NCBI GenBank assembly: GCA_003167495.1
Contig: PMSX01000224.1
Span: forward strand, 20,216-84,215
DNA length: 64,000 nt
Reading direction: 5' to 3'
Source of the DNA: Bryobacterales bacterium
Lineage (GTDB): Bacteria > Acidobacteriota > Terriglobia > Bryobacterales > Bryobacteraceae
Shown in pieces: positions 1 through 64,000 of this stretch (the stretch's first letter is position 1; the number at the start of each line of letters is the position of its first letter). The translations under genes were made by a program, and so were the position numbers. Below the pieces are notes generated by a model. It ran no database searches. It had not been told where the DNA came from and saw only the letters and a program-made list of their open reading frames with translations.

Positions 1-2613
1 TTCCTGTGCTTTCTTTTCCTGATAAGACATGCCCATGTAGTCATAGCCCATCTCTTTCGGCATGGTTTGATCGAACGTCTCTTCGAGCGCTTTCATGGCC
101 TGCGTTGAGCTGTATCCGGGAGCCGCGCCACCGATGATTTGAGCCGAACGGTAAAGGTTATAGCGCATGGTGAATTCCGGCCCAGGGAGCGATTCGAATT
201 TTGTGAGCGCGGTGAGTGGAACCATTTCACCTTGTGAGTTGCGCACGTAGAACTTACCTATTTGATCGAGATTGTTACGGTATTCGCCTTCAGCTTCGAT
301 GTATACCTGCCATTGGCGGCCGAAGCGATTGAAGTAGTTCACAAACAAACCACCCATGTAGGCTTGGATAGTGCGGTAAACATCGCTCAACGCCACGCCT
401 TGCTTCAAAGCTTTCTCGCGGTCGACGTCCAGAAATTGCTGCGGAACGCTTGGCAGGAACGTGCTAACCAGGCCTGGAGCGATTTCCGGACGCTTGGATG
501 CCGCGGCGATAAACTTCTGGAGATTGGCGGCCAGAAAGTCTACGTCTTTGCCGGCGCGATCTTCGAGAACGAAGGTGAATCCGCCGGAGGTTCCAACGCC
601 GGGAATAGCGGGCGGAGGAAAGCTCAGCGCGAACCCATCGGGGAGTTTGGCCAGTTCCTGATTCACATGCTGCACGATTTCCTGATACTGTGTCTGGCGG
701 CTGGTACGATCTTTCCAGTCGTCGAGCGTGACGAAAAAGAATCCAGTGTAGCTGGTGCTAACGAAGCTCAGCAGGCTGAAGCCCGCCACACGAGTGGTAT
801 ATTTAACGCCCGGAGTGTGCAACAGAATTTTCTCAACTTTGGCGCACGCTGCTTCGGTACGCTCAAGCGACGAAGCGTTGGGAAGCTGCAAGTGCATAAA
901 CATGTAGCCTTGATCCTCCCCCGGCAGGAAACTCGAAGGAAGCTTGCTATTGAAGAATGCCGCGCCCAGGCCTGCTACTGCCAGCACGATGAAGGCGACG
1001 GCGCTTTTGCGGATAAGGGTGCCAGACCAGCGCAGATAGCCGTGCTTTGTCCGTTCAAACCCGCGGTTAAACCAGTTGAAGAAGCGCCGCAGCGGTCCGT
1101 GGCTTTCCTGCTTGGGCTTGAGCAGTAAGGCAGCCAGTGCTGGACTCAGCGTTAGCGCGTTGAACGCCGACAGGATCACGGAAATGGCGATGGTCACAGC
1201 GAACTGCTGATATAAGCGTCCCGTGATGCCGGGGATAAAAACAGTTGGGACGAAGACTGCCGAGAGCACAAGGGCGATGCCGATGACCGGTCCGGATATT
1301 TCTTCCATCGCTTTGAGGGCAGCTGGTTTGGGCGCCATGCCTTCTTCCATGTGGCGTTCGACAGCTTCGACGACGACGATGGCATCGTCCACCACGAGTC
1401 CGATGGCCAGCACCAGACCGAATAGCGAGAGCGTGTTGATGGTGAATCCGAAAACCGGAAACATAATGAATGTTCCGATCAACGAAACCGGCACCGCGAG
1501 CAAAGGAATCAGCGTGGCGCGCCATCCTTGCAGGAACAAATAGACAACTACGGTGACCAGGACAATAGAAATCAAGATGGTCTGAACGATGTCGCGAATG
1601 CCCTGGGTGACGGACTCGGTGGTGTCGAGCGAGACGACGTAATCGACATCTTGCGGGAAGCGTTTCTTTGCTTCCTCCATCACTTTGCGGACTCCTTTCG
1701 CAGCGTCGACGGCGTTAGTTCCGGGCAATTGATAAACGGCGACGATCGCGCCCGGCTTGCCGTTGATGCGGCCCGACAAGGTGTAATCTTGCGCGCCGAG
1801 TTCGATGCGCGCCACATCGCGCACGCGAACTATGCCGCCGTCAGGCAGTTCGCGGATGATGACGTTGCCAAACTGTTCAGGTGTGGTCAGCCGGCCTTGT
1901 GCGCGCACCGAATATGTGTATTCTTGGCCTTTGGGTGACGGTGACCCGCCAATCTGGCCTGCCGGATTCACCGTATTCTGCGCTTGAATCGCGGAAACAA
2001 CCTCTGTCACAGTGATGCCGAGCTTGGCCAGCTGATCGGGCTTAATCCACAGGCGCATGGCATACTGGCCCGCGCCGAACACTTGAACGTTGCCAATGCC
2101 GGGAACGCGAGTCAACTGATCATTCAGATTGATATAGGAGTAATTGGCGAGAAATTTCCCGTCGTAAGTGCCGTTGGGCGAGAATAAGCCCAAGACCATG
2201 AGTGGCGCGGTGACAGATTTCTGCACAGTTACACCGAAGTTAGTCACATCTTGCGGAAGTTGGGAGGCCGCCTGGGTCTCGCGCATCTGGGTGAGCATCA
2301 GGTCGGTATTTGGATCGCTCTTCACATCGAAGTTCACGATCATGGTCATCTGCCCGTTGCCCGCCGCGTTCAACGAGTACATGTAGTTCAGGTTGTCGAC
2401 GCCGCTCATCTGCTGCTCGATCGGCGTCGCCACGGATTGCTCTATGGTTTGGGCATCAGCTCCCACATAGGTGGCTCGAATCTGCACCTCGGGAGGTGCG
2501 ATGGCGGGAAACTGGGCGATTGGGAGCTGGGCGATGGTCACCGCGCCGATAATCACCATCAGCAGCGAGATCACCATCGCGACAATGGGACGATTAATGA
2601 AAAATTTCGACAT
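1..2613 (-). CDS. RND (AcrB/HAE1-type) efflux permease, N-terminal 871 codons; the C-terminus lies beyond the left window edge
   Basis: This ORF is absent from the track because it stays open to the window edge. Hand translation of the minus frame from ATG 2613..2611 gives MSKFFINRPIVAMVISLLMVIIGAVTIAQLPIAQFPAIAPPEV...LVLAIGLVVDDAIVVVEAVERHMEEG..., a typical AcrB N-terminus and TM4 region. The start overlaps the stop of the upstream adaptor gene (TGATG). Confidence 0.9.
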   Translation of the reverse strand, partial: MSKFFINRPIVAMVISLLMVIIGAVTIAQLPIAQFPAIAPPEVQIRATYVGADAQTIEQSVATPIEQQMSGVDNLNYMYSLNAAGNGQMTMIVNFDVKSDPNTDLMLTQMRETQAASQLPQDVTNFGVTVQKSVTAPLMVLGLFSPNGTYDGKFLANYSYINLNDQLTRVPGIGNVQVFGAGQYAMRLWIKPDQLAKLGITVTEVVSAIQAQNTVNPAGQIGGSPSPKGQEYTYSVRAQGRLTTPEQFGNVIIRELPDGGIVRVRDVARIELGAQDYTLSGRINGKPGAIVAVYQLPGTNAVDAAKGVRKVMEEAKKRFPQDVDYVVSLDTTESVTQGIRDIVQTILISIVLVTVVVYLFLQGWRATLIPLLAVPVSLIGTFIMFPVFGFTINTLSLFGLVLAIGLVVDDAIVVVEAVERHMEEGMAPKPAALKAMEEISGPVIGIALVLSAVFVPTVFIPGITGRLYQQFAVTIAISVILSAFNALTLSPALAALLLKPKQESHGPLRRFFNWFNRGFERTKHGYLRWSGTLIRKSAVAFIVLAVAGLGAAFFNSKLPSSFLPGEDQGYMFMHLQLPNASSLERTEAACAKVEKILLHTPGVKYTTRVAGFSLLSFVSTSYTGFFFVTLDDWKDRTSRQTQYQEIVQHVNQELAKLPDGFALSFPPPAIPGVGTSGGFTFVLEDRAGKDVDFLAANLQKFIAAASKRPEIAPGLVSTFLPSVPQQFLDVDREKALKQGVALSDVYRTIQAYMGGLFVNYFNRFGRQWQVYIEAEGEYRNNLDQIGKFYVRNSQGEMVPLTALTKFESLPGPEFTMRYNLYRSAQIIGGAAPGYSSTQAMKALEETFDQTMPKEMGYDYMGMSYQEKKAQE

Positions 2614-3860
2614 CAATTAGCTTCCTTGGGAGTTACCTGTCCGCCCGGCCGGATTTTAAACAATCCGTCGGCCACCACTCGCTCACCGGGTTTCAGGCCT
2701 TCGTTTACCACCCAGTCGGAGCCAATGCGATCTCCCACTTGGACCATGGCGAAGCGGATGGTATTGTTAGGATCGACGACAGCTACTGAATAGTTGCCTT
2801 GAATCTCGTTGACAGCTCTCTGTGGCACCAGCAATGCGCCGGTTCGCATGCCGATGAAAGCACGAACCATTCCATACAAGCCGGGCCGCAAAATATTACC
2901 TGGATTGGGGAACAGGCCCGTCAGTTGAATCGCACCCGTGGATGCGTTCACTTGACGGTCCGCGAAAGAGAAGCGTCCTTTGTGGGGATAGACGGTGCCG
3001 TCAGAGAGGATGAGTTCGAGTTGTAGGTCGTTCATCGAACCGTGGCGGGTCAGGCTCAAATATTCCTGCTCACTCACCGAGAAATTCGCTTTGATTGGAT
3101 TTACGGTGGAAACTGTAGTTACCGCGGGGCTGGAAGGGCTGACCAGGTTGCCAACCTGAGTCGTGGCGACTCCCACGATACCGTCGATGGGAGACAGTAG
3201 TCTGGTGAAGCCTAAATTTACCTTAGCGTTTTCGACAGCAGCCGCAGCGGCCGTGACGGCTGCCTTGGCGGCTTCAATCTGCGCTTGCGCGGTGTCAACT
3301 TGGGCTTGCGCGGCGGCTACCTGCGCTTGCTGTGATTGATTGGTCTGCATGGCGTTGTCTAAGTCCTGTTGCGTGATCGCCTCCTGCTTCGCTAGTGGGA
3401 TGTAGCGATTCTCGTCAAGCTGCGCCTTGCGCTGGTTGGCCTGAGCGCTAGCAAGCTGCGCGCGCGCCTGGAGCAACCCAGATTGCGCTTGCAGAACCTG
3501 AGCTTTTGCCTGGGCCAATTGCCCTTCGGCCTGATCGGCGGTGGCTTGGAACGGCCTAGGGTCGATCTCGAACAACAGTTGCCCTTTGCGAACATACGAC
3601 CCTTCCGCGTAGTTTTGCGTAAGAAGATTTCCGGTAACCTGAGCTTTGACTGCGGCGTTCACCATTCCATCAAGCGTGCCGACCCATTCGCGCTCGATCG
3701 GGACATCTTTTTGCCGCACAACAGCGATCTCGACGTCCGGCGGCGGCCCGGAACTCGCAGCGGCCGTTTTCGACATGCATCCCACAGTCCCGCCCAGCAC
3801 AACGCTCACAAGGACAGCAGCCACAAACAGTTTCGTTCGATTCTTGAAATGATCTATCAC
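2613..3860 (-). CDS. RND efflux periplasmic adaptor (HlyD/AcrA-type membrane fusion lipoprotein)
   Basis: 415-aa ORF with a lipoprotein-like signal (..VLGGTVGC). It has a Q/A-rich coiled-coil hairpin (QAQVAAAQAQVDTAQAQIEAAKAA) and sits directly upstream of the RND permease. The GTG start overlaps the stop of the STAS gene. Confidence 0.88.
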   Translation of the reverse strand: MIDHFKNRTKLFVAAVLVSVVLGGTVGCMSKTAAASSGPPPDVEIAVVRQKDVPIEREWVGTLDGMVNAAVKAQVTGNLLTQNYAEGSYVRKGQLLFEIDPRPFQATADQAEGQLAQAKAQVLQAQSGLLQARAQLASAQANQRKAQLDENRYIPLAKQEAITQQDLDNAMQTNQSQQAQVAAAQAQVDTAQAQIEAAKAAVTAAAAAVENAKVNLGFTRLLSPIDGIVGVATTQVGNLVSPSSPAVTTVSTVNPIKANFSVSEQEYLSLTRHGSMNDLQLELILSDGTVYPHKGRFSFADRQVNASTGAIQLTGLFPNPGNILRPGLYGMVRAFIGMRTGALLVPQRAVNEIQGNYSVAVVDPNNTIRFAMVQVGDRIGSDWVVNEGLKPGERVVADGLFKIRPGGQVTPKEAN

Positions 3861-4210
3861 TCGTTTCTCCCGTTCTTGATTTTGTTCGGTTTGCCGCAGT
3901 TAATCAGCGGGCCAATGAACCGCCGAAGCGGCCGCTGTCCCTTCGCTTTCAGGTTCTCCAGCAGATATTTCGTGTCGACGCCCCCGGCGATAAATGTGAC
4001 TCCTTCGCACGTCATGTCGGACAAGAGAGTCTCTCCGCTCTCATCTATAAATGTGACGTCAGTGAGGTCCACGACAGTGTGGGCACCGCCTGCAACCTTG
4101 CGAGCATGCTGCCAACACGTGCGCAACTCCGCGACCCAGGGACCTGTCAATTGTCCGCATAACGTCCACCGCTCTTCTGTCTCTGTTTGATCGTGTGCGA
4201 TCCGCAACAT
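3857..4210 (-). CDS. STAS-domain (SpoIIAA/anti-sigma-antagonist-like) protein, first gene of the efflux operon
   Basis: 117-aa ORF with the motif TVVDLTDVTFIDESGETLL, which resembles the STAS 'DLSxVxFxDSSG' loop with Glu in place of the phospho-Ser. The stop overlaps the adaptor gene start. Confidence 0.6.
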   Translation of the reverse strand: MLRIAHDQTETEERWTLCGQLTGPWVAELRTCWQHARKVAGGAHTVVDLTDVTFIDESGETLLSDMTCEGVTFIAGGVDTKYLLENLKAKGQRPLRRFIGPLINCGKPNKIKNGRNE

Positions 4211-4237
4211 GCGCGACTCACTTTCAGTTTGTGGGAG

Positions 4238-4254
4238 TGCATGCCGTAAACCAA
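4238..4254 (-). promoter_or_regulatory. candidate sigma-54 (-24/-12) promoter for the STAS-adaptor-RND operon
   Basis: The minus strand reads TTGGtttacggcaTGCA. The TGG-N9-TGC spacing matches the consensus TGGCACG-N4-TTGCW. It ends 28 nt upstream of ATG 4210 and lies next to a sigma-54 activator gene. Confidence 0.5.
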
Positions 4255-4389
4255 TTGCCGCCGTGGGCTCGAAAGCGCTAATTGCCTGATAGCTCGAGGG
4301 TATCGGAGAGCGGGTGCGGATACCGCTGGGCAGTACGCCACAGCAGCGTGACAGGAAGCTGGTTTACTGCCGGGATTTCGGCACCTGAT

Positions 4390-6489
4390 TTACACGCCAG
4401 TGCGAGAAACACGGATGCCAAGCTTCTGCATTCGCGATTGCAATGTGGAGCGCTTCATTCCAAGCCTGGCGGCGGCGCCGTTTGGCCCGGCAACGGTCCA
4501 GTTGGCTTGTTCGAGTGCCGAAACAATCTGTTTACGCTCGGCGTCGTCGAGCGTGGCGCGCATGTTCTGACCGTTTCCGTTTGAAGTCGCCACATAGCTC
4601 CCGGCGCCCGGCGCTGATGGAAGCGAAGCCCCAGGCGGCAACCGAAGATCCTCGCTTGGCACATTTAAGACCAGACCCTTGGTGAGGATCACAGCGCGTT
4701 CGATCACGTTCTGTAGCTCCCGGATGTTGCCGGGCCACGGATACTTCACCAAAGTAGTCATGGTCTGCGAGGGGATTGTGTCGATAACCTTGCTGATGCG
4801 CCGGCTAAATTGTTGCACGAAGTGCCGCACCAGCAGCGGAATGTCTTCGGGGCGTTCGCGTAGCGCCGGGACGCGTACTGGAAACACGTTTAGCCGGTAA
4901 TAGAGGTCGGAACGGAATTTCTGTTCGCTTACCAGGGCCTCGAGATCGCGGTTGGTGGCTGCGATAAGTCTTGCATCGGTGTGTAAGGTCCGGGTCGAAC
5001 CAAGACGCTCAAATTCGCGCTCTTGCAATACGCGCAGAAGCTTAGGCTGGAGTTCGAGCGGCACTTCGCCAATCTCGTCTAAGAACATGGTTCCGCGGTT
5101 TGCCAACTCAAATCGCCCAATGCGTTGCGATATAGCGCCAGTGAAAGCGCCGCGCTCGTGGCCGAATAGCTCGCTTTCGAGCAGCCCTGTGGGAATGGCG
5201 GCACAGTTCAGCTTGACGAAGCCGTTCGACTGGCGCCCGCTTAAGTTGTGCACCGCGCGAGCGATCAATTCTTTGCCGGTTCCTGTTTCGCCATAGATAA
5301 GAACTGTGGAATCGGTAGGCGCAACGGTTTCCACCTGTTCCAAGACACGGCGCAGAGCCTCGCTTTTGCCCACAATCTCTTCGAACTTCAACTCGCTGCG
5401 GATTTCGTCCTCGAGGTATAACTTTTCTTGGGTGAGTTTGTTCTTGAGGTCGGATACCTCGCCATACGCCCGAGCGTTCTCGATCGCGGTTGCCACTTGG
5501 CGCGCGATCTGGCCAAGGAATGTAAGGTCTTCTTGGCAAAAGGCCTGTTGACGATAGCTGCCGAGGCTGAGCACTCCAACGATGCCCTCGCGGCCTTTGA
5601 GCGGCACGTGCGCCAGGGAGTGTATCCCGAGATCCGGCATAGAAGGTTCCCGTTCGATCTCCTCTTTGGAGAGAATGAGAGGTTCGCCCGACGTGAACAC
5701 GCGCAGCGCGCTCGCTTCCTTATGGGCGGGGGGTTCGTAGCCCTCTTCAATGATGCCAGGCTTGTCGGGAAGATCGAGCGCATAGAGCCGCAGCTTCTTG
5801 TCTTCTCCGGGCAGATCGATCCCTACGCCGTCGCACTGCATCACACGCCGGATGTTCGCGGAAATCTCGCGGAGCACGTCGCGCAGGTCCAAGTTCGACA
5901 CCACACGATTAGTGAGGTCAAGCAGCAGTTCGAGGCGTTCCTGGGCGCGTTGCGACGCTTGAAAATTGATGGCGTCGTCCATCGCCAATGCGATCTGGTT
6001 GGCCACCAACGAACAGAAGCGGACTTCCTGCGGTGAATAGGCGTTGCTGTGAACGCTGGCGATCACCAAGCTGCCGAGCTTCCTGTGCGCGGTGGTTAAT
6101 GGAAAAGCGCAGACCGATTGCAGCCCAGCCTGACGCATGATATCTGTGGAAGCGGGAAAGCGGGTTTCGCCGTGCAGCGTGGCGAGGACCGCCGTTTCCT
6201 GGTGCCGGTACACCCAAGCTGCTAGCGTGTCGTCACTGTCGAGGTCGGAAGGCAAAGACTCCGGCTGGCGGCATTCGGAGCACATATGCCAATGGACCTT
6301 GTTTGAGCGTTCATCGAATTGCGCAATCGCGTCGAACTCAAGCACCTGACCCAGTTCGTGAACCAGCATTCCGAACAGCTCCTGCGAGTTTCTCAGAGCG
6401 CGCACCGAGGTGGCGATCCGTATCAGAGACTCGTACTTTGCCGCCGTAGACTGATCTACTTGGCTTTCAAGAAGGGTCGATGTCGACAT
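4390..6489 (-). CDS. sigma-54-dependent transcriptional activator (tandem GAF-like sensor regions, AAA+ domain, Fis-type HTH)
   Basis: 699-aa ORF with Walker A GETGTGKE, the sigma-54 contact loop ERGAFTGA, and a C-terminal HTH (AARLGMKRSTLQSRMQKLGI). The long N-terminal region resembles FhlA-type tandem GAF sensors. Confidence 0.9.
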   Translation of the reverse strand: MSTSTLLESQVDQSTAAKYESLIRIATSVRALRNSQELFGMLVHELGQVLEFDAIAQFDERSNKVHWHMCSECRQPESLPSDLDSDDTLAAWVYRHQETAVLATLHGETRFPASTDIMRQAGLQSVCAFPLTTAHRKLGSLVIASVHSNAYSPQEVRFCSLVANQIALAMDDAINFQASQRAQERLELLLDLTNRVVSNLDLRDVLREISANIRRVMQCDGVGIDLPGEDKKLRLYALDLPDKPGIIEEGYEPPAHKEASALRVFTSGEPLILSKEEIEREPSMPDLGIHSLAHVPLKGREGIVGVLSLGSYRQQAFCQEDLTFLGQIARQVATAIENARAYGEVSDLKNKLTQEKLYLEDEIRSELKFEEIVGKSEALRRVLEQVETVAPTDSTVLIYGETGTGKELIARAVHNLSGRQSNGFVKLNCAAIPTGLLESELFGHERGAFTGAISQRIGRFELANRGTMFLDEIGEVPLELQPKLLRVLQEREFERLGSTRTLHTDARLIAATNRDLEALVSEQKFRSDLYYRLNVFPVRVPALRERPEDIPLLVRHFVQQFSRRISKVIDTIPSQTMTTLVKYPWPGNIRELQNVIERAVILTKGLVLNVPSEDLRLPPGASLPSAPGAGSYVATSNGNGQNMRATLDDAERKQIVSALEQANWTVAGPNGAAARLGMKRSTLQSRMQKLGIRVSRTGV

Positions 6490-6619
6490 GCCCCAAATAC
6501 CCTAAATCCATCCGATGCCGTCGCGGCAGTCGAGGATTCAGACCAATCTTGGTTTGTGCCCTGCTTCTGAAACTCTCCCGCTCCGAGAAACTGTCGCGAG
6601 TCGAGTTACCGGGCATCCG

Positions 6620-8581
6620 CTACTGCACAACCAACGGCAATTCCACGAAGCTCGCGTCACCTTCCGTATGAAACACGCGCTGGGTTGCCTGTCGATAATC
6701 CTGAGGCTTCGCCCAAAAAATGTTTTGCACAAACGTCTGCGGATTTCGGTCGTACAACGGAAACCAACTCGATTGTACCTGCACCATCATCCGATGTCCT
6801 GCCAGAAACACATGATTTGCCGTCGGCAGCGCAAACTTATACAACAGCGGCTTTCCCGCTTCAATGGCCTTTGGAGTCTCAAGGCTTTCCCGATAACGCC
6901 CTCGGAAAATATCGGCTGAGATCATTAGCTGATAACCACCCATTTCCGCATCTCCAGCCACTTCATCCGGGTATACGTCGATGACTTTAACTACCCAGTC
7001 CGAATCCGTGCCGCTTGTGGAGGCGATGAGATTCACTACCGGCTGCCCGCTAATCTTCACTGGTTCACGCAACGTGTCTGAGACGAACACGGCCACGTCG
7101 GTTCTACCCGATGCCTCTCTTTGGTCACTTACTAACCAGTTCTGCCACGTCTGTCCAGATCCCAAATCCGGTCTCCTCCGAAACGGCACCGGTTTGGCCG
7201 GATCGGACACATATTCGTCATAGGCGGAGTCGCCCGGCTTGGGAGGTGCAAATCCCGCCCGCCCTCCCGCCGTCAAATAGAGGGGCGTCGGCTTGATGGT
7301 GCAACCAGTCAAACAACCGTCTGGCCAAGACGGTAGCTTCAACCATTTGTTCGTGCCCGTCTCGAAGGCGGTCACAGGGGAAATCACATTCTCTGAACCG
7401 GAGTCTTTCAGATAGTGATCCAGAAACGGCCGCAGGACATTCTGACGAAAGTATAAGGCCGTGTCGCTATGAAACTTTAAAGCGCCGAGCGAACTGCCAT
7501 CCCCAATCTCTTGCCCGTGAAACCACGGCCCCATAACCAGGAACACTTTATCGTTTGCGGTGTCCTTCGGCTTGATGGCTTTGTAAACCGCCAGCGCCCC
7601 GTAGATGTCTTCCTGGTCCCACAAGCTAGCCACTAGCAGAACCGGCACTTTCAGAGGTTGCGAGCCCAGAATTCTATCCATAGCCTGGTCGCGCCAAAAT
7701 GCATCATAGCTTGGATGCGCTAGAATTTTCCGCCAGAAACCAATCTGCTCCATGCCGTGCCGCTGCCCCAGTTCGCCCGCAGAACCCTCCTCCAAGTAAA
7801 CATCCCAGTCATCCTGATGCCCGGTCCACCATCTCTCTGAGTTATCACGCGACGCTTCCTGTTCGTAGATGTAAGACATCCCCAATTCGCGGAACGCCCC
7901 GTTGTGAAACCAGTCGTCACCCATCCAGCCATCAACCATAGGGTTCATCGGAACCGACACTTTTAACGCCGGGTGCGGATTCACCAGCGCCATCAGTGGC
8001 GTAAATCCGTCGTAGGAGATACCAAGAATCCCCACCCTCCCATTGCTCTCGGGAGTGTTCTTCACCAGCCAGTCGATGGTGTCGTAGGTGTCTGTCGAGT
8101 GATCCACGGGAGTCGGGTTTTGTGGGCCGCTGAGAGGCCTGTTCATCACGTAATCGCCTTCAGAGCCATATTTGCCTCTCACGTCCTCCACCACGCGTAT
8201 GTAACCGCCATCTACAATCACGTCGACGGCGTTGTCGTAACCCTGTAGAATCGGCCCTAGATGCGGACTCGCCGCATGGCTAGTCAGTCCAGTAGCGTTG
8301 TACGGCGTGCGTGTCAAGAGAATGGGAGCATTCCTTGCGCCTTTCGGAATTAGGACGACCGCGTGTAACTTCACGCCGTCGCGCATGGGAATCATTACGT
8401 CGCGCCTCACATAATCAAAGCTGTTAGTGGATGCCTGGATCTTGGCCGGTATTTCGCTCGGGTAATTTGGATAGAGCGGCGTCTGCGCCCGCACCAACAC
8501 TACCGCGAGCCCCATCGCCACCAGTAAATGTGTCGGTCTCATGATCGAATTATTAGAGCACATCGCGCGCCAGCTGCTCAT
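6620..8581 (-). CDS. CocE/NonD-family (S15, X-Pro dipeptidyl-peptidase-like) serine hydrolase, exported
   Basis: 653-aa ORF with family hallmarks: LTRTPYN, GILGISYDG (GxSxxG nucleophile elbow) and a C-terminal beta-sandwich ending ...VQSSWFPLYDRNPQTF. The signal peptide is MRPTHLLVAMGLAVVLVRAQ. The start is ambiguous: 8581 (TGATG-coupled to the upstream gene) or ATG 8542. Confidence 0.85.
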   Translation of the reverse strand: MSSWRAMCSNNSIMRPTHLLVAMGLAVVLVRAQTPLYPNYPSEIPAKIQASTNSFDYVRRDVMIPMRDGVKLHAVVLIPKGARNAPILLTRTPYNATGLTSHAASPHLGPILQGYDNAVDVIVDGGYIRVVEDVRGKYGSEGDYVMNRPLSGPQNPTPVDHSTDTYDTIDWLVKNTPESNGRVGILGISYDGFTPLMALVNPHPALKVSVPMNPMVDGWMGDDWFHNGAFRELGMSYIYEQEASRDNSERWWTGHQDDWDVYLEEGSAGELGQRHGMEQIGFWRKILAHPSYDAFWRDQAMDRILGSQPLKVPVLLVASLWDQEDIYGALAVYKAIKPKDTANDKVFLVMGPWFHGQEIGDGSSLGALKFHSDTALYFRQNVLRPFLDHYLKDSGSENVISPVTAFETGTNKWLKLPSWPDGCLTGCTIKPTPLYLTAGGRAGFAPPKPGDSAYDEYVSDPAKPVPFRRRPDLGSGQTWQNWLVSDQREASGRTDVAVFVSDTLREPVKISGQPVVNLIASTSGTDSDWVVKVIDVYPDEVAGDAEMGGYQLMISADIFRGRYRESLETPKAIEAGKPLLYKFALPTANHVFLAGHRMMVQVQSSWFPLYDRNPQTFVQNIFWAKPQDYRQATQRVFHTEGDASFVELPLVVQ

Positions 8582-10662
8582 CAGTGTGCAGGCAGGGCGA
8601 AGGCGACAATGCTGCCACCTGATTTAGCTTCGTTCTTTCCGCCGCCGCAAACAATGACGACGTACTCGCGGCCACCGACTTCATAGATAGAGGGCGTGGC
8701 GTTGCCGCCCGCTGGAAGCTTTCCTTCCCACAATAGTCGACCGGTCGACTCGTCGTATGCGTGAAATTTATTATCGAAGCTGGTAGCTCCAATGAACAGA
8801 ACGCCACTTCCAGTTACTACCGGGCCGCCATAGTTGTCGCTTCCGGTGTTTGTCATGCCCTTAGCGGCGAGTTCCGGATACTCGCCAAATGGAATCTTCC
8901 AGCGGATCTCACCCTTGTTCAGATCAATAGCGTTCAAAGTTCCCCAGGGAGGCTTGATAGGCGGATAGTTTTCCGGATCGCGGAATAAGATGTAACCCTC
9001 GTTTCGATATTTCTGCCAGTTAGGGTCGGCTTTCGCAGCGGCTTCGTCCACAACTCCAGTGTCTCGGCCAGTCACGAGGAAATCTACAATCTCATCCACA
9101 TTTTTTTCGAGATAGTCAAAGGCCGGCATGCGCCCCGAGCCCTCGCGGACGAGTTTGATAAGGTCATCGCGCGAACGCCGCTTGCCGATATCGACGAGCG
9201 AGGGAAACGTGGGCGGCGCTCCTTCGCGGTTGTCGCCGTGGCAGCTAGCGCAGTTGTTCAGGTAAAGCGATTTCGTTTCGTGATTCACCATGCGAATGAT
9301 CCACGGCTGCTCATTCGAGTTGACAAACAGAAGGCCGCTCTGTGGGTCGAACGCTGCGCCGCCCCATTCCGCTCCACCGTCTGTGCCAGGCATCAACACG
9401 GTTCCTCGAAGACTGGGCGGAGTGAAAATGCCGTTGGAGTCCAGCGTTCTCAACCTGGCCAGAACGGCCGCATGCGTCACCGGTGTTCGATCAGTCACCA
9501 TATCTTCGGTGAATGTTTGCCGCGTGAGTGGCGGCGGCTTCACGGGATAAGGTTGCAATTCCGAGAGCTTCTCACCCTCCAGAGCCGATTGCGGAGCCCT
9601 GCGATATTCGAGCGGGAACAGCGGCTTGCCGGTTCTCCGGTCCAGGATGAAGACGTAACCCGTCTTGGCGATTTGCGCCACCGCCTCTATCTTGCGACCG
9701 TTCTGAGTGACAGTCACAAGAGTGGGCGCGGCGGGGAAGTCCAGATCCCAGACATCGTGCCTGACACCCTGGAAATGCCAGATGCGCTTACCCGTCTTAG
9801 CATTTAACGCCAGGACGCAATCCGCGAAAAGATTGTTGCCGATGCGATTTGAACCGTAAAAGTCGAACGACGCCGAGCCAGTCGCCGCGAACACGATGCC
9901 GAGCTTTGGATCGATGGTGAGTCCCGCCCATGCATTGGCGCCTCCCGAAATCTTGTATGAGTCTTTCGACCACGTGTCATACCCGAACTCACCTGGATAG
10001 GGAATGGTGTGGAAGATCCAGCGCATTTTGCCGGTATTGACGTCGAACGCTCGAATATGACCAGGAGTGCCGGGTAACGTTTCCGGCACAGTGCTGCCTA
10101 GAATGATCATGTCCTCATAAATCACGCCTGGACTGCTGGCGCTCACCGTCATCTTTTCCGGTGGTCTTCCCAAGCCCTCACGCAGATCAATCCACCCATT
10201 CTTGCCGAAAGTCGTCATAGGTTTGCCCGTGGCTCGGTCTAGTGCCCAAAGGTAATTTCGATAGGTGAAGAAAACGCGATCGCGATAGACGGTAACACCA
10301 CGATGCCGGTAGCGCCGCCTAGGCTCGCTTGGCTGGCTGGGGTTGAAACTCCAAAGCTCGCGCCCAGTGCCGGCATCGAGTGCAATCACTCGCATCTTGG
10401 GTGTAGTTGCGTACAACTTGCCATCGATAATGATGGGGTTGCTCTGCATTTCGGAACCCTGAAAGGCGTCGCCGGAATCATAGGTCCATGCCACTTCTAA
10501 CTGTTTCACGTTCTCCCGATTGATCTGTGTCATTGGCGAATAGCGGATGTTTCCAGGGCCTCCGTTAACCGGCCAGTCAATGTTCCCGGCTTGGTCTGCT
10601 CCCCAAGCAAGAGAGGCGAACAACAGACAACCCACAAGTTTCGATGAGTTCATGGAGTCCAC
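8581..10662 (-). CDS. PQQ-dependent dehydrogenase-like beta-propeller with an internal c-type cytochrome module
   Basis: 693-aa ORF with a signal peptide and repeated PQQ-propeller-like W/G motifs. A CASCH heme-binding site and a ..GRMPAF Met-ligand motif lie about 225 aa before the C-terminus, and more propeller sequence follows them. Confidence 0.75.
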   Translation of the reverse strand: MDSMNSSKLVGCLLFASLAWGADQAGNIDWPVNGGPGNIRYSPMTQINRENVKQLEVAWTYDSGDAFQGSEMQSNPIIIDGKLYATTPKMRVIALDAGTGRELWSFNPSQPSEPRRRYRHRGVTVYRDRVFFTYRNYLWALDRATGKPMTTFGKNGWIDLREGLGRPPEKMTVSASSPGVIYEDMIILGSTVPETLPGTPGHIRAFDVNTGKMRWIFHTIPYPGEFGYDTWSKDSYKISGGANAWAGLTIDPKLGIVFAATGSASFDFYGSNRIGNNLFADCVLALNAKTGKRIWHFQGVRHDVWDLDFPAAPTLVTVTQNGRKIEAVAQIAKTGYVFILDRRTGKPLFPLEYRRAPQSALEGEKLSELQPYPVKPPPLTRQTFTEDMVTDRTPVTHAAVLARLRTLDSNGIFTPPSLRGTVLMPGTDGGAEWGGAAFDPQSGLLFVNSNEQPWIIRMVNHETKSLYLNNCASCHGDNREGAPPTFPSLVDIGKRRSRDDLIKLVREGSGRMPAFDYLEKNVDEIVDFLVTGRDTGVVDEAAAKADPNWQKYRNEGYILFRDPENYPPIKPPWGTLNAIDLNKGEIRWKIPFGEYPELAAKGMTNTGSDNYGGPVVTGSGVLFIGATSFDNKFHAYDESTGRLLWEGKLPAGGNATPSIYEVGGREYVVIVCGGGKNEAKSGGSIVAFALPAH

Positions 10663-10851
10663 AGTTTAGCTCAGATGTTTCGGTGCAAGACTCCGACGCG
10701 AAAGGGGACGGCCGCCGGTGAACGCGTCAGAAGTTTTGTTGTTGCGTGCTTTCTCATGCCCATGGTGAGTTCGTTCGTTGTTGGCCAAAAAGCCGGGTTT
10801 ACGAACATGGTCGTTGTGCTGCATATTGCGCGTCTGTGATGTGACATCGGG

Positions 10852-11781
10852 CTACGCGGCGGCTGCGGCTGTACCCCTGCAGAAATCTTTTTGGAGGCCG
10901 TGTTTGGCCAGTTCGGCATTGTATTGCGCTTCGAAGCCAGGGTCTTCCGAGGCGGCTTTGCGGTTTTGGTGGACGTTTTGGCCGATGCGGAAGCAAGTTT
11001 CGGCGTCTTTTTTCAGAACCTCCCAATAGTGCGTTTGTTTTTTCATTTCGTGACGCTCGTTTTTGATGCGGAGTTCCTCTTGGCTGTGAGTTTGCGCTTC
11101 AAAGCCATTGTCGTTCTTGCGTCTTTCGGCTCTTAGCTTTACGAGGTCGTTGAGTGATTTGTGGAAAGCGCGGGTGTGGGTGGTTTGGTAACGCAGGTAG
11201 AGGGAGAACATCTTCGCGTCAGTGATTTGCCCGGTTTGCAGGTCGAAGCACGAGTTTTGGATGCTTCCGGCTCTATTTGCCAGCCAATGAGACTCCGCCA
11301 TGGTGCTTACTAATATGGATTCGGTTTCGGTGGTGGGTTGGTGTTCCGCAGCCAGAGAGGCTTTTAACGCTTCGAAGCCATTGGGGTCCTCGGTTGATAA
11401 GAGGAGGAAGACGCCGTTGTGGCGAGCGAGGCCGTGGGAGGTGCGGTTTTGGGAGGAGATGGCGCGACCCGCGGCTGTGACAGGTCCGGTGGAGAGTTCG
11501 GCGTTGGCTCGGTTGGCGGCGAGTTGGGCCGGGGAGATGGAGGAGAGCGAGGGGAAGGGAAGGCCGGGTTCGGGGATTCCGGCGACGGTGACCGGCGTGG
11601 CAGCAGCGGTGGGCGCGGGGGCGGTTGGTGGGGTGGCGGAGATGTGCTCGGCTCGCTCACTGGTACAGGTAGAGGCAGCTGCGCCAACTTGCTCGGCGTT
11701 CTCCGGTTGGGTGGTGAGACCGGCTTTGCGCGCGAGTTTCCGTTCTTTGTGCGCGGAGGCGCGGCGTTCTTTGCGATTCAT
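10852..11781 (-). CDS. uncharacterised protein, copy A of a two-member paralogue family in this window
   Basis: I prefer ATG 11781 (RBS aaagga; MNRKERRASAHKERK) over the track's TTG start at 11865. The N-terminus matches the start of copy B (MDRTERRAAARQ). Core motifs are AQLAANRANAELSTGP..SSQNRTSHGLARHNG plus three GFEA motifs. I recognise no known domain. Confidence 0.7.
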   Translation of the reverse strand: MNRKERRASAHKERKLARKAGLTTQPENAEQVGAAASTCTSERAEHISATPPTAPAPTAAATPVTVAGIPEPGLPFPSLSSISPAQLAANRANAELSTGPVTAAGRAISSQNRTSHGLARHNGVFLLLSTEDPNGFEALKASLAAEHQPTTETESILVSTMAESHWLANRAGSIQNSCFDLQTGQITDAKMFSLYLRYQTTHTRAFHKSLNDLVKLRAERRKNDNGFEAQTHSQEELRIKNERHEMKKQTHYWEVLKKDAETCFRIGQNVHQNRKAASEDPGFEAQYNAELAKHGLQKDFCRGTAAAAA

Positions 11782-12942
11782 TATTGATAGTCCTTTCGGT
11801 TGCTTAGAGCCGTAAATAGAAAGCGCGGCGGCGAGTGAAGGATCGCGCCACGGATCTGCGTTCAAAATAGCGTGGGTTGGGAGATGCGCAGAACGCAGTG
11901 TGGGTTTTATAGGCGGCGGAGGGCGGTAAGTGGATGAGAGGATTGGAGATAGAAGTTTGGGATTATTTCGCCGGTTTGTGACTGACTTTTGGGGGCCTTT
12001 TGTAGAGGGCGTGGTGAGATCGGAGAATGATCTGATTCGAGGGCGAGAACAGTGGAATGGCGAACCCCGGCGGCCATACAGAGGATCTTCTTCCCATAGG
12101 GCTCTTCTGTCGCGGATGAGGGATTTCTGTTGCGAAGGAATAAGTACGCTAATCGGAACTCGGGCTGTTACTGCTTTCCAGAAGAACCCGCGGTTGAATC
12201 GGAGACAAAAGCCAGCGGCTGATCATCCCGCGCTGGATGGTTGGGGGAGACAGACTCACGGGACCCCGAAAATACGTTGCCGCTTCTTCGCAGTCGCGGC
12301 TAGAGGTTTTCGTGTGAATAGAGGGCGAGTTACTGGAGAGAGGAAACGCTGCCGGGTGGCAGCTGGGAGCGCCCAGCGAGTCTCGTTTGAAGTTTATTTC
12401 GGCTCCACTTTACTGGGAGAGATCGACTGCTATCGGAGAACCTTCATCCGACGCAGTTAGCTCATGGACCGGAACTGAAATCGGCCTGTTTGTTTTCAAC
12501 TCGCTGAAGCTGACGTTGACCCGCTAGCTTGACGCGGCTCATGGCGGGCAGACTTCTCAGTGTCCGAGCAACGTCACTTTCGGCCACAACCCGTTCTATC
12601 ATCCCGGATGTGCTCGCGAATGTGTTAGCGATCCTTTGAAAACGTAGAAATTTGAACTTTGGCCCGCACAGCAACATCATCTGCGCCGCAGGCGATCATG
12701 CGTCCGATCATCTGCACCGTCGGTTGGTGCCGACAGCTTCACTTCAACTCCTTGGAGGGTGTCCGGGTTTTCATAATCTTGGACCTTAAAGCGGTTTCCG
12801 AGGCCTTCGAGGCGGGCCAACTTCCAACTAGCCGACCCGCTGGACGCGATTAGTAAACCCTGCGCCGTTACACACGACTTTCGCAGCGACTAAGTTTTAA
12901 AGTTCCGCCGGCAACCTACTTGAGAACGAGTTGAACCAGGTC

Positions 12943-15104
12943 CTAATTACCTTTTGTCTCCGTCGTGTAAGCGAGACGACTTCCGTCTGGCGTGACAGCT
13001 AGATCTCCGGAGTAGGGGCGGGAACGGGAGCAATATCCGAGGAGTTTTTCGTGGCAAAGGAATAAAAACTAAACGCTCGAGGTAGCCCGCCAGGCGAATA
13101 GCTTACATAGTAAATGCCATCATCGACGGGCTGAAACTTGCCGTTTGGCGGAAGATAGTCCGGCACGATTCGAACCTCGGGATTTCTTAATAGATCACCT
13201 CGTAGACTGCGGGCATAAATCCCAAGCTGGTCTGACTTTGCGTATAGCAGCAAATTCTGCTTTGGACTCTCGACAGCGTACAAACCAGCCCAAAGAAACT
13301 GTGCAGAGCCCGCTGCTAAAGAAAGGCGATACAGGAGAGCTGTTCCGTGAGGTTCCAGCATATACAGGGTCTTGCCGTCTTGCGAAAATGAAGGTTGCGC
13401 GAACCCGCGGCTTCCATTGGTGAGTTGTTTGGTAAACCCGTCTCGCAGGCGAACGGTAAAGATTTGAGCCTTATCAGGTATTCGCGCATGGAATGCGAGA
13501 AGCGTTCCATCTGGAGACCACGAGGGAGGACCCACAAGAACCGCGTTGAGGTGAGTCACTTGGCGCAGATTGTTCCCATACGCGTCTGCCACCCAAATCT
13601 GCCATCCGCCGCCCCGGTTGCTTTTAAAAGCTATACTCCGCCATCGGGAGAAAAACGAGGAGATTCCTCTTCGGCGGTGGACGGGGCAAAGCGTGTCGCA
13701 GCCTCCGCGGGATTTAGACCCTTGAGCGGTTGGACCCATAGGTCGGTATCATCCGTGTGACTCGAAGCCACCAGCGTTTGTTCTGAAGCACTAAAGGTCA
13801 ACCCTTCCAAAGTTGCTTCGGTGGCATACACAAGCCGCGCTGGATGACCGATTTCAGCCTGCACCACTCTATGCCCATAGCTATCGAGGAAAAGAACCCT
13901 GTTGCTATCCGGTAGCCAAATCGGAGCTGTCGCATTGGCTATGGTGTCGCTGACAGCGACAGGCTCGCCCTCCGTATGAAGGTCGTCGGTAATCCGCTGA
14001 AACCATAACTTACTGCTCCACGGCCCTCCGTAGAAACGCGCGAACACCAGCCAACGTCCATTTGGCGAAAACGCGGGCGCTGCGTCGTCATCGCCGTCGT
14101 TGGTGCCTGCCGTAGTAAGCAGCGGCCTCGTGGCGCCCGACCCGGTGGATAGCAAAAACAACCTGTGATGGCTGTCTGCGAACTCCCTGCTTGTGAAGCA
14201 TAGCCACTTCCCATCCGACGTCCACGACATCAATCTTCCTGCGCCTTTAACGGCAAAGCCAATGTTGATTGGGTGCAAACTCCGCTCTGGCCCACTGATT
14301 GAGGGAATCAGCATGATGTCGCCTTCGGCTTGGGTTCTACGTCGCATAAATGCAATGTATTTACCATCAGGCGACCATATGGGAAAGGCATCGTCGGCCT
14401 GGGCGGAAGTAAGACGCATGGAATTCGATTCGCCCAGCAGCTTGATATAGATGTGCCCGTGGCCATCTCCGCCATCCCACGAAAAAGCCACTTGGTGGCC
14501 GTCGGGAGAAAGCGAAGGTTCCCGTTCGTCGCCGGGGTAAGAGGTCACCGGCGAAACGCGCGTCACCCCGACAAGCTGCGCCGGTCTCTTTAACCACAGC
14601 ACAACGCCGACCACCACCAGGGCGGCCAGTGCAATTGCCGCCACCAGCCAGCGCGAAATGCCAGGCTTAACAGAAGCGACCTCGATAGGCGTTCTGTTGA
14701 GGTCCGCTGGAGCCTCGGGCAAATCAGTTTGATCCTTGGGTAGATCGCCGGATGCAACGGTGCCATTGAGCGCCGCAACAAAACGATACCCTTAGCGAGG
14801 CACGGTTTCGATGTACCGGGGATGGGGTTGCCTCGTCCAGCAAAACTCCGCGTATCTGCCGGATGCAAAAGTTGATGTTCGGCTCGACGTCAATATATAC
14901 GTTTTCGCCCCACACCCGCCGCCGTATCTCGTCCCGCGAAACAACTGCCGGTGCCCGTTCGACAAGCAACGCTAAAACTTGCCATGGCTGTTTTTGAAGC
15001 TTGAGACGAACCCCTCTCCTCGAAAGCGTTTGCCGAGCGAAGTCAAGTTCAAAATCGCCAAAAGAGCAAGTCCCGTCGCGTTTGGATGCTGCTCCGCCAG
15101 TCAT
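12943..15104 (-). pseudogene. decayed CadC/OmpR-type winged-helix regulator fused to a TM segment and a TolB-like beta-propeller
   Basis: Three consecutive ORFs (14724..15104, 13631..14722, 12999..13739) plus a tail read as one protein. The sequence ..FGDFELDFARQTL..CIRQIRGVLLDEA shifts frame to PRYIETVPR*GYRFVAALNG, which contains an in-frame TAA. SPRFSPDG shifts to RSIAFKSNRGGGWQIWVADAYG near 13640. After the stop at 12999, the sequence GDLAVTPDGSRLAYTTETKGN* continues in another frame. Confidence 0.7.
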
Positions 15105-15253
15105 TTAGCAGATAGTTTACCGCTTCTTGATGCGCGGGGTCCGGGATTAACTGGCTTCCCTTCAATATTTTAGATCCTCATGTCCATCTGAGGAATAACT
15201 TCTGCTCAAACTCATTCTCTTCCGCCGCAACTCATGGCAAAGTCAGCCTCAAG

Positions 15254-16234
15254 ATGAAAAAGTTTATTGGACTTCTTTTGTTCGGCCTTCAGATTTGCAC
15301 ACTGCAGGCCGCGCCGCAAAGTTGGATTGAGTGGGTATCGGAAGGTAAGGCGTCCGTGGCGGTCGGGAACTACAAGGCGGGCCTTGACGCATTTCATAAA
15401 GCATTGGCGAACGGTGAAAGCTCAAAGATACCGGCTAGGCAATTAGTGGAAATTACAGTTTCTCTGGCGGCCGCGTACTCCGAGTTGGGGTTGTACGCCG
15501 ATTCGGAAGGGGCCTGGCGCAAAGCCCTCGCAATGGTAGAGAACACCGAGGGGACAGCCTCGCTTGATTATGCGGTGGTGCTTGCTAATATGCTGACTCT
15601 CCCCATCCAAACCACGCGCAACGAAAAGGACATTCAAACGCTTCGCCGGGCGATCGTCACGCCTCGTAAAACCGACTCGCCAACAGATTTGGCGATGGTG
15701 CGTGCGTGTTTGGCGAACCTTCTGATGAGACAGCTTAAGTATGGCGAAGCGGAGACCTTGCTGCTGGATTCGCTAGCAGATTTTGACCGCCTCAAAGAAA
15801 GTGAGCCGCAACTGGTGGCAACAGTTCTCGACCTGCTTGGGAAAATCCGCTACGAGCAAGGTCGCTTTGCCGAAGCGCTTCAATTGCACAGCCGATCGCT
15901 CAACATTCTGGAGTCCACCCTCGGCGCCCAACACCCCAGTTTGATTGTCACTCTTAACGACTTGGCCAGCGCTATGGTCAAAGCGAACCGCAGCGAAGAA
16001 GCCGCCGCACTTTATCAACGCGCAATACTCCTTTGCGCCAAAACTCTAGGTCTGGATCATCCAGAGTATGGAGTTGTTCTCGAAAACTACTCGTTCGTAC
16101 TGAAGAAATTAGGCCGCAAGCATGAGGGCAAAGAACTGGCCGCCCGCGCTAAACAAATTCTCTCAGCCTCCGACCGCCGCAACGGAATTGGCGCAGTTGT
16201 TTCGGTCTCCGCCCTGCGCGCTGACAAGAAGTAG
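15254..16234 (+). CDS. exported tetratricopeptide-repeat (TPR_10/12-like) protein
   Basis: 326-aa ORF with signal peptide MKKFIGLLLFGLQICTLQA. It has repeated ~42-aa A/L/Y-rich helical units (..LAAAYSELGLYADSEGAWRKALAM.., ..LGKIRYEQGRFAEALQLHSRSLNI..). Confidence 0.75.
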   Translation: MKKFIGLLLFGLQICTLQAAPQSWIEWVSEGKASVAVGNYKAGLDAFHKALANGESSKIPARQLVEITVSLAAAYSELGLYADSEGAWRKALAMVENTEGTASLDYAVVLANMLTLPIQTTRNEKDIQTLRRAIVTPRKTDSPTDLAMVRACLANLLMRQLKYGEAETLLLDSLADFDRLKESEPQLVATVLDLLGKIRYEQGRFAEALQLHSRSLNILESTLGAQHPSLIVTLNDLASAMVKANRSEEAAALYQRAILLCAKTLGLDHPEYGVVLENYSFVLKKLGRKHEGKELAARAKQILSASDRRNGIGAVVSVSALRADKK

Positions 16235-16269
16235 TTACCGATTTTTCAAAAGGAAGGAAAGAAAGGAAA

Positions 16270-16990
16270 GTGAAATTCACTCAAATCAAAACTTCGTTAC
16301 CCATCAGGACACTGGTGCTGACTTTCGGTAGTTTGGTCGTCACTGCCAGTGCTGAGACGCCAATCGACGCTTCTATACTTACGCCCTATGTTACCGGCCT
16401 TCAGGGGCCCGCGGTTTGACATTCGGACAGGACGGTAGCTTATATGTTGCCGAAGGAGGCACCGGAGGAACAAACTCGACCGGCGCGATCTGCGTTCAGG
16501 TCCCCGCGCCCGCCGGTCCTTATACGGGCGGAGCAACAGCGCGGATCTCGCGCATCGACAGCAAGGGTAATCGCACGACGCTGGCAGGCGGCGGATGTTC
16601 GCACGGCAATCCCACGCTTCCCAACGGTATTGTGGGAGTGGATACACACACTGGCGCCTGGAAGTATGTCACCGATCTCAGCGTCTTCAACGCGGAGCAC
16701 CGGCGGCCTATACCGATAGCGGCGATTTCGAAGCGGACGGCCAACCTTACAGCATGATCGCTTTCCACGGCGATCTCTGGTCGGCCCTATTTTGTTTCGG
16801 CAGCAGAACGGAACCGTGTGGGCCGCAAGCATTGATTTGCTGCGGTTCAAGGGGCAGAAGGCCACTACCGTTTTGTCCTTGGGCGACTCGACAACATGGA
16901 AAGGCGACGAGCGCGCCTTGCCTCGTTCGAGCTTCATCTCCCGATTCTTGAGAGTCGGGCCGGATGACTCCCTGCTTTCGCTGACATCGC
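16270..16990 (+). pseudogene. decayed ScyD/ScyE-family (NHL-like beta-propeller) gene
   Basis: GTG 16270 gives the signal-like VKFTQIKTSLPIRTLVLTFGSLVVTASA...LQGP. A frame change then leads to RGLTFGQDGSLYVAEGGTGGTNSTGAICVQVPAPAGPYTGGATARISRIDSKGNRTT. Further family-like pieces (..YTDSGDFEADGQPYSMIAFHGDLW.. and ..FRQQNGTVWAASIDLLRF..) sit in two other frames. The total length is too short for the family. Confidence 0.5.
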
Positions 16991-17080
16991 TTGTCCTGGA
17001 CACACGTTTGGGTTAGACTGTCTGAAACCGGACCGGCAAAAGCAGATTCCCGGCTATTTAGAGACTTTGGGGTGAAACTG

Positions 17081-18382
17081 ATGTTCGCTTGTGGACGCTT
17101 CAGAAGTGTGATACTGGCGTGCGGTCTCATGCCAGTTGTGAGTTGGTTCGCCCCTGGCCGAGAAACGGGCGCGAACCAGATTGTCGTGCTGCACGCGTCG
17201 CGTGTGTTGGATGTGGCGACAGGAAGAATAACCGCGCCGGGCGAGGTTCTGGTTCAAGGTGAGCGTATTGTGAGTGTCGGGAGTTCCGTGGCGCATCCTG
17301 CCGGAGCCGAATACATCGATCTGGGAGATCGCACTCTCCTCCCTGGCCTGATTGACGCTCATGTGCACCTTTTTCTTCATCCCGGAGACGAGGCCGATCA
17401 ATCGGTGCGTGAATCCGTGCCGCAGCGAACCATCTCCGCTGTGTTGGCGGCTAAAGCGGATCTGGTGGCGGGCTTCACTGCCGAGCGCGACATGGGGACA
17501 GAGGGCGCCGGTTCCGCCGACACGGCCGTCCGCAATGCCATCAATGCCGGCCTGGTGCCAGGCCCTCGCCTGCGCATCAGTGGCAACGCGGTGGACATTG
17601 TCGGTGGTCACGAGGACTTCACTAAAGATTTGGGTCCGCAGCAACAGATTCTGCCGAACGCGACATGGGCCAACAACGCCTCCGAGTTGGTAACCGTCAT
17701 TCGCCAACAATTTAAGGAAGGTGCGGACTTCATCAAGATCTATGAGACAGGCGCCGATTCGATTGTCGACGGGAAATTTTCGACCCCCTTTCAGTTCACC
17801 GAAGAAGAGATGCGTGTTGCCGTTCAGGAAGCTGCCCGCGTCCACAGACAGGTTGCAGTGCACGCAACAGGCGAACCCGGCACCCTCTATGCGGCCCGCG
17901 CCGGTGTGGCGAGCATCGATCATGCCGACCAACTGAGCGATGAGACGATGCGCATCATGCGCGAGAAGCGAATCTTTGCTGTGCCAACGTTTGCGATCTC
18001 GGAGTATTTCGCGGATCATACGCAAGGCAACGATCGCGCGAAACGTGGGCTAGAATTTCACGCTCTGGAATTCCGCCGGCAACTGGAAGCGGGCGTGCCG
18101 ATTGCGAGCGGCTCCGATGTTGGCCCGTTTCCGCACGGGACTCAGGCGCGCGAGTTCGAACTGCTGGTGAAGTACGGCATGACGCCGCTGGCGGCCATTC
18201 AAGCAGGCACAATGAATGCCGCCGAGCTGCTGCGCTGGTCAGAGCAGATCGGCCAATTAAAGGCGGGTTTTCTTGCTGACATTGTCGCGGTGCCAGGCAA
18301 CCCTTTGACCGATATCAGCGAACTAACAAAGGTGGCCTTTGTGATGAAGGGCGGAGTCATTTACCGGCGGCCAAAAACCTAG
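17081..18382 (+). CDS. exported amidohydrolase-family metallohydrolase (COG1228/prolidase-imidazolonepropionase-like)
   Basis: ATG 17081 follows ggggtga and gives a signal-like N-terminus. The metal motif is LIDAHVHLF. The C-terminal part reads ..ASGSDVGPFPHG.. and ..GFLADIVAVPGNPLTDI... Confidence 0.85.
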   Translation: MFACGRFRSVILACGLMPVVSWFAPGRETGANQIVVLHASRVLDVATGRITAPGEVLVQGERIVSVGSSVAHPAGAEYIDLGDRTLLPGLIDAHVHLFLHPGDEADQSVRESVPQRTISAVLAAKADLVAGFTAERDMGTEGAGSADTAVRNAINAGLVPGPRLRISGNAVDIVGGHEDFTKDLGPQQQILPNATWANNASELVTVIRQQFKEGADFIKIYETGADSIVDGKFSTPFQFTEEEMRVAVQEAARVHRQVAVHATGEPGTLYAARAGVASIDHADQLSDETMRIMREKRIFAVPTFAISEYFADHTQGNDRAKRGLEFHALEFRRQLEAGVPIASGSDVGPFPHGTQAREFELLVKYGMTPLAAIQAGTMNAAELLRWSEQIGQLKAGFLADIVAVPGNPLTDISELTKVAFVMKGGVIYRRPKT

Positions 18383-18404
18383 CGTTTCAGCTACAATCGA
18401 CAAA

Positions 18405-19832
18405 ATGCTCCGTTCAATCTCGCGGCTTCTTCTTTTCGTAATCAGTGTTCTCGATTTTTCGACGTGGCTCGATGCGCAAGCTATACCTCGCTCGCCCCTG
18501 CTGGTTTTTCGGCACGTTACCGTGATTAATCCGGCTTCCTCGTCTGTGGAAAAAGATCGCGTCGTAGTTATTCGAGAGGGCCGCATCGCATCAGTCACAG
18601 ACGCCGCTGGGTTCGTTTCGCAAAAAGGGGCGCAGGTCGTAGACGGAACAGGCCGCTACCTGATCCCCGGCCTGTGGGATATGCACGTCCACAGTGCCTT
18701 CGGCGATTGGTTCCCACGCGGGCGCGAGGTCATTCTTCCTCTCTTCATCGCGAACGGAGTGACTGGCGTTCGGGACATGGGAGGCGACCTCCCAGTGCTT
18801 TTCGAATGGCGGAAAGAAATCGCGGCTGGCGAGATCACAGGGCCGCGGATGGTGGTCTCTGGTCCCATGCTCGATGGATATCTGCCTGGCGGCGCTAAAA
18901 CCCGCTTTCCGAGTTCGATTCCAGTCACGAGTCCCGTCGAGGCCGTGAAGGCTGTCGATTCGCTGAAAGCTCAGGGCGCCGAATTCATCAAGGTTCAGTC
19001 TGTTCTTACTCAAGAGATCTACGCGGCTGCCGCGCAAGAGGCGCATCGGCAGAATCTCCCGTTTGTTGGCCACGTGCCGGATCACATCAAGATAACTGAG
19101 GCGGTTGCGCTAGGCCAGAAGAGTATCGAACACTTCATGGGTGTTCTGGAGGGCTGTTCCAGCCAGGAAGATCGGTTGCTAAAAAGCGTTGAAGACACCA
19201 AGCTGCTGCTTAGCAGCTACGACGACGCCAAGTGCCGTGAACTCATTTCCCTGCTGGCCCGGACCCACACTTGGCAGGTGCCGACGACTGTGTGGAATCG
19301 GCAGGGTGAACTGTTAGATCAGGTCGATTTTGCTCACCAACCCCTCGACAAATACGTGCCCGCTTACTGGCGAGACGTAACCTGGAAGCGATTTTACGAT
19401 GAGATGATCCCCGGCGTGCGCGCCGATTCGCTAACCTTGCGCCGGCAGTTTATTGCGCAGAATATACACATGATCGGGGCGCTGCATCGCGGCGGCGTTG
19501 AATTTATGGCAGGAACGGATACTGCTCCCGGAATCTACGTTATGCCAGGTTTCAGCCTGCATGATGAGTTGGCAAACTTCGTCGAGGCCGGGTTCTCTCC
19601 GATGGAGGCTCTAGCCACCGCCACCAGCAATCCGGCTAAATTCCTCGGCCGAAGCGATATGGGCGTAATTGCCGCCGGGAAAATCGCGGACCTGGTCCTG
19701 CTTGATCGGAACCCGCTTGAGGACATTGGGAATACTCGAACGTTGCGCGCAATCGTAGCGGACGGGCGTTATTACGACCGGGAGCATATCGACCGGCTCC
19801 TGGCAGGGGTCGAGGAAGCGGCGAAGAAATAG
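18405..19832 (+). CDS. exported amidohydrolase-family metallohydrolase (second copy, diverged)
   Basis: 475-aa ORF with signal peptide MLRSISRLLLFVISVLDFSTWLDAQA. It carries GLWDMHVHS (HxH), ..MAGTDTAP.. and ..GKIADLVLLDRNPLEDI... Confidence 0.85.
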   Translation: MLRSISRLLLFVISVLDFSTWLDAQAIPRSPLLVFRHVTVINPASSSVEKDRVVVIREGRIASVTDAAGFVSQKGAQVVDGTGRYLIPGLWDMHVHSAFGDWFPRGREVILPLFIANGVTGVRDMGGDLPVLFEWRKEIAAGEITGPRMVVSGPMLDGYLPGGAKTRFPSSIPVTSPVEAVKAVDSLKAQGAEFIKVQSVLTQEIYAAAAQEAHRQNLPFVGHVPDHIKITEAVALGQKSIEHFMGVLEGCSSQEDRLLKSVEDTKLLLSSYDDAKCRELISLLARTHTWQVPTTVWNRQGELLDQVDFAHQPLDKYVPAYWRDVTWKRFYDEMIPGVRADSLTLRRQFIAQNIHMIGALHRGGVEFMAGTDTAPGIYVMPGFSLHDELANFVEAGFSPMEALATATSNPAKFLGRSDMGVIAAGKIADLVLLDRNPLEDIGNTRTLRAIVADGRYYDREHIDRLLAGVEEAAKK

Positions 19833-20095
19833 CTGGGACCCGCGACATAAAAGTGATAGATTCGCGGAAATGTAAGGCAAACGTAGAAGTCCGAGCGTAG
19901 CATCAGGCTGAGCCGCGACCGCAAGGGAGTGCAACGCAAAGCCGCTGCGCTTCCTCCGCTTTTGGGTCGCACAACCAAATAGCTGCGGCACGGCCCATTA
20001 CCTGGATAATTTAGTTAAGATAGTCTGGTGCTCGGTGCGACACGTTCCGCTCCTAGCGCTGCGCTAAGCAGTCGATCTATAGGAGGGCGTGGTTC

Positions 20096-21166
20096 ATGGC
20101 GTTTCGAGCGAGGCAACTGAGGCAGCGGGCTGTAGGTGCCGGCATGCTCCTGGTTCTGAGCATGGCGGGGCTTGCAGCGGACGTAACGATTGGTACCGTC
20201 ACGGCACAGACTGGACAAAAGGCCACCGGCTACATTGAAGTGCCCGCGGGAGTCGACGCCGGCACAAACCTCCCAGTCATAGTCATCAACGGAGCGAAAC
20301 CCGGTCCAACGCTGGCGCTAGTTGCGGGAGCGCATGGCACTGAATATGCCTCGAGCCTTGCCCTCGCGCAACTGGCGAACCGAGTCGATCCAGCGCAACT
20401 TTCCGGAACGCTCATCGTTCTTCCTCTTTTGAACGTCGCGTCCTATCTGCAAAAGGTCGTGCACGTGAATCCCGTTGATCAAAAGGGAGTCAGTGGCTAT
20501 CCAGGCAAGGCCGATGGAACGCAATCGGAGCGCATCGTCAACGCCGTCTACGACCAGGTCGTTCTCAAATGCGACCACCTGATCGACTACCACGGAGGCG
20601 ACCTCGATGAAAACCTCCACCCATATTCTTACTGGACCAGTACTGGTAAAGCCGACGTCGACAAGGTATCCCGTGATATGGTCTTCGCATTCGGACTCAA
20701 GACCATCATCATCAAGCAACTCGGCGGACGCAGCCTTGATAATGCTGCGCTGAAGCTGGGCAAAGCCTCGATCACAGTGGAGGCCGGGCGCGCGGGCACA
20801 ACTGAGGCCGCGGACATTGGCGTACTGATTGATGGAACGTTGAATGTTATGCGCTATCTGAAGATGCTGCCCGGCCCTGCGATAGCAAGCTTGCAACATC
20901 CTCTTTGGATCAGCAAGCTGACTATCGTGAAGAGTGAATACGAAGGTATTTTTTATCCGGCAGTCGTTCCTGAAGCCTATGTCCAGCAGGGCATGATAGT
21001 TGGCTACATGACTGACTATTTCGGCAACAAAATTACCGAGGTAGCCGCTCCGTTAACGGGCGTAATCACTCTTGTTTGCTCTGTTCCAACGATGAAAAAG
21101 GGCGACAATGTCGTTTATATTGGCGAAATTGGTGAAGACCCATCGGCCAAAATTGGCAGTCGTTGA
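20096..21166 (+). CDS. succinylglutamate desuccinylase/aspartoacylase-family (M14-like) deacylase, exported
   Basis: 356-aa ORF with RBS aggagg. It has a signal-like N-terminus and the family motif LVAGAHGTEYASSLAL followed by GTLIVLPLLNV. Confidence 0.7.
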   Translation: MAFRARQLRQRAVGAGMLLVLSMAGLAADVTIGTVTAQTGQKATGYIEVPAGVDAGTNLPVIVINGAKPGPTLALVAGAHGTEYASSLALAQLANRVDPAQLSGTLIVLPLLNVASYLQKVVHVNPVDQKGVSGYPGKADGTQSERIVNAVYDQVVLKCDHLIDYHGGDLDENLHPYSYWTSTGKADVDKVSRDMVFAFGLKTIIIKQLGGRSLDNAALKLGKASITVEAGRAGTTEAADIGVLIDGTLNVMRYLKMLPGPAIASLQHPLWISKLTIVKSEYEGIFYPAVVPEAYVQQGMIVGYMTDYFGNKITEVAAPLTGVITLVCSVPTMKKGDNVVYIGEIGEDPSAKIGSR

Positions 21167-21181
21167 TCCAGCGAGACAGTC

Positions 21182-23125
21182 ATGAACAGGACGCAATTGA
21201 CATCGTTACTGCTGTTCAACATCATGCTTGCGGGCGCGGGCGCGGACCAAGCGCCATCGCCGGAAAAGGCGCCGGCGCCTCCTGAAGTGAACATGAAGTA
21301 TGTCCGCGAAAACTACTCGAAATACGAATACAAGATAGCGATGCGAGATGGCGTGAAACTCTTCACTGCCGTTTACATTCCGAAAGATGTTATGGAGGGG
21401 AATCGATATCCCATTCTCATGGTCCGCACGCCCTACAACGTCGCACCCTACGGCGAAGATCAGTTCCCGGAAATACTTGGACCGTCACCTCTATTTACCC
21501 GTGAGAAATTTATCTTCGTCTATCAAGACGTTCGCGGGCGATACATGAGCGAGGGAGACTTCACCATTGTGCGGCCGCAAAAGCCAATCAAGAAAAGCGA
21601 GAAGGACACTGATGAGAGCAGCGACGCTTACGACAGCATCGATTGGCTCATCAAGAATGTCCCCGGCAATACCGGCAAAGTAGGTATCTGGGGCATTTCG
21701 CAACCCGGTTTCTTTGCCACGGCATCTATGATCGATTCACATCCCGCGCTAGTGGCTGTATCGCCGCAAGCGCCCGTCACTGATTATTATTTGGGCGATG
21801 ACGTTTATCACAACGGAGCGTTCATGCTGGCGGCGCGCTTCAATATGTATCAGGGATTTCGCCCTCGCGGAGATGATCCGACACCTCCCGTGCCGAGACT
21901 GCCATTCGATTACGGCACACCGGACGGATACGATTTTTATCTTTCTCTTGGACCACTGGTTAACGCCGACGAACGCTATTTCAAGAACATGCAGCCGTAT
22001 TGGAGTATGAACGTCAAGAACAGCACATACAACGATTTTTGGCAGGCTCGCTCAGTTTGGAAGTATCTAAAAAATGTGAAGCCGGCGGTAATGATTGTTG
22101 GGGGATGGTACGACCAGGAAGACCCGCAAGGCCTGTTTCGGCAGTTTTACCAATTGAAGAAAGAATCGCCGGAAACCGCCGACATGCTTGTGGTCGGGCC
22201 ATGGGTGCACGGCGGGTTTTCTCGCGAAGATGGCGACCGGGTCGGAAATGTCAGTTTTGGTTCGAAGACCGCCATTTACTATCGCGAGAAAATTGAGTTT
22301 CCATTCTTCATGCACTATTTGAAGGGCCAAGAAGGAGGCAAACGCCCGAAAGCTTGGGTATTCGAAACAGGCGTCAATCAATGGCGCCAGTTCGACGAGT
22401 GGCCTCCTAAACAAGCAAAGAAGACTGGCTTGTTTTTGGATGGGAACGGCAAGATCGGTATGCAAGCAACCGCCGCTGCAGGTTTCGACGAATACATCTC
22501 AGACCCCGCCAAGCCGGTTCCTTACATAGGTCATATATTGATGGGAGTCCGCTACGACTTCATGACGGAAGACCAGCGTTTTGCAGCTTCGCGAACGGAT
22601 GTCCTGGTCTACAAAACAGAGCCGCTCGACCACGACGTGACGGTTTCTGGACCGATCCAAGTAGATCTGAAAGTGTCGACGTCGGGAACAGATTCCGATT
22701 TCGACGTGAAACTGGTTGATGTTTTTCCGGCGAAATATCCAGATTATGATGCTAAACCGGATGACCCGCCGCCGAATCCACGCCTGCTGCCCGCGAATTT
22801 AATACAGCTTGGCGGATACCAGGAATTAATCCGTGGCGAGCCCTTCCGCGGAAAATACCGGCAGAGCCTAACTCACCCAGTTCCTTTTGAGCCTGGCAAA
22901 CCCGACCGAATCACTTTCCAAATGCCGGACGTCCTCCACACATTTCGGGCAGGGCACCGAATCATGGTGCAGATCCAAAGTTCCTGGTTCCCATTGACAG
23001 ACCGAAACCCGCAGAAGTTTCTCGATATTACAACTGCGCATTCGACTGACTTTGTAAAAGCGACTGAGAGGATTTACTGGGGAGGTGCGGATGGGTCGAA
23101 GGTCGAGTTACTTACCTTCGAATGA
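21182..23125 (+). CDS. CocE/NonD-family (S15) serine hydrolase, exported; paralogue of 6620..8581
   Basis: 647-aa ORF with MVRTPYNV, GIWGISQPGF and a C-terminal ..VQIQSSWFPLTDRNPQKF. It can be aligned with the 6620..8581 product along its whole length. Confidence 0.88.
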   Translation: MNRTQLTSLLLFNIMLAGAGADQAPSPEKAPAPPEVNMKYVRENYSKYEYKIAMRDGVKLFTAVYIPKDVMEGNRYPILMVRTPYNVAPYGEDQFPEILGPSPLFTREKFIFVYQDVRGRYMSEGDFTIVRPQKPIKKSEKDTDESSDAYDSIDWLIKNVPGNTGKVGIWGISQPGFFATASMIDSHPALVAVSPQAPVTDYYLGDDVYHNGAFMLAARFNMYQGFRPRGDDPTPPVPRLPFDYGTPDGYDFYLSLGPLVNADERYFKNMQPYWSMNVKNSTYNDFWQARSVWKYLKNVKPAVMIVGGWYDQEDPQGLFRQFYQLKKESPETADMLVVGPWVHGGFSREDGDRVGNVSFGSKTAIYYREKIEFPFFMHYLKGQEGGKRPKAWVFETGVNQWRQFDEWPPKQAKKTGLFLDGNGKIGMQATAAAGFDEYISDPAKPVPYIGHILMGVRYDFMTEDQRFAASRTDVLVYKTEPLDHDVTVSGPIQVDLKVSTSGTDSDFDVKLVDVFPAKYPDYDAKPDDPPPNPRLLPANLIQLGGYQELIRGEPFRGKYRQSLTHPVPFEPGKPDRITFQMPDVLHTFRAGHRIMVQIQSSWFPLTDRNPQKFLDITTAHSTDFVKATERIYWGGADGSKVELLTFE

Positions 23126-24803
23126 GAGAACGGTATTGTTACGTCCCCAAATACTGCTGCTGCTGGCTGCTGGCTTTTGTGCAGCTCAGCCACATGGTAA
23201 AGCCGCCGGCATGGACAAGGATCTGCTTGAAATTACCATCCCGCAACTCGAGCGGCTTTATGCCTCTCACAAATATACGGTCACTCAAGTAGTCGATTGG
23301 TATCTGTCTCGCATAGCCAAGTACAACGGAATCTACCGTGCCATTGAGTACGTGGACAAGGAGGGGGCACTGGCCCTTGCCGCCAATGAGGACGCAGCCG
23401 CCAGAATGGGCGGCAAGAATTTCCAACGCGGACCGATGTGGGGTGTGCCTATCGTCATTAAGGCCAATACCAGTATCAAGGGCTGGGTCACCACAGATGG
23501 TTGGCAAGGATTTGTCATACCGGGCCATGAACTGTACGCGCCCAAAGACGCGACAGTTGTCGCCAAGCTGCGAGCGGCCGGCGCAATCATCATCGGACAC
23601 ACCAACATGCCTGATTTTGCGGCTAGCGACACGAACCGCAGTAGCTCGTTTGGCCGCACCGGAAACGCTTATGATGTGCGCTTCAGCCCTGGTGGCTCGT
23701 CTGGCGGGACCGTCACGGCGATCACGGCAAATTTTGCTGTGTTGGGAACAGGCACGGATACATCCAATTCCATCCGCATGCCTTCTTCCACAAGTTCGGT
23801 CGTTGGAGTCCTGCCAACTCGGGGCTTAGTAAGTACCGCCGGTATCGCGCCGCTCGATTGGCTGCTGGATAACACTGGACCCATTGCTCGCGATGTAACG
23901 GATGCTGCGATCGCTCTAAGCGTGTTGGCGGGTGAAGATCCCTTAGATTTCCGCACTGCTGGTTCCGCTGCGCGCGCCCAGCCTGGGCCCTACACCCAAT
24001 ATCTGAAAGCGGACTCACTCAAAGGAAAGCGATTCGGGGTGCCTGCATTCATCATGACTGATCCCGCACACCGCGATATGCGCCCCGAAACACGTGCTAT
24101 GTTTCTAGCGGCCATAGAAAGCCTGCGCTCCGCCGGCGCCGTTGTGGTAATTGACGATTCGATTCTTCCCGCTAGCTTTGCCGAACTGGTCGACAGTATC
24201 AACACTCGTCCGTTTCAGCTCGACGGCCTACAACACTTCCTGAAAGAGTTTGGGCCATCACAATATCGAACGGTGGAGGCTTATGAGATAGCGGTCGGCT
24301 CCCCTCTTCCCGAGACGATCACTGGAATTCCTCCAGCAACCAGTTCCACCTTCCAGGAACACCTTGCTCCGCAGATTCCTTTTTCACCCTCTGATCCCCA
24401 AGCAGCGACCGATTTCTTTACTCCCCAAAGTGTGGCTCTTGCGGCATATCTAGAGCCCTTTGAGCGCCTGAATCTGGACGGCATGGTCTACCCAGCGGCA
24501 CAAATGCCGCCTCCCGATGAGACCATGCCACAGAACGGACGCATCAGTAGCGGGCCACACAGTGACACTGGCTGGGTGAACCCAATTGGCGTTCCCGCTA
24601 TCGTAGTTCCGGCCGGTTTTTATCCAAGTGGCCTTCCGTTTGGTATCGAATTCTCCGCCCGTCCATGGAAAGACGGCGACCTCCTCGGTTGGGCCTATGC
24701 CTATGAACAGGCGACCAAGTACCGCCGACCTCCCATTCTTGTGGAAAGAGGTCTGCTGTCTAACCAAACCAACGGACTCAGCCACTCAGCGAACAACCAC
24801 TGA
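23091..24803 (+). CDS. amidase-signature (AS) family amidase, exported
   Basis: ATG 23091 lies 5 nt after ggagg; the track's GTG is at 23085. The signal-like sequence is ..LLLLAAGFCAAQPHG. AS motifs are present: ..GGSSGGTVTAI.. and ..GTGTDTSNSIRMPSS... Confidence 0.85.
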   Translation: MGRRSSYLPSNERTVLLRPQILLLLAAGFCAAQPHGKAAGMDKDLLEITIPQLERLYASHKYTVTQVVDWYLSRIAKYNGIYRAIEYVDKEGALALAANEDAAARMGGKNFQRGPMWGVPIVIKANTSIKGWVTTDGWQGFVIPGHELYAPKDATVVAKLRAAGAIIIGHTNMPDFAASDTNRSSSFGRTGNAYDVRFSPGGSSGGTVTAITANFAVLGTGTDTSNSIRMPSSTSSVVGVLPTRGLVSTAGIAPLDWLLDNTGPIARDVTDAAIALSVLAGEDPLDFRTAGSAARAQPGPYTQYLKADSLKGKRFGVPAFIMTDPAHRDMRPETRAMFLAAIESLRSAGAVVVIDDSILPASFAELVDSINTRPFQLDGLQHFLKEFGPSQYRTVEAYEIAVGSPLPETITGIPPATSSTFQEHLAPQIPFSPSDPQAATDFFTPQSVALAAYLEPFERLNLDGMVYPAAQMPPPDETMPQNGRISSGPHSDTGWVNPIGVPAIVVPAGFYPSGLPFGIEFSARPWKDGDLLGWAYAYEQATKYRRPPILVERGLLSNQTNGLSHSANNH

Positions 24804-24823
24804 ACAAGCTCAAGAATTTGGTT

Positions 24824-27800
24824 CTAGAAATTGATGCGCGCGGTCAATTGAATATCTCTCGGCCCAGCGCCTTCCGCAGTCTGCAGACTGGTGATCTGCC
24901 CGAATCCAGGGACACCTACCTCAAGACTGCCTGGAACCGCGAAATTGGGGTGGTTGAAGACATTGCCCACCTGCGCGCCGATCCGCATGCGGATCCGCTC
25001 CGTCAGGTTGACGCTCTTGATAAGAGACAGCGATACGGCCTGTGTCCCAGGTCCGACGACATCGCCGGCGCTGGCATCTCCGAATCTCCCAATGGCGTTG
25101 CCCGGATCGGCAAATGCGGCGGGGTTAATCCACTGGTTGATCGACTGGCCGGCGTAAGGACTGACGCCGGCCACGGTATCGGCACGGCCTCCGTTGGCGT
25201 TGAACGCGTTATAACCGCAGCCGCACGGGTCGCTGGTGGTGGCCACGCTCATAAAAGGCCCGCTCTGGAAGAGCAGCACACCGCTAAGCTCCCATCCACC
25301 CACAAGCCCGTCCACCAATCCACCGGCGCTGTTCAGAAGCAGTTTTCCTTTTCCGAACGGCAGCTCGTATAGGAAAGTAGTCAGAAAGCGTTGGCGGCGC
25401 GTGTAGGCAACATTCCCGTAATCGAGGCCCGGTGCCTTGGGATCTGAAATCGTGCCGCCAAATTCACCGGCAAATTCGTCCGCTGTGCTGGTCGCGGCAC
25501 CGTCCACGTTCGATAAGTTACGGGCGTAGATATAACTTGCCTGGAATTGCAGTCCCTTGGCAAAACGTTTTTTCACGGATATCGTCGCTCCGTTGTAGTT
25601 TGCGAACCCGGGGTTTGTGTTGTAGGTCATGTACTGAAAAGCCGGGAACGGGAAGGCCGACGTGGGCAGGTTGTTAAAACCTATGGTGTTGGGGTCTGGC
25701 TGGTTGAGGTTCGTGTGCATGCCGAGATTAGACGCATGATTGCCATCGTAAGAAACCCGCAGACCCACACCCTGTCCCAGATCGCGTTCCACAGTGAGGT
25801 TCCATTCCTGCACGTACGGGTCCTGGTAGTGAATATTCGTGGCTTGGTACAAGCTGTATGATCCTGGCTGGGCGATGTTCGATGGCCATGCGTAGGGCAG
25901 CGTGTAAGTGGGGAGTCCATTAGCCCCAATCGAGTTGTTGAAGAAACCGACGTCACTGGACTGGACAGCCCACGCGCTGATGGCCGCGGAACTCATGAGC
26001 GCCTCGATGTATTTTCCGTATCCTCCTCGTACAACCGTCTTATCGTCGCCGAAAACCCGCCAAGCGAAGCCGGCCCGCGGCGCGAAATCGCGCTTTGAGG
26101 AAAATCGCAAGGCCCCTGGAACGCCGGCTTGCGACGCAAGAATCACTGGCGTCGGCGCAATCGCTTCCACGAATTGTGGGCTTGTTATGCCGTACGTGCC
26201 CTCGCCGGGAATTATAATGGCGCCCTGAACCTTTTGGCCGTCCTGGATGCTGCTGTAAGCGGGATCGAAATTCGCCAGGTTGTTGTAGCGGTCGCGGAAC
26301 ATGGGATGATACTCCCAGCGCAGGCCATAATTGAGCGTCAGGTTTCGGGTCACCTTCCAATCGTCTTGCGCGAATGTGGCATAGTGCTTGGCCAGACCGT
26401 CAACGTTCGGCTGAACCGTGGTGGCCACCGTTGAGTTATCCGGATAACCCAGCAGGAAGGACGCGAGTGGCGTTCCCGTTCCGTTCCCTAACAACTGGCT
26501 CATGACAGCGCCATTGAAAGTATATCCGCCTTCTAATATGTTGAAAAAGGCACTGGTGCCGTAGGCGCGCAGGCTGCGGTAATCGGCCCCAAACTTCATC
26601 GTATGAGTGCCCTTCGTCCACGTAAGCGTTTCCAGGGCCTGCTTCGTGCCCTGATTGTCGATGGAAGAGAAGCCAAACGTGGGAACATATCCGGTTATAG
26701 TGATTTGCGGAACAACATCATATCCGGCCGGCGGGGGCGTGGGAAGGTTCGTTAGGCCCAGAGTGTTCCCCGCCTGCTGCGCCGTAATACCGATGCTGCT
26801 TGCCTCGTTATTCGCGCTGTACCCGACGCGCAGTTCGTTGATGACTGTCGGCGCGATAGTGTAGTTCCAGGCCACTGTCAAGGCCTGATCTACCTCGGGA
26901 ATCGAGTTCGATCCCTCGGTGAAAGTCACGGGGGACCCGCCGCCAAAGCCGCTCAGCGGTACCTGAAACGCCCGCTTGTTCTTATAAGTGAAGCGCGCAT
27001 AGAACTGATGCTTCGAGCCAACGTACTGATCCATGCGGATGTCGCCCTGGTTACTCTTAATCGGAATGTTGAAGTCGGCAAGGTAATTGTTGGCAACTGC
27101 TCCTGCTGGCCCGTAGTTCGGTGCCGGGAAAAATAATCCCAGTGCCTTTTGCGAATAGGAACTGAGCTGGCTGGCGGGAATCTGATTGTTGGGATATGGG
27201 GTGAGTGGATCGCTGTATCCAGAAAGATCTCCGTTGCGCATCGCAGCCGTAGGAACACTCTCCACTACATATTGCGACTTGGGTAAGCGCAGGGCCTCGA
27301 AGCTGCCAAAGAAAAAGGTCTTGTTGCGCCCGTTGTATAGCTTCGGCAACACCACCGGACCTCCCATGAAAATTCCGAAGTTGTTCATCTTCAACTCCGG
27401 AGCTGAGTGGCTGAAGAAGTCGGCGGCGTTCATGTCGTTGTTTTGTAGATTCTCGAACAAGCCGCCGTGCACCGAATTCGTGCCGGACTTTGAGATCGTG
27501 GTGATATCGGCAACACCTCCGAACTCCGCGGAGTTGATCGTCTCGCTGATGCGAATCTCCGCAATCGCGTTGAAAGACGGAAATAATTCAGAAATCGCTC
27601 CACCCCCGCCTTGGCCGTTAAAACTCCCCGGCCCCATAGTACTGATTCCGTCAATGCTCATGGAAAGCTGCGTAGGTAAACTCCCGGCGACGGAAATGTT
27701 GCCATTCGCATCTGTCTGAACGCCCGGTTGGGCGGTAAGCGTCGACATCGCGCTGGTTGACCCCTGCGCGCGTGTCGTAATCGCTACCGGCAGATCGACC

Positions 27801-28273
27801 AATTCCCGCGCTCCTTTCGTCTCCGCGATGCTCGAGGTGTCCGTTTGAACAACCTCTCCTCCCGAAGATTCGACGTTGACCGTCGTACTTTGCGTCGCAA
27901 TCTGCAACTGCGCATCCAGTCGCTTCGTTTCGCGTCCGCCAAGGTCGAACGAGCTAAATTCAGACTTTTGGAAGCCGGTAGCTTCGATGTCGAGTTTGTA
28001 GGTGCCCACTTCCACATTCGTGAACTCGAACGAACCCGTGTCATTCGTAATGGTCGAACGTTTCGCGTTCGTTCCTGTGTTAAACAAATTCACGATCGCG
28101 CCGGGAATGACGCCTCCCGAACCCTCCTTCACTGTGCCTAGTACCGTCCCGAACGTCGATTGACCGTTCAGCGTCTCCGAAAACAGTAGCGCGGCAAAAA
28201 GCGCGACGAGACAACTAATCCTGAGCCTGGAGTAACGTCCCGCAACAAATGTGGCGAGAATCATAGCTGACAT
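24824..28273 (-). CDS. TonB-dependent outer-membrane receptor with an N-terminal carboxypeptidase-regulatory-like domain
   Basis: ATG 28273 follows aaggag. The N-terminus is ..GTVLGTVKEGSGGVIPGAIVNLFNTGTNAKRSTITNDTGSFEFTNVEVGTYKLDIEATGFQK. The body is a long Gly/Asn/Tyr-rich barrel ending with the terminal aromatic residues ..LTARINF. Confidence 0.9.
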   Translation of the reverse strand: MSAMILATFVAGRYSRLRISCLVALFAALLFSETLNGQSTFGTVLGTVKEGSGGVIPGAIVNLFNTGTNAKRSTITNDTGSFEFTNVEVGTYKLDIEATGFQKSEFSSFDLGGRETKRLDAQLQIATQSTTVNVESSGGEVVQTDTSSIAETKGARELVDLPVAITTRAQGSTSAMSTLTAQPGVQTDANGNISVAGSLPTQLSMSIDGISTMGPGSFNGQGGGGAISELFPSFNAIAEIRISETINSAEFGGVADITTISKSGTNSVHGGLFENLQNNDMNAADFFSHSAPELKMNNFGIFMGGPVVLPKLYNGRNKTFFFGSFEALRLPKSQYVVESVPTAAMRNGDLSGYSDPLTPYPNNQIPASQLSSYSQKALGLFFPAPNYGPAGAVANNYLADFNIPIKSNQGDIRMDQYVGSKHQFYARFTYKNKRAFQVPLSGFGGGSPVTFTEGSNSIPEVDQALTVAWNYTIAPTVINELRVGYSANNEASSIGITAQQAGNTLGLTNLPTPPPAGYDVVPQITITGYVPTFGFSSIDNQGTKQALETLTWTKGTHTMKFGADYRSLRAYGTSAFFNILEGGYTFNGAVMSQLLGNGTGTPLASFLLGYPDNSTVATTVQPNVDGLAKHYATFAQDDWKVTRNLTLNYGLRWEYHPMFRDRYNNLANFDPAYSSIQDGQKVQGAIIIPGEGTYGITSPQFVEAIAPTPVILASQAGVPGALRFSSKRDFAPRAGFAWRVFGDDKTVVRGGYGKYIEALMSSAAISAWAVQSSDVGFFNNSIGANGLPTYTLPYAWPSNIAQPGSYSLYQATNIHYQDPYVQEWNLTVERDLGQGVGLRVSYDGNHASNLGMHTNLNQPDPNTIGFNNLPTSAFPFPAFQYMTYNTNPGFANYNGATISVKKRFAKGLQFQASYIYARNLSNVDGAATSTADEFAGEFGGTISDPKAPGLDYGNVAYTRRQRFLTTFLYELPFGKGKLLLNSAGGLVDGLVGGWELSGVLLFQSGPFMSVATTSDPCGCGYNAFNANGGRADTVAGVSPYAGQSINQWINPAAFADPGNAIGRFGDASAGDVVGPGTQAVSLSLIKSVNLTERIRMRIGAQVGNVFNHPNFAVPGSLEVGVPGFGQITSLQTAEGAGPRDIQLTARINF

Positions 28274-29035
28274 CTTGTCTCCTTTGATCAAAGCGTCTAG
28301 ACGGTCAATGTGAATGGCTGAAAAAGGGACTGAACGTGCCCAACCCTGCTGGAACAGGGGCGGCATTCAAGAGCACAAGAGGGTGCCCCTCAAGACGTGA
28401 GACTTTGCTCGTTGACAAGTGTTCGCCCATTGCAACACGGAGAGTAATCACTCTAAATGCCCCAGGCGAAATTTGGAATTGATTATAAGCTGGAAACTAA
28501 CTGCTGTCAATGCGAACGGATGGCGAATATATGCCGCGCAGTTTTGACTCAGCTCGCCCTGACCTAGCCAGCGTGATCACTTAATAGATTCCAACGTAGC
28601 CGCATCAAAAATCTCTATCGTGGGGTCTGATCCAAAAAGTTTTTAGGTCATGACGGAGCTGCCAAGTTTCCGGTCAGGCGAAACCATAAAGCCAAGCATG
28701 GGGACTGTCGACGTTACGTGCATGGCATCCTCCGCTTTTGGCGATGGCTAATTCATGGTTGACATGATCCCTGGCGGTTTGCGTTATTGTGACGCGAGTT
28801 ATCCAGGAGATTGATATCGACAAAATAGAAAATCGATAAGTCCAGCGCGACCGCTTATTGTCGATCATTTCCTCTCGGAAGCCGTCCGTTTGACGAGGAT
28901 CGGTCACGAGTATGTCAGTTAGAGGGTGACCGGACTTAAGTGGGCGTTTTTAGACGGGAGTCAACGGGGAATCGCGCACGTCGGTTTCTGAGGGTATGTT
29001 CGGCCTTTCGCTCTGAATTGGAGTGGGGCGTGAAT

Positions 29036-30832
29036 TCAAAAACCCTTTGGCCGTTCGTTCACCACGTTCAGCGCTCGTTCCAGGGCAATTCCCAGAGTGG
29101 CAAGCGTCCCCTCATCGAACAGCCGTCCAATCAACGTGATGCCATGTGGCACACGCCTCGGCGGCGAAAACTTGGGAAGGGGATGACTTGGATCTGGAGC
29201 CCAGTCACTGCGGGCTTCGGACACTTGCACAAAGCCAGCGCGCAATGTCAGTGACGGGTGCCCCGTAAAGTTGCTGATGGTCAGCATCTCATCACGTAGC
29301 GAAGGAACAAGCAGAACATCTACTTCGGAAAAGATTCGGGCCATCTCCTGGGCTACCCTGCGCCGGAGCCGGTCGGTCTGGACGAAATCTACCGCGGAAA
29401 GGAAGCGCGCTTGCCGGAACAGGTTGGGCCATGCGTCGGGCACCTGCGCTTTTAATTGCCCCAGTCCGCCGCTGAGAGTGAGTTCCTCAAATGCCGCGGC
29501 GGCCTCTGCAAACAGAATTAAGTTGAGAGATGAATACGGCCAGTCGGGAAGAGAAACCTCCACCGGAACCATCCCCAGCTTGGCTGTCATCTCCAAGGCA
29601 GCACGATCCACCTCAGTGGCGGGATTCTCTTTCATCCAAGCCGCCACGTAGCCTACGTGGAGTCCCCTGATTGAGGCGGTGGCATCGAAAGTCAGGTGAC
29701 TGGGCACACTTGCCACGTCGCCCGCATCCGGTCCGGAGATTGCTTGCAGCACAAGCATTGTGTCCTCTACTCCCCGCGTCATCGGCCCGAGTTTGTCGAG
29801 TGACCAGCACAGTGTCATCGCCCCTGTCCGCGGCACGCGACCGTAGGTGGGACGGAGTCCTGTAACACCACAACGCATCGCTGGACTCACAATACTGCCT
29901 CCTGTCTCACTGCCGATCGAGAAACCCACCAATCCGGCAGCTGTTGCCGCTCCGGGCCCGGCACTCGATCCGGATGCACCCTCCTCCAGCAACCAAGGAT
30001 TCATCGTCTGCCCGCCGAACCAGATATCGTTCAGCGCTAATGCGCCCAGGCTCAGTTTCGCAACGAGAATTGCCCCCGCCTCGCGGAGCCGTTTCACCAC
30101 CGCGGAATCCTGCTCGGGCACGCGATTTCGATACGGCTCAGCACCGTATGTAGTCGCCACGCCGGCGGTATCGAGCAAGTCTTTTGCACCCCAGGGAATT
30201 CCATGCAGAGGGCCGCGATATTTGCCTGCGGCAATTTCTTGGTCGGCTTGTTTCGCTTGAGCCATCGCTGAATCGCGCATCAGGGTGATCACGCACCGCA
30301 GTTTGGGATCGAAACGTTCCAACCGATCGAGGTAAATGCTAGTCAGTCGAACGGAAGTGAGCCTCCTCGATTCAACCCACCGGGCAAGTTGTGTCAGTCG
30401 AGCGAAAGCAACTTCAGTGTCGTCTGCGGGAACAGCTTGGCCGGCATTTTGTGTGCGAGTGAATCTCCCGCCTCCCGTTCCCACCCTTTGACCAGGCAGC
30501 ACCGGATCCCAGCGCGAAGCGGGTGCGGTTGATGCATCCAACGATAACTTTCTCGGCCCTGTGCGGCGCTCATAGACCGGCGCCATGCTGTTGCGCCAAT
30601 TTCCCACAGCCACTTCTCGCTCTGTTGCGCTCAGTTCTACCTGCATTAGCTTTTCTGCTTCGGCAAAAGTCGCCACAGTAACCGGCGGACCAGCCTCCGG
30701 CGCAGTACCGAACGCCGAAGGTTCACCAGGTGGGGTCGAGGTAGGCTTCTTTTCCGTGACCTTACGACAAGCCGTAGTTGCTATTAGGCTTGCGGACACA
30801 CCGCTCAGAAATTGTCGGCGCGATTTTGACAT
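29036..30832 (-). CDS. amidase-signature family amidase with a twin-arginine (Tat) signal
   Basis: ATG 30832 follows ggaga. The Tat signal is MSKSRRQFLSGVSASLIATTAC. AS motifs are ..GSSAGPGAATAAGL.. and ..GSETGGSIVSPA... Confidence 0.85.
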   Translation of the reverse strand: MSKSRRQFLSGVSASLIATTACRKVTEKKPTSTPPGEPSAFGTAPEAGPPVTVATFAEAEKLMQVELSATEREVAVGNWRNSMAPVYERRTGPRKLSLDASTAPASRWDPVLPGQRVGTGGGRFTRTQNAGQAVPADDTEVAFARLTQLARWVESRRLTSVRLTSIYLDRLERFDPKLRCVITLMRDSAMAQAKQADQEIAAGKYRGPLHGIPWGAKDLLDTAGVATTYGAEPYRNRVPEQDSAVVKRLREAGAILVAKLSLGALALNDIWFGGQTMNPWLLEEGASGSSAGPGAATAAGLVGFSIGSETGGSIVSPAMRCGVTGLRPTYGRVPRTGAMTLCWSLDKLGPMTRGVEDTMLVLQAISGPDAGDVASVPSHLTFDATASIRGLHVGYVAAWMKENPATEVDRAALEMTAKLGMVPVEVSLPDWPYSSLNLILFAEAAAAFEELTLSGGLGQLKAQVPDAWPNLFRQARFLSAVDFVQTDRLRRRVAQEMARIFSEVDVLLVPSLRDEMLTISNFTGHPSLTLRAGFVQVSEARSDWAPDPSHPLPKFSPPRRVPHGITLIGRLFDEGTLATLGIALERALNVVNERPKGF

Positions 30833-30864
30833 GTATTCTCCGTGCAACTCATTTTTGAAAAGAC

Positions 30865-32199
30865 CTAGTGGGGGGGCGGATACAGGCCTATGGCGTTGTC
30901 GTGCAAGTAGCCATGCGCGATCTCAATCGCCTTATCCTCCGTTACCTCATTTGAAGCAACCATTTCAGCAAGAGCGGCGGCCAGCGCATCGCGCGCTGAG
31001 TAGACGCCCAACCAATAGGTCTCCTCCGAGCCCAGAGCGGCGCTGTACGGGTACGCATCCGAGCCGAACGTAATCTTGTCGGGATAGGTCTCTAACCAAA
31101 GCTTTAAGACATTTTTCATTTCCGAAGGGTAAACAAGCGTCTCGATTTCCGATGTGTCAATGTAGACGTTCTTCATCGCCGCCAGCCAGATCACCTCTCG
31201 AAAATAGGGATACCCGCCGTGGATGAGAACGAACGTTGTGTTGAGGTAACGCGGGTCTTTGACAACGTTCTCGAGATTAAGTACGTCACCTTTCCGAAGA
31301 CTGAAGTAGTCTCCCTCCCCCACCGCCGTGTGAATATGCACGGGCAACCCCAAGCGGCCGCCCTCCCTGACCAAATAGCGAAAGACGTAATCCTGAAATG
31401 TCTTGTATTCCTCTGCAGTGGGAACACCTCCCGAATGGAACTTCTGATAGATCCCGGCCGCGGTCTCTCTAGGTGGGTCCGAAAAATAGAGCGACCGAAA
31501 GTAGCCCGCTTCGAACTTCTCCGCTATGCCGCCATTCTTCTGATTCTCCTCAAGAACTTTCGAAACGAACTTGAGATACCCGTCGAAGCTATCCGGCAAT
31601 TGGTTGAGGCTAACTTGTCGCATGTAACGGTGCAGCACCTTTTCCTGGAGCGGGATGTATACGCCTTCGTCCGGGTTTTCTGCAATCACCAGTTTGTTAT
31701 CGAAAGGGAAGAGGAACGAGTCCACAAAGAAAACCCAACGGAATCTTTGGGGATTCAAATACCCCGACATCGCTACACGATTCGCCACGCTGGACTCAAT
31801 ACCGCACTCATCGAGAATGCGGTCCCAATAGCCGGTACTGCCTTCTTTTTCAGCCTTATTCGATCGTTCTTGCAGCCAGCGCATGTGTTCTGCCGACAAA
31901 TCTGCATAAGGGTAGTCGAATAGAGCTTTCACGGCAATTACGAGTTCCGGGTTAGTCTCGCGCTGGCGAAACGGCAGATGCTCCGGCGGAGTGGCTTGAG
32001 CGTCGACGTCGGAATCATCGCCAAACCCAGGATGTGCGTGGTGATCGAAGATCTTGATCGATTTGATTTTTTCTAACAGGCGTTGATAAGTGCCCTGGAC
32101 ATCTCCTGAAGGCAAAGCCCGGGACTGCGGCCAAACTGGAACAACCACCGCAGCGCTGAGGAATGGAACGAGCATCCATTGAATTTGCTTCTGTTTCAT
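30865..32199 (-). CDS. exported TIM-barrel metal-dependent hydrolase (amidohydrolase_2-like)
   Basis: ATG 32199 follows aaggggg. The signal peptide is MKQKQIQWMLVPFLSAAVVVPVWPQ. It carries the HxH-like motif IFDHHAHPGF and is tightly spaced (32 nt) with the downstream Tat amidase. Confidence 0.7.
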   Translation of the reverse strand: MKQKQIQWMLVPFLSAAVVVPVWPQSRALPSGDVQGTYQRLLEKIKSIKIFDHHAHPGFGDDSDVDAQATPPEHLPFRQRETNPELVIAVKALFDYPYADLSAEHMRWLQERSNKAEKEGSTGYWDRILDECGIESSVANRVAMSGYLNPQRFRWVFFVDSFLFPFDNKLVIAENPDEGVYIPLQEKVLHRYMRQVSLNQLPDSFDGYLKFVSKVLEENQKNGGIAEKFEAGYFRSLYFSDPPRETAAGIYQKFHSGGVPTAEEYKTFQDYVFRYLVREGGRLGLPVHIHTAVGEGDYFSLRKGDVLNLENVVKDPRYLNTTFVLIHGGYPYFREVIWLAAMKNVYIDTSEIETLVYPSEMKNVLKLWLETYPDKITFGSDAYPYSAALGSEETYWLGVYSARDALAAALAEMVASNEVTEDKAIEIAHGYLHDNAIGLYPPPH

Positions 32200-32295
32200 C
32201 GTCGGCCCCCTTTTTGTTGAGACGTTCGCGCCAACGAGAACAGACTGTAGCACACAGTGAAGGTCGGGTCAACACCACTATCAGAAGTGTCAAGC

Positions 32296-32338
32296 CAAAA
32301 TATAAATGTCCCCTCTCGGCAAAATAGAAATGTCCCCT
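32296..32338. repeat. two tandem 19-bp direct repeats (period 24 bp) in the upstream region of the 32199 operon
   Basis: caaaatataaatgtcccct (32296..32314) and caaaatagaaatgtcccct (32320..32338) differ at one position. They lie about 100-140 nt upstream of ATG 32199 on the opposite strand. Confidence 0.6.
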
Positions 32339-32862
32339 TTTCCCTGGGGCTGTGCGGAATGCGTGTTAATCTGCGTGTGCCGGTGAAGCGGAGACGGGCA
32401 ATGCTGGCGAGCTGTTGCGCTAGTACTTCGTGGGACCCAGCCAAGAACTCGTTCGTTGAGAACCGCCTTGGCTGGCAACAAATCAGCCTCTACGTATTTG
32501 GATGGAATGCAGTGGAGCGATCAAATCTCAACAATCACTAAGGTCATGGCGCCAGGCAACGAGCGGACTACTGAAAACGTGCATTCAAGTCCCCTACCCG
32601 CTTTTCTAGGCGCCGAAGCTATTTTCATTCCAGTGCCCCAGATGGCCCGAGCCATCCAGGATCTACCATCATAGATTTCGCAGCTTTGCCGCCGGGAAAA
32701 ACTTGGGTCGGATAAATTTTCGGAGGCATCCACGCTTTTCCTCATCAGTTCCCCTACAACAAAAACGCACCCCCATATAATTCCGGTGCCGTGCCGTCCA
32801 AGCCAAGCGAAATGATTTTGAAGGTCTTCGTGAACCGCTAATTGTTGCACTGCGTCGCGGGG

Positions 32863-34443
32863 TTAATCCGAGCATGAAAGCCCCGCTGGGGGCCCAGTCG
32901 GTGCGCCTAGGCGGATGCCGTCTGAGTCGATCTTGTGGAATGAAAGATGCTGCACGGCCGGCGGCTGGGTCGGAGAGAGTGTGAAGAACACTCCGACCGC
33001 ACCTTTCTCACACGTGAGATTGAACTGGCCGCGAAGCCAGTTCTCTGCTATTACAGGCCCTGCGGCGCTGCATTCGCCGACTTGATCCTTGATCTTCTGA
33101 ATCTCCGCGCGGCGCTGCGCACTTGGAGCATCCAGAAAGAAGTTCACAGCAGCGATCTGTCTCGCCTCCGAGTCGTCCCAAGATTTCCAGAGATGAAGGA
33201 TATGTTCGCGCATCTCAGTCAGAATGGGAGACGCCGGTAATTCGCGCTTCTGAAGACCACCCGTTTTTAGGAAAGCATCCCAAGCCCGATTAATCGGCTC
33301 GGCTGGGCCCGCATAGGTCAGGCTAGCCATGGCAAACATGCCAACCCCATAATCGGGTAGCCACATCATGTAAGATCCGAAGCCCGGAAGGCCGCCGCCG
33401 TGACCGACGATATGTTCGAAGCGGCAATCGGTGCTTATGCGCAGGCCATAGCCGTAGCCCGATTCCGAGACATGCAGCGCGCCATCCGTATGCCTAACGG
33501 TGAGATTAGAAGGGGTCCACATATGGCTCATTTCGCGGACGGAGCTGCGACGCACTGGGCCTTCCTCCGCGTCGTCTCGCGGCGGCCATGCCGAAAGATG
33601 ATACGCGACATATTTTCCCAGGTCAATGGCAGTGGTCAGTAGCCCACCGGCGGAACCGAAAGCACCCTGGGGTAAAGGCGGTTCCTCACCATACGTTCCG
33701 TCTGGCTTTAGCCGGTAGCCGAGCACGCGAGTCTCAGCGGGAACATGCGAAGGCTGAAGCGTGGAATCGTCCATATGAAGCTTGCTCAGAATCTGAGTGG
33801 GAAGGTACTTCTCGTACGGCATTCCAGAGGCATTAGTCACTATGCGGCCTAACAGCCCAAAGGCATAGTTGGAGTATTCGTAACGAGTGTCCGGAGGTGT
33901 AGAAAAAGGAATCCCGGCGCGAAGCCATTTAGTGAGGTCGGCATCGCTGGCAGCAAGCTGCTGGTCGCCCCACGGGTTGTCCTCGGGAAAGCCGGCGCTG
34001 TGGCTGAGTATCTGGCGGACGCGTAACGGTGCGCTATCTCGGGTAGGTAAGTCCATCTTAGAAAATTCAGGAATCCACCTGGACACGGGATCTTCCAGCG
34101 ACAGCTTGCCCTCGTCGCGAAGCTTGAGAATAGCGAGCACCGTGAAGCTCTTTGTCATCGAAGCGATACGGAACGAACTGCGGGGAGAGACGGGGGTTCT
34201 CGACGCGAGGTCCTGCACGCCAGCCGATTCAACGTGCGCAAGGTTGCCGTCGATCACCACGCCCCAAACCATGCCCGGAATCTTGTTGTCAGACGCGAAT
34301 TGACGGAAGATGCGATCAACGTCAGGAAACGCAGCTTCGAGTTTGTGAACCCTTTCGGGATCAGTGAAGCGCGGTGGAGGGTAAGCATCACTCGCCAAAA
34401 GCATCCCTGCGGAGAAGAAGCAGCAGATCGGGAAGAATCGCAT
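32863..34443 (-). CDS. class-C beta-lactamase / D-aminopeptidase-like serine hydrolase with an extra C-terminal domain, exported
   Basis: 526-aa ORF with SxxK (ASMTKSF), YxN (YEYSNYAF) and HGG (GHGGGLPGF) motifs. It has a signal-like N-terminus. Confidence 0.85.
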   Translation of the reverse strand: MRFFPICCFFSAGMLLASDAYPPPRFTDPERVHKLEAAFPDVDRIFRQFASDNKIPGMVWGVVIDGNLAHVESAGVQDLASRTPVSPRSSFRIASMTKSFTVLAILKLRDEGKLSLEDPVSRWIPEFSKMDLPTRDSAPLRVRQILSHSAGFPEDNPWGDQQLAASDADLTKWLRAGIPFSTPPDTRYEYSNYAFGLLGRIVTNASGMPYEKYLPTQILSKLHMDDSTLQPSHVPAETRVLGYRLKPDGTYGEEPPLPQGAFGSAGGLLTTAIDLGKYVAYHLSAWPPRDDAEEGPVRRSSVREMSHMWTPSNLTVRHTDGALHVSESGYGYGLRISTDCRFEHIVGHGGGLPGFGSYMMWLPDYGVGMFAMASLTYAGPAEPINRAWDAFLKTGGLQKRELPASPILTEMREHILHLWKSWDDSEARQIAAVNFFLDAPSAQRRAEIQKIKDQVGECSAAGPVIAENWLRGQFNLTCEKGAVGVFFTLSPTQPPAVQHLSFHKIDSDGIRLGAPTGPPAGLSCSD

Positions 34444-34522
34444 GTATGTAAGGATGCCACAGTTCGCTCACGGTCGTGTCTCACATGCGATAACATAATT
34501 GGCTCGAAAGGGGTCCGTTCGA

Positions 34523-36763
34523 ATGAAGAACTTCGCGCTGCCATTCGCTTGCAAAATGGTTGGTGTTATCTGCTTCATCATTCTTTTGGGCGTCTATGCA
34601 AAGGGACAGACACCCCAGTCTCTCGACTCTCCACTGTCCGATCTCCCACGCCTGAAAACGTTCACCGCCCATCGGGCGTCGAGCGAGAACCCCTTTATTG
34701 GGAGCAACGACGATAGCAAGCGAATTATGCCCGGCGAGACTTTTGTGATGGCTGATCTCACTGGGCCGGGAGTAGTGAGTCATATCTGGCTCACAGTGGC
34801 GGATAACGAATATGCATGGCCTCGTCTCGTACGGCTGCGGATCTACTACGACGGGAAGAAAACGCCTAGCGTTGACGTACCTTTGGGGGATTTTTTCGGA
34901 GTAGGGCACGGATACGAACGGCAGCTCGATTCCCTGCCGGTTCGCGATAGCTCGTTCGGTCGAGCGCGCAATAGCTATTGGCCCATGCCATTCCGCAAGT
35001 CCTGCAGAATTACAGCCACTGATGAGGGCAACCGTCCCGTCACTATGTTCTACTACCATGTGGATTGGCAAAAGCACACCTCCTTGCCGCCCGATGTTGC
35101 CTACTTCCACGCCTACTACCGCCAGGAACTCCCTGCAATCTCAGGCAGGAACTACGAATTCTTGAGTGTTCGCGGGAAAGGCCACTATGTGGGCACCGTC
35201 CTCAACGTGATTCAGGCCGCTGTGGGCTGGTTCGGCGAGGGCGACGATTTGTTCTACGTGGACGGTGCCAAACACCCTCAAATTGCTGGTACCGGCACCG
35301 AAGACTATTTCAATGACGCCTGGGACCTCCGCGTCGCGAACGGGCCATGGACCGGCACACCAATCGCGGAAGGGGAACGCGTCGGCGCCCGGCTCGGTGC
35401 CTACCGCTGGCATGTTCCCGATCCCATTCCCTTCACTAAATCACTATGGGCAGGGATCGAACACGCCGGCTGGACCTACAACTCAGACGGTTCGATTCGC
35501 TCCGGCTTCGAAGAACGCCCCGACTTTTTCTCGAGTGTCGCCTTCTGGTATCAGATAGGTGTAAACGAGGAGCTTCCTGAACCTCCTTTCGGCGAAGCAC
35601 GCCTCCCGCTCGGCAACGCCCAGCAGATTGCCGTAGAAGATTCGTTAGCCGAAGTGACCACCACCAAGGGTAAAGCCTCCGTTCAACGTGAGGTGGATTG
35701 GGGCAGAGACCTGCTCTTCTTTGAGGCGGAGGGCATCGGCGCGCGAATTGATATTCCCCTCGATATTCAACAAACCGGTCGTTATGAGATCGTCGCTCGC
35801 GTCGCCCAAGCGCCCGACTACGGCGATTATTACGCTTTGCTCGACGGCAAACCTACCAACCTGGACAATCGGCAGGCGGCAACGTCGGAGATACCGTCGG
35901 CCGGCCCGGAAGTCTTTCACAACTATCTGCCGGAAATCTATATCGCGATCGATCACCCGTTAGGTTGGCTCCAATTGGATAAAGGCCGCCACATTCTCAG
36001 CTTCGTTTGTAGCGCACGTGACGGCCGTTCTTCGGGTTACAACCTGGGCATCAACGACGTAATTTTAGAGCGAATCTCCGAGATCGTACCTACTACCGCT
36101 TCTCAGTCGCCTCGCCCCGCCGTCTCTCTACACACCAGCGAGACGGTGTATCGCGGACGACCTCTCTCGTTTTACCGCAGCGAACTGCGGCATACAACTG
36201 CCAGCCATCGCATGGAAATCGTGAGAAGCATCGGCTCTTTTCGAGAAGATGCCGTCAGTGCTCTCGGAGACCTTTCGCCTCTGCTCCAAGAGCCTGACCC
36301 GAACGTTCGCTTGGCAGCCGCCTGGGCTCTTTCTCAGATCGGACCGAAGGGTGCGGCATCCGTCCCAACTCTCCGAAGCTCGTTGGTTGACTCAGATCCT
36401 CGGGTGCGCTGTCTATCGGCGATAGCGATTCGGGAGATTGGTCCCACGGCTGTCCTCGCAATTCCAAGTTTGGTGAACGCCCTGGGCGATCCTGAGCCTT
36501 CCGTCCGGGCTTCGGTCGCGCAAGCTATCGGAGTGATGGGAGCGGCCGCAAAAACCGCGGTACAGCCTCTCGCTATTCGGCTCACGATTCCAGAGGAACA
36601 AAGCTATGTTCTGCGCAGCGTGGTGGTGGCACTCGGCAAAATTGGCCCCGGCGCCGCAAGCGCGCTCCCGGCTTTGGAAGACATGGTGCATGCGCACCGC
36701 CTTGCCTACATCGCAAGCGCTTCAATCATGCAGATAAAAGGACAGCCGGTTCCCGCTTGGTAG
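34523..36763 (+). CDS. DUF2961 (GH172-like) domain protein fused to C-terminal HEAT repeats, exported
   Basis: ATG 34523 follows aagggg, and a signal peptide is present. From memory, ..GEGDDLFYVDGAKHPQIAGTGTEDYFNDAW.. is typical of DUF2961. The C-terminus carries at least four HEAT-like units (DPNVRLAAAWALSQIG.., DPRVRCLSAIAIREIG.., EPSVRASVAQAIGVMG..). Confidence 0.65.
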   Translation: MKNFALPFACKMVGVICFIILLGVYAKGQTPQSLDSPLSDLPRLKTFTAHRASSENPFIGSNDDSKRIMPGETFVMADLTGPGVVSHIWLTVADNEYAWPRLVRLRIYYDGKKTPSVDVPLGDFFGVGHGYERQLDSLPVRDSSFGRARNSYWPMPFRKSCRITATDEGNRPVTMFYYHVDWQKHTSLPPDVAYFHAYYRQELPAISGRNYEFLSVRGKGHYVGTVLNVIQAAVGWFGEGDDLFYVDGAKHPQIAGTGTEDYFNDAWDLRVANGPWTGTPIAEGERVGARLGAYRWHVPDPIPFTKSLWAGIEHAGWTYNSDGSIRSGFEERPDFFSSVAFWYQIGVNEELPEPPFGEARLPLGNAQQIAVEDSLAEVTTTKGKASVQREVDWGRDLLFFEAEGIGARIDIPLDIQQTGRYEIVARVAQAPDYGDYYALLDGKPTNLDNRQAATSEIPSAGPEVFHNYLPEIYIAIDHPLGWLQLDKGRHILSFVCSARDGRSSGYNLGINDVILERISEIVPTTASQSPRPAVSLHTSETVYRGRPLSFYRSELRHTTASHRMEIVRSIGSFREDAVSALGDLSPLLQEPDPNVRLAAAWALSQIGPKGAASVPTLRSSLVDSDPRVRCLSAIAIREIGPTAVLAIPSLVNALGDPEPSVRASVAQAIGVMGAAAKTAVQPLAIRLTIPEEQSYVLRSVVVALGKIGPGAASALPALEDMVHAHRLAYIASASIMQIKGQPVPAW

Positions 36764-36969
36764 CGGTTCGCGACCACCGCCACTGCCGATCACAAACCTT
36801 CGAAAAAATCCTCGCATTTCTATCTCCCATCCTCTCAGCCACTTAGAATCATCTCGATCTCCAAAACCAAAAAAACCATTCAGACTAACCCGAAACCAAC
36901 GTTACTTTGAACTCAGACCCCGGGCAGGAGTTTTCACTCACGTCGGACATAAAGACAGGACCATCCAAC

Positions 36970-37789
36970 ATGGACCGCACCGAACGCCGCGCCGCCGCGC
37001 GCCAAGCTTTGAAACTCAATCGCAAAATCCAACCCAACATTAAACGTCGAAACTGAGCCACGGAGCGTCAGCGACCCCAGCTTGACATCCGCTATAGGGC
37101 ACGCCTCTGCCGCCCAACTCGCCGCTAACCGTGCCAACTCGCAGCACTCCTCCGGCCCAAAAACTGAGTCAGGTCGGGCCACTTCCTCCCAAAACCACAC
37201 CTCCCACGGCCTCGCCCGTCACAACGGCGCCTTCGTCCTCTTATCATCCGAAGACCCCAATGGCTTCGAAGCGTTAAAAGCAGCTCTCACCACCGAACAC
37301 CAACCCTCTACCGAAACCGAATCCATATTTGTCACCACCATGGCCGAATCCCACTGGCTTGCCAACCGCGCCCAGAACCTCCAAGCTGGCTGCTTCGATC
37401 CTCAAACCGGCCAAATCACCGACCCGAAAATGTTCACCCTCTACCTCCGCTACCGAACCACCCACACCCGCGCCTTCCACAAATCCCTCATCGACCTGCT
37501 AAAGCTAAGAGCCGAAACACGCAAAACCCAAAATGGCTTCGAAGCGCAAAACCGCAAACAAGAAGAGCTCCGCATCAAAAACGAGCAGCACGAAATGAAA
37601 AAGCAAACGCATTATTGGGACATTCTGCGAAAGGACGCCGAGGCTTGTCACCAGCTCGCCGCCAACACCACCCAACAAGTCAACGCAACAAAAGAAAATC
37701 CTGGCTTCGAAGCGCAATACGCCGCCGAACTCGTCAAACGTGGCCTGCAACGCCATCCAACCCGCGCCGCCACAGCAACCGCAGCCTAG
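36970..37789 (+). pseudogene. copy B of the uncharacterised paralogue family, frame-disrupted near the 5' end (a shorter product from TTG 37082 is possible)
   Basis: ATG 36970 gives MDRTERRAAARQALKLNRKIQPNIKRRN*, homologous to the start of copy A. The rest (..AAQLAANRANSQHSSGPKTESGRATSSQNHTSHGLARHNG..) is in the +1 frame, which is open from 37013. The P/A/T-rich linker of copy A is missing. Confidence 0.55.
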
Positions 37790-37985
37790 CTTGTAACCCT
37801 CCATATTTCGAGCCTCGACCAAGAAAAGGTGGGGACTGCGGCAGTACCCGGAATCAGCCCGATATTGAGCGGCAAGCCCAACCATCGCGCGCGGGCCGTC
37901 CGCATTTTTGCATTGCTCACCGCTTCATCGCGCCATCGCCGACCAGCGGGCTGACTGAGAAATCTTTTGGCAAGGTAGCCCATCA

Positions 37986-38756
37986 GTGCTACACTCAGTT
38001 GTGCGGACGCGGATTCTCGGTGTTATCCCCGCCCGGTTTGCCTCTTCCCGCTTTCCTGGTAAAGCGCTTGCCCTTGTTGCCGGTAAACCAATGCTGCAAC
38101 ACGTCTGGGAACGCGCCAGAAAATCCAGCTATCTTTCCGATCTCCTAGTCGCCACCGACGATGATCGCATCGCCTCCGCCGTTCGCAAGTTCGGCGGCCG
38201 CGTGCGCATGACCGGCAGCCAGCATCCTTCGGGAACCGACCGCCTCGCCGAAGTGGCTTCTGCTGAAAATGCCGCCCTCTACGTCAATATTCAAGGCGAT
38301 GAACCGCTCATCGATCCGGAAGCGATTGATGCTGCCATTCTTTCCGTGCACGGCGACGAATCGGTCGCCATGGGAACGCTCAAGCGGCAGATCTTCGATC
38401 CCACCGATATCGTCAATCCAAACGTTGTTAAAGTGATAACCAATTTACTCGGCGACGCCATCTATTTCTCGCGCTGCCCCATTCCCTACGAGCGTGACGG
38501 CCGCAGCCAGACGCCCCTTTATTTCAAACATATTGGCCTGTATGTGTTCCGGCGCGAATTTCTGCTAAGTTATCCTGATTTGACCGTAGGCCCATTGGAG
38601 CAAGCCGAATGCCTGGAACAACTGCGGGCCTTGGAAAACGGTTATCGCATTCGCGTTGTAAAAACGGAATATGAATCTTTGGGTGTCGATACGCCCGAAG
38701 ATCTCGAGCGCGTCAATAAACTCTTCGCAGTGAGTGATTCGTTGCGGTCGGGTTAA
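37986..38756 (+). CDS. kdsB: 3-deoxy-manno-octulosonate cytidylyltransferase (CMP-KDO synthetase)
   Basis: 256-aa ORF with ILGVIPARFASSRFPGKAL.., ..HPSGTDRLAEV.. and ..NIQGDEPLIDP... The start is uncertain (GTG 37986 or GTG 38001). Confidence 0.9.
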   Translation: MLHSVVRTRILGVIPARFASSRFPGKALALVAGKPMLQHVWERARKSSYLSDLLVATDDDRIASAVRKFGGRVRMTGSQHPSGTDRLAEVASAENAALYVNIQGDEPLIDPEAIDAAILSVHGDESVAMGTLKRQIFDPTDIVNPNVVKVITNLLGDAIYFSRCPIPYERDGRSQTPLYFKHIGLYVFRREFLLSYPDLTVGPLEQAECLEQLRALENGYRIRVVKTEYESLGVDTPEDLERVNKLFAVSDSLRSG

Positions 38757-38788
38757 AGAGAAAAAAATGAACTTTTGGAGGTGGTTCC

Positions 38789-40476
<1,688 letters not shown>

Positions 40477-40480
<4 letters not shown>

Positions 40481-41283
40481 CCACAGTTCAAGCTGGCTCA
40501 GTCAGCTTCTCTAACACCGGCCCGCTCGCTCTGATTGCCGGGCCTTGCGTGATCGAAAGCGAAGAGCACGTGCATCGCATGGTTGAAATCATCCGTAAGG
40601 CCGTCGGAGTGTTCGTCTTCAAAGCGTCTTTCGATAAAGCCAACCGCAGTAGCGTGAAATCGTATCGCGGTCCCGGCCTCACCGAAGGCATTCGAATTCT
40701 GAAAACTGTCCAGAAGCTCGGCATACCGGTGCTCACCGATATTCATGAACCCGCGCAGGCCGACGCGGCTGCCGAGGCTGTCGATATTTTGCAGATCCCC
40801 GCTTTTCTCTGTCGCCAGACCGATCTGCTAGTGGCCGCCGGCCGCACCGGTCGCGTCGTCAACATTAAAAAGGGCCAGTTCGTATCCCCCTCCGACATTG
40901 CCCATGCCGCCGAAAAAGTAGCCAGCACCGGCAACCGCAACATCATCCTTACAGAGCGCGGATCTTCCTTTGGCTATCACAATCTGGTTGTCGATATGCG
41001 TGGTCTGAAAATCATGGCGCAGACCGGCTACCCCGTCGTTTTCGACGCCACGCACAGTGTCCAGCTGCCCGGCGCTGCAGGACCCTATTCTAGCGGCCAG
41101 CCACAATTTATCGAGCCGCTCGCCCGCGCAGCGACCGCTGTCGGCATTGCCGGACTTTTTGTGGAAGTTCATGACAAACCGGAACAGGCGCTCAGCGATG
41201 GCGCCAACGCCTTGCGCGCGAATTTATTGCCGAAGTTTTGGGAACGGCTTACGGCGCTGGATGGATTAGTGAAGCAATGGTAG
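40477..41283 (+). CDS. kdsA: 3-deoxy-8-phosphooctulonate synthase (KDO-8-P synthase)
   Basis: 268-aa ORF with ..[10 protein letters not shown].., ..[12 protein letters not shown].., ..[13 protein letters not shown].. and ..[12 protein letters not shown]... The start overlaps the pyrG stop (ATGA). Confidence 0.93.
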
Positions 41284-41324
41284 TGGGACTCGCGTCGCCC
41301 AGAAGCGTTGCGTCGCCAGCGACT

Positions 41325-41543
41325 TCAAAGCTTTTCTGGATCAAGTTCGGTCGTATTGCCGGCGGCCCGTTCCCCGCGAGTCTCCGCCGCAAGCTTGCTC
41401 AGCGTATCTTGACTTTCAGAAAATCGTTTGTCCCAAAGTTCCTCGTCCGGAAGTTCCTGAAGGAGCCACTGCGCGATGCGGTCCTGTTCACGGGGTGGCA
41501 ACGCCGCAAGTTTCGCCACCACAACATCCAACATTTCCGTCAT
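41325..41543 (-). CDS. small addiction-module-antitoxin-like protein, with no adjacent toxin gene
   Basis: 72-aa ORF: MTEMLDVVVAKLAALPPREQDRIAQWLLQELPDEELWDKRF... This resembles the 'putative addiction module component' antitoxin family. The 41 nt downstream before kdsA leaves no room for a partner gene. Confidence 0.45.
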   Translation of the reverse strand: MTEMLDVVVAKLAALPPREQDRIAQWLLQELPDEELWDKRFSESQDTLSKLAAETRGERAAGNTTELDPEKL

Positions 41544-41628
41544 TGCTCAAAGTATAGACCTGTAAGGGTCGGATTCAGCGTTTTTCTACCCCATCTCAAC
41601 GCGAGCCGCCTTTCGAACGTCGTATTAT

Positions 41629-42138
41629 ATGAATCGTATGCCCCCACAAGTGCGCCAACGTGGCCGCCAGAGACGCCAGCGCGGCTTTTCGTTGATTGAG
41701 CTGCTGGTTGTTATTTCCATCATCCTGATCATTTTGTTTTTCGCAGTACCGAAAATGACCAGCATTCAGGCCAACGCCCGGGAAACCGGCGCGATTTCGA
41801 CAATGAAGACGATCTACGCCTCGCAGGTCCAATACCAGTCCACGTTCAATAAGTTCGCGGCCACCATGACGCAACTGGGTCCGCCTGCAGGCACAGGCGG
41901 AACGGAGGGGCCCGACGCCGCTGGTCTCATCTCGGGCACTTTGGCAGCGGGCGAATCCAGCGGGTACATCTTCACCCTCACCGCCACCCCCACTGGCTAT
42001 ACCGTTTCCGCCGTACCCAAGGTCTTTGGAACCACCGGCCGGCGTACCTTCTTTTTGGACCAGACCGGTGTGATCCGCCAGAACTGGGGCCAGGAACCCG
42101 CTACCGTAACCAGCCCCGAGGCCGGGGCGGCGAAATAG
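41629..42138 (+). CDS. prepilin-type N-terminal cleavage/methylation domain protein (type IV pilin/pseudopilin-like)
   Basis: The leader MNRMPPQVRQRGRQRRQRG precedes FSLIELLVVISIILIILFFAVP, which fits the G|F cleavage site and Glu5 rule. Confidence 0.85.
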   Translation: MNRMPPQVRQRGRQRRQRGFSLIELLVVISIILIILFFAVPKMTSIQANARETGAISTMKTIYASQVQYQSTFNKFAATMTQLGPPAGTGGTEGPDAAGLISGTLAAGESSGYIFTLTATPTGYTVSAVPKVFGTTGRRTFFLDQTGVIRQNWGQEPATVTSPEAGAAK

Positions 42139-42156
42139 CAGGCTGGCAAAGCCGCC

Positions 42157-44412
42157 TTGAAACCCTGCTCAATTCTTTGCTCGATCCTGTGTTGCCTCGC
42201 CTTCACGGCGCAGACCTCATTCGCTAGCCAGACCGCTGCTTCTGTCATTTCCGAACTTCAGCAACTTTCCATCGACCCCGCGCAAACCTACCGCGTCCGC
42301 GAATTGCAGCTCGCTCGCGGCGATATCAAAATCTATCTAACCGAGGGTATTCTGGCCTTCACCAAGCCTGTCGCTGGCCGGGTTGTCGCCGCCGTCTTCA
42401 CCACGGCGGATACGGAACTGGGCGATGGCGAGGTTCTCCTCTTGCCGCCCAACCGCAGTGAGCGGGCATCGCTCGCGATTTTCGCCAAAACACCCAATCT
42501 GGACGAACACTTTTCTTCTGCGGTCTTCTTCTTTTCTGATGAAACCGCCAAGGAACTGCGCAGCCAAATGGACGATCGTCCGCTGCATCCCGCCCCCGGT
42601 CAGGGCCAGGAGCTGGCTGCCGGCGCGGATAAAACTCTGCGTCTCGATTCGAACGAAATCGACGTAAAAATCGCCCGGTCGCTTCTCGACAATCACACGC
42701 CTGAGCAGGGCTTTTTTTACGGGATTATCGGCGGCCGTAGGCTTGGCGTTTTCAATGTCATCTATGAGCCTAGCCGTCCGGAGTCCGTGCTGCTTGGCCA
42801 TTTCGTGCCGGCCGAGAAAAGCTTGCAGTACTTTCAGGTCTGGTGCAACTTCCGTCCCAGGCGAAAGCCGCCGCTGGTCGATTCGCCGCAAAGTATATCC
42901 GACTACCGTCTCGACACCGTCATCCACCCGGATCTTTGGATGGCGGCGCAAGCCAAGTTCACATACCGCGCTGCTGCCGGCGATGGCCGCGCAATCGCTT
43001 TGGAATTGTCCCCCCACCTTCACGTAACGGCAGCCCAGATTGACGGCAAGCCCGCCGAGTTCTTGCAACATGGCGTCGACGGCACGCAACCGATGCAAGG
43101 CGGCGCGCCTCTCTTGCTGGTAGCCGCGGACCCTCTCGCGCCTGAAACTCCCCATAACATCGAGCTGTCCTACGAAGGTTCTGTTGTTTTTCGCACCGCC
43201 GCTGGAAACTATTTTGTCGACGAACGCAACACTTGGTATCCCTTCGTCTCGCCCATGCTTACTACGTTTGACCTGACGTTCCATTGTCCTGAAAACCTGC
43301 GCGTCGTTGCCACCGGCGAATTGCTTTCCGACGACGTGTCTTCCGGCTTGCGCACCGTTCATCGCAAAACACAAGTGCCCGAACCTCTCGCCGGCTTTAA
43401 CATCGGTAACTACGAAGCGAGCAGCCTGGAACAGGGCCGCTACCGCATTGAGCTGTTTGCGAACAAGTTGGAAAACTCAGCCGGCTTGTCCGCGCAAGCG
43501 GCCAGCATTCTGGATTACTACACGGCGCGCTGGCAGCCACTTGGCATCCACAGCTTGGCCATTTCTCCCATAGAAGGCTACTTTGGTCAAGGCTTTCCCG
43601 GCCTCATCTATTTGTCCAGCGTCTCTTACATTCGGCAAGAAGACCGGCCCCCTGATTTGCGCAACTCGCGTCTCGATTCCTTCTTTACCGAAATGCTCTT
43701 GCCTCATGAAATCGCGCACCAATGGTGGGGCAACACGGTGAGCCCCGCGGACTACCGCACCACGTGGCTCTTTGAGGCTATGTCAAGCTACTCCGCGCTG
43801 GAATTTCTCGAACAAAGCAAGGGCCGCGCCGCGCTCGACGACGTTCTCGAAAGCTATCGCCAGGATTTACTAGCCACGGAAAAAGGAGCGCCAGTCGAAT
43901 CCGCCGGCCCGTTGGATTTCGGCGAACGTTTGTTGGATAACAACGGTATGCGCGCCTGGCATATCATCACCTATGAAAAAGGCGCTTGGGTCCTGCACAT
44001 GCTTCGCATGCGCCTCGGCGATGAGGCCTTCCGCTCCTTGCAAACCCGCCTCGTCAGCGAATTTCAAAACAAGCTGATCGCAAACGACGATTTTCGCCGT
44101 GTGGCTGCTTCGTTTGTGCCCGCGGATCAGTCCGACAAATCGCTCGACGTGTTCTTCGATAACTGGGTCTACGCGACGGGCATCCCTAGAATGGCGTTTA
44201 GTAGCACTGGCAACGCGGTATCGCTCAAAGTTTCGGATGTCGACAGTGGCTTCGCCCTCGATCTTCCCCTGCGTTGCACAGGCGCGGACGGCAAAGAACA
44301 AATCGAATGGGTCCACGCCGCCGCCGGCGAAAATTCGTTCGACATGTCCAACGGCAACCACTCCTGCCAGTTACCGAAACAGACTGACTATCTCTATCAA
44401 TTGTCGAACTAG
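42157..44412 (+). CDS. M1-family zinc metallopeptidase (aminopeptidase N-like), exported
   Basis: 751-aa ORF with a TTG start and a signal peptide. It has HEIAHQWWG followed by Glu after 18 residues (..WLFEAMSSY), which is the HEXXH-X18-E gluzincin signature. Confidence 0.85.
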   Translation: MKPCSILCSILCCLAFTAQTSFASQTAASVISELQQLSIDPAQTYRVRELQLARGDIKIYLTEGILAFTKPVAGRVVAAVFTTADTELGDGEVLLLPPNRSERASLAIFAKTPNLDEHFSSAVFFFSDETAKELRSQMDDRPLHPAPGQGQELAAGADKTLRLDSNEIDVKIARSLLDNHTPEQGFFYGIIGGRRLGVFNVIYEPSRPESVLLGHFVPAEKSLQYFQVWCNFRPRRKPPLVDSPQSISDYRLDTVIHPDLWMAAQAKFTYRAAAGDGRAIALELSPHLHVTAAQIDGKPAEFLQHGVDGTQPMQGGAPLLLVAADPLAPETPHNIELSYEGSVVFRTAAGNYFVDERNTWYPFVSPMLTTFDLTFHCPENLRVVATGELLSDDVSSGLRTVHRKTQVPEPLAGFNIGNYEASSLEQGRYRIELFANKLENSAGLSAQAASILDYYTARWQPLGIHSLAISPIEGYFGQGFPGLIYLSSVSYIRQEDRPPDLRNSRLDSFFTEMLLPHEIAHQWWGNTVSPADYRTTWLFEAMSSYSALEFLEQSKGRAALDDVLESYRQDLLATEKGAPVESAGPLDFGERLLDNNGMRAWHIITYEKGAWVLHMLRMRLGDEAFRSLQTRLVSEFQNKLIANDDFRRVAASFVPADQSDKSLDVFFDNWVYATGIPRMAFSSTGNAVSLKVSDVDSGFALDLPLRCTGADGKEQIEWVHAAAGENSFDMSNGNHSCQLPKQTDYLYQLSN

Positions 44413-44496
44413 GTCTTGCGCGTTTACTTTCGGCCCCCGGCTTGGCACCGCCCGCCGTGAGAAAATCTCTTATCGATGAGAACAGGAGACCAAAAT

Positions 44497-44946
44497 ATGA
44501 AGAGCAAATATTCACCTATAACAATGCCGGCCCTTGGGCTAGCCGGGCTGCTCGCGATGGGCGCGCCAGGCGCTTTCGCCCAGCACAAGGCTATCGGATT
44601 CCAAAAGAACATGCCGTTCAGTGAGGGTTACATTGCAGGACACACCCTTTATGTTGCGGGTCAGCAAGGACCCGACTCGAACGGCAAAGTTACCGGTACC
44701 GACATCACTCTACAAACTACTAACGCGATCGCCGCAATTGAGAAGGTTGTTAAGGAAGCGCGCTTTCAGATGACCGATATTGTTTCCGTTACCATCTACC
44801 TCACCGACTTGAACGATGTAAAGGAAATGAATGAGGTTTATAAGAAACTTATGCCCGATCCAAAGCCAGCCCGAGCCACCGTGCAGGTTGCGGGCTTGAT
44901 TGGCGGGGCGAAAATCGAAATTTCGGCAATTGCCGTAAAGCGCTAG
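44497..44946 (+). CDS. RidA/YjgF-family protein with an N-terminal signal peptide
   Basis: ATG 44497 follows aggaga. The signal peptide is MKSKYSPITMPALGLAGLLAMGAPGAFAQ. The family core is ..GHTLYVAGQQG.. and ..ARATVQVAGLIGGAKIEISAIAV.. Confidence 0.8.
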   Translation: MKSKYSPITMPALGLAGLLAMGAPGAFAQHKAIGFQKNMPFSEGYIAGHTLYVAGQQGPDSNGKVTGTDITLQTTNAIAAIEKVVKEARFQMTDIVSVTIYLTDLNDVKEMNEVYKKLMPDPKPARATVQVAGLIGGAKIEISAIAVKR

Positions 44947-44988
44947 CGGGCGTGAGCAAATTACGGCATCGATAAACTAAACAGAAAC

Positions 44989-45870
44989 ATGACACTGTCT
45001 GTCGTTCGAATTGTTTGTGTGCTTGGACTCGTGGCTGGCGGGGGACTCGCGCAGGAAGTGATTCCTCTCTATTCTGGCGCGGCTCCGGGTTCTGCGGGAG
45101 AGCGCTACCAAGAGAAAGAATATTTCTCAAAAACCTGGAACACGGAAGTGGTAACGAACGTTACGAAACCCACACTAACCGTGTACAAACCTGCCGCGGG
45201 GGCGAGCAATGGAAGCGCGGCGGTGATCTGCCCAGGGGGCGGATTCATGGCTCTCTCGATCAATAGCGAGGGCCTCGATGTCGCGAAGTGGCTAGCGCTC
45301 CGAGGAGTAACGTCGTTCGTGTTGAAATACCGTCTGGCTCACACGGGCGATGATGCCACGCAGGAGTTCGCGGCAATGTTTCAGGACAAGAAGAAGTTTG
45401 GAGAGATATTAGACAAGGTTGTGCCATTGTCGATTGACGACGGGCTTGCGGCTGTGGCATATGTACGCAAACACTCCGCGGACTGGGGTATTTCGGCTGA
45501 CCGGGTGGGAATCATTGGGTTCTCCGCGGGCGGGACAGTAGCTGCGGCCGTCGGACTGCGCTACGCGCCGGAAGGCCGCCCGGCTTTTGTGGCGCCGATT
45601 TACCCCGCCGCATCGATGCTCAAGGATATTCCGGTACCGGTCGACGCTCCGCCAATGTTTCTAGCCGCCGCTACTGACGATCAACTGGGCTTGGCGATGG
45701 ATAGCATCGGATTATACGAACGGTGGGTGGCTGCGCACAAATCCGCCGAACTGCATATGTACGCCAAGGGCGGCCACGGTTTCGGGATGCGGAAGCAGGG
45801 ATTGCCTTCCGATCTATGGATCGACAGGCTCACCGATTGGCTCGCATCGCAGGGGTGGCTGAAGAAATAG
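44989..45870 (+). CDS. alpha/beta-hydrolase-fold esterase (BD-FAE/lipase-like), exported
   Basis: 293-aa ORF with a signal peptide, an oxyanion-type CPGGGF, the nucleophile elbow GFSAGG and a C-terminal ..GGHGFG... Confidence 0.8.
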   Translation: MTLSVVRIVCVLGLVAGGGLAQEVIPLYSGAAPGSAGERYQEKEYFSKTWNTEVVTNVTKPTLTVYKPAAGASNGSAAVICPGGGFMALSINSEGLDVAKWLALRGVTSFVLKYRLAHTGDDATQEFAAMFQDKKKFGEILDKVVPLSIDDGLAAVAYVRKHSADWGISADRVGIIGFSAGGTVAAAVGLRYAPEGRPAFVAPIYPAASMLKDIPVPVDAPPMFLAAATDDQLGLAMDSIGLYERWVAAHKSAELHMYAKGGHGFGMRKQGLPSDLWIDRLTDWLASQGWLKK

Positions 45871-45921
45871 ACCAATCGAATCGGTTCTGAAGCCGGGATG
45901 TTTCCCGGGCGCCGCTCAGTC

Positions 45922-46860
45922 TCACACTCGGACAGCGTTCCGCGAGATGTATTCATCGAGTGAATGATCGGGCCCAATGTAGTGGAACTCCTCAGCGTAC
46001 TCTAGCGCATACTTTCCGCCCGTGAAGTGGTCGCGCGCCTGGAATACTGCTCGTATGAATTCGTCACCGGCGCTTGACGGATCTCCAGTGAGGGCGGGAA
46101 TGCGCAGATTTTTCGCAGCCAGAGTATCGTTCAGGTCTTTCACCATGTGATCTACCATGGTGCGGCAGGAACGTATTGCCGCCAGCTTGCCGGGCAGGGT
46201 CGCGGAGATATCTACAACACGGTTCACAAGTTGCGGGCCACGCGCAAAATAGTATTTCTCGGAAACGCTATGCGGCCTAAGCCCAGCGGCAAAGTGTTCC
46301 GGAAAGTCGAGACTGCCTCCAGCCATCCAGCATGCCGCTTCAACCGCCTGAGCAGTGATGTAGTGATCCGGATTCTCTTCATAATGGCCCCATGGATCGT
46401 AGCTCAATACGGTGTCTACGTGAAGAAGCCGGAACAAAAAGATGAGGCGTCCACGGATTTCACTGCGGGCGACGTCATCCATCCGATGGTTACGGTAACT
46501 TAAGTCGAAGACCTGCTTCAGCCCAACTGTTTTCGCGAGCAACTCCGCGTCTTGTTCATTAGCAAGCACGGTTTCTCCCAAAGTGCGCCGGTAGGAGTCC
46601 TTCTCGTCGTTGCTCGTCCGAATGAGATAGCCTGTGAAGCCCTCATTGAGCATTTTCACAATCGTTCCACCCGCAAAAATAGGGCCATCATCAAGATGAG
46701 GTGTGACCAGCGCGAACACCTTGCCCTGATTCGGTTTGCCCGAAACCGAACGCTCAATGAAGACGTCAGCGGGAGCGCCGACCGGAACGGTCTGGCCAAG
46801 CGTCGAGTCGCTTGTACTTATGCCCGTAACCACCAAGTTGAGAAAATCACGCCGTTCCAT
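45922..46860 (-). CDS. PIG-L/LmbE-family deacetylase
   Basis: 312-aa ORF with RBS aaggagg. It has ..VTPHLDDGPIFAGGTIVKM.. (PIG-L 'HPDD'-type motif) and ..PDHYITAQAV.. (His motif). Confidence 0.7.
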   Translation of the reverse strand: MERRDFLNLVVTGISTSDSTLGQTVPVGAPADVFIERSVSGKPNQGKVFALVTPHLDDGPIFAGGTIVKMLNEGFTGYLIRTSNDEKDSYRRTLGETVLANEQDAELLAKTVGLKQVFDLSYRNHRMDDVARSEIRGRLIFLFRLLHVDTVLSYDPWGHYEENPDHYITAQAVEAACWMAGGSLDFPEHFAAGLRPHSVSEKYYFARGPQLVNRVVDISATLPGKLAAIRSCRTMVDHMVKDLNDTLAAKNLRIPALTGDPSSAGDEFIRAVFQARDHFTGGKYALEYAEEFHYIGPDHSLDEYISRNAVRV

Positions 46861-46887
46861 GACAGTAATCGCCTCCTTCGCCGAAAG

Positions 46888-46910
46888 TGTCGGCCTGAAG
46901 TCCGCCGACA
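46888..46910 (-). terminator. possible hairpin between the ADOP permease stop and the PIG-L start (no U-tract)
   Basis: tgtcggc-ctgaagtcc-gccgaca forms a 7-bp perfect stem with a 9-nt loop. No T-run follows on the minus strand. Confidence 0.25.
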
Positions 46911-47003
46911 GTCCGGGTTATCTGTGCGGCTCGCGACTAACGGGCGCGCACTTCCAAAGATCTTATTATGGATTTCGCCGGTAATAATCAGTCATCGCTC
47001 TTA

Positions 47004-49721
47004 CTATTCTTCCCGCAAAGCCACGAGAGGGTCGAGGCGGCTGGCGCGCCGGGCCGGCAGGTACGCGGCCGCAGCTGCAACCAGTAGAAACGCTACGATC
47101 GCGAGGAGCAGATTCCCCGGATCGTTCGGCCGGATTCCGTAAAGCAAAGTTGCCACCAGCCGCGACGTGGCCAGCACTGCGATCACACCCACGGCAATAC
47201 CGATTGCCACTTGCCCTATAGCTTCGCGAACCACCAAAATGACCACGCTGTGCCGCTGCGCGCCGAGCGCCATCCGCACGCCAATTTCTCCCGTGCGGCG
47301 CGCCACCGCGTATGCCAAAATTCCATACAGCCCAATCGCCGACAGCAGCAGCGCCAAAACACCGAAGAAAACCGATAGGCAGGCCATCAGCCGTTCACTC
47401 CCAAGCGAGTCATCCACGTGCTCCTGCATTGTCTCCACCAAACCAATCGGAACATCGGACGCGGCGTCGTGCAAGACCGTGTGAAACGCCGTATACGTAG
47501 CGGTCGCTCCCAAGTTGGTTTTGACGAGAACGTTCAGCGAGGGCAGGGAACCCGCGTTTTGGGTATACGGGAAGTACAGAGTGGGTGGTTCTGGCTCTCG
47601 AAGATCCTCGTATTTGGCGTTCCCAACCACTCCCACAATGCGGATCAATGCTCCGTCGACTCTAAAATAACCTCCCAAACCGTTACCACCCGGAAAGTAT
47701 CTCCGAGCGGCCGCTTCGTTGATAATCCCCACTTTTTCCGTAGCGGCCACATCACCGGATGCAAACTCTCTACCGGAAAGGAGTGGTGTTCTCATCACCT
47801 CAAAAAAGCGGGGACCTACGAGGTTCATATAGGTGAGCCGCTGATCTTCGGAAAGATCCGTTCTGCCCGGAATCTCCACGTTCTCGTTCCAGACGCCTCC
47901 GCCTAACGGTGTGCACCAGATGACGCTGGCGGCGAGCACTCCCGGAATGGCTTGGACCCGCTGTAAGAGACGGTCGTAGAGATTCACAAGCGCAGCCCCT
48001 TTTTCGGGGCGTTTGTCAGTGTCCACTGCGATTAACACCACATTCTTTGGATCGAAGCCCGGATTCAACGTGGCCAGACGCCACAAACTGCCAGCGAACA
48101 GACCTGCGCCTGAAATCAGCACGACGGAGAGCGCCGCTTGCAGAACAAGAATGGCGCCACTCATCCCCATTCGTCCCGACGTGCCCTGCAGATTGCCTGC
48201 CCGCTCCTTCAATGAAGAATTCAGGGCAAGCCGTGTGGCCCCGATTGCCGGAACAAGACCAAATAACAAACCGGAACCGACCGTGGCAAAGAAAGTGAAC
48301 AGTGCCACGCGCCAGTCCACGTGCAGGTCGAATTGGATCTCTTGCCCCATAGAGGCCCGCTGTGTCGCGGCCAGGAAGGCAACCAGCAAGTGTGTCGACC
48401 ATACTGCAAAGGCCAGCCCCACCGCTCCTCCCAGAAGTGACAAAAGCACGCTCTCAGTCAGCAATTGACGTATCAAACGCCCGCGGCCCGCGCCAATTGC
48501 CAGCCGGACGGCGATCTCCCGCTGCCGCGAGGAAGCACGCGCCAGCAGCATATTCGAAAGGTTGGCGCACGCGATGAGTAAAACAACCCCAACGAGTATC
48601 ATCAGGACCGCTAGCGGATTGCTGAACTTGCGGCGCAGATCCGTCCAACCATTCGCATCTGAAGTTGCGGCCAATTGCCACGCAAGAGATTTCTTCCGTC
48701 CGGCCGCGCCCCAGTCGGGCGCAGCGTCCAACATAGCCTGCGGCGAGATTATCTTGAGCTGCGCCTGCGCTTGCTGCAGCGAAACGCCAGACTTCAAACG
48801 CGCCATCGGTATCAGCCACCAACAACTGCGGCTAGCAAGGCAGCCCTTCATGCCAATCCGCTCCGACAGTGCAAGCGGAACCCAGATCTGCGGCCTCGTC
48901 CCCACGTCCGCGCCGAAAAAGCTCTGCGGCATCACGCCGATAATGCTGAACTCGACGCCGTCCAGCACGAGGCCCGCGCCAATTGCAGACGGATTCCGCG
49001 CAAACCGATTTGACCAGAATGTCTCGCTAATCACCGCTACGGGTCCGTTCTTTCCGCCGTCCCGCTTGTCGTCTTCGGCGGTAAATGTGCGTCCTAGAAT
49101 CGCCGGGACGCCCAGTGTTCGAAAATAATCGCCACTGGCGAACGCTCCGTTCACGTGCGCCATCTCTCCGCCCGATCGCATTTGAAAGCTGTGATCCGCC
49201 CACGTAAATACGCCAGAGAAAACCCTACTTCGGTCGCGCACCTGTTCGAAAATCGCGTTCGTCAAAGCGATGCGCGGTTCTGGATTTCCATCATTTATAT
49301 AAACTCGGACTAACGCCGCCGGGTCGGGAACGGGCAGCGGCCTCAGCAGCAGGGCGTCGATCAAACTGAAAATCGCCGTATTGGCGCCGATGCCCAGGGC
49401 AAGCGACAAGGCCGCTGCCGCCGCGAATCCGCGGTGCTTTTTGAGCAATCGCACTGCATAGCGCAGGTCATGCGCGGATTCATCAATGAAATTGAGTCCT
49501 CGCGCTTCCCGGCATTCCTCTTTTCGCTGTTGCAACCCTTGCATCGCACGAAGAGCCGCGTAGCGGGCTTCCTCCGCGGTCATGCCTCGCCCACGTTCTT
49601 CTTCTATGCGGCGCTCAAAATGGTAGTTCAATTCTTCATCTAATTCCTGTTCCACATCCTTGCGCCGGAATAGTGACCGCAGTTTTAAAGGAATTGAATA
49701 GAACCAATGCTCAATCGACAT
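47004..49721 (-). CDS. duplicated FtsX/MacB-type ABC permease (acidobacterial duplicated orphan permease, ADOP type)
   Basis: 905-aa ORF. A helical N-terminal cap (..[16 protein letters not shown]..) is followed by two MacB_PCD+FtsX halves. No ATPase gene is adjacent. It lies 3 nt downstream of a PadR gene, the arrangement described for the ADOP family. Confidence 0.88.
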
Positions 49722-49724
49722 TGT

Positions 49725-50060
49725 CTAGATCTCCTTAAGCCGAACCACGTGTGAAATGGCATTCGAAAGACGCTCCCAATTCTCCGTCTCTGTCGCGAGT
49801 TGCTTCCGCCCAAGCCGCGTTAGTTCATAGAACTTCGCGCGTCTGTTGTTTTCCGAAAGTTTCCATTCCGCTTGGATCCAGCCGCCTTGTTCCAGTTTGT
49901 GCAGCGCCGGGTAGAGCGAGCCATCGCTGACGTGAAGCGCGTCGCTCGAAACTTGCTTTAACCGCTGACCGATGGCCCAGCCGTTCATTGGTTCCAGCGC
50001 CAGGATCTTCAAAATCAAGAGGTCCAGCGTTCCCTGGACTAAATCAGACGGTTTGCTCAT
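49725..50060 (-). CDS. PadR-family transcriptional regulator (acidobacterial type)
   Basis: 111-aa ORF: ..GTLDLLILKILALEPMNGWAIGQRL..SDGSLYPALHKLEQGGWIQAEW..NNRRAKFYELT..G.., a classic PadR winged helix. Confidence 0.92.
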   Translation of the reverse strand: MSKPSDLVQGTLDLLILKILALEPMNGWAIGQRLKQVSSDALHVSDGSLYPALHKLEQGGWIQAEWKLSENNRRAKFYELTRLGRKQLATETENWERLSNAISHVVRLKEI

Positions 50061-50248
50061 GCTTCCACTCGGTTAACGAGAATAGAATATAACAAACTCC
50101 TCTCGGTAAGCAAGGGAGATGTTGAATCCAAGTCGAACCCCGCTTTTCCTGGTTGCTTTATGCCTACGGCTCAGACCATGTCTTCTTAGATGACCAGAGG
50201 GTGCCCGTACTGCAGTAAATTAAATTTGACTTTCCGTTTCTTTTTTTT

Positions 50249-50277
50249 TTGCAACTTAGTCGCTAGGCTGTTATTCT
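50249..50277 (+). promoter_or_regulatory. candidate sigma-70-type promoter for the NRPS-like gene, preceded by a T10 run
   Basis: TTGCAA-17 nt-TATTCT, about 40 nt upstream of ATG 50317 (RBS aggagga). The run tttttttttt at 50241..50250 is immediately upstream and overlapping, and could act as an UP element. Confidence 0.4.
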
Positions 50278-50316
50278 GATGTCACTGGGGCCACGGGCTA
50301 TAGGAGGATAGGCCGC

Positions 50317-52950
50317 ATGTCTAGATGTATCGCCGCGGAGGCAAAGCCAAAGGTAGTTTGTTTACCTCAATTAATTCAAGACCGCACCTCTGTTCAACCG
50401 GAAGCGACGGCGGTTCTCACGAGGAGCAGACGGCTCACTTACCGTGAGCTGGACGAAGCGGCAAACGGTTTCGCAGGCTTGCTGCTGGAGGCTGGCGTGT
50501 GGCCCGAAACGGTTGTCGGCGTTTTCATGAACCGCTCTCCCGAGTCGCTGGCAGCGCTGCTCGGGATCTGGAAAGTAGGCGCCGCCTACCTGGCGCTCGA
50601 TCCCATTTCTCCGCTGGAGCGAGTCGCTTTTGTATTGCAGAACTCGGGGGCTTCGCTAGTTATCGCAGAGAAGAGGCTCGCTTCAATTCTCCCGGCGCAT
50701 TCGACGCAGGTACTCTATGCGGACGATGTCGTCTCCCGGCAACTCCCGGATTTGGTGTATCCGGAGATTGCCATTTCAGCCGATAGCCTGGCTTACGTGC
50801 TTTATACATCCGGTAGTACGGGTAAGCCGAAGGGAGTGGAAATATGCCATGGCGGCCTGGTGAACGTCGTCACTGCGATAGCGGAGGAACTGCAGCTATT
50901 GCCCGGAGAAGTGTTGCTTGCTCACTCATCCTTAGGATTCGATATCTCGAATCTTGAGATGTATATGCCGCTTATCTCCGGCGGCGCCCTGTATATCGCG
51001 GAGGGTGGGCGCGCCGGCGATGGGGCACGATTGATCGGCGCGCTCCGTGAATCCCGGGCGACAACCATGTTGGGAACCTCGACACTTTGGCGTCTGCTTC
51101 TCGATGCTGGATGGGAAGGAAGGCCGGATCTCCGAGCCATCTCCGGTGGCGAAGTCCTCCCGCTGGAACTGGCAAAGGCCCTCTGCCAGCGGAGCGCCGC
51201 GGTTTGGAATCATTACGGTCCCACGGAAGCTACGATTTGCGCGACTACCGCACGGATTGATTCGACAACCGATAAGATAACGATCGGCCGGCCGATCTCC
51301 AACGTCACGGTTCAGATCCTTGATTCGAAGCTTCAGCCTGTGGTGGCGGGGACTGCCGGCGAGCTTTGCATTGGGGGCGTCGGCGTGGCGCGTGGCTACC
51401 GTAACCGCCTCGACCTCACCGCCGCCAGTTTCCTCAGTGACCCTTTGAGTTTCGAACCTGTCAGTTCTGGACCTGTCAGCTCGAAACCTGGAGCGCGCTT
51501 TTACAAGACGGGTGATTTGGCTCGCTGCCTTCCGGATGGCCGTCTCGAATTTCTAGGGCGCGTTGACAATCAGGTCAAGATTCATGGGTACCGCATTGAG
51601 CTCGAAGAGATCGAAGCGCATATCCGTCAGTTTCCAGGAGTGAGCGCCGTTATTGTGGCAGCTCTTGAACAGGGGCAGGCTGACCGGCGCCTGATAGCTT
51701 GGTTCGAATCGAAGCAAGCAATACCCCAAGCCCTTATTAGAGAGTTCTTGCGAAAGCGCTTGCCCCCTTATATGGTTCCCGCCGAATTCCGGCATTTGGA
51801 TGCAATGCCGTTGAATGAGAGCGGCAAGGTCGATCGGAAGTCACTCGAGACGGGTATCTTGGGAACCGCAGCGCAGCCAGAAGCCGTTACCGAGCCTGAA
51901 AACGATGCGGAATCGCGACTCAGATCAATATGGGAAGACCTTCTCCAGACCAAGCCCATTATGCTGACCGATAGCTTCTTCGATCTAGGCGGAGATTCGT
52001 TGCTTGCGGCCCTACTTGTCACCCAAATTGGAAGGCGCTTCGACCGCAAGCTTACCGCCGACGCTCTGTTTGAGTGCCCTACCATCAAAAGCTTGGCGGC
52101 TCGAATTACGCTTGAAGAGAAAAGTGGAGCGCGTTGCGCTCTAGTGCCATTGCGCAAAACAGGGTCGCGGCCGCCTTTGTTCGTTGTGCCCGGGCTTGCT
52201 GGAAGCTGTTTGCTTTATCGCTCGTTATCCGCGCTCCTGGGGGAGGATCAGCCCGTCTACTGTGTGAAGCTGCCGTCGGGAGCAGTTAGCGATAGAGACG
52301 AGATAGAAATCAAGGCGCTTGCCGCAAGGTGTATCGGTGAAATTCGACTCCTCTTTCCGACTGGACCCTATCACCTTGGCGGTCATTCGCTTGGCGCGCT
52401 GATTGCCTTTGAGATGGCGGCGCAATTGGCTCAAATGGGTGAACAGCCCGGACTTTTGGCCTTGCTCGATAGTGATCGGAATTTAGCCAAGCCCGGTGAT
52501 CCAGCGCGCGCAGACTGGGCTGCGCCGGCCCTCGCGCTGCGCCGCAGCAAAGCAAAGCTCAAATCTCTCGCTGAAAAGGGAGTTAGAGAAGTGTTTCGAC
52601 GGAGGCTGGACCACATACGATTGCACAAGCGTGTAAGGCTTGCGGAGAGGGCGGTTGAGGGTGAGTTTTCTAAAGGAAACTTCGCAGCGGAAGAAATGCT
52701 TGTGCTGGCAGCGTACGCCTACAAGCCACTTCCCTACCGGGGCAGCGCCGTATTGTTTCGCGCGAAGGAAGAGGTCAGAAACGAAGCTGACGGTGACCTT
52801 GGATGGGCCGATATTGTTAGCGGAGGACTGGAAATAGTTGACATTCCCGGCGGGCACCTGACGGCTTTTGACGAACCCAACGTTGCAACTCTGGCGGTGG
52901 AACTCAAGCAGCGGTTGAGTTCTGTTTTCAGCCCGGCTATGACCGTGTGA
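50317..52950 (+). CDS. stand-alone NRPS-like enzyme: adenylation, thiolation (PCP) and thioesterase domains, with no condensation domain
   Basis: 877-aa ORF. A-domain cores are LAYVLYTSGSTGKPKGV, NHYGPTE, GELCIGGVGVARGY, YKTGDLAR, GRVDNQVKIHGYRIELEEIE and the A10 sequence ..NESGKVDRK. The PCP site is FFDLGGDSLLA. The TE has GHSLGALIAFEMA. Confidence 0.9.
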   Translation: MSRCIAAEAKPKVVCLPQLIQDRTSVQPEATAVLTRSRRLTYRELDEAANGFAGLLLEAGVWPETVVGVFMNRSPESLAALLGIWKVGAAYLALDPISPLERVAFVLQNSGASLVIAEKRLASILPAHSTQVLYADDVVSRQLPDLVYPEIAISADSLAYVLYTSGSTGKPKGVEICHGGLVNVVTAIAEELQLLPGEVLLAHSSLGFDISNLEMYMPLISGGALYIAEGGRAGDGARLIGALRESRATTMLGTSTLWRLLLDAGWEGRPDLRAISGGEVLPLELAKALCQRSAAVWNHYGPTEATICATTARIDSTTDKITIGRPISNVTVQILDSKLQPVVAGTAGELCIGGVGVARGYRNRLDLTAASFLSDPLSFEPVSSGPVSSKPGARFYKTGDLARCLPDGRLEFLGRVDNQVKIHGYRIELEEIEAHIRQFPGVSAVIVAALEQGQADRRLIAWFESKQAIPQALIREFLRKRLPPYMVPAEFRHLDAMPLNESGKVDRKSLETGILGTAAQPEAVTEPENDAESRLRSIWEDLLQTKPIMLTDSFFDLGGDSLLAALLVTQIGRRFDRKLTADALFECPTIKSLAARITLEEKSGARCALVPLRKTGSRPPLFVVPGLAGSCLLYRSLSALLGEDQPVYCVKLPSGAVSDRDEIEIKALAARCIGEIRLLFPTGPYHLGGHSLGALIAFEMAAQLAQMGEQPGLLALLDSDRNLAKPGDPARADWAAPALALRRSKAKLKSLAEKGVREVFRRRLDHIRLHKRVRLAERAVEGEFSKGNFAAEEMLVLAAYAYKPLPYRGSAVLFRAKEEVRNEADGDLGWADIVSGGLEIVDIPGGHLTAFDEPNVATLAVELKQRLSSVFSPAMTV

Positions 52951-52987
52951 GCGCGTGCTTTTGCGTTCAACCCGGCGCTAAAGCCGC

Positions 52988-53374
52988 CTACGGCCGCACG
53001 ATGTTTATATTCCCTTTGAAGTATGCGCCATCTTCGATGGCAATGCGCGCCGTCGTCAGGTCGCCGGTAATCGCGCCGGTCTTCTGCAATTCAATTACCT
53101 CTGTGGCCTTGATGTTTCCATCCACGTTTCCCACAATCACAACCTTCTTAGCCTCAAGATTGGCGACCACCTTGGCATTCGGACCCACTGTCACGGTTGA
53201 GTTGACGGCTTCCACTTTGCCTTCCACTTCGCCATTCAAGTAGACATCGCCGCGGCTAATAATGGTGCCGCGAATCGAGATTTTGGCTCCGACCGCAAGT
53301 GGGCTCGAAGCATCACGATCGGGAGTAACGGCGGCAGGTGCCGGCGCCGGACGAGGTGCTGAACTAGTCGACAT
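52988..53374 (-). CDS. bactofilin-family cytoskeletal protein
   Basis: 128-aa ORF with a Pro/Ala-rich N-terminal tail. The beta-helix repeats read ..ISIRGTIISRGDVYLNGEVEGKVEAVNSTVTVGPNAKVVANLEAKKVVIVGNVDGNIKATEVIELQKTGAITGDLTTARIAIEDGAYFKGNI.. Confidence 0.88.
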   Translation of the reverse strand: MSTSSAPRPAPAPAAVTPDRDASSPLAVGAKISIRGTIISRGDVYLNGEVEGKVEAVNSTVTVGPNAKVVANLEAKKVVIVGNVDGNIKATEVIELQKTGAITGDLTTARIAIEDGAYFKGNINIVRP

Positions 53375-53594
53375 TACGATCTATAGTACACCCTTCGCCC
53401 TTCACGGCATACAATTCCGCACCTTTTTCTGGGGAATTCGTCACCGGAGCCGCATTCCGCCCGAGCCAACCCGCCCAGGGTGGCTCTTTCGACTGCCCAC
53501 CGTCAATAATTAGTCGTTCGCTCTCTCCAAGCCCCAAAAAAGTCTCGATATTTCACCGCTATCTGAATGGCCGCGAAAATGCCCACACAAAGGC

Positions 53595-53870
53595 ATGAAC
53601 ACCTCTTCCCTCAGCTATCTTCAATCCACTCTTGCGAACCAACTGACAAGCAACAGTCTGAACAGTTCTTCTTCGCAGACATCCAAGAACAAGCAGCCTT
53701 CCGTTTTCGCCCAAATGTTGAGCGATGCCACGGCAAACAGCTCCGCCGCCGGCAGCACTGCCACCACGGGAAACGCTGCCCAGCTGCTGAATCAACTTGT
53801 TTCTAATTTCCAAGTGAGCGGAATCCAGAACCAAGGCCAATCGCTCGACCCAACGGCGATCTCAGCATAG
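53595..53870 (+). CDS. small Ser/Asn/Gln/Thr-rich low-complexity protein, function unknown
   Basis: 91-aa ORF after aaagg, divergent from the bactofilin gene. The sequence is MNTSSLSYLQSTLANQLTSNSLNSSSSQTSKNKQPSVFAQMLSD... I recognise no domain. Coding status rests only on ORF length and the RBS. Confidence 0.4.
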   Translation: MNTSSLSYLQSTLANQLTSNSLNSSSSQTSKNKQPSVFAQMLSDATANSSAAGSTATTGNAAQLLNQLVSNFQVSGIQNQGQSLDPTAISA

Positions 53871-53995
53871 TTCGCCCGGCGCGTCAGGAAGTTGACTCAA
53901 AACATCGTCGTCCAAGGCGACCACGCAGATTTCCACTGTAACCGTGTACGCTACCGAATCGTCTCCACCACTTAAGCGGTCACGGGCAGTACAAC

Positions 53996-54265
53996 ATGAT
54001 AAGACCAGGCGCAAAAAACACCCAATTCATCTTCAGTTCTCGATCGATGATTAGTGAGGTTTGCAAAACCCGCACAGACTTACTAGATCGCTTGGCTTCC
54101 GCCGTCGAAAGTCTGGGCCGCGCCAAGCTGTCTTTAGAAACTGGATCGCCCGAAAGCGCTTCCATTCACGAAGAATCCCTTCGAAATCGGGTAGACGCAC
54201 TTCGCCTTGAATGCGGCATGATCCGGCATGAACTGGAATTTCATCGCATCACTCACGGCTGTTAA
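53996..54265 (+). CDS. hypothetical small helical protein
   Basis: 89-aa ORF (alternative start ATG 54047, MISEVCKTRTDLLDRL..). It has heptad-like helical sequence and no clear RBS. Confidence 0.3.
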   Translation: MIRPGAKNTQFIFSSRSMISEVCKTRTDLLDRLASAVESLGRAKLSLETGSPESASIHEESLRNRVDALRLECGMIRHELEFHRITHGC

Positions 54266-54338
54266 TAGAATCGTCTCAGATCGCCCCGGGCAGCGGCCTC
54301 TCAACGCGACTCCGAAATAATCTGGCATCCTATAAATT

Positions 54339-54539
54339 ATGAAAGCAGATCGTGTTGAAGTGTCCCGTGATGAAAAAGGCAAGCGTTGGCTGATTCGTAT
54401 CCAAGTGGGGGAGGAAGTGATTCGCCGCTCTTGCACCGAGCCAAAAAATGCCGATCAGGATACCCTCCGCCGTGCCGCCACTAAAACGGCGCAGGACGAA
54501 GGCTACACTGTAGACCCGCCGAGCATTGTTTTCTCGTAA
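54339..54539 (+). CDS. hypothetical small protein
   Basis: 66-aa ORF: MKADRVEVSRDEKGKRWLIRIQVGEEVIRRSCTEPKNADQDTLRRAATKTAQDEGYTV... The composition looks globular. No RBS or domain recognised. Confidence 0.35.
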   Translation: MKADRVEVSRDEKGKRWLIRIQVGEEVIRRSCTEPKNADQDTLRRAATKTAQDEGYTVDPPSIVFS

Positions 54540-54562
54540 TCGCCGCGGACAGTGCCACGGAA

Positions 54563-55615
54563 CTAAGATCCAGCCGCCGCCGAGGCGTAATACCCTTTGC
54601 GCGCCCGAACCCTCACGTTTGGCATATCTACTGTAACTTTCAAACTCCGATATGTCTTGTCTTTGGGATTATCGGAAACAAAAAAGAGCAGGTATTGGCT
54701 CGTTACTTCACCCACGATATCGGCGACGCCTCTGTTGAGCTGCGCCTCCACGACATCGGCGTACCCACCTCCGCCCACCCCAATCGCATAATTCCCACTT
54801 TCGGACAACGCTGGGTGCGATAAATAACCATCGGTATCGCGGTACACATCTCCCAACGGATAAACCACGCGTCCTCCGGTTTCGATAGCTAGCTTGCGCA
54901 GCGCTTCATCGCCTTGACTCGTGAAACCGAACGCTTGTGTGCTAATGCCGTAAATCGTCACCAAATTGCGTTGCGCCACCTGTATAGTCTGGGCGAGCGA
55001 ATGTCCGCTTGCGTCATCGTGACCATCGCCAATGATGATCAAGATACGGCGCGGCTCGATGGGTTCGCCCTTCATCAGCTTGTGGTTGCCGCATGCCAAA
55101 AAGATCGCATCGAACAGCGCCGCTCCGCCGCCCGGCTGCAGCTTGCCGACTTTATCTACCAGCGCGTCGGCATCAGACGTCGTATTCACCGCCACTTCCG
55201 CCTCGCGCGCGTAGTCGATCAAATAGCCGCTATATTTCGGATCGCCCGTGAGCAAATGTTGGATCAATTCCGTAGCCGCGTTCTGGAAGTTCTCCCAATG
55301 AACGCGGCTTGATGTCGATAGATCCAGCAGAAATCCAATCACCACTGGCTGGTTCCGGTCGCGCGTGAACGTGCGAATTTCCTGAAGCCGATTCTCTTCG
55401 TAGATTTGAAAATCCTTCCTCTCGAGATTTGAGACAAAGCGGCCCTGTCCGTCCGTGACTGTCACCGGCACAATCACTTCGTTGACGCTAAGGCGGAACG
55501 TTGAGTTGTCAGCCGCTTGCTTGGGCGCCTGCTCTTGGGCCCTGCACACGCACAAGCCAAGCAGGGACATCGTAGTTGAGCGCAATAACATGTTTAGTAT
55601 CCGATTCAGCGTCAT
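54563..55615 (-). CDS. exported von Willebrand factor A domain protein (acidobacterial VWFA-related, TIGR03436-like)
   Basis: I prefer ATG 55615, which overlaps the upstream stop (ATGA) and gives signal peptide MTLNRILNMLLRSTTMSLLGLCVCRAQ. It has the family N-terminal FRLSVNEVIVPVTVTDGQGRFVSNLERKDFQIYEE and the MIDAS-like sequence LLDLSTSS. Confidence 0.82.
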   Translation of the reverse strand: MTLNRILNMLLRSTTMSLLGLCVCRAQEQAPKQAADNSTFRLSVNEVIVPVTVTDGQGRFVSNLERKDFQIYEENRLQEIRTFTRDRNQPVVIGFLLDLSTSSRVHWENFQNAATELIQHLLTGDPKYSGYLIDYAREAEVAVNTTSDADALVDKVGKLQPGGGAALFDAIFLACGNHKLMKGEPIEPRRILIIIGDGHDDASGHSLAQTIQVAQRNLVTIYGISTQAFGFTSQGDEALRKLAIETGGRVVYPLGDVYRDTDGYLSHPALSESGNYAIGVGGGGYADVVEAQLNRGVADIVGEVTSQYLLFFVSDNPKDKTYRSLKVTVDMPNVRVRARKGYYASAAAGS

Positions 55616-56553
55616 GGGCCGTCTTCCTTGCGGCTGGAAAAATAAGCCTTCACTCGGTTGTGCAATTCCTGCTTGTCGCTGGCCCATCGCCAACAACCAC
55701 CGGCATCGGCTGCAATATCCGTCTTTGGATCGAAATCGAACTCCCGTAACGTCTCGTATCTTTCGAGATACTGGCGATCCGATAAATTGCCATGCCACAA
55801 ATGAAAAACCGATCCGTGCGTGTAAGCGACGTCGCCCGCTATGCTGCCGTGAAACTTGTTAGTCCAACCGGCCAGGTCGTCAACTTGATGGTGCGACAGG
55901 CAGACAGCCGCATTCGGGTTTTTGAGTGAACGCGCATCGCAATACATGGCTAGCATAGTGATGAAATCGCCGCCGCCCAGGATGAATTTGTCATAGAGGC
56001 CGCCATTCCCGATTAGGTCCCTACGGGCGGCCCACGCGAATCCTGGATGAACCCAATCTGGACGAAACATCAAATCCGCCGCGCGCTCCCCGGAATGCCG
56101 TATCGCGTAAGCCACGCCGGGCATGCGGTGAAGCTTTGCGGCATATTCGGCGCAGGTTTGCCATTCGGTTTCTCCTCTATTGGGCAGCCAATGCGCAAGT
56201 TGATAAGGCTGTACGATTTTGTGTTCGTCAAGGAGCCGCGACGTTTGCTCCACCCACGAATTGTTTTGGAACAAAATGTCCGCATCCAGCCAAACCACTT
56301 TGTCGCAGCTGGGCGGGAGCGAATCAATGCCTAAGTTCAACAATCTCTCTTTTTGCCAGAGAACGCAGTCCGATCGCAACCGCAAAATCTTGTCCGCAAA
56401 TCCTTCAGGCACAGCGAACGCGTTGTCCGGAAACGCTAACTCCACAATGAGCAGTTTCAGCCCCTGCTCGCGAACGCGCCTCGCGAACGTATCCAAATTC
56501 CGCAGCTTCGTAGCGTAATTGGCCGGATTGAAATAGGCCGCCACACCCCACAT
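55612..56553 (-). CDS. putative GT-A-like nucleotide-sugar transferase (DxD 'DAD'), cytoplasmic
   Basis: The ORF runs 55612..56646. I prefer ATG 56553 (MWGVAAYFNPANY..) because the track start is TTG. It has ..VVWLDADILF.. and no signal peptide. The functional call is weak. Confidence 0.45.
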   Translation of the reverse strand: MWGVAAYFNPANYATKLRNLDTFARRVREQGLKLLIVELAFPDNAFAVPEGFADKILRLRSDCVLWQKERLLNLGIDSLPPSCDKVVWLDADILFQNNSWVEQTSRLLDEHKIVQPYQLAHWLPNRGETEWQTCAEYAAKLHRMPGVAYAIRHSGERAADLMFRPDWVHPGFAWAARRDLIGNGGLYDKFILGGGDFITMLAMYCDARSLKNPNAAVCLSHHQVDDLAGWTNKFHGSIAGDVAYTHGSVFHLWHGNLSDRQYLERYETLREFDFDPKTDIAADAGGCWRWASDKQELHNRVKAYFSSRKEDGP

Positions 56554-56843
56554 AAATATTGTTGCGGCACAATCCCGATGCGCCTGAGCGTTGTTCCTCG
56601 TCCTACAACAGAGTGGTCGGCAGTTTTTCCGGTTGTCAGAGAACAAACCGGACTAAGTATTTGTCCGCGTACTGATCGTTACATTACCGTCTTTATCTTA
56701 GATCGTGTTGTTCAGTACTGGTCCCGAAAGGCAAAAAGGGCAACTCTTCTAGTGGTTTCATGTTGTAAAACGAGCGTGAAATAGTATAACCTATGTAACG
56801 AGTTGTGTCCCGAAAATGGGATTAGCCTAGGGAGGGCTGAGCG

Positions 56844-59800
56844 ATGAGTTTATTCAAAAGGGTCTTTACTCTTGTAGCCGCTGTGCTGGCAATCTCTGTC
56901 ATTGCCTGCGCACAAGAGGGTTCCATTACTGGATCGGTGCGCGATTCCTCCGGCGCCGTTGTTCCAACCGCTACCGTTCACGTAACCAGCATTGAGCAGG
57001 GCTGGGTCCGCACTGTTCAAACGAACTCCACGGGCGATTATCTGGTTTCCGCCCTGCCCGCTGGTAGCTACAACATTCAAGTGGAAGCCACCGGGTTTGA
57101 GCGTTATGAGGTGAAAGGGTTGATCTTGCGCGTTTCGGAAAAGTCTCGTGCGGATGCCGTTCTTAAGGTTGGCCAAATTAGCACCGAAATTTCCGTGGCC
57201 GGCACCTTGGTTTCGCAGGTGCAAACCGAAACCTCCGAGTTATCGGGTGTTGTCACCACCAAGCAGATCGATCAGCTCGTCTTGAATGGCCGGAACTTCA
57301 CCCAATTGATCACCTTAATCCCGGGCGTCAGCAATCAAACCGGCCAAGACGAAGGCACCGTTGGCGTGTACGGCAGCGTCGCATTCAGCGTGAATGGCGG
57401 GCGCACTGAATACAACAACTGGGAACTGGACGGCGGCGACAACATGGATAACGGCAGCAACAGCACGCTGAATACATATCCCAACGTCGACGCCATCGCC
57501 GAGGTGAAGGTTCTTACTTCTAACTACGGCGCACAGTTTGGCAGAAATGGTTCCGCTACGGTGGAGACCATAACGAAATCCGGCGGCCACGATTTCCATG
57601 GCGATCTGTTCGAGTTTGTGCGCAACGAAGACTTCAACGCGCGCAACTTCTTTGCCGACACGCGGCCCATCTACCGTAAAAACGATTACGGTTTCACTAT
57701 TGGCGGACCGGTGGTGATCCCTCATCTCTATAACAGCAGCCGCCAAAAAACGTTTTTCTTCTTTTCTGAAGATTGGCGCAAAGAACTGGTTCCCGGCCAA
57801 GTGTTCAATCAACAGGTGCCTTCCGCAGCCGAGCGGAGTGGCAATTTTTCGGCGGATTGCCCCGGTGCCGGAAGTATCCCGACCACAGCTAACCTGGCGA
57901 CTTTTCCGAATTGTCCAACCATGCCCAATCCAAGCGGCGGCGCACTAAGTTATTTCCCCGGCAACCAGGTCCCGGTGAGTCCGCAAGCCCAGACTCTCAT
58001 GACGCTGCTCCCCGTCGCTAATACCGGCAGCGGCTTTTTCAACGCTTCGCCGGCGCAGCAAACCAATTGGCGCGAAGAACTGGGCCGGATCGATCACAAC
58101 ATTACCGACAAAGAGCGTTTTTTCTTCCGCATTATTCACGATTCCTGGAGCACTGAAACAGCCACGCCGCTGTGGGGCACCGGTAGTTTCCCCACGGTGG
58201 GGACCAACTTTGTCGGTCCCGGCGTAAGCATGGTGGCCAACCTCACCTCGACCGTTTCTCCCACAATGGTGAACGAGTTCATGTTCAGCTACACCACAGA
58301 TCATATCTTTCTGACGGCGGTGGGCAATTGGGAGCGCCCCAGCAGCTTCGACATGCCCGGCATTTTCAACAACGGTTTCCGGGGAATTCTGCCAAACGTT
58401 ACCATCCAGGGCACGCCCGAATTCGGCGGCGGTTTCTCCATGGGAACAGGTTATTTTCCTTGGAACAACGCCAATCCTACCTACACCTACAAAGACAACC
58501 TCACCAAAATCATTGGTAGCCACAACCTCTTGATCGGCGCTTACTTCGCAGCTGCGCAGAAGAACGAAGATAGCAGCGGCGACGCGCAAGGCAGCCTGAC
58601 GTTCGGGCCACCAAGCAACTACACGACCGGCAATGGATTCGCCGATTTCCTGATCGGCAGCATCGCGTCGTTCGATCAAACAAACTCGGTAAACAAATAC
58701 TACAACCGCTACAAAATTGTCGAGCCCTATATTCAGGACGATTGGCACGTCAACAAAAAGCTGACTCTGAACCTGGGGTTGCGGGTCAGCCTGTTTGGAA
58801 CCTATCGCGAAAAATATCACCAAGCCTATAACTGGGAGGCCAGCGCTTTCAATCCGGCTACCGCGCCTGTGTATGGCGCCACCGGCCTAATCAGCGGCAA
58901 TCCGTTCGACGGTATCGTTCAGTGCGGTGTAAACGGCGTCCCTGCGGGTTGTCTGGCCGGCCACCTCTTCAATCCGGCGCCGCGCGTAGGCTTTGCCTAC
59001 TCGCCCGACGATGGCAAGACTTCTATTCGCGGCGGCTACGGTATCTTCTTTGAACACACCAACGGCAACGAAGGTAACACAGAATCGCTCGAAGGCAGCG
59101 CTCCTCTTGTGCAGGACATTACTCAGTTCAACCTTCCAAGCTATACCAGCATCACGTCCAGCACCACTGTCTCGGGGCCGCTTAACGTAACGGCTATTCC
59201 TACCAAAGCCATCTGGCCCTATGTCCAACAATGGAACTTCAGCCTTCAGCGAGATCTCCCAACGCATACCCTTCTCACACTCGCCTACGCGGGTAGTAAA
59301 GGCAGCCATCTCACAGATCAGCGCGACATCAATCAGTTGTTTCCGACCCCGGCCTCGCTGAATCCTTACGCGCCCGGCCAAGTGATTAGCGCCAACGACT
59401 GCAATACTTTCACCGTAAATGGCAACGCTGTCACTGGTGGCGTATTGCAAAATCTGAACGTAGCTTGCGGTAATTCGGCGGATCCCTACCGTCCCTATCA
59501 AGGGTTCGGTACCATCACCAACCTGGAAGACCAAGCCAACTCCAGTTACAACTCTCTTCAGGTCTCCGGCCGCCGCACCGTCGGGCGTTTGACTATGAGT
59601 CTGGCTTACACTTGGAGCCACTCCATTGACGATTCCTCCGATCGCTACGACGGCAACTTCGTCAATTCGTACGATCTCGCCGGCACACGGGCCAGTTCCA
59701 ATTTTGACCAGCGCCAGTTGCTCAACGTCAGTTACGTCTATGATCTGCCGTTGTTCGCGAAAAGGGGTTTTGTGCACACCGCACTCGGTGGTTGGCAAAT

Positions 59801-60308
59801 TTCCGGTCTCGTTACTTACCAAACCGGGACACCTTTCAGTGTCACCAACGGAATTTATGGCGATAACGCCGGCGTCGGTAACGGCGTGGGAACCGGATCT
59901 TTTGTCGATCTCATCGGCAATCCCCACGCCACACCGGCGGTAACGCAGGTCGCCGGCATCCAAGGGCCGCTGCTCTTTAACCCGGGTGCTTTCGCCGAGC
60001 CGACTGGCCTCACCTTTGGCGATGCGGGCCGTAACATTTTGAATAATCCGGCGCGCACCAATTGGGACATGGGCCTGTTCAAGCACTTCCCGGTTCGCGG
60101 CGAATCTCGCGCTTTCGAGTTCCGCGCCGAAGCCTTCAACGTGTTCAACCACACACAATGGAATGGTGTAAACTCCGGTGCCAGTTGCTATGCGGGCGCC
60201 AACAACTCCGCCGGCGATCCAAGCTGTATCGACACCGCCGTATTCCTTCACCCCAGCGGCGCTCATAACCCGCGCATTCTCCAACTCGGTTTGAAGTTTC
60301 TTTTCTAG
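56844..60308 (+). CDS. TonB-dependent outer-membrane receptor with an N-terminal carboxypeptidase-regulatory-like domain (second copy)
   Basis: 1154-aa ORF with RBS gggaggg and signal peptide MSLFKRVFTLVAAVLAISVIACAQ. It has ..GSITGSVRDSSGAVVPTATVHVTSIEQGWVRTVQTNSTGDYLVSALPAGSYNIQVEATGFER.. and the barrel end ..LQLGLKFLF. Confidence 0.9.
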   Translation: MSLFKRVFTLVAAVLAISVIACAQEGSITGSVRDSSGAVVPTATVHVTSIEQGWVRTVQTNSTGDYLVSALPAGSYNIQVEATGFERYEVKGLILRVSEKSRADAVLKVGQISTEISVAGTLVSQVQTETSELSGVVTTKQIDQLVLNGRNFTQLITLIPGVSNQTGQDEGTVGVYGSVAFSVNGGRTEYNNWELDGGDNMDNGSNSTLNTYPNVDAIAEVKVLTSNYGAQFGRNGSATVETITKSGGHDFHGDLFEFVRNEDFNARNFFADTRPIYRKNDYGFTIGGPVVIPHLYNSSRQKTFFFFSEDWRKELVPGQVFNQQVPSAAERSGNFSADCPGAGSIPTTANLATFPNCPTMPNPSGGALSYFPGNQVPVSPQAQTLMTLLPVANTGSGFFNASPAQQTNWREELGRIDHNITDKERFFFRIIHDSWSTETATPLWGTGSFPTVGTNFVGPGVSMVANLTSTVSPTMVNEFMFSYTTDHIFLTAVGNWERPSSFDMPGIFNNGFRGILPNVTIQGTPEFGGGFSMGTGYFPWNNANPTYTYKDNLTKIIGSHNLLIGAYFAAAQKNEDSSGDAQGSLTFGPPSNYTTGNGFADFLIGSIASFDQTNSVNKYYNRYKIVEPYIQDDWHVNKKLTLNLGLRVSLFGTYREKYHQAYNWEASAFNPATAPVYGATGLISGNPFDGIVQCGVNGVPAGCLAGHLFNPAPRVGFAYSPDDGKTSIRGGYGIFFEHTNGNEGNTESLEGSAPLVQDITQFNLPSYTSITSSTTVSGPLNVTAIPTKAIWPYVQQWNFSLQRDLPTHTLLTLAYAGSKGSHLTDQRDINQLFPTPASLNPYAPGQVISANDCNTFTVNGNAVTGGVLQNLNVACGNSADPYRPYQGFGTITNLEDQANSSYNSLQVSGRRTVGRLTMSLAYTWSHSIDDSSDRYDGNFVNSYDLAGTRASSNFDQRQLLNVSYVYDLPLFAKRGFVHTALGGWQISGLVTYQTGTPFSVTNGIYGDNAGVGNGVGTGSFVDLIGNPHATPAVTQVAGIQGPLLFNPGAFAEPTGLTFGDAGRNILNNPARTNWDMGLFKHFPVRGESRAFEFRAEAFNVFNHTQWNGVNSGASCYAGANNSAGDPSCIDTAVFLHPSGAHNPRILQLGLKFLF

Positions 60309-60320
60309 CTGACTGGTTAA

Positions 60321-60354
60321 GGGCGGCATCGCACAAGTGCCGCCCGTTTTTCTT
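60321..60354 (+). terminator. Rho-independent terminator after the second TonB-dependent receptor
   Basis: gggcggca-tcgcacaag-tgccgccc forms an 8-bp GC-rich stem, followed by gtttttctt. It starts 13 nt after the stop codon. Confidence 0.8.
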
Positions 60355-60556
60355 GCGGGGTGGGGTTCAACAGGGGATGGAATTCGCAAACGCGGCGATG
60401 CTGCGCGTGCGGGCTTTTTGTTGAAGGTGGCGGATAGAGCCGCCGACAACAAAGTTCATCATGGATTCGTGGAGCACTTTGCCACGCTTGATATGGGGAC
60501 TTTTTTCTGCGCGCTGAGTTACAATCTCAGGTATTTGTGCATAGTTGGCTGGGCGC

Positions 60557-60832
60557 TTAGGCAGCATTTAGCTTGGCCGCGAGTTCTTCGCGAATGATGC
60601 GGCGGAGGGTGTCTTCAATTTTCGGAGTTTTTCCTTCGACGTACTCACGGAGAGCAGCGTTGATAAGTGTTTGGTAGCCGGTTTTGCCGCCGGAGGCGTC
60701 GGCGATGGCGCCGAAATGGTCAAGGAGATCTTCGTCAAGGCGAATGGTGATTTTCGCCTTTCCCTTTTCTAGTGGTGGTTCGGGGATCACGCGGCCGCGT
60801 TTGCCTTTGCTGAAATCGTATTGGTTCTTCAT
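60557..60832 (-). CDS. brnA: BrnA-family antitoxin (CopG/RHH-like)
   Basis: ATG 60832 follows gaggag. The sequence is MKNQYDFSKGKRGRVIPEPPLEKGKAKITIRLDEDLLDHFGAIADASGGKTGYQTLINAALREYV.., the typical BrnA pattern. Confidence 0.8.
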   Translation of the reverse strand: MKNQYDFSKGKRGRVIPEPPLEKGKAKITIRLDEDLLDHFGAIADASGGKTGYQTLINAALREYVEGKTPKIEDTLRRIIREELAAKLNAA

Positions 60833-61124
60833 CGTTGCTCCTCGTATTGTTGGCGTTCGTGTGGCTCGGCGGGACGGGCGGAAATTATACGGATGTCTTC
60901 TCAGCGGAAGGTGTACACACAACAACCAGGACTTTCGCTTTATTCCCCATGCCAATGGTGACGAAGCGCTCTTCAGCTTGGTCACTCCCGTCAGTGATCG
61001 TGATTGCGAAGTCATCAACGAAGACGCCTTCGGCTTCTGAAGCGAACCGAATGCCGTGTTTGCGAAAGTACTTTCCGCTTTGTCCGGGTCCCATTTGAAG
61101 GCCCCTCTTATATTGTACAGACAT
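60829..61124 (-). pseudogene. brnT: BrnT-family (DUF497) toxin gene, apparently frame-disrupted
   Basis: The ORF frame gives ..YFRKHGIRFASEAEGVFVDDFAITITD..ERFVTIGMGNKAKVLVVVCTPSAEKTSV*. The canonical N-terminal FKWDPDKAES is in another frame. The canonical C-terminal IRIISARPAEPHERQQYEEQR* is also in another frame, ending in a TGA that overlaps the brnA ATG. Confidence 0.6.
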
Positions 61125-61409
61125 TATGTATGGCAATCCGCCGATGAGCCGTCACTTCCGATCCGGGTTCTTTAAGAGAAACTCCAGCTAGCGGCCGAGA
61201 AATTGCGGAGTCCATTCTGATAGTTCGCCCTTGGCCGATCACACGAGTCCGTCGTCCTGGCAAACCCCTCGGCTCCTAACTTCGTTCCCTTCAGTTCCCG
61301 CCCCTCCAATGATTTATCGCGTGTAACGCGTGGGGCAGGTTATGGCGCTTTTCACCCATGATCTGGGCCAAAATTCTGATATTGTCAAGACGCGTGCGGA
61401 CGTTCCTGA

Positions 61410-61714
61410 ATGAAATACTATTTTTATAAATTGAATCCTCCAGGCCCACATTTCCGGGAGACATCACGGCGGACGAGAGGACGGTGATGAGGGTGCATAG
61501 TGCTTATTGGGTCGAGCAAATCAAACAAGGGAGGGCAATCGCGATTGGTCCGGTTGCCGATCCCAAAGGCGCTTTGGGCGTCGGCATTATTCGACTTGAA
61601 GATGGAGTTGATCCAGCGCCTCTTGTGGCGAATGACCCAGCGATTGTGGCGAATGTCGGGTTTACGTGGGAGGTGCATCCGATGCCGAATGTGTTGATGG
61701 CGGAAGGGGTGTGA
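61410..61714 (+). pseudogene. YciI-like (dimeric alpha/beta-barrel) protein gene with a 5'-proximal frameshift
   Basis: ATG 61410 gives MKYYFYKLNPPGPHF..*. One frame over, the sequence reads RPTFPGDITADERTVMRVHSAYWVEQIKQGRAIAIGPVADPKG..NDPAIVANVGFTWEVHPM... A single missing base after AAT CCT CC would restore the usual ..LNPPRPTFP.. A 76-aa product from 61484 is the alternative. Confidence 0.5.
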
Positions 61715-61739
61715 GAAGGGCTGTCTGCTGTGGGGAGGG

Positions 61740-61833
61740 CAATGGGGACAGAGCACGCGCATTCGAGAAGTGTGGTGGTGTGCCAGTGGGTTTCGTCGTG
61801 GCGCCATGACAGTCCCCATTGCTTGTGGCGGTG
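61740..61833 (+). repeat. palindromic intergenic repeat, copy R1 (homology to R3 extends 5' to about 61706)
   Basis: caatggggacagagcacgcgcattcgagaagtgtggtggtgtgccagtgggtttcgtcgtggcgccatgacagtccccattgcttgtggcggtg. It lies between the YciI-like stop and the DUF2809 ATG. Confidence 0.85.
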
Positions 61834-61836
61834 GCT

Positions 61837-62238
61837 ATGAGTCGTCGCAGTAGAGTTGTCTATGGCTTTGTGACGGCGGGGGTGATTGGGTTTGGGCTGG
61901 CGTCTCGGAGATGGCCGGGATTCTTTCCTGCGGTGGTCGGCAAGTATCCGGGTGATGCGCTTTGGGCGCTAATGGTGTTTTGTCTGTGGGGGTTGTTCCG
62001 GCCAAGTTTGTCGACTGAGAGATTGGCGATTTATGCGCTCACCATCTCCTATTTGGATGAGTTCAGCCAGATTTATCAGGCTCCGTGGATCAATGCGATT
62101 CGCGCGACGACTGTGGGTCACTTAGTATTAGGGTCCACGTTTTCCTGGTGGGATATGGTGTCGTATACGGTGGGAGTGGCGATTGGGGTGGTGTGTGAGA
62201 AGGTGGGGCCTCTTCTGCGTTCCCAGAGCACACTTTGA
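61837..62238 (+). CDS. DUF2809-like small integral membrane protein
   Basis: ATG 61837 gives MSRRSRVVYGFVTAGVIGFGLASRR..GKYPGDALWALMVFCLWGL..YLDEFSQIYQAPWINAIRATTVGHLVLGSTFSWWDMVSYTVGVAIG, with four hydrophobic segments. Confidence 0.65.
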   Translation: MSRRSRVVYGFVTAGVIGFGLASRRWPGFFPAVVGKYPGDALWALMVFCLWGLFRPSLSTERLAIYALTISYLDEFSQIYQAPWINAIRATTVGHLVLGSTFSWWDMVSYTVGVAIGVVCEKVGPLLRSQSTL

Positions 62239-62251
62239 TATTCTCGGACGC

Positions 62252-63412
62252 GTGCGCATACGAAGGGTTTTTTCGGTGTTGGCTTGTCTGGCGGTGGGGT
62301 GGGGGCAAGGAGCCGTACACGACGGAAGCTTTGAAGGGTATCCGGCGGTGGTGCTCGCGAACGCGAAGCTGGAAGTGACGATCACAACGAAGGGCAGCAC
62401 GCTGGCGAGTGTGACGCTGGTGGATGATGCTGAAAAGTTGAGTCCTTTGTGGAATCCGATTCGGATGGCGCGTGAGATGGGACGGCCCGCGAAGTTTGAT
62501 GGCGGAGCGGGGCTGTTTGTATGCGTGGATGGGTTTGGGCCGCCGTCGGAAGAAGAGCGCGCGGCTGGATTGCCGGGGCATGGCGAGGCGCATACGGAGA
62601 CGTTCGCGGTGCATCCTGAGCCGCAGGTTTCCGGCTCAGCGGTGACACTGAGAGCGACGTTGCCGCTGGTACAAGAGAATTTCGCGCGCACGTTCCGGTT
62701 GGTGGACGGTGAGAATGTGGTGCTGGTGGAAAGTGAATTGGAGAACCTGCTGGCTTTCGACAGACCTGTGAATTGGGCGGAACATGCGACGATTGGATCG
62801 CCTTTCTTGGAGCCGGGCGTGACGGTGGTGGATTTTTCGGGAGTGCGTTCGCAGACGCGGCCTTATACGTCGGTAAAGAATGGAGACGTTGAGCGGCGGC
62901 TGGCGTCGGGGAAAGATTTTGCTTGGCCGCTGGCGCCTGGGTTGGATGGGAAAGAAGTGAATCTCCGGGGGACGCCGGAGCACCCCCATTTTCTGGATCA
63001 CGCTACTACTTTGTTAGATCCAGGGCGGGAGTTCGAGTGGGTGACGGCGATTAACGCGAAGAAGGGGACGATGATTGGGTATGTGTTCCGGAGAGTGGAT
63101 TATCCATGGCTGCAATATTGGGGATACTATCCAGCGAGTGAGAAGATGTCGCGGGGGATGGAGTTTGGCACGCAACCTTATGATGTTCCACGGCGGGAGG
63201 CGATTGGTACGGGCAAGATGTTTGATACGGCGACCTACCGTTGGCTGCCGGCGAAGGGGAAGATCCGGACGCGGTTCTTAGTGTTCTATACGCGGATACC
63301 AGAAGGATTTACTAAAGTGGACGAGGTGAGGATGGAGAGCGGGGGGATTGTGATCTCGGATCAGGCTGCGGGTGAGCAGGTTAGGCTTGCGACTGTGGAG
63401 AGACTGGAATAG
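62252..63412 (+). CDS. exported protein of unknown function (possibly a galactose-mutarotase-like beta-sandwich)
   Basis: The long ORF is 62183..63412. I prefer GTG 62252, after the upstream stop, which gives signal-like VRIRRVFSVLACLAVGWGQGA. The sequence ..YPAVVLANAKLEVTITTKGSTLASVTL.. resembles the openings of epimerase-like/DUF4380-type proteins. The functional call is weak. Confidence 0.6.
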   Translation: MRIRRVFSVLACLAVGWGQGAVHDGSFEGYPAVVLANAKLEVTITTKGSTLASVTLVDDAEKLSPLWNPIRMAREMGRPAKFDGGAGLFVCVDGFGPPSEEERAAGLPGHGEAHTETFAVHPEPQVSGSAVTLRATLPLVQENFARTFRLVDGENVVLVESELENLLAFDRPVNWAEHATIGSPFLEPGVTVVDFSGVRSQTRPYTSVKNGDVERRLASGKDFAWPLAPGLDGKEVNLRGTPEHPHFLDHATTLLDPGREFEWVTAINAKKGTMIGYVFRRVDYPWLQYWGYYPASEKMSRGMEFGTQPYDVPRREAIGTGKMFDTATYRWLPAKGKIRTRFLVFYTRIPEGFTKVDEVRMESGGIVISDQAAGEQVRLATVERLE

Positions 63413-63414
63413 TG

Positions 63415-63512
63415 CAAAGGGGACAGACAGCACGCGCATTTGAGAAGTGTCGTGGTGTGGCGGTGGGTTTCGTCGCGGCGCTATGTCAGTCCCATTGCTT
63501 GTGGCGGTGAGC
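63415..63512 (+). repeat. palindromic intergenic repeat, copy R2
   Basis: caaaggggacagacagcacgcgcatttgagaagtgtcgtggtgtggcggtgggtttcgtcgcggcgctatgtcagtcccattgcttgtggcggtgagc. It starts 3 nt after the stop at 63412. Confidence 0.85.
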
Positions 63513-63552
63513 AGGGAGGGTATGTGTGAGGGTTGTCGGACTAAGGGGAGCG

Positions 63553-63651
63553 CAATGGGGACAGACAGCACGCGCATTCGAGAAGTGGGGTGGTGTGATT
63601 GTGGGTTTCGTCGCGGCGCTATGTCAGTCCCCATTGCTTGTGGCGGTGAGC
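63553..63651 (+). repeat. palindromic intergenic repeat, copy R3 (best-preserved hairpin arms; homology to R1 extends 5' to about 63516)
   Basis: caatggggacagacagcacgcgcattcgagaagtggggtggtgtgattgtgggtttcgtcgcggcgctatgtcagtccccattgcttgtggcggtgagc. The arms caatggggacagaca and tgtcagtccccattg pair with one mismatch. Confidence 0.85.
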
Positions 63652-63662
63652 GTTGCTTGTAG

Positions 63663-63875
63663 CTAGGTGGTGACGGGGATGCCGTGTTGTTCGAGGATGC
63701 TGCGGACATCTTTGGGCGAGAGGCGGGACGCGTCGTATTCGACGAAGAATTCGTCGCCGGTATGCGCTAAACGTGCTGCAAAGAGGCCATACACGGCGTG
63801 CAGGCGGGCGATTTGTTTGAGATCGTCGTCATTCAGGATGCGGGACAGCTTGAACGTGAGTTGCACCTTCGTCAT
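63663..63875 (-). CDS. small protein of unknown function (beta-alpha-beta-beta-alpha-beta pattern like an HMA/ACT fold, but without Cys)
   Basis: 70-aa ORF: MTKVQLTFKLSRILNDDDLKQIARLHAVYGLFAARLAHTGDEFFVEYDASRLSPKDVRSILEQHGIPV. The ATG overlaps a TGA of an upstream open frame (ATGA at 63872..63875). Confidence 0.5.
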   Translation of the reverse strand: MTKVQLTFKLSRILNDDDLKQIARLHAVYGLFAARLAHTGDEFFVEYDASRLSPKDVRSILEQHGIPVTT

Positions 63876-64000
63876 CGGGATTCAGAATAGCATTTAGGGT
63901 GTTGGCGTTTTGCCGATTTTCCAGAGGATTTGGCGGAAGATGCCAAGCCATGTGTCAGTGTCAGCGGCGGGAAGGCCGAGGCGGCGGACGAGACGGCGAA
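63872..64000 (-). CDS. possible 3' end of a gene running in from beyond the right window edge
   Basis: The minus frame is open from 64000 to TGA 63874..63872 (..HGLASSAKSSGKSAKRQHPKCYSESR*). It is translationally coupled to the downstream small ORF. Only 42 codons are visible and the composition is uninformative. Confidence 0.25.
   Translation of the reverse strand, partial: FAVSSAASAFPPLTLTHGLASSAKSSGKSAKRQHPKCYSESR

Follow-up and report, generated by a model that had tools for sequence, protein, structure and literature searches.

Within the window (the whole 64,000-nucleotide stretch of DNA that was analysed), two related genes on opposite strands, separated by ~25 kb, point away from each other, and each is preceded by its own copy of a conserved non-coding leader. 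The two copies and the DNA associated with them comprise the following features (window coordinates):

10852..11781, minus strand: left family gene, intact, 309 aa, identical in sequence to P0001
11782..11984, minus strand: left leader (nhmmer E = 8e-20)
11855-11984, minus strand: conserved G-poor block of the left leader
11977-11982, 11927-11954 and 11855-11871, minus strand: left leader landmarks GTCACA, TTCTATCTCCAATCCTCTCATCCACTTA and GCTATTTTGAACGCAGA, respectively
11985..36786: enclosed segment of 24.8 kb with ordinary chromosomal genes
11985..12998: ~1.0-kb stretch with stops in every frame, lying 5′ of the left leader
12999..14722, minus strand: PD40/Tricorn_N-like gene, now in two pieces whose ORFs (363 aa, 246 aa) overlap
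36787..36969, plus strand: right leader (nhmmer E = 1e-15)
36787-36916, plus strand: conserved block of the right leader
36789-36794, 36818-36845 and 36901-36917, plus strand: right leader landmarks ATCACA, TTCTATCTCCCATCCTCTCAGCCACTTA and GTTACTTTGAACTCAGA, respectively
36970..37056, plus strand: remnant of the N-terminal motif of the right copy (MDRTERRAAARQALKLNRKIQPNIKRRN, then a stop), out of frame with the core
37082..37789, plus strand: right core ORF, 235 aa from a TTG codon, identical to P0094
37958..37995, plus strand: beginning of synteny with relatives, with a kdsB promoter-like site TTGGCA-17-TACACT (37967-37995)
10891-11536 and 37105-37750, inverted: repeat arms of 646 nt at 79% identity (repeat search)
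11725-11797 and 36954-37026, inverted: repeat arms of 73 nt at 74% identity (repeat search)
11927-11954 and 36818-36845, inverted: repeat arms of 28 nt at 93% identity, the string quoted in the original prediction

The two leader-gene units

Homology between positions 10852-11984 (minus strand) and 36787-37789 (plus strand) extends over ~1.0-1.1 kb at 79% nucleotide identity, the longest exact match being 29 nt and the next 21 and 20 nt. In the MAFFT alignment the edge of the arms lies at TCACAAACC (left ~11982, right ~36789), where identity jumps from ~30-40% to 60-90%, and identity drops again directly past both stop codons. Relative to the ATG, the leader starts at -203 nt on the left and at -183 nt on the right. 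The arm proteins share 73% identity over 216 aa (E = 2e-120). These values agree with the original prediction of an inverted duplication of paralogues, about three-quarters identical over ~230 aa, in which homology runs upstream of the starts (here a non-coding leader of ~130-200 nt common to both arms) and ends at the stop codons. The acidobacterial source implied there holds as well. The unit size of ~1.1 kb given there fits the left arm, but the right unit is shorter at ~1.0 kb. Comparison of the left and right genes gave a dS of 0.63 and a dN/dS of 0.28, and the core of the family gene is under purifying selection.

The left protein has an N-terminal basic helix (MNRKERRASAHKERKLARKAG) followed by a Pro/Ala/Thr-rich linker, the conserved motif AQLAANRANAxxSTGPxTxxGRAxSSQNRTSHGLARHNG and a helical core, and it terminates in AAAAA (...TAAAAA). 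In its leader, the conserved block is followed by a variable stem-loop region (~11823-11851) and then a Shine-Dalgarno-like AAAGGA. The right gene had been taken for an intact ORF at 36970..37789; its frame is broken and its core lies in another frame, that of the TTG ORF at 37082..37789. The ATG at 36970 opens a frame of 28 codons closed by TGA, and a +1 insertion at ~37040 (within 37030-37049, with the intact relative L038/P0053 as reference) puts the N-terminal basic motif out of frame with the core. The right core ORF represents a pseudogene created by the frameshift or else a form truncated at the N-terminus, and its protein ends in ...ATATAA. A third family copy in the window, suggested by a strong strand skew at 60-64 kb, was not found by tblastn or nhmmer; that region carries another, small repeat.

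The gene family and its shared leader

The family search returned 716 matches, every one named 'hypothetical', and the superfamily amounts to 18,469 clusters (50% identity, E ≤ 1e-3), all likewise named 'hypothetical'. There are 36 loci in eight Bryobacterales genomes, with 1-12 per genome, and metagenomes add 80 more. These loci sit in unrelated contexts with no recurrent neighbour genes, so that the family is multi-copy in variable contexts, as had been proposed. The copies are mostly old (50-85% identity). Plasmids gave one weak family match, and in phages no family member was found.

Family ORFs are about 270-310 aa in length, and the protein begins with a basic arm, continues with a conserved STGP motif and a helix of 90 residues, and ends in Ala-Ala. 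The family core reads AQLxANRANAxxSxGPxTxxGRAxSSQNRTxHGLARHNG...LYLRYQTTHTRAFHK...NGFEAQ...PGFEAQ, with both window copies aligning throughout, and alignment A2 has 67 invariant columns in 25 sequences. The N-terminal basic motif M(N/D)RxERRAxxxxxxKLxRK is in frame with the core in the left copy. The Ala-Ala terminus is present in nearly every complete member and distant representative read, and we take it to resemble the ssrA/ClpX C-terminal degron. Searches of Pfam, NCBIfam, PHROGs, PADLOC, the PDB sequence profile and Foldseek (PDB, BFVD) gave nothing significant with respect to function. Phage small terminases recur among the sub-threshold Foldseek matches (E ≥ 0.18), which is a lead only. 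The Arg/Lys-rich N-terminal helix, the long helical core and the degron-like Ala-Ala suggest that the protein may be short-lived and either nucleic-acid-binding or regulatory.

The leader is conserved over ~130 nt, is G-poor and has a sharp start at (G/A)TCACA, features present in both window copies. The leader HMM found one site 5′ of each full-length copy and none elsewhere (~0.9 Mb + 0.64 Mb). The leader is kept even 5′ of a very distant superfamily member (L045:8994-9806) which tblastn misses (E ≤ 1e-5). Near the ribosome-binding site there is a stem-loop, which in a subgroup of 24 sequences has 77% of cells paired versus 15-55% when slid, with both partners replaced in 6 of the 10 pairs and a covariation score beaten by none of 500 shuffles; this support was obtained after realignment with a covariance model, which did not reach the two window copies (E ≤ 1). 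RNAalifold found no consensus RNA structure across the whole leader, its 5′ end included. Rfam 15 gave no match at the gathering threshold across the window, and at E ≤ 1, for positions 10700-12200 only (the left copy and its leader), a single spurious eukaryotic lncRNA model (E = 0.37).

It is inferred that the leader carries the promoter and 5′ UTR of the unit, and all copies are probably co-regulated through it. A sigma-70 promoter at GTCACA-N17 is plausible in some copies (TAAAAT, CATAAT) and weak overall; the consensus scan called no sigma-70 site in either window leader, and a -10-like hexamer (at least 4/6 positions) lies 16-18 nt from GTCACA in only 12 of the 36 leaders. Regulon-type leaders and riboswitch-like UTRs are similar in that the leader is strictly 5′ of one family, with a covarying stem-loop by the ribosome-binding site. 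They differ in that the leader described here has no Rfam 15 match and its most conserved part is unstructured and G-poor.

At the 3′ end, some subfamilies have a short hairpin 30-40 nt past the stop codon, with the form CACAC-N5-GTGTG in some lineages; it is absent from the window copies. The 3′ motif GCTTAC..CAC..AAGTGTGCC is common to L026 and the distant short member L049. As candidate terminal inverted repeats, the left GTCACA and the right ...TGTG(C/T)(C/T) were compared, and these have only ~4-5 matching bases, too few to count as evidence.

The enclosed segment and the origin of the pair

The genes between the two units encode a TPR protein, two amidohydrolases, an AstE/AspA-like protein, an S15 peptidase and two amidases, as well as a CarboxypepD_reg/OMP beta-barrel receptor, an Amidohydro_2 protein, a beta-lactamase-fold protein and a DUF2961(GH172)-HEAT protein. 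Two decayed genes and a gene-free stretch had been described at the left end of the segment. The stretch stands (11985-12998, no Pfam match), but only one gene is clearly decayed, the split PD40/Tricorn_N-like gene. A possible family remnant in the stretch (tblastn E = 0.2) found no confirmation when the six-frame translations were searched with a profile. The composition of the interior, which had been put forward for comparison with the flanks, does not set it apart: GC is 0.54-0.57 inside and 0.54-0.58 outside, and the tetranucleotide correlation of interior with flanks is 0.967 (control range 0.961-0.975).

On the right, a terminator-like hairpin (37891-37903) lies between the family copy and kdsB, and the copy sits exactly at a synteny breakpoint 5′ of kdsB. 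It is this breakpoint alone that remains of the proposal that the pair is an inversion substrate or marks the edges of an island, which is otherwise without support. All relatives examined differ upstream of kdsB, and because they do so entirely upstream of window position 37958, no precise insertion boundary could be drawn at this gene. One relative has a different superfamily member with the same leader at the same spot, which may point to a preferred site or to turnover of cassettes instead of passive paralogy. On the left flank, the best PQQ-dehydrogenase relatives (87-88% aa, 81% nt) share nothing beyond the PQQ-dehydrogenase gene. No empty site was found.

An acquired genomic island or a composite transposon of 27 kb, bounded by the two copies, would account for the bracketing inverted repeats, for the decayed gene and gene-free stretch at the left inner edge, and for a kdsB-upstream region unlike that of any relative examined. 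Composite transposons and IS-bounded islands are indeed alike in having two homologous inverted units around cargo. Here, however, the arms have no recognisable transposase, no terminal inverted repeat and no target-site duplication; they are only 79% identical, and they are not sister copies. As the original prediction had stated, there is no integrase or transposase in the window, and the ORFs of ≥ 180 aa that were scanned have no recombinase domain. Nor is there a tRNA, and no direct repeat of ≥ 7 nt is common to the outer flanks or borders either cassette. With a composition like that of the flanks, a bracketed architecture that does not recur and a cargo of typical Bryobacterales hydrolase/receptor content, an island is the least credible of the explanations considered here.

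A RecA-dependent inversion of the 25-kb segment between the arms, which would give a structural polymorphism or a switch, is also very improbable. The opposite orientation of the arms and ~650 nt at 79% identity are in its favor, and the geometry is that of inversions between rrn operons or IS copies. Natural substrates of that kind are near-identical, whereas the arms here are ~21% diverged with exact identity over 29 nt at most, which lowers the frequency to be expected by orders of magnitude. Homeologous events at 22% divergence are rare yet measurable in Escherichia coli: in a lambda inversion assay of the RecABCD pathway, repeats diverged by 22% gave 8.7e-7 compared to 3.5e-4 for identical ones, and so were ~400-fold rarer (PMC2327257). 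At a similar divergence, the arms have exact matches of no more than 29 nt, and no chimerism or stretch of raised identity records a past exchange between them. The segment has the same arrangement in two assemblies, JGI Ga0395659_0000024 and ENA k141_50304, at the junction each covers, and flipping it would alter no obvious promoter-gene relationship. Contig L034, from another genome, has the L026 5′ flank joined to the L027 3′ flank, which would fit recombination between 96.6%-identical copies, but this contig may be an assembly artefact. The results do not support the pair as the inversion substrate that had been proposed (79% identity, dS 0.63, longest exact run 29 nt, one arrangement in two assemblies), and the anticipated recurrence of outward-facing inverted pairs was not seen at any of 116 other loci, the four other same-contig or adjacent family pairs being direct in three cases and inward-facing in one. 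Hin/Gin/Fim-type switches and shufflons have short, near-perfect arms with a recombinase alongside; here the arms are long and diverged, with no recombinase domain in the scanned ORFs of ≥ 180 aa.

The affinities of each arm lie elsewhere. The left core has 80-84% identity to P0005/6/8/2 and the right core 90% to P0027, compared to 72% between the left and right cores, which is below the best relatives of each. The closest relatives of the arms are in unrelated genomic contexts, and within each arm the N-terminal part and the core have concordant affinities. Since genes on other contigs or genomes are closer to each arm than the opposite arm is, the two did not arise by duplication in place. 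Most probably the arms are two old dispersed paralogues with their own leaders, which neither form a functional pair nor mark the edges of an island. They would belong, as separate copies that diverged long ago, to an orphan family expanded in the Bryobacterales (Acidobacteriota). Each copy is a compact unit of leader and ORF, to which most members add a stem-loop ahead of the ribosome-binding site and some subfamilies a 3′ hairpin. Two such units, 25 kb apart and in opposite orientation, would have no joint function, would be too diverged for efficient inversion and would delimit no foreign or mobile DNA. It should be mentioned that if the genome has only a few copies, two of them within 25 kb by chance would be somewhat unlikely (a few percent by a rough estimate).

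Dispersed paralogy, mobility of the single unit and significance

Candidatus Solibacter usitatus Ellin6076 has dispersed paralogous families, old duplications and heavy paralog expansion (PMC3174227). The present family is similar in having many diverged copies per genome in unrelated contexts. It differs from these Bryobacterales paralogues in that its leader is conserved throughout the family and even where the superfamily proteins are barely alignable, and in its discrete unit boundaries; a description of the cassette family was not found in PMC3174227.

These boundaries bear on another possibility, that the cassette itself (leader, ORF and sometimes the 3′ hairpin) is self-propagating or mobilisable, the arms being independent insertions and the cassettes seeding breakpoints. 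We regard this as unlikely, if less so than the inversion or the island. In within-genome pairs, homology sets in no more than a few nt from the leader start and runs to 0-40 nt past the stop, although in old copies selection alone would give such promoter/terminator boundaries. L026 and L027, of one genome, are homologous in the unit only, with unrelated flanks; their coding sequences are, however, more alike than their leaders, which fits gene conversion. Homology confined to the unit, as in this pair, is not predicted by plain segmental duplication.

Mobility would also fit the variable contexts with up to 12 copies per genome, the non-orthologous superfamily member upstream of kdsB in a relative, the non-coding ends kept despite deep protein divergence (the L026/L049 3′ motif) and the short-read contigs that often stop within ~1 kb of a copy. 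Against it, there is no similarity to a transposase, integrase, HUH protein or reverse transcriptase (Pfam, NCBIfam, PHROGs, PADLOC, PDB, Foldseek), terminal inverted repeats do not exceed ~4 nt, and neither target-site duplications nor an empty site were found. The mostly old copies show no near-identical bursts, and the family is nearly absent from plasmids and absent from phages. Among known elements, IS200/IS605, PATE and REP/RAYT likewise lack terminal inverted repeats and target-site duplications, and the subterminal 3′ hairpin of some subfamilies is a further likeness. Unlike these, the cassette has no HUH/Y1 transposase and, since its G-poor leader has an unstructured 5′ end, no 5′ hairpin, and the window copies have no 3′ hairpin either.

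It is doubtful that the ~1.1-kb unit is a new self-spreading gene cassette that does without any known transposase or recombinase fold. If it were, its protein would either drive the copying of the unit or be a selfish regulator, synteny breakpoints such as the kdsB-upstream site would be places where copies repeatedly insert or that they bring about, and the superfamily (>18,000 clusters) would represent a large and so far overlooked group of mobile or selfish genes.

With dispersed paralogy as the preferred reading, the two old paralogues lie in this arrangement by coincidence, and the candidacy of the pair as an invertible segment or mobile island can be dropped. What the locus brings to light is an unnamed, large superfamily with up to a dozen copies per Bryobacterales genome, each with the same leader. 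It explains the frequent short-read assembly breaks beside its genes in Bryobacterales genomes, and it points to either co-regulated short-lived proteins or a selfish cassette in a very abundant soil lineage.

Two outward-facing paralogues

An inverted-repeat search comparing the two sites identified three collinear matches, namely 10891-11536 with 37105-37750 (646 nt, 79%), 11725-11797 with 36954-37026 (73 nt, 74%) and 11927-11954 with 36818-36845 (28 nt, 93%). When the left unit (gene plus upstream leader) was reverse-complemented and aligned to the right unit with MAFFT, identity outside the units was at a background of 30-40%, climbing to 60-90% from TCACAAACC (left ~11982, right ~36789) and returning to background a few bases past both stop codons. 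Both genes point outward, and their proteins share 73% identity over 216 ungapped residues (E = 2e-120). The original prediction of an inverted paralogous pair is borne out by the collinear matches and this protein identity, which is far beyond chance.

Family genes of the pair
10852-11781 (-): left family gene, 309 aa, intact
37082-37789 (+): right conserved core ORF, TTG start, 235 aa, in a different frame from the ATG at 36970

The right paralogue had been predicted as a gene at 36970..37789. A paralogue is present there, but not as one ORF, the ATG at 36970 opening just 28 codons and the core being out of frame with it. Aligned with L038 (protein P0053), a close relative whose gene is intact, the right copy has one extra base near 37040. 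It is a pseudogene by frameshift, a form truncated at its N-terminus, or the product of an assembly error.

Local duplication was rejected as the origin of the pair, each arm being closer to relatives elsewhere than to its partner. The left core has 80-84% identity to the relative proteins P0005, P0006, P0008 and P0002, and the right core 90% to P0027 and 82% to P0053 and P0021, while the two cores share just 72%. These closer relatives occupy unrelated neighbourhoods, P0053 having an amidohydrolase/UPF0175 gene pair on one side and an ABC transporter on the other, P0027 sitting at a contig end adjoining a TIR-domain gene, and P0011 adjoining ParE/PIN/Uma2 genes. A dS of 0.63 and dN/dS of 0.28 between the two window copies show that their split is old and that the core has been under purifying selection. 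In both arms the N-terminal part and the core agree in their affinities, and the identity profile contains no block of unusually high identity between the arms; exchange between them has thus left no trace.

Family distribution and the arrangement of the pair

A search of 5.8 billion proteins gave 716 relatives, all unnamed or "hypothetical" and typically of 270-290 aa. Scanning one genome per GTDB species located 36 loci in 8 genomes (7 labelled Bryobacterales, 1 Acidobacteriaceae), with 1, 1, 2, 4, 5, 5, 7 and 12 copies per genome, and a metagenome scan added a further 80 loci. The top matches of the KdsB and PQQ-dehydrogenase of the window are labelled Bryobacteraceae, Solibacter or Sulfopaludibacter. 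When the ORFs lying up to 7 kb from each copy were clustered, no neighbour family recurred and no transposase was seen.

Short-read contigs often stop ~50-1000 nt from a family copy, frequently on the leader side (L003, L008, L009, L030, L036, L039-L041 and many of L052-L131), which fits an assembly-breaking repeat.

Recurrence of outward-facing inverted pairs, proposed with the original prediction as its test, was found at none of the 36 genome and 80 metagenome loci. Only one genome locus (±10 kb) has a second copy, a directly oriented fragment 2.9 kb off, and none of the metagenome loci (641 kb) has one. Pairs on the same contig are direct at 33 kb (L016/L020), ~50 kb (P0011/P0089) and 520 kb (L002/L006), or inverted yet inward-facing at ~46 kb (L092/L094). 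Exact matches between the arms reach at most 29 nt, the next being 21 and 20 nt; in a lambda assay, RecABCD-dependent inversion was 3.5e-4 with identical repeats versus 8.7e-7 at 22% divergence (PMC2327257). Inversion of the segment is conceivable over evolutionary time, but the pair is not an inversion switch.

GC content is 0.54-0.58 throughout the window, and the tetranucleotide correlation of the interior with its flanks is 0.967, arbitrary 24.8-kb segments giving 0.961-0.975; comparison of 11.8-36.9 kb with the flanks, as had been proposed, therefore gave no difference. No tRNA was found in the window, nor any direct repeats at the outer ends or around either unit. As the first reading had it, there is no integrase or transposase, and also no recombinase, among the domains of the scanned window ORFs of at least 180 aa. 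The window is 100% identical to JGI Ga0395659_0000024 over 27082-47789 and to ENA k141_50304 over 852-21781, these independently named assemblies having the same arrangement, each at its one covered junction. The inverted pair is real, but is no more than is ordinarily expected of a gene family with many copies; its proposed role as inversion module or island boundary is not upheld, as the architecture is not recurrent, exact matches are short, composition is flat, and mobility genes and direct repeats are lacking.

Beside the leader of the left cassette (leader plus ORF), a PD40/Tricorn_N-like gene (12999-14722, -) is split into two overlapping ORFs, and the adjoining ~1 kb (11985-12998) has stop codons in all frames. 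The stretch 11985-14722 looks like local decay.

The leader and the limits of the cassette

The shared leader of ~200 nt was confirmed. When the 330 nt upstream of 24 full-length copies were aligned, the sequences were unrelated until similarity set in abruptly at (G/A)TCACA, ~180-215 nt upstream of the ATG, followed by the conserved blocks TTTTTATCTCCAATCC...CAAxCACTTAC and then GCTATTTYTGAA. An HMM of a 135-nt leader block matches each full-length copy exactly once, invariably upstream of the gene and in sense orientation; the sequence searched (the window with ~0.9 Mb around genome loci, and 0.64 Mb around metagenome loci) contains no other match. Read in the sense direction, the units are G-poor (C 37%, G 18-20%), which accounts for the two strand-skew spikes in the window. 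The same leader also precedes the distant member L045:8994-9806, whose protein was undetected by tblastn with the window proteins at E ≤ 1e-5 and whose architecture matches the family (KERRAAA, ANxxNAxxSxGPxTxEG, NGFVF, C-terminal AAA).

No Rfam family matched the whole window at the gathering threshold or the left unit (10700-12200) at E ≤ 1, and RNAalifold gave no consensus fold for the whole leader. Most copies have a stem-loop between the last leader block and the ribosome-binding site, its sequence varying by subfamily with pairing preserved, examples being AGAAAAGCC/GGCTTTTCT, GAGAAG/CTTCTC, AGAGAG/CTCTCT, GGGAG/CTCCC and GAGCCC/GGGCTC. In a 24-sequence subgroup realigned with a covariance model, 77% of cells were paired compared with 15-55% when partners were slid, and 6 of 10 pairs were altered on both sides, a figure matched by 2 of 500 shuffles; the covariation score was reached by none of the 500. 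Support for the stem-loop is moderate, since the alignment was fitted to the model. The GTCACA box with an A-rich hexamer 16-18 nt on could be a promoter. As at least 4 of 6 matches to TATAAT occur in just 12 of 36 leaders, and a simple promoter scan made no call in either window leader, we infer only that the leader may be a promoter plus 5′ UTR.

Could the cassette itself be mobile or exchangeable? In the more similar within-genome pairs, homology sets in within a few bases of where the leader begins and extends 0-40 nt past the stop codon, with unrelated flanks (L026/L027, 96.6%; L004/L005, 88%; L029/L035, 88%). In several subfamilies the 3′ homology limit has a small hairpin, CACAC-N5-GTGTG(YC), 30-40 nt post-stop (L008-L012, L025-L033, L011, L014, L017), and the distant short member L049 has a very similar motif at 6640-6665 (GCTTAC..CAC..AAGTGTGCC in L026 and L049); the hairpin is absent from both window copies. 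The distant cassette L045:8795-9806 lies directly upstream of kdsB (KdsB 90% identical), in the place and orientation of the right window copy. Two other relatives, L044 and L046, have no copy there, and in all three relatives synteny with the window is confined to sequence from 37958-37987 onward. Such observations would fit a cassette that moves or is exchanged. Mobility is nevertheless unlikely, as in old duplicates selection would retain the transcription unit alone, the young pair L026/L027 could result from gene conversion because its CDS is more similar than its leader, and neither an empty site nor terminal inverted repeats, target-site duplications or a mobility enzyme turned up.

On contig L034 (MAG MFD04780.bin.2.106) the 5′ flank of L026 is joined across a cassette to the 3′ flank of L027, the parent copies being 96.6% identical, so that L034 stems from a recombinant subpopulation or else from chimeric assembly.

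Cassette-bearing genomes seem rich in small intergenic repeats. Short repeats, GCGCCGATTCTTYCTCGCC...GTTCGAAGCGTC...CAGTTCTTTGAAA and CGTAGGGCGGCCATTCCTGGCAG, lie beside cassettes in different genomes (L004:10835-10905, L045:9830-9900, and the downstream flanks of L005, L010 and L022). Within 60-64 kb of the window, with its strong GC and AT skew, an ~82-nt dispersed direct repeat unrelated to the cassette family has three copies of 76-91% identity (61752-61833, 63429-63510, 63567-63648) and is possibly a small element of REP or MITE type. The ORF at 60557-61018 (-) has a BrnA antitoxin domain (E = 7e-11).

The family protein

No match to the protein was found in Pfam, NCBIfam, PHROGs, PADLOC or a PDB sequence profile search. 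An alignment of 25 members (A2) shows a fixed architecture, with an N-terminal basic motif MNRKERRAAAHKxRKLARKAG, a variable Pro/Ala/Thr linker, the invariant-rich motif ANRANAxxSxGPxTxxGRAxSSQNRTxHGLARHNG and a core containing LYLRYQTTHTRAFHK, NGFEAQ and PGFEAQ. Nearly all complete members inspected, of any length or subfamily, end in Ala-Ala, as do all 10 distant superfamily representatives inspected (among P0140-P0262). A profile run exhaustively against 1.84 billion cluster representatives puts the superfamily at 18,469 clusters for E ≤ 1e-3, of which 3,824 reach E ≤ 1e-10, many representatives being of ~200 aa and starting straight at the ANRANA/STGP motif. Plasmids yielded a single weak relative, from Planctomyces, and phages none.

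The AlphaFold2 model (mean pLDDT 70) has a confident N-terminal helix (residues 3-20), disorder at 22-122 and a helical core (133-293) including a ~90-residue helix with pLDDT >90. Foldseek returned nothing at E <0.1 against PDB and BFVD. Phage small terminase subunits recur among its non-significant matches (BFVD E = 0.18-1.4, probability up to 0.84; PDB 8pop, E = 5), a possible likeness in the predicted fold that is too weak to use.

ClpX recognises C-terminal Ala-Ala, and the terminus of the family resembles an ssrA/ClpX-type C-terminal degron. From the sequence features and this general knowledge, the protein may be short-lived and nucleic-acid-binding or regulatory, its copies perhaps co-regulated through the common leader. 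With its conserved leader and Ala-Ala terminus, the family is uncharacterised and is mildly interesting in its own right.
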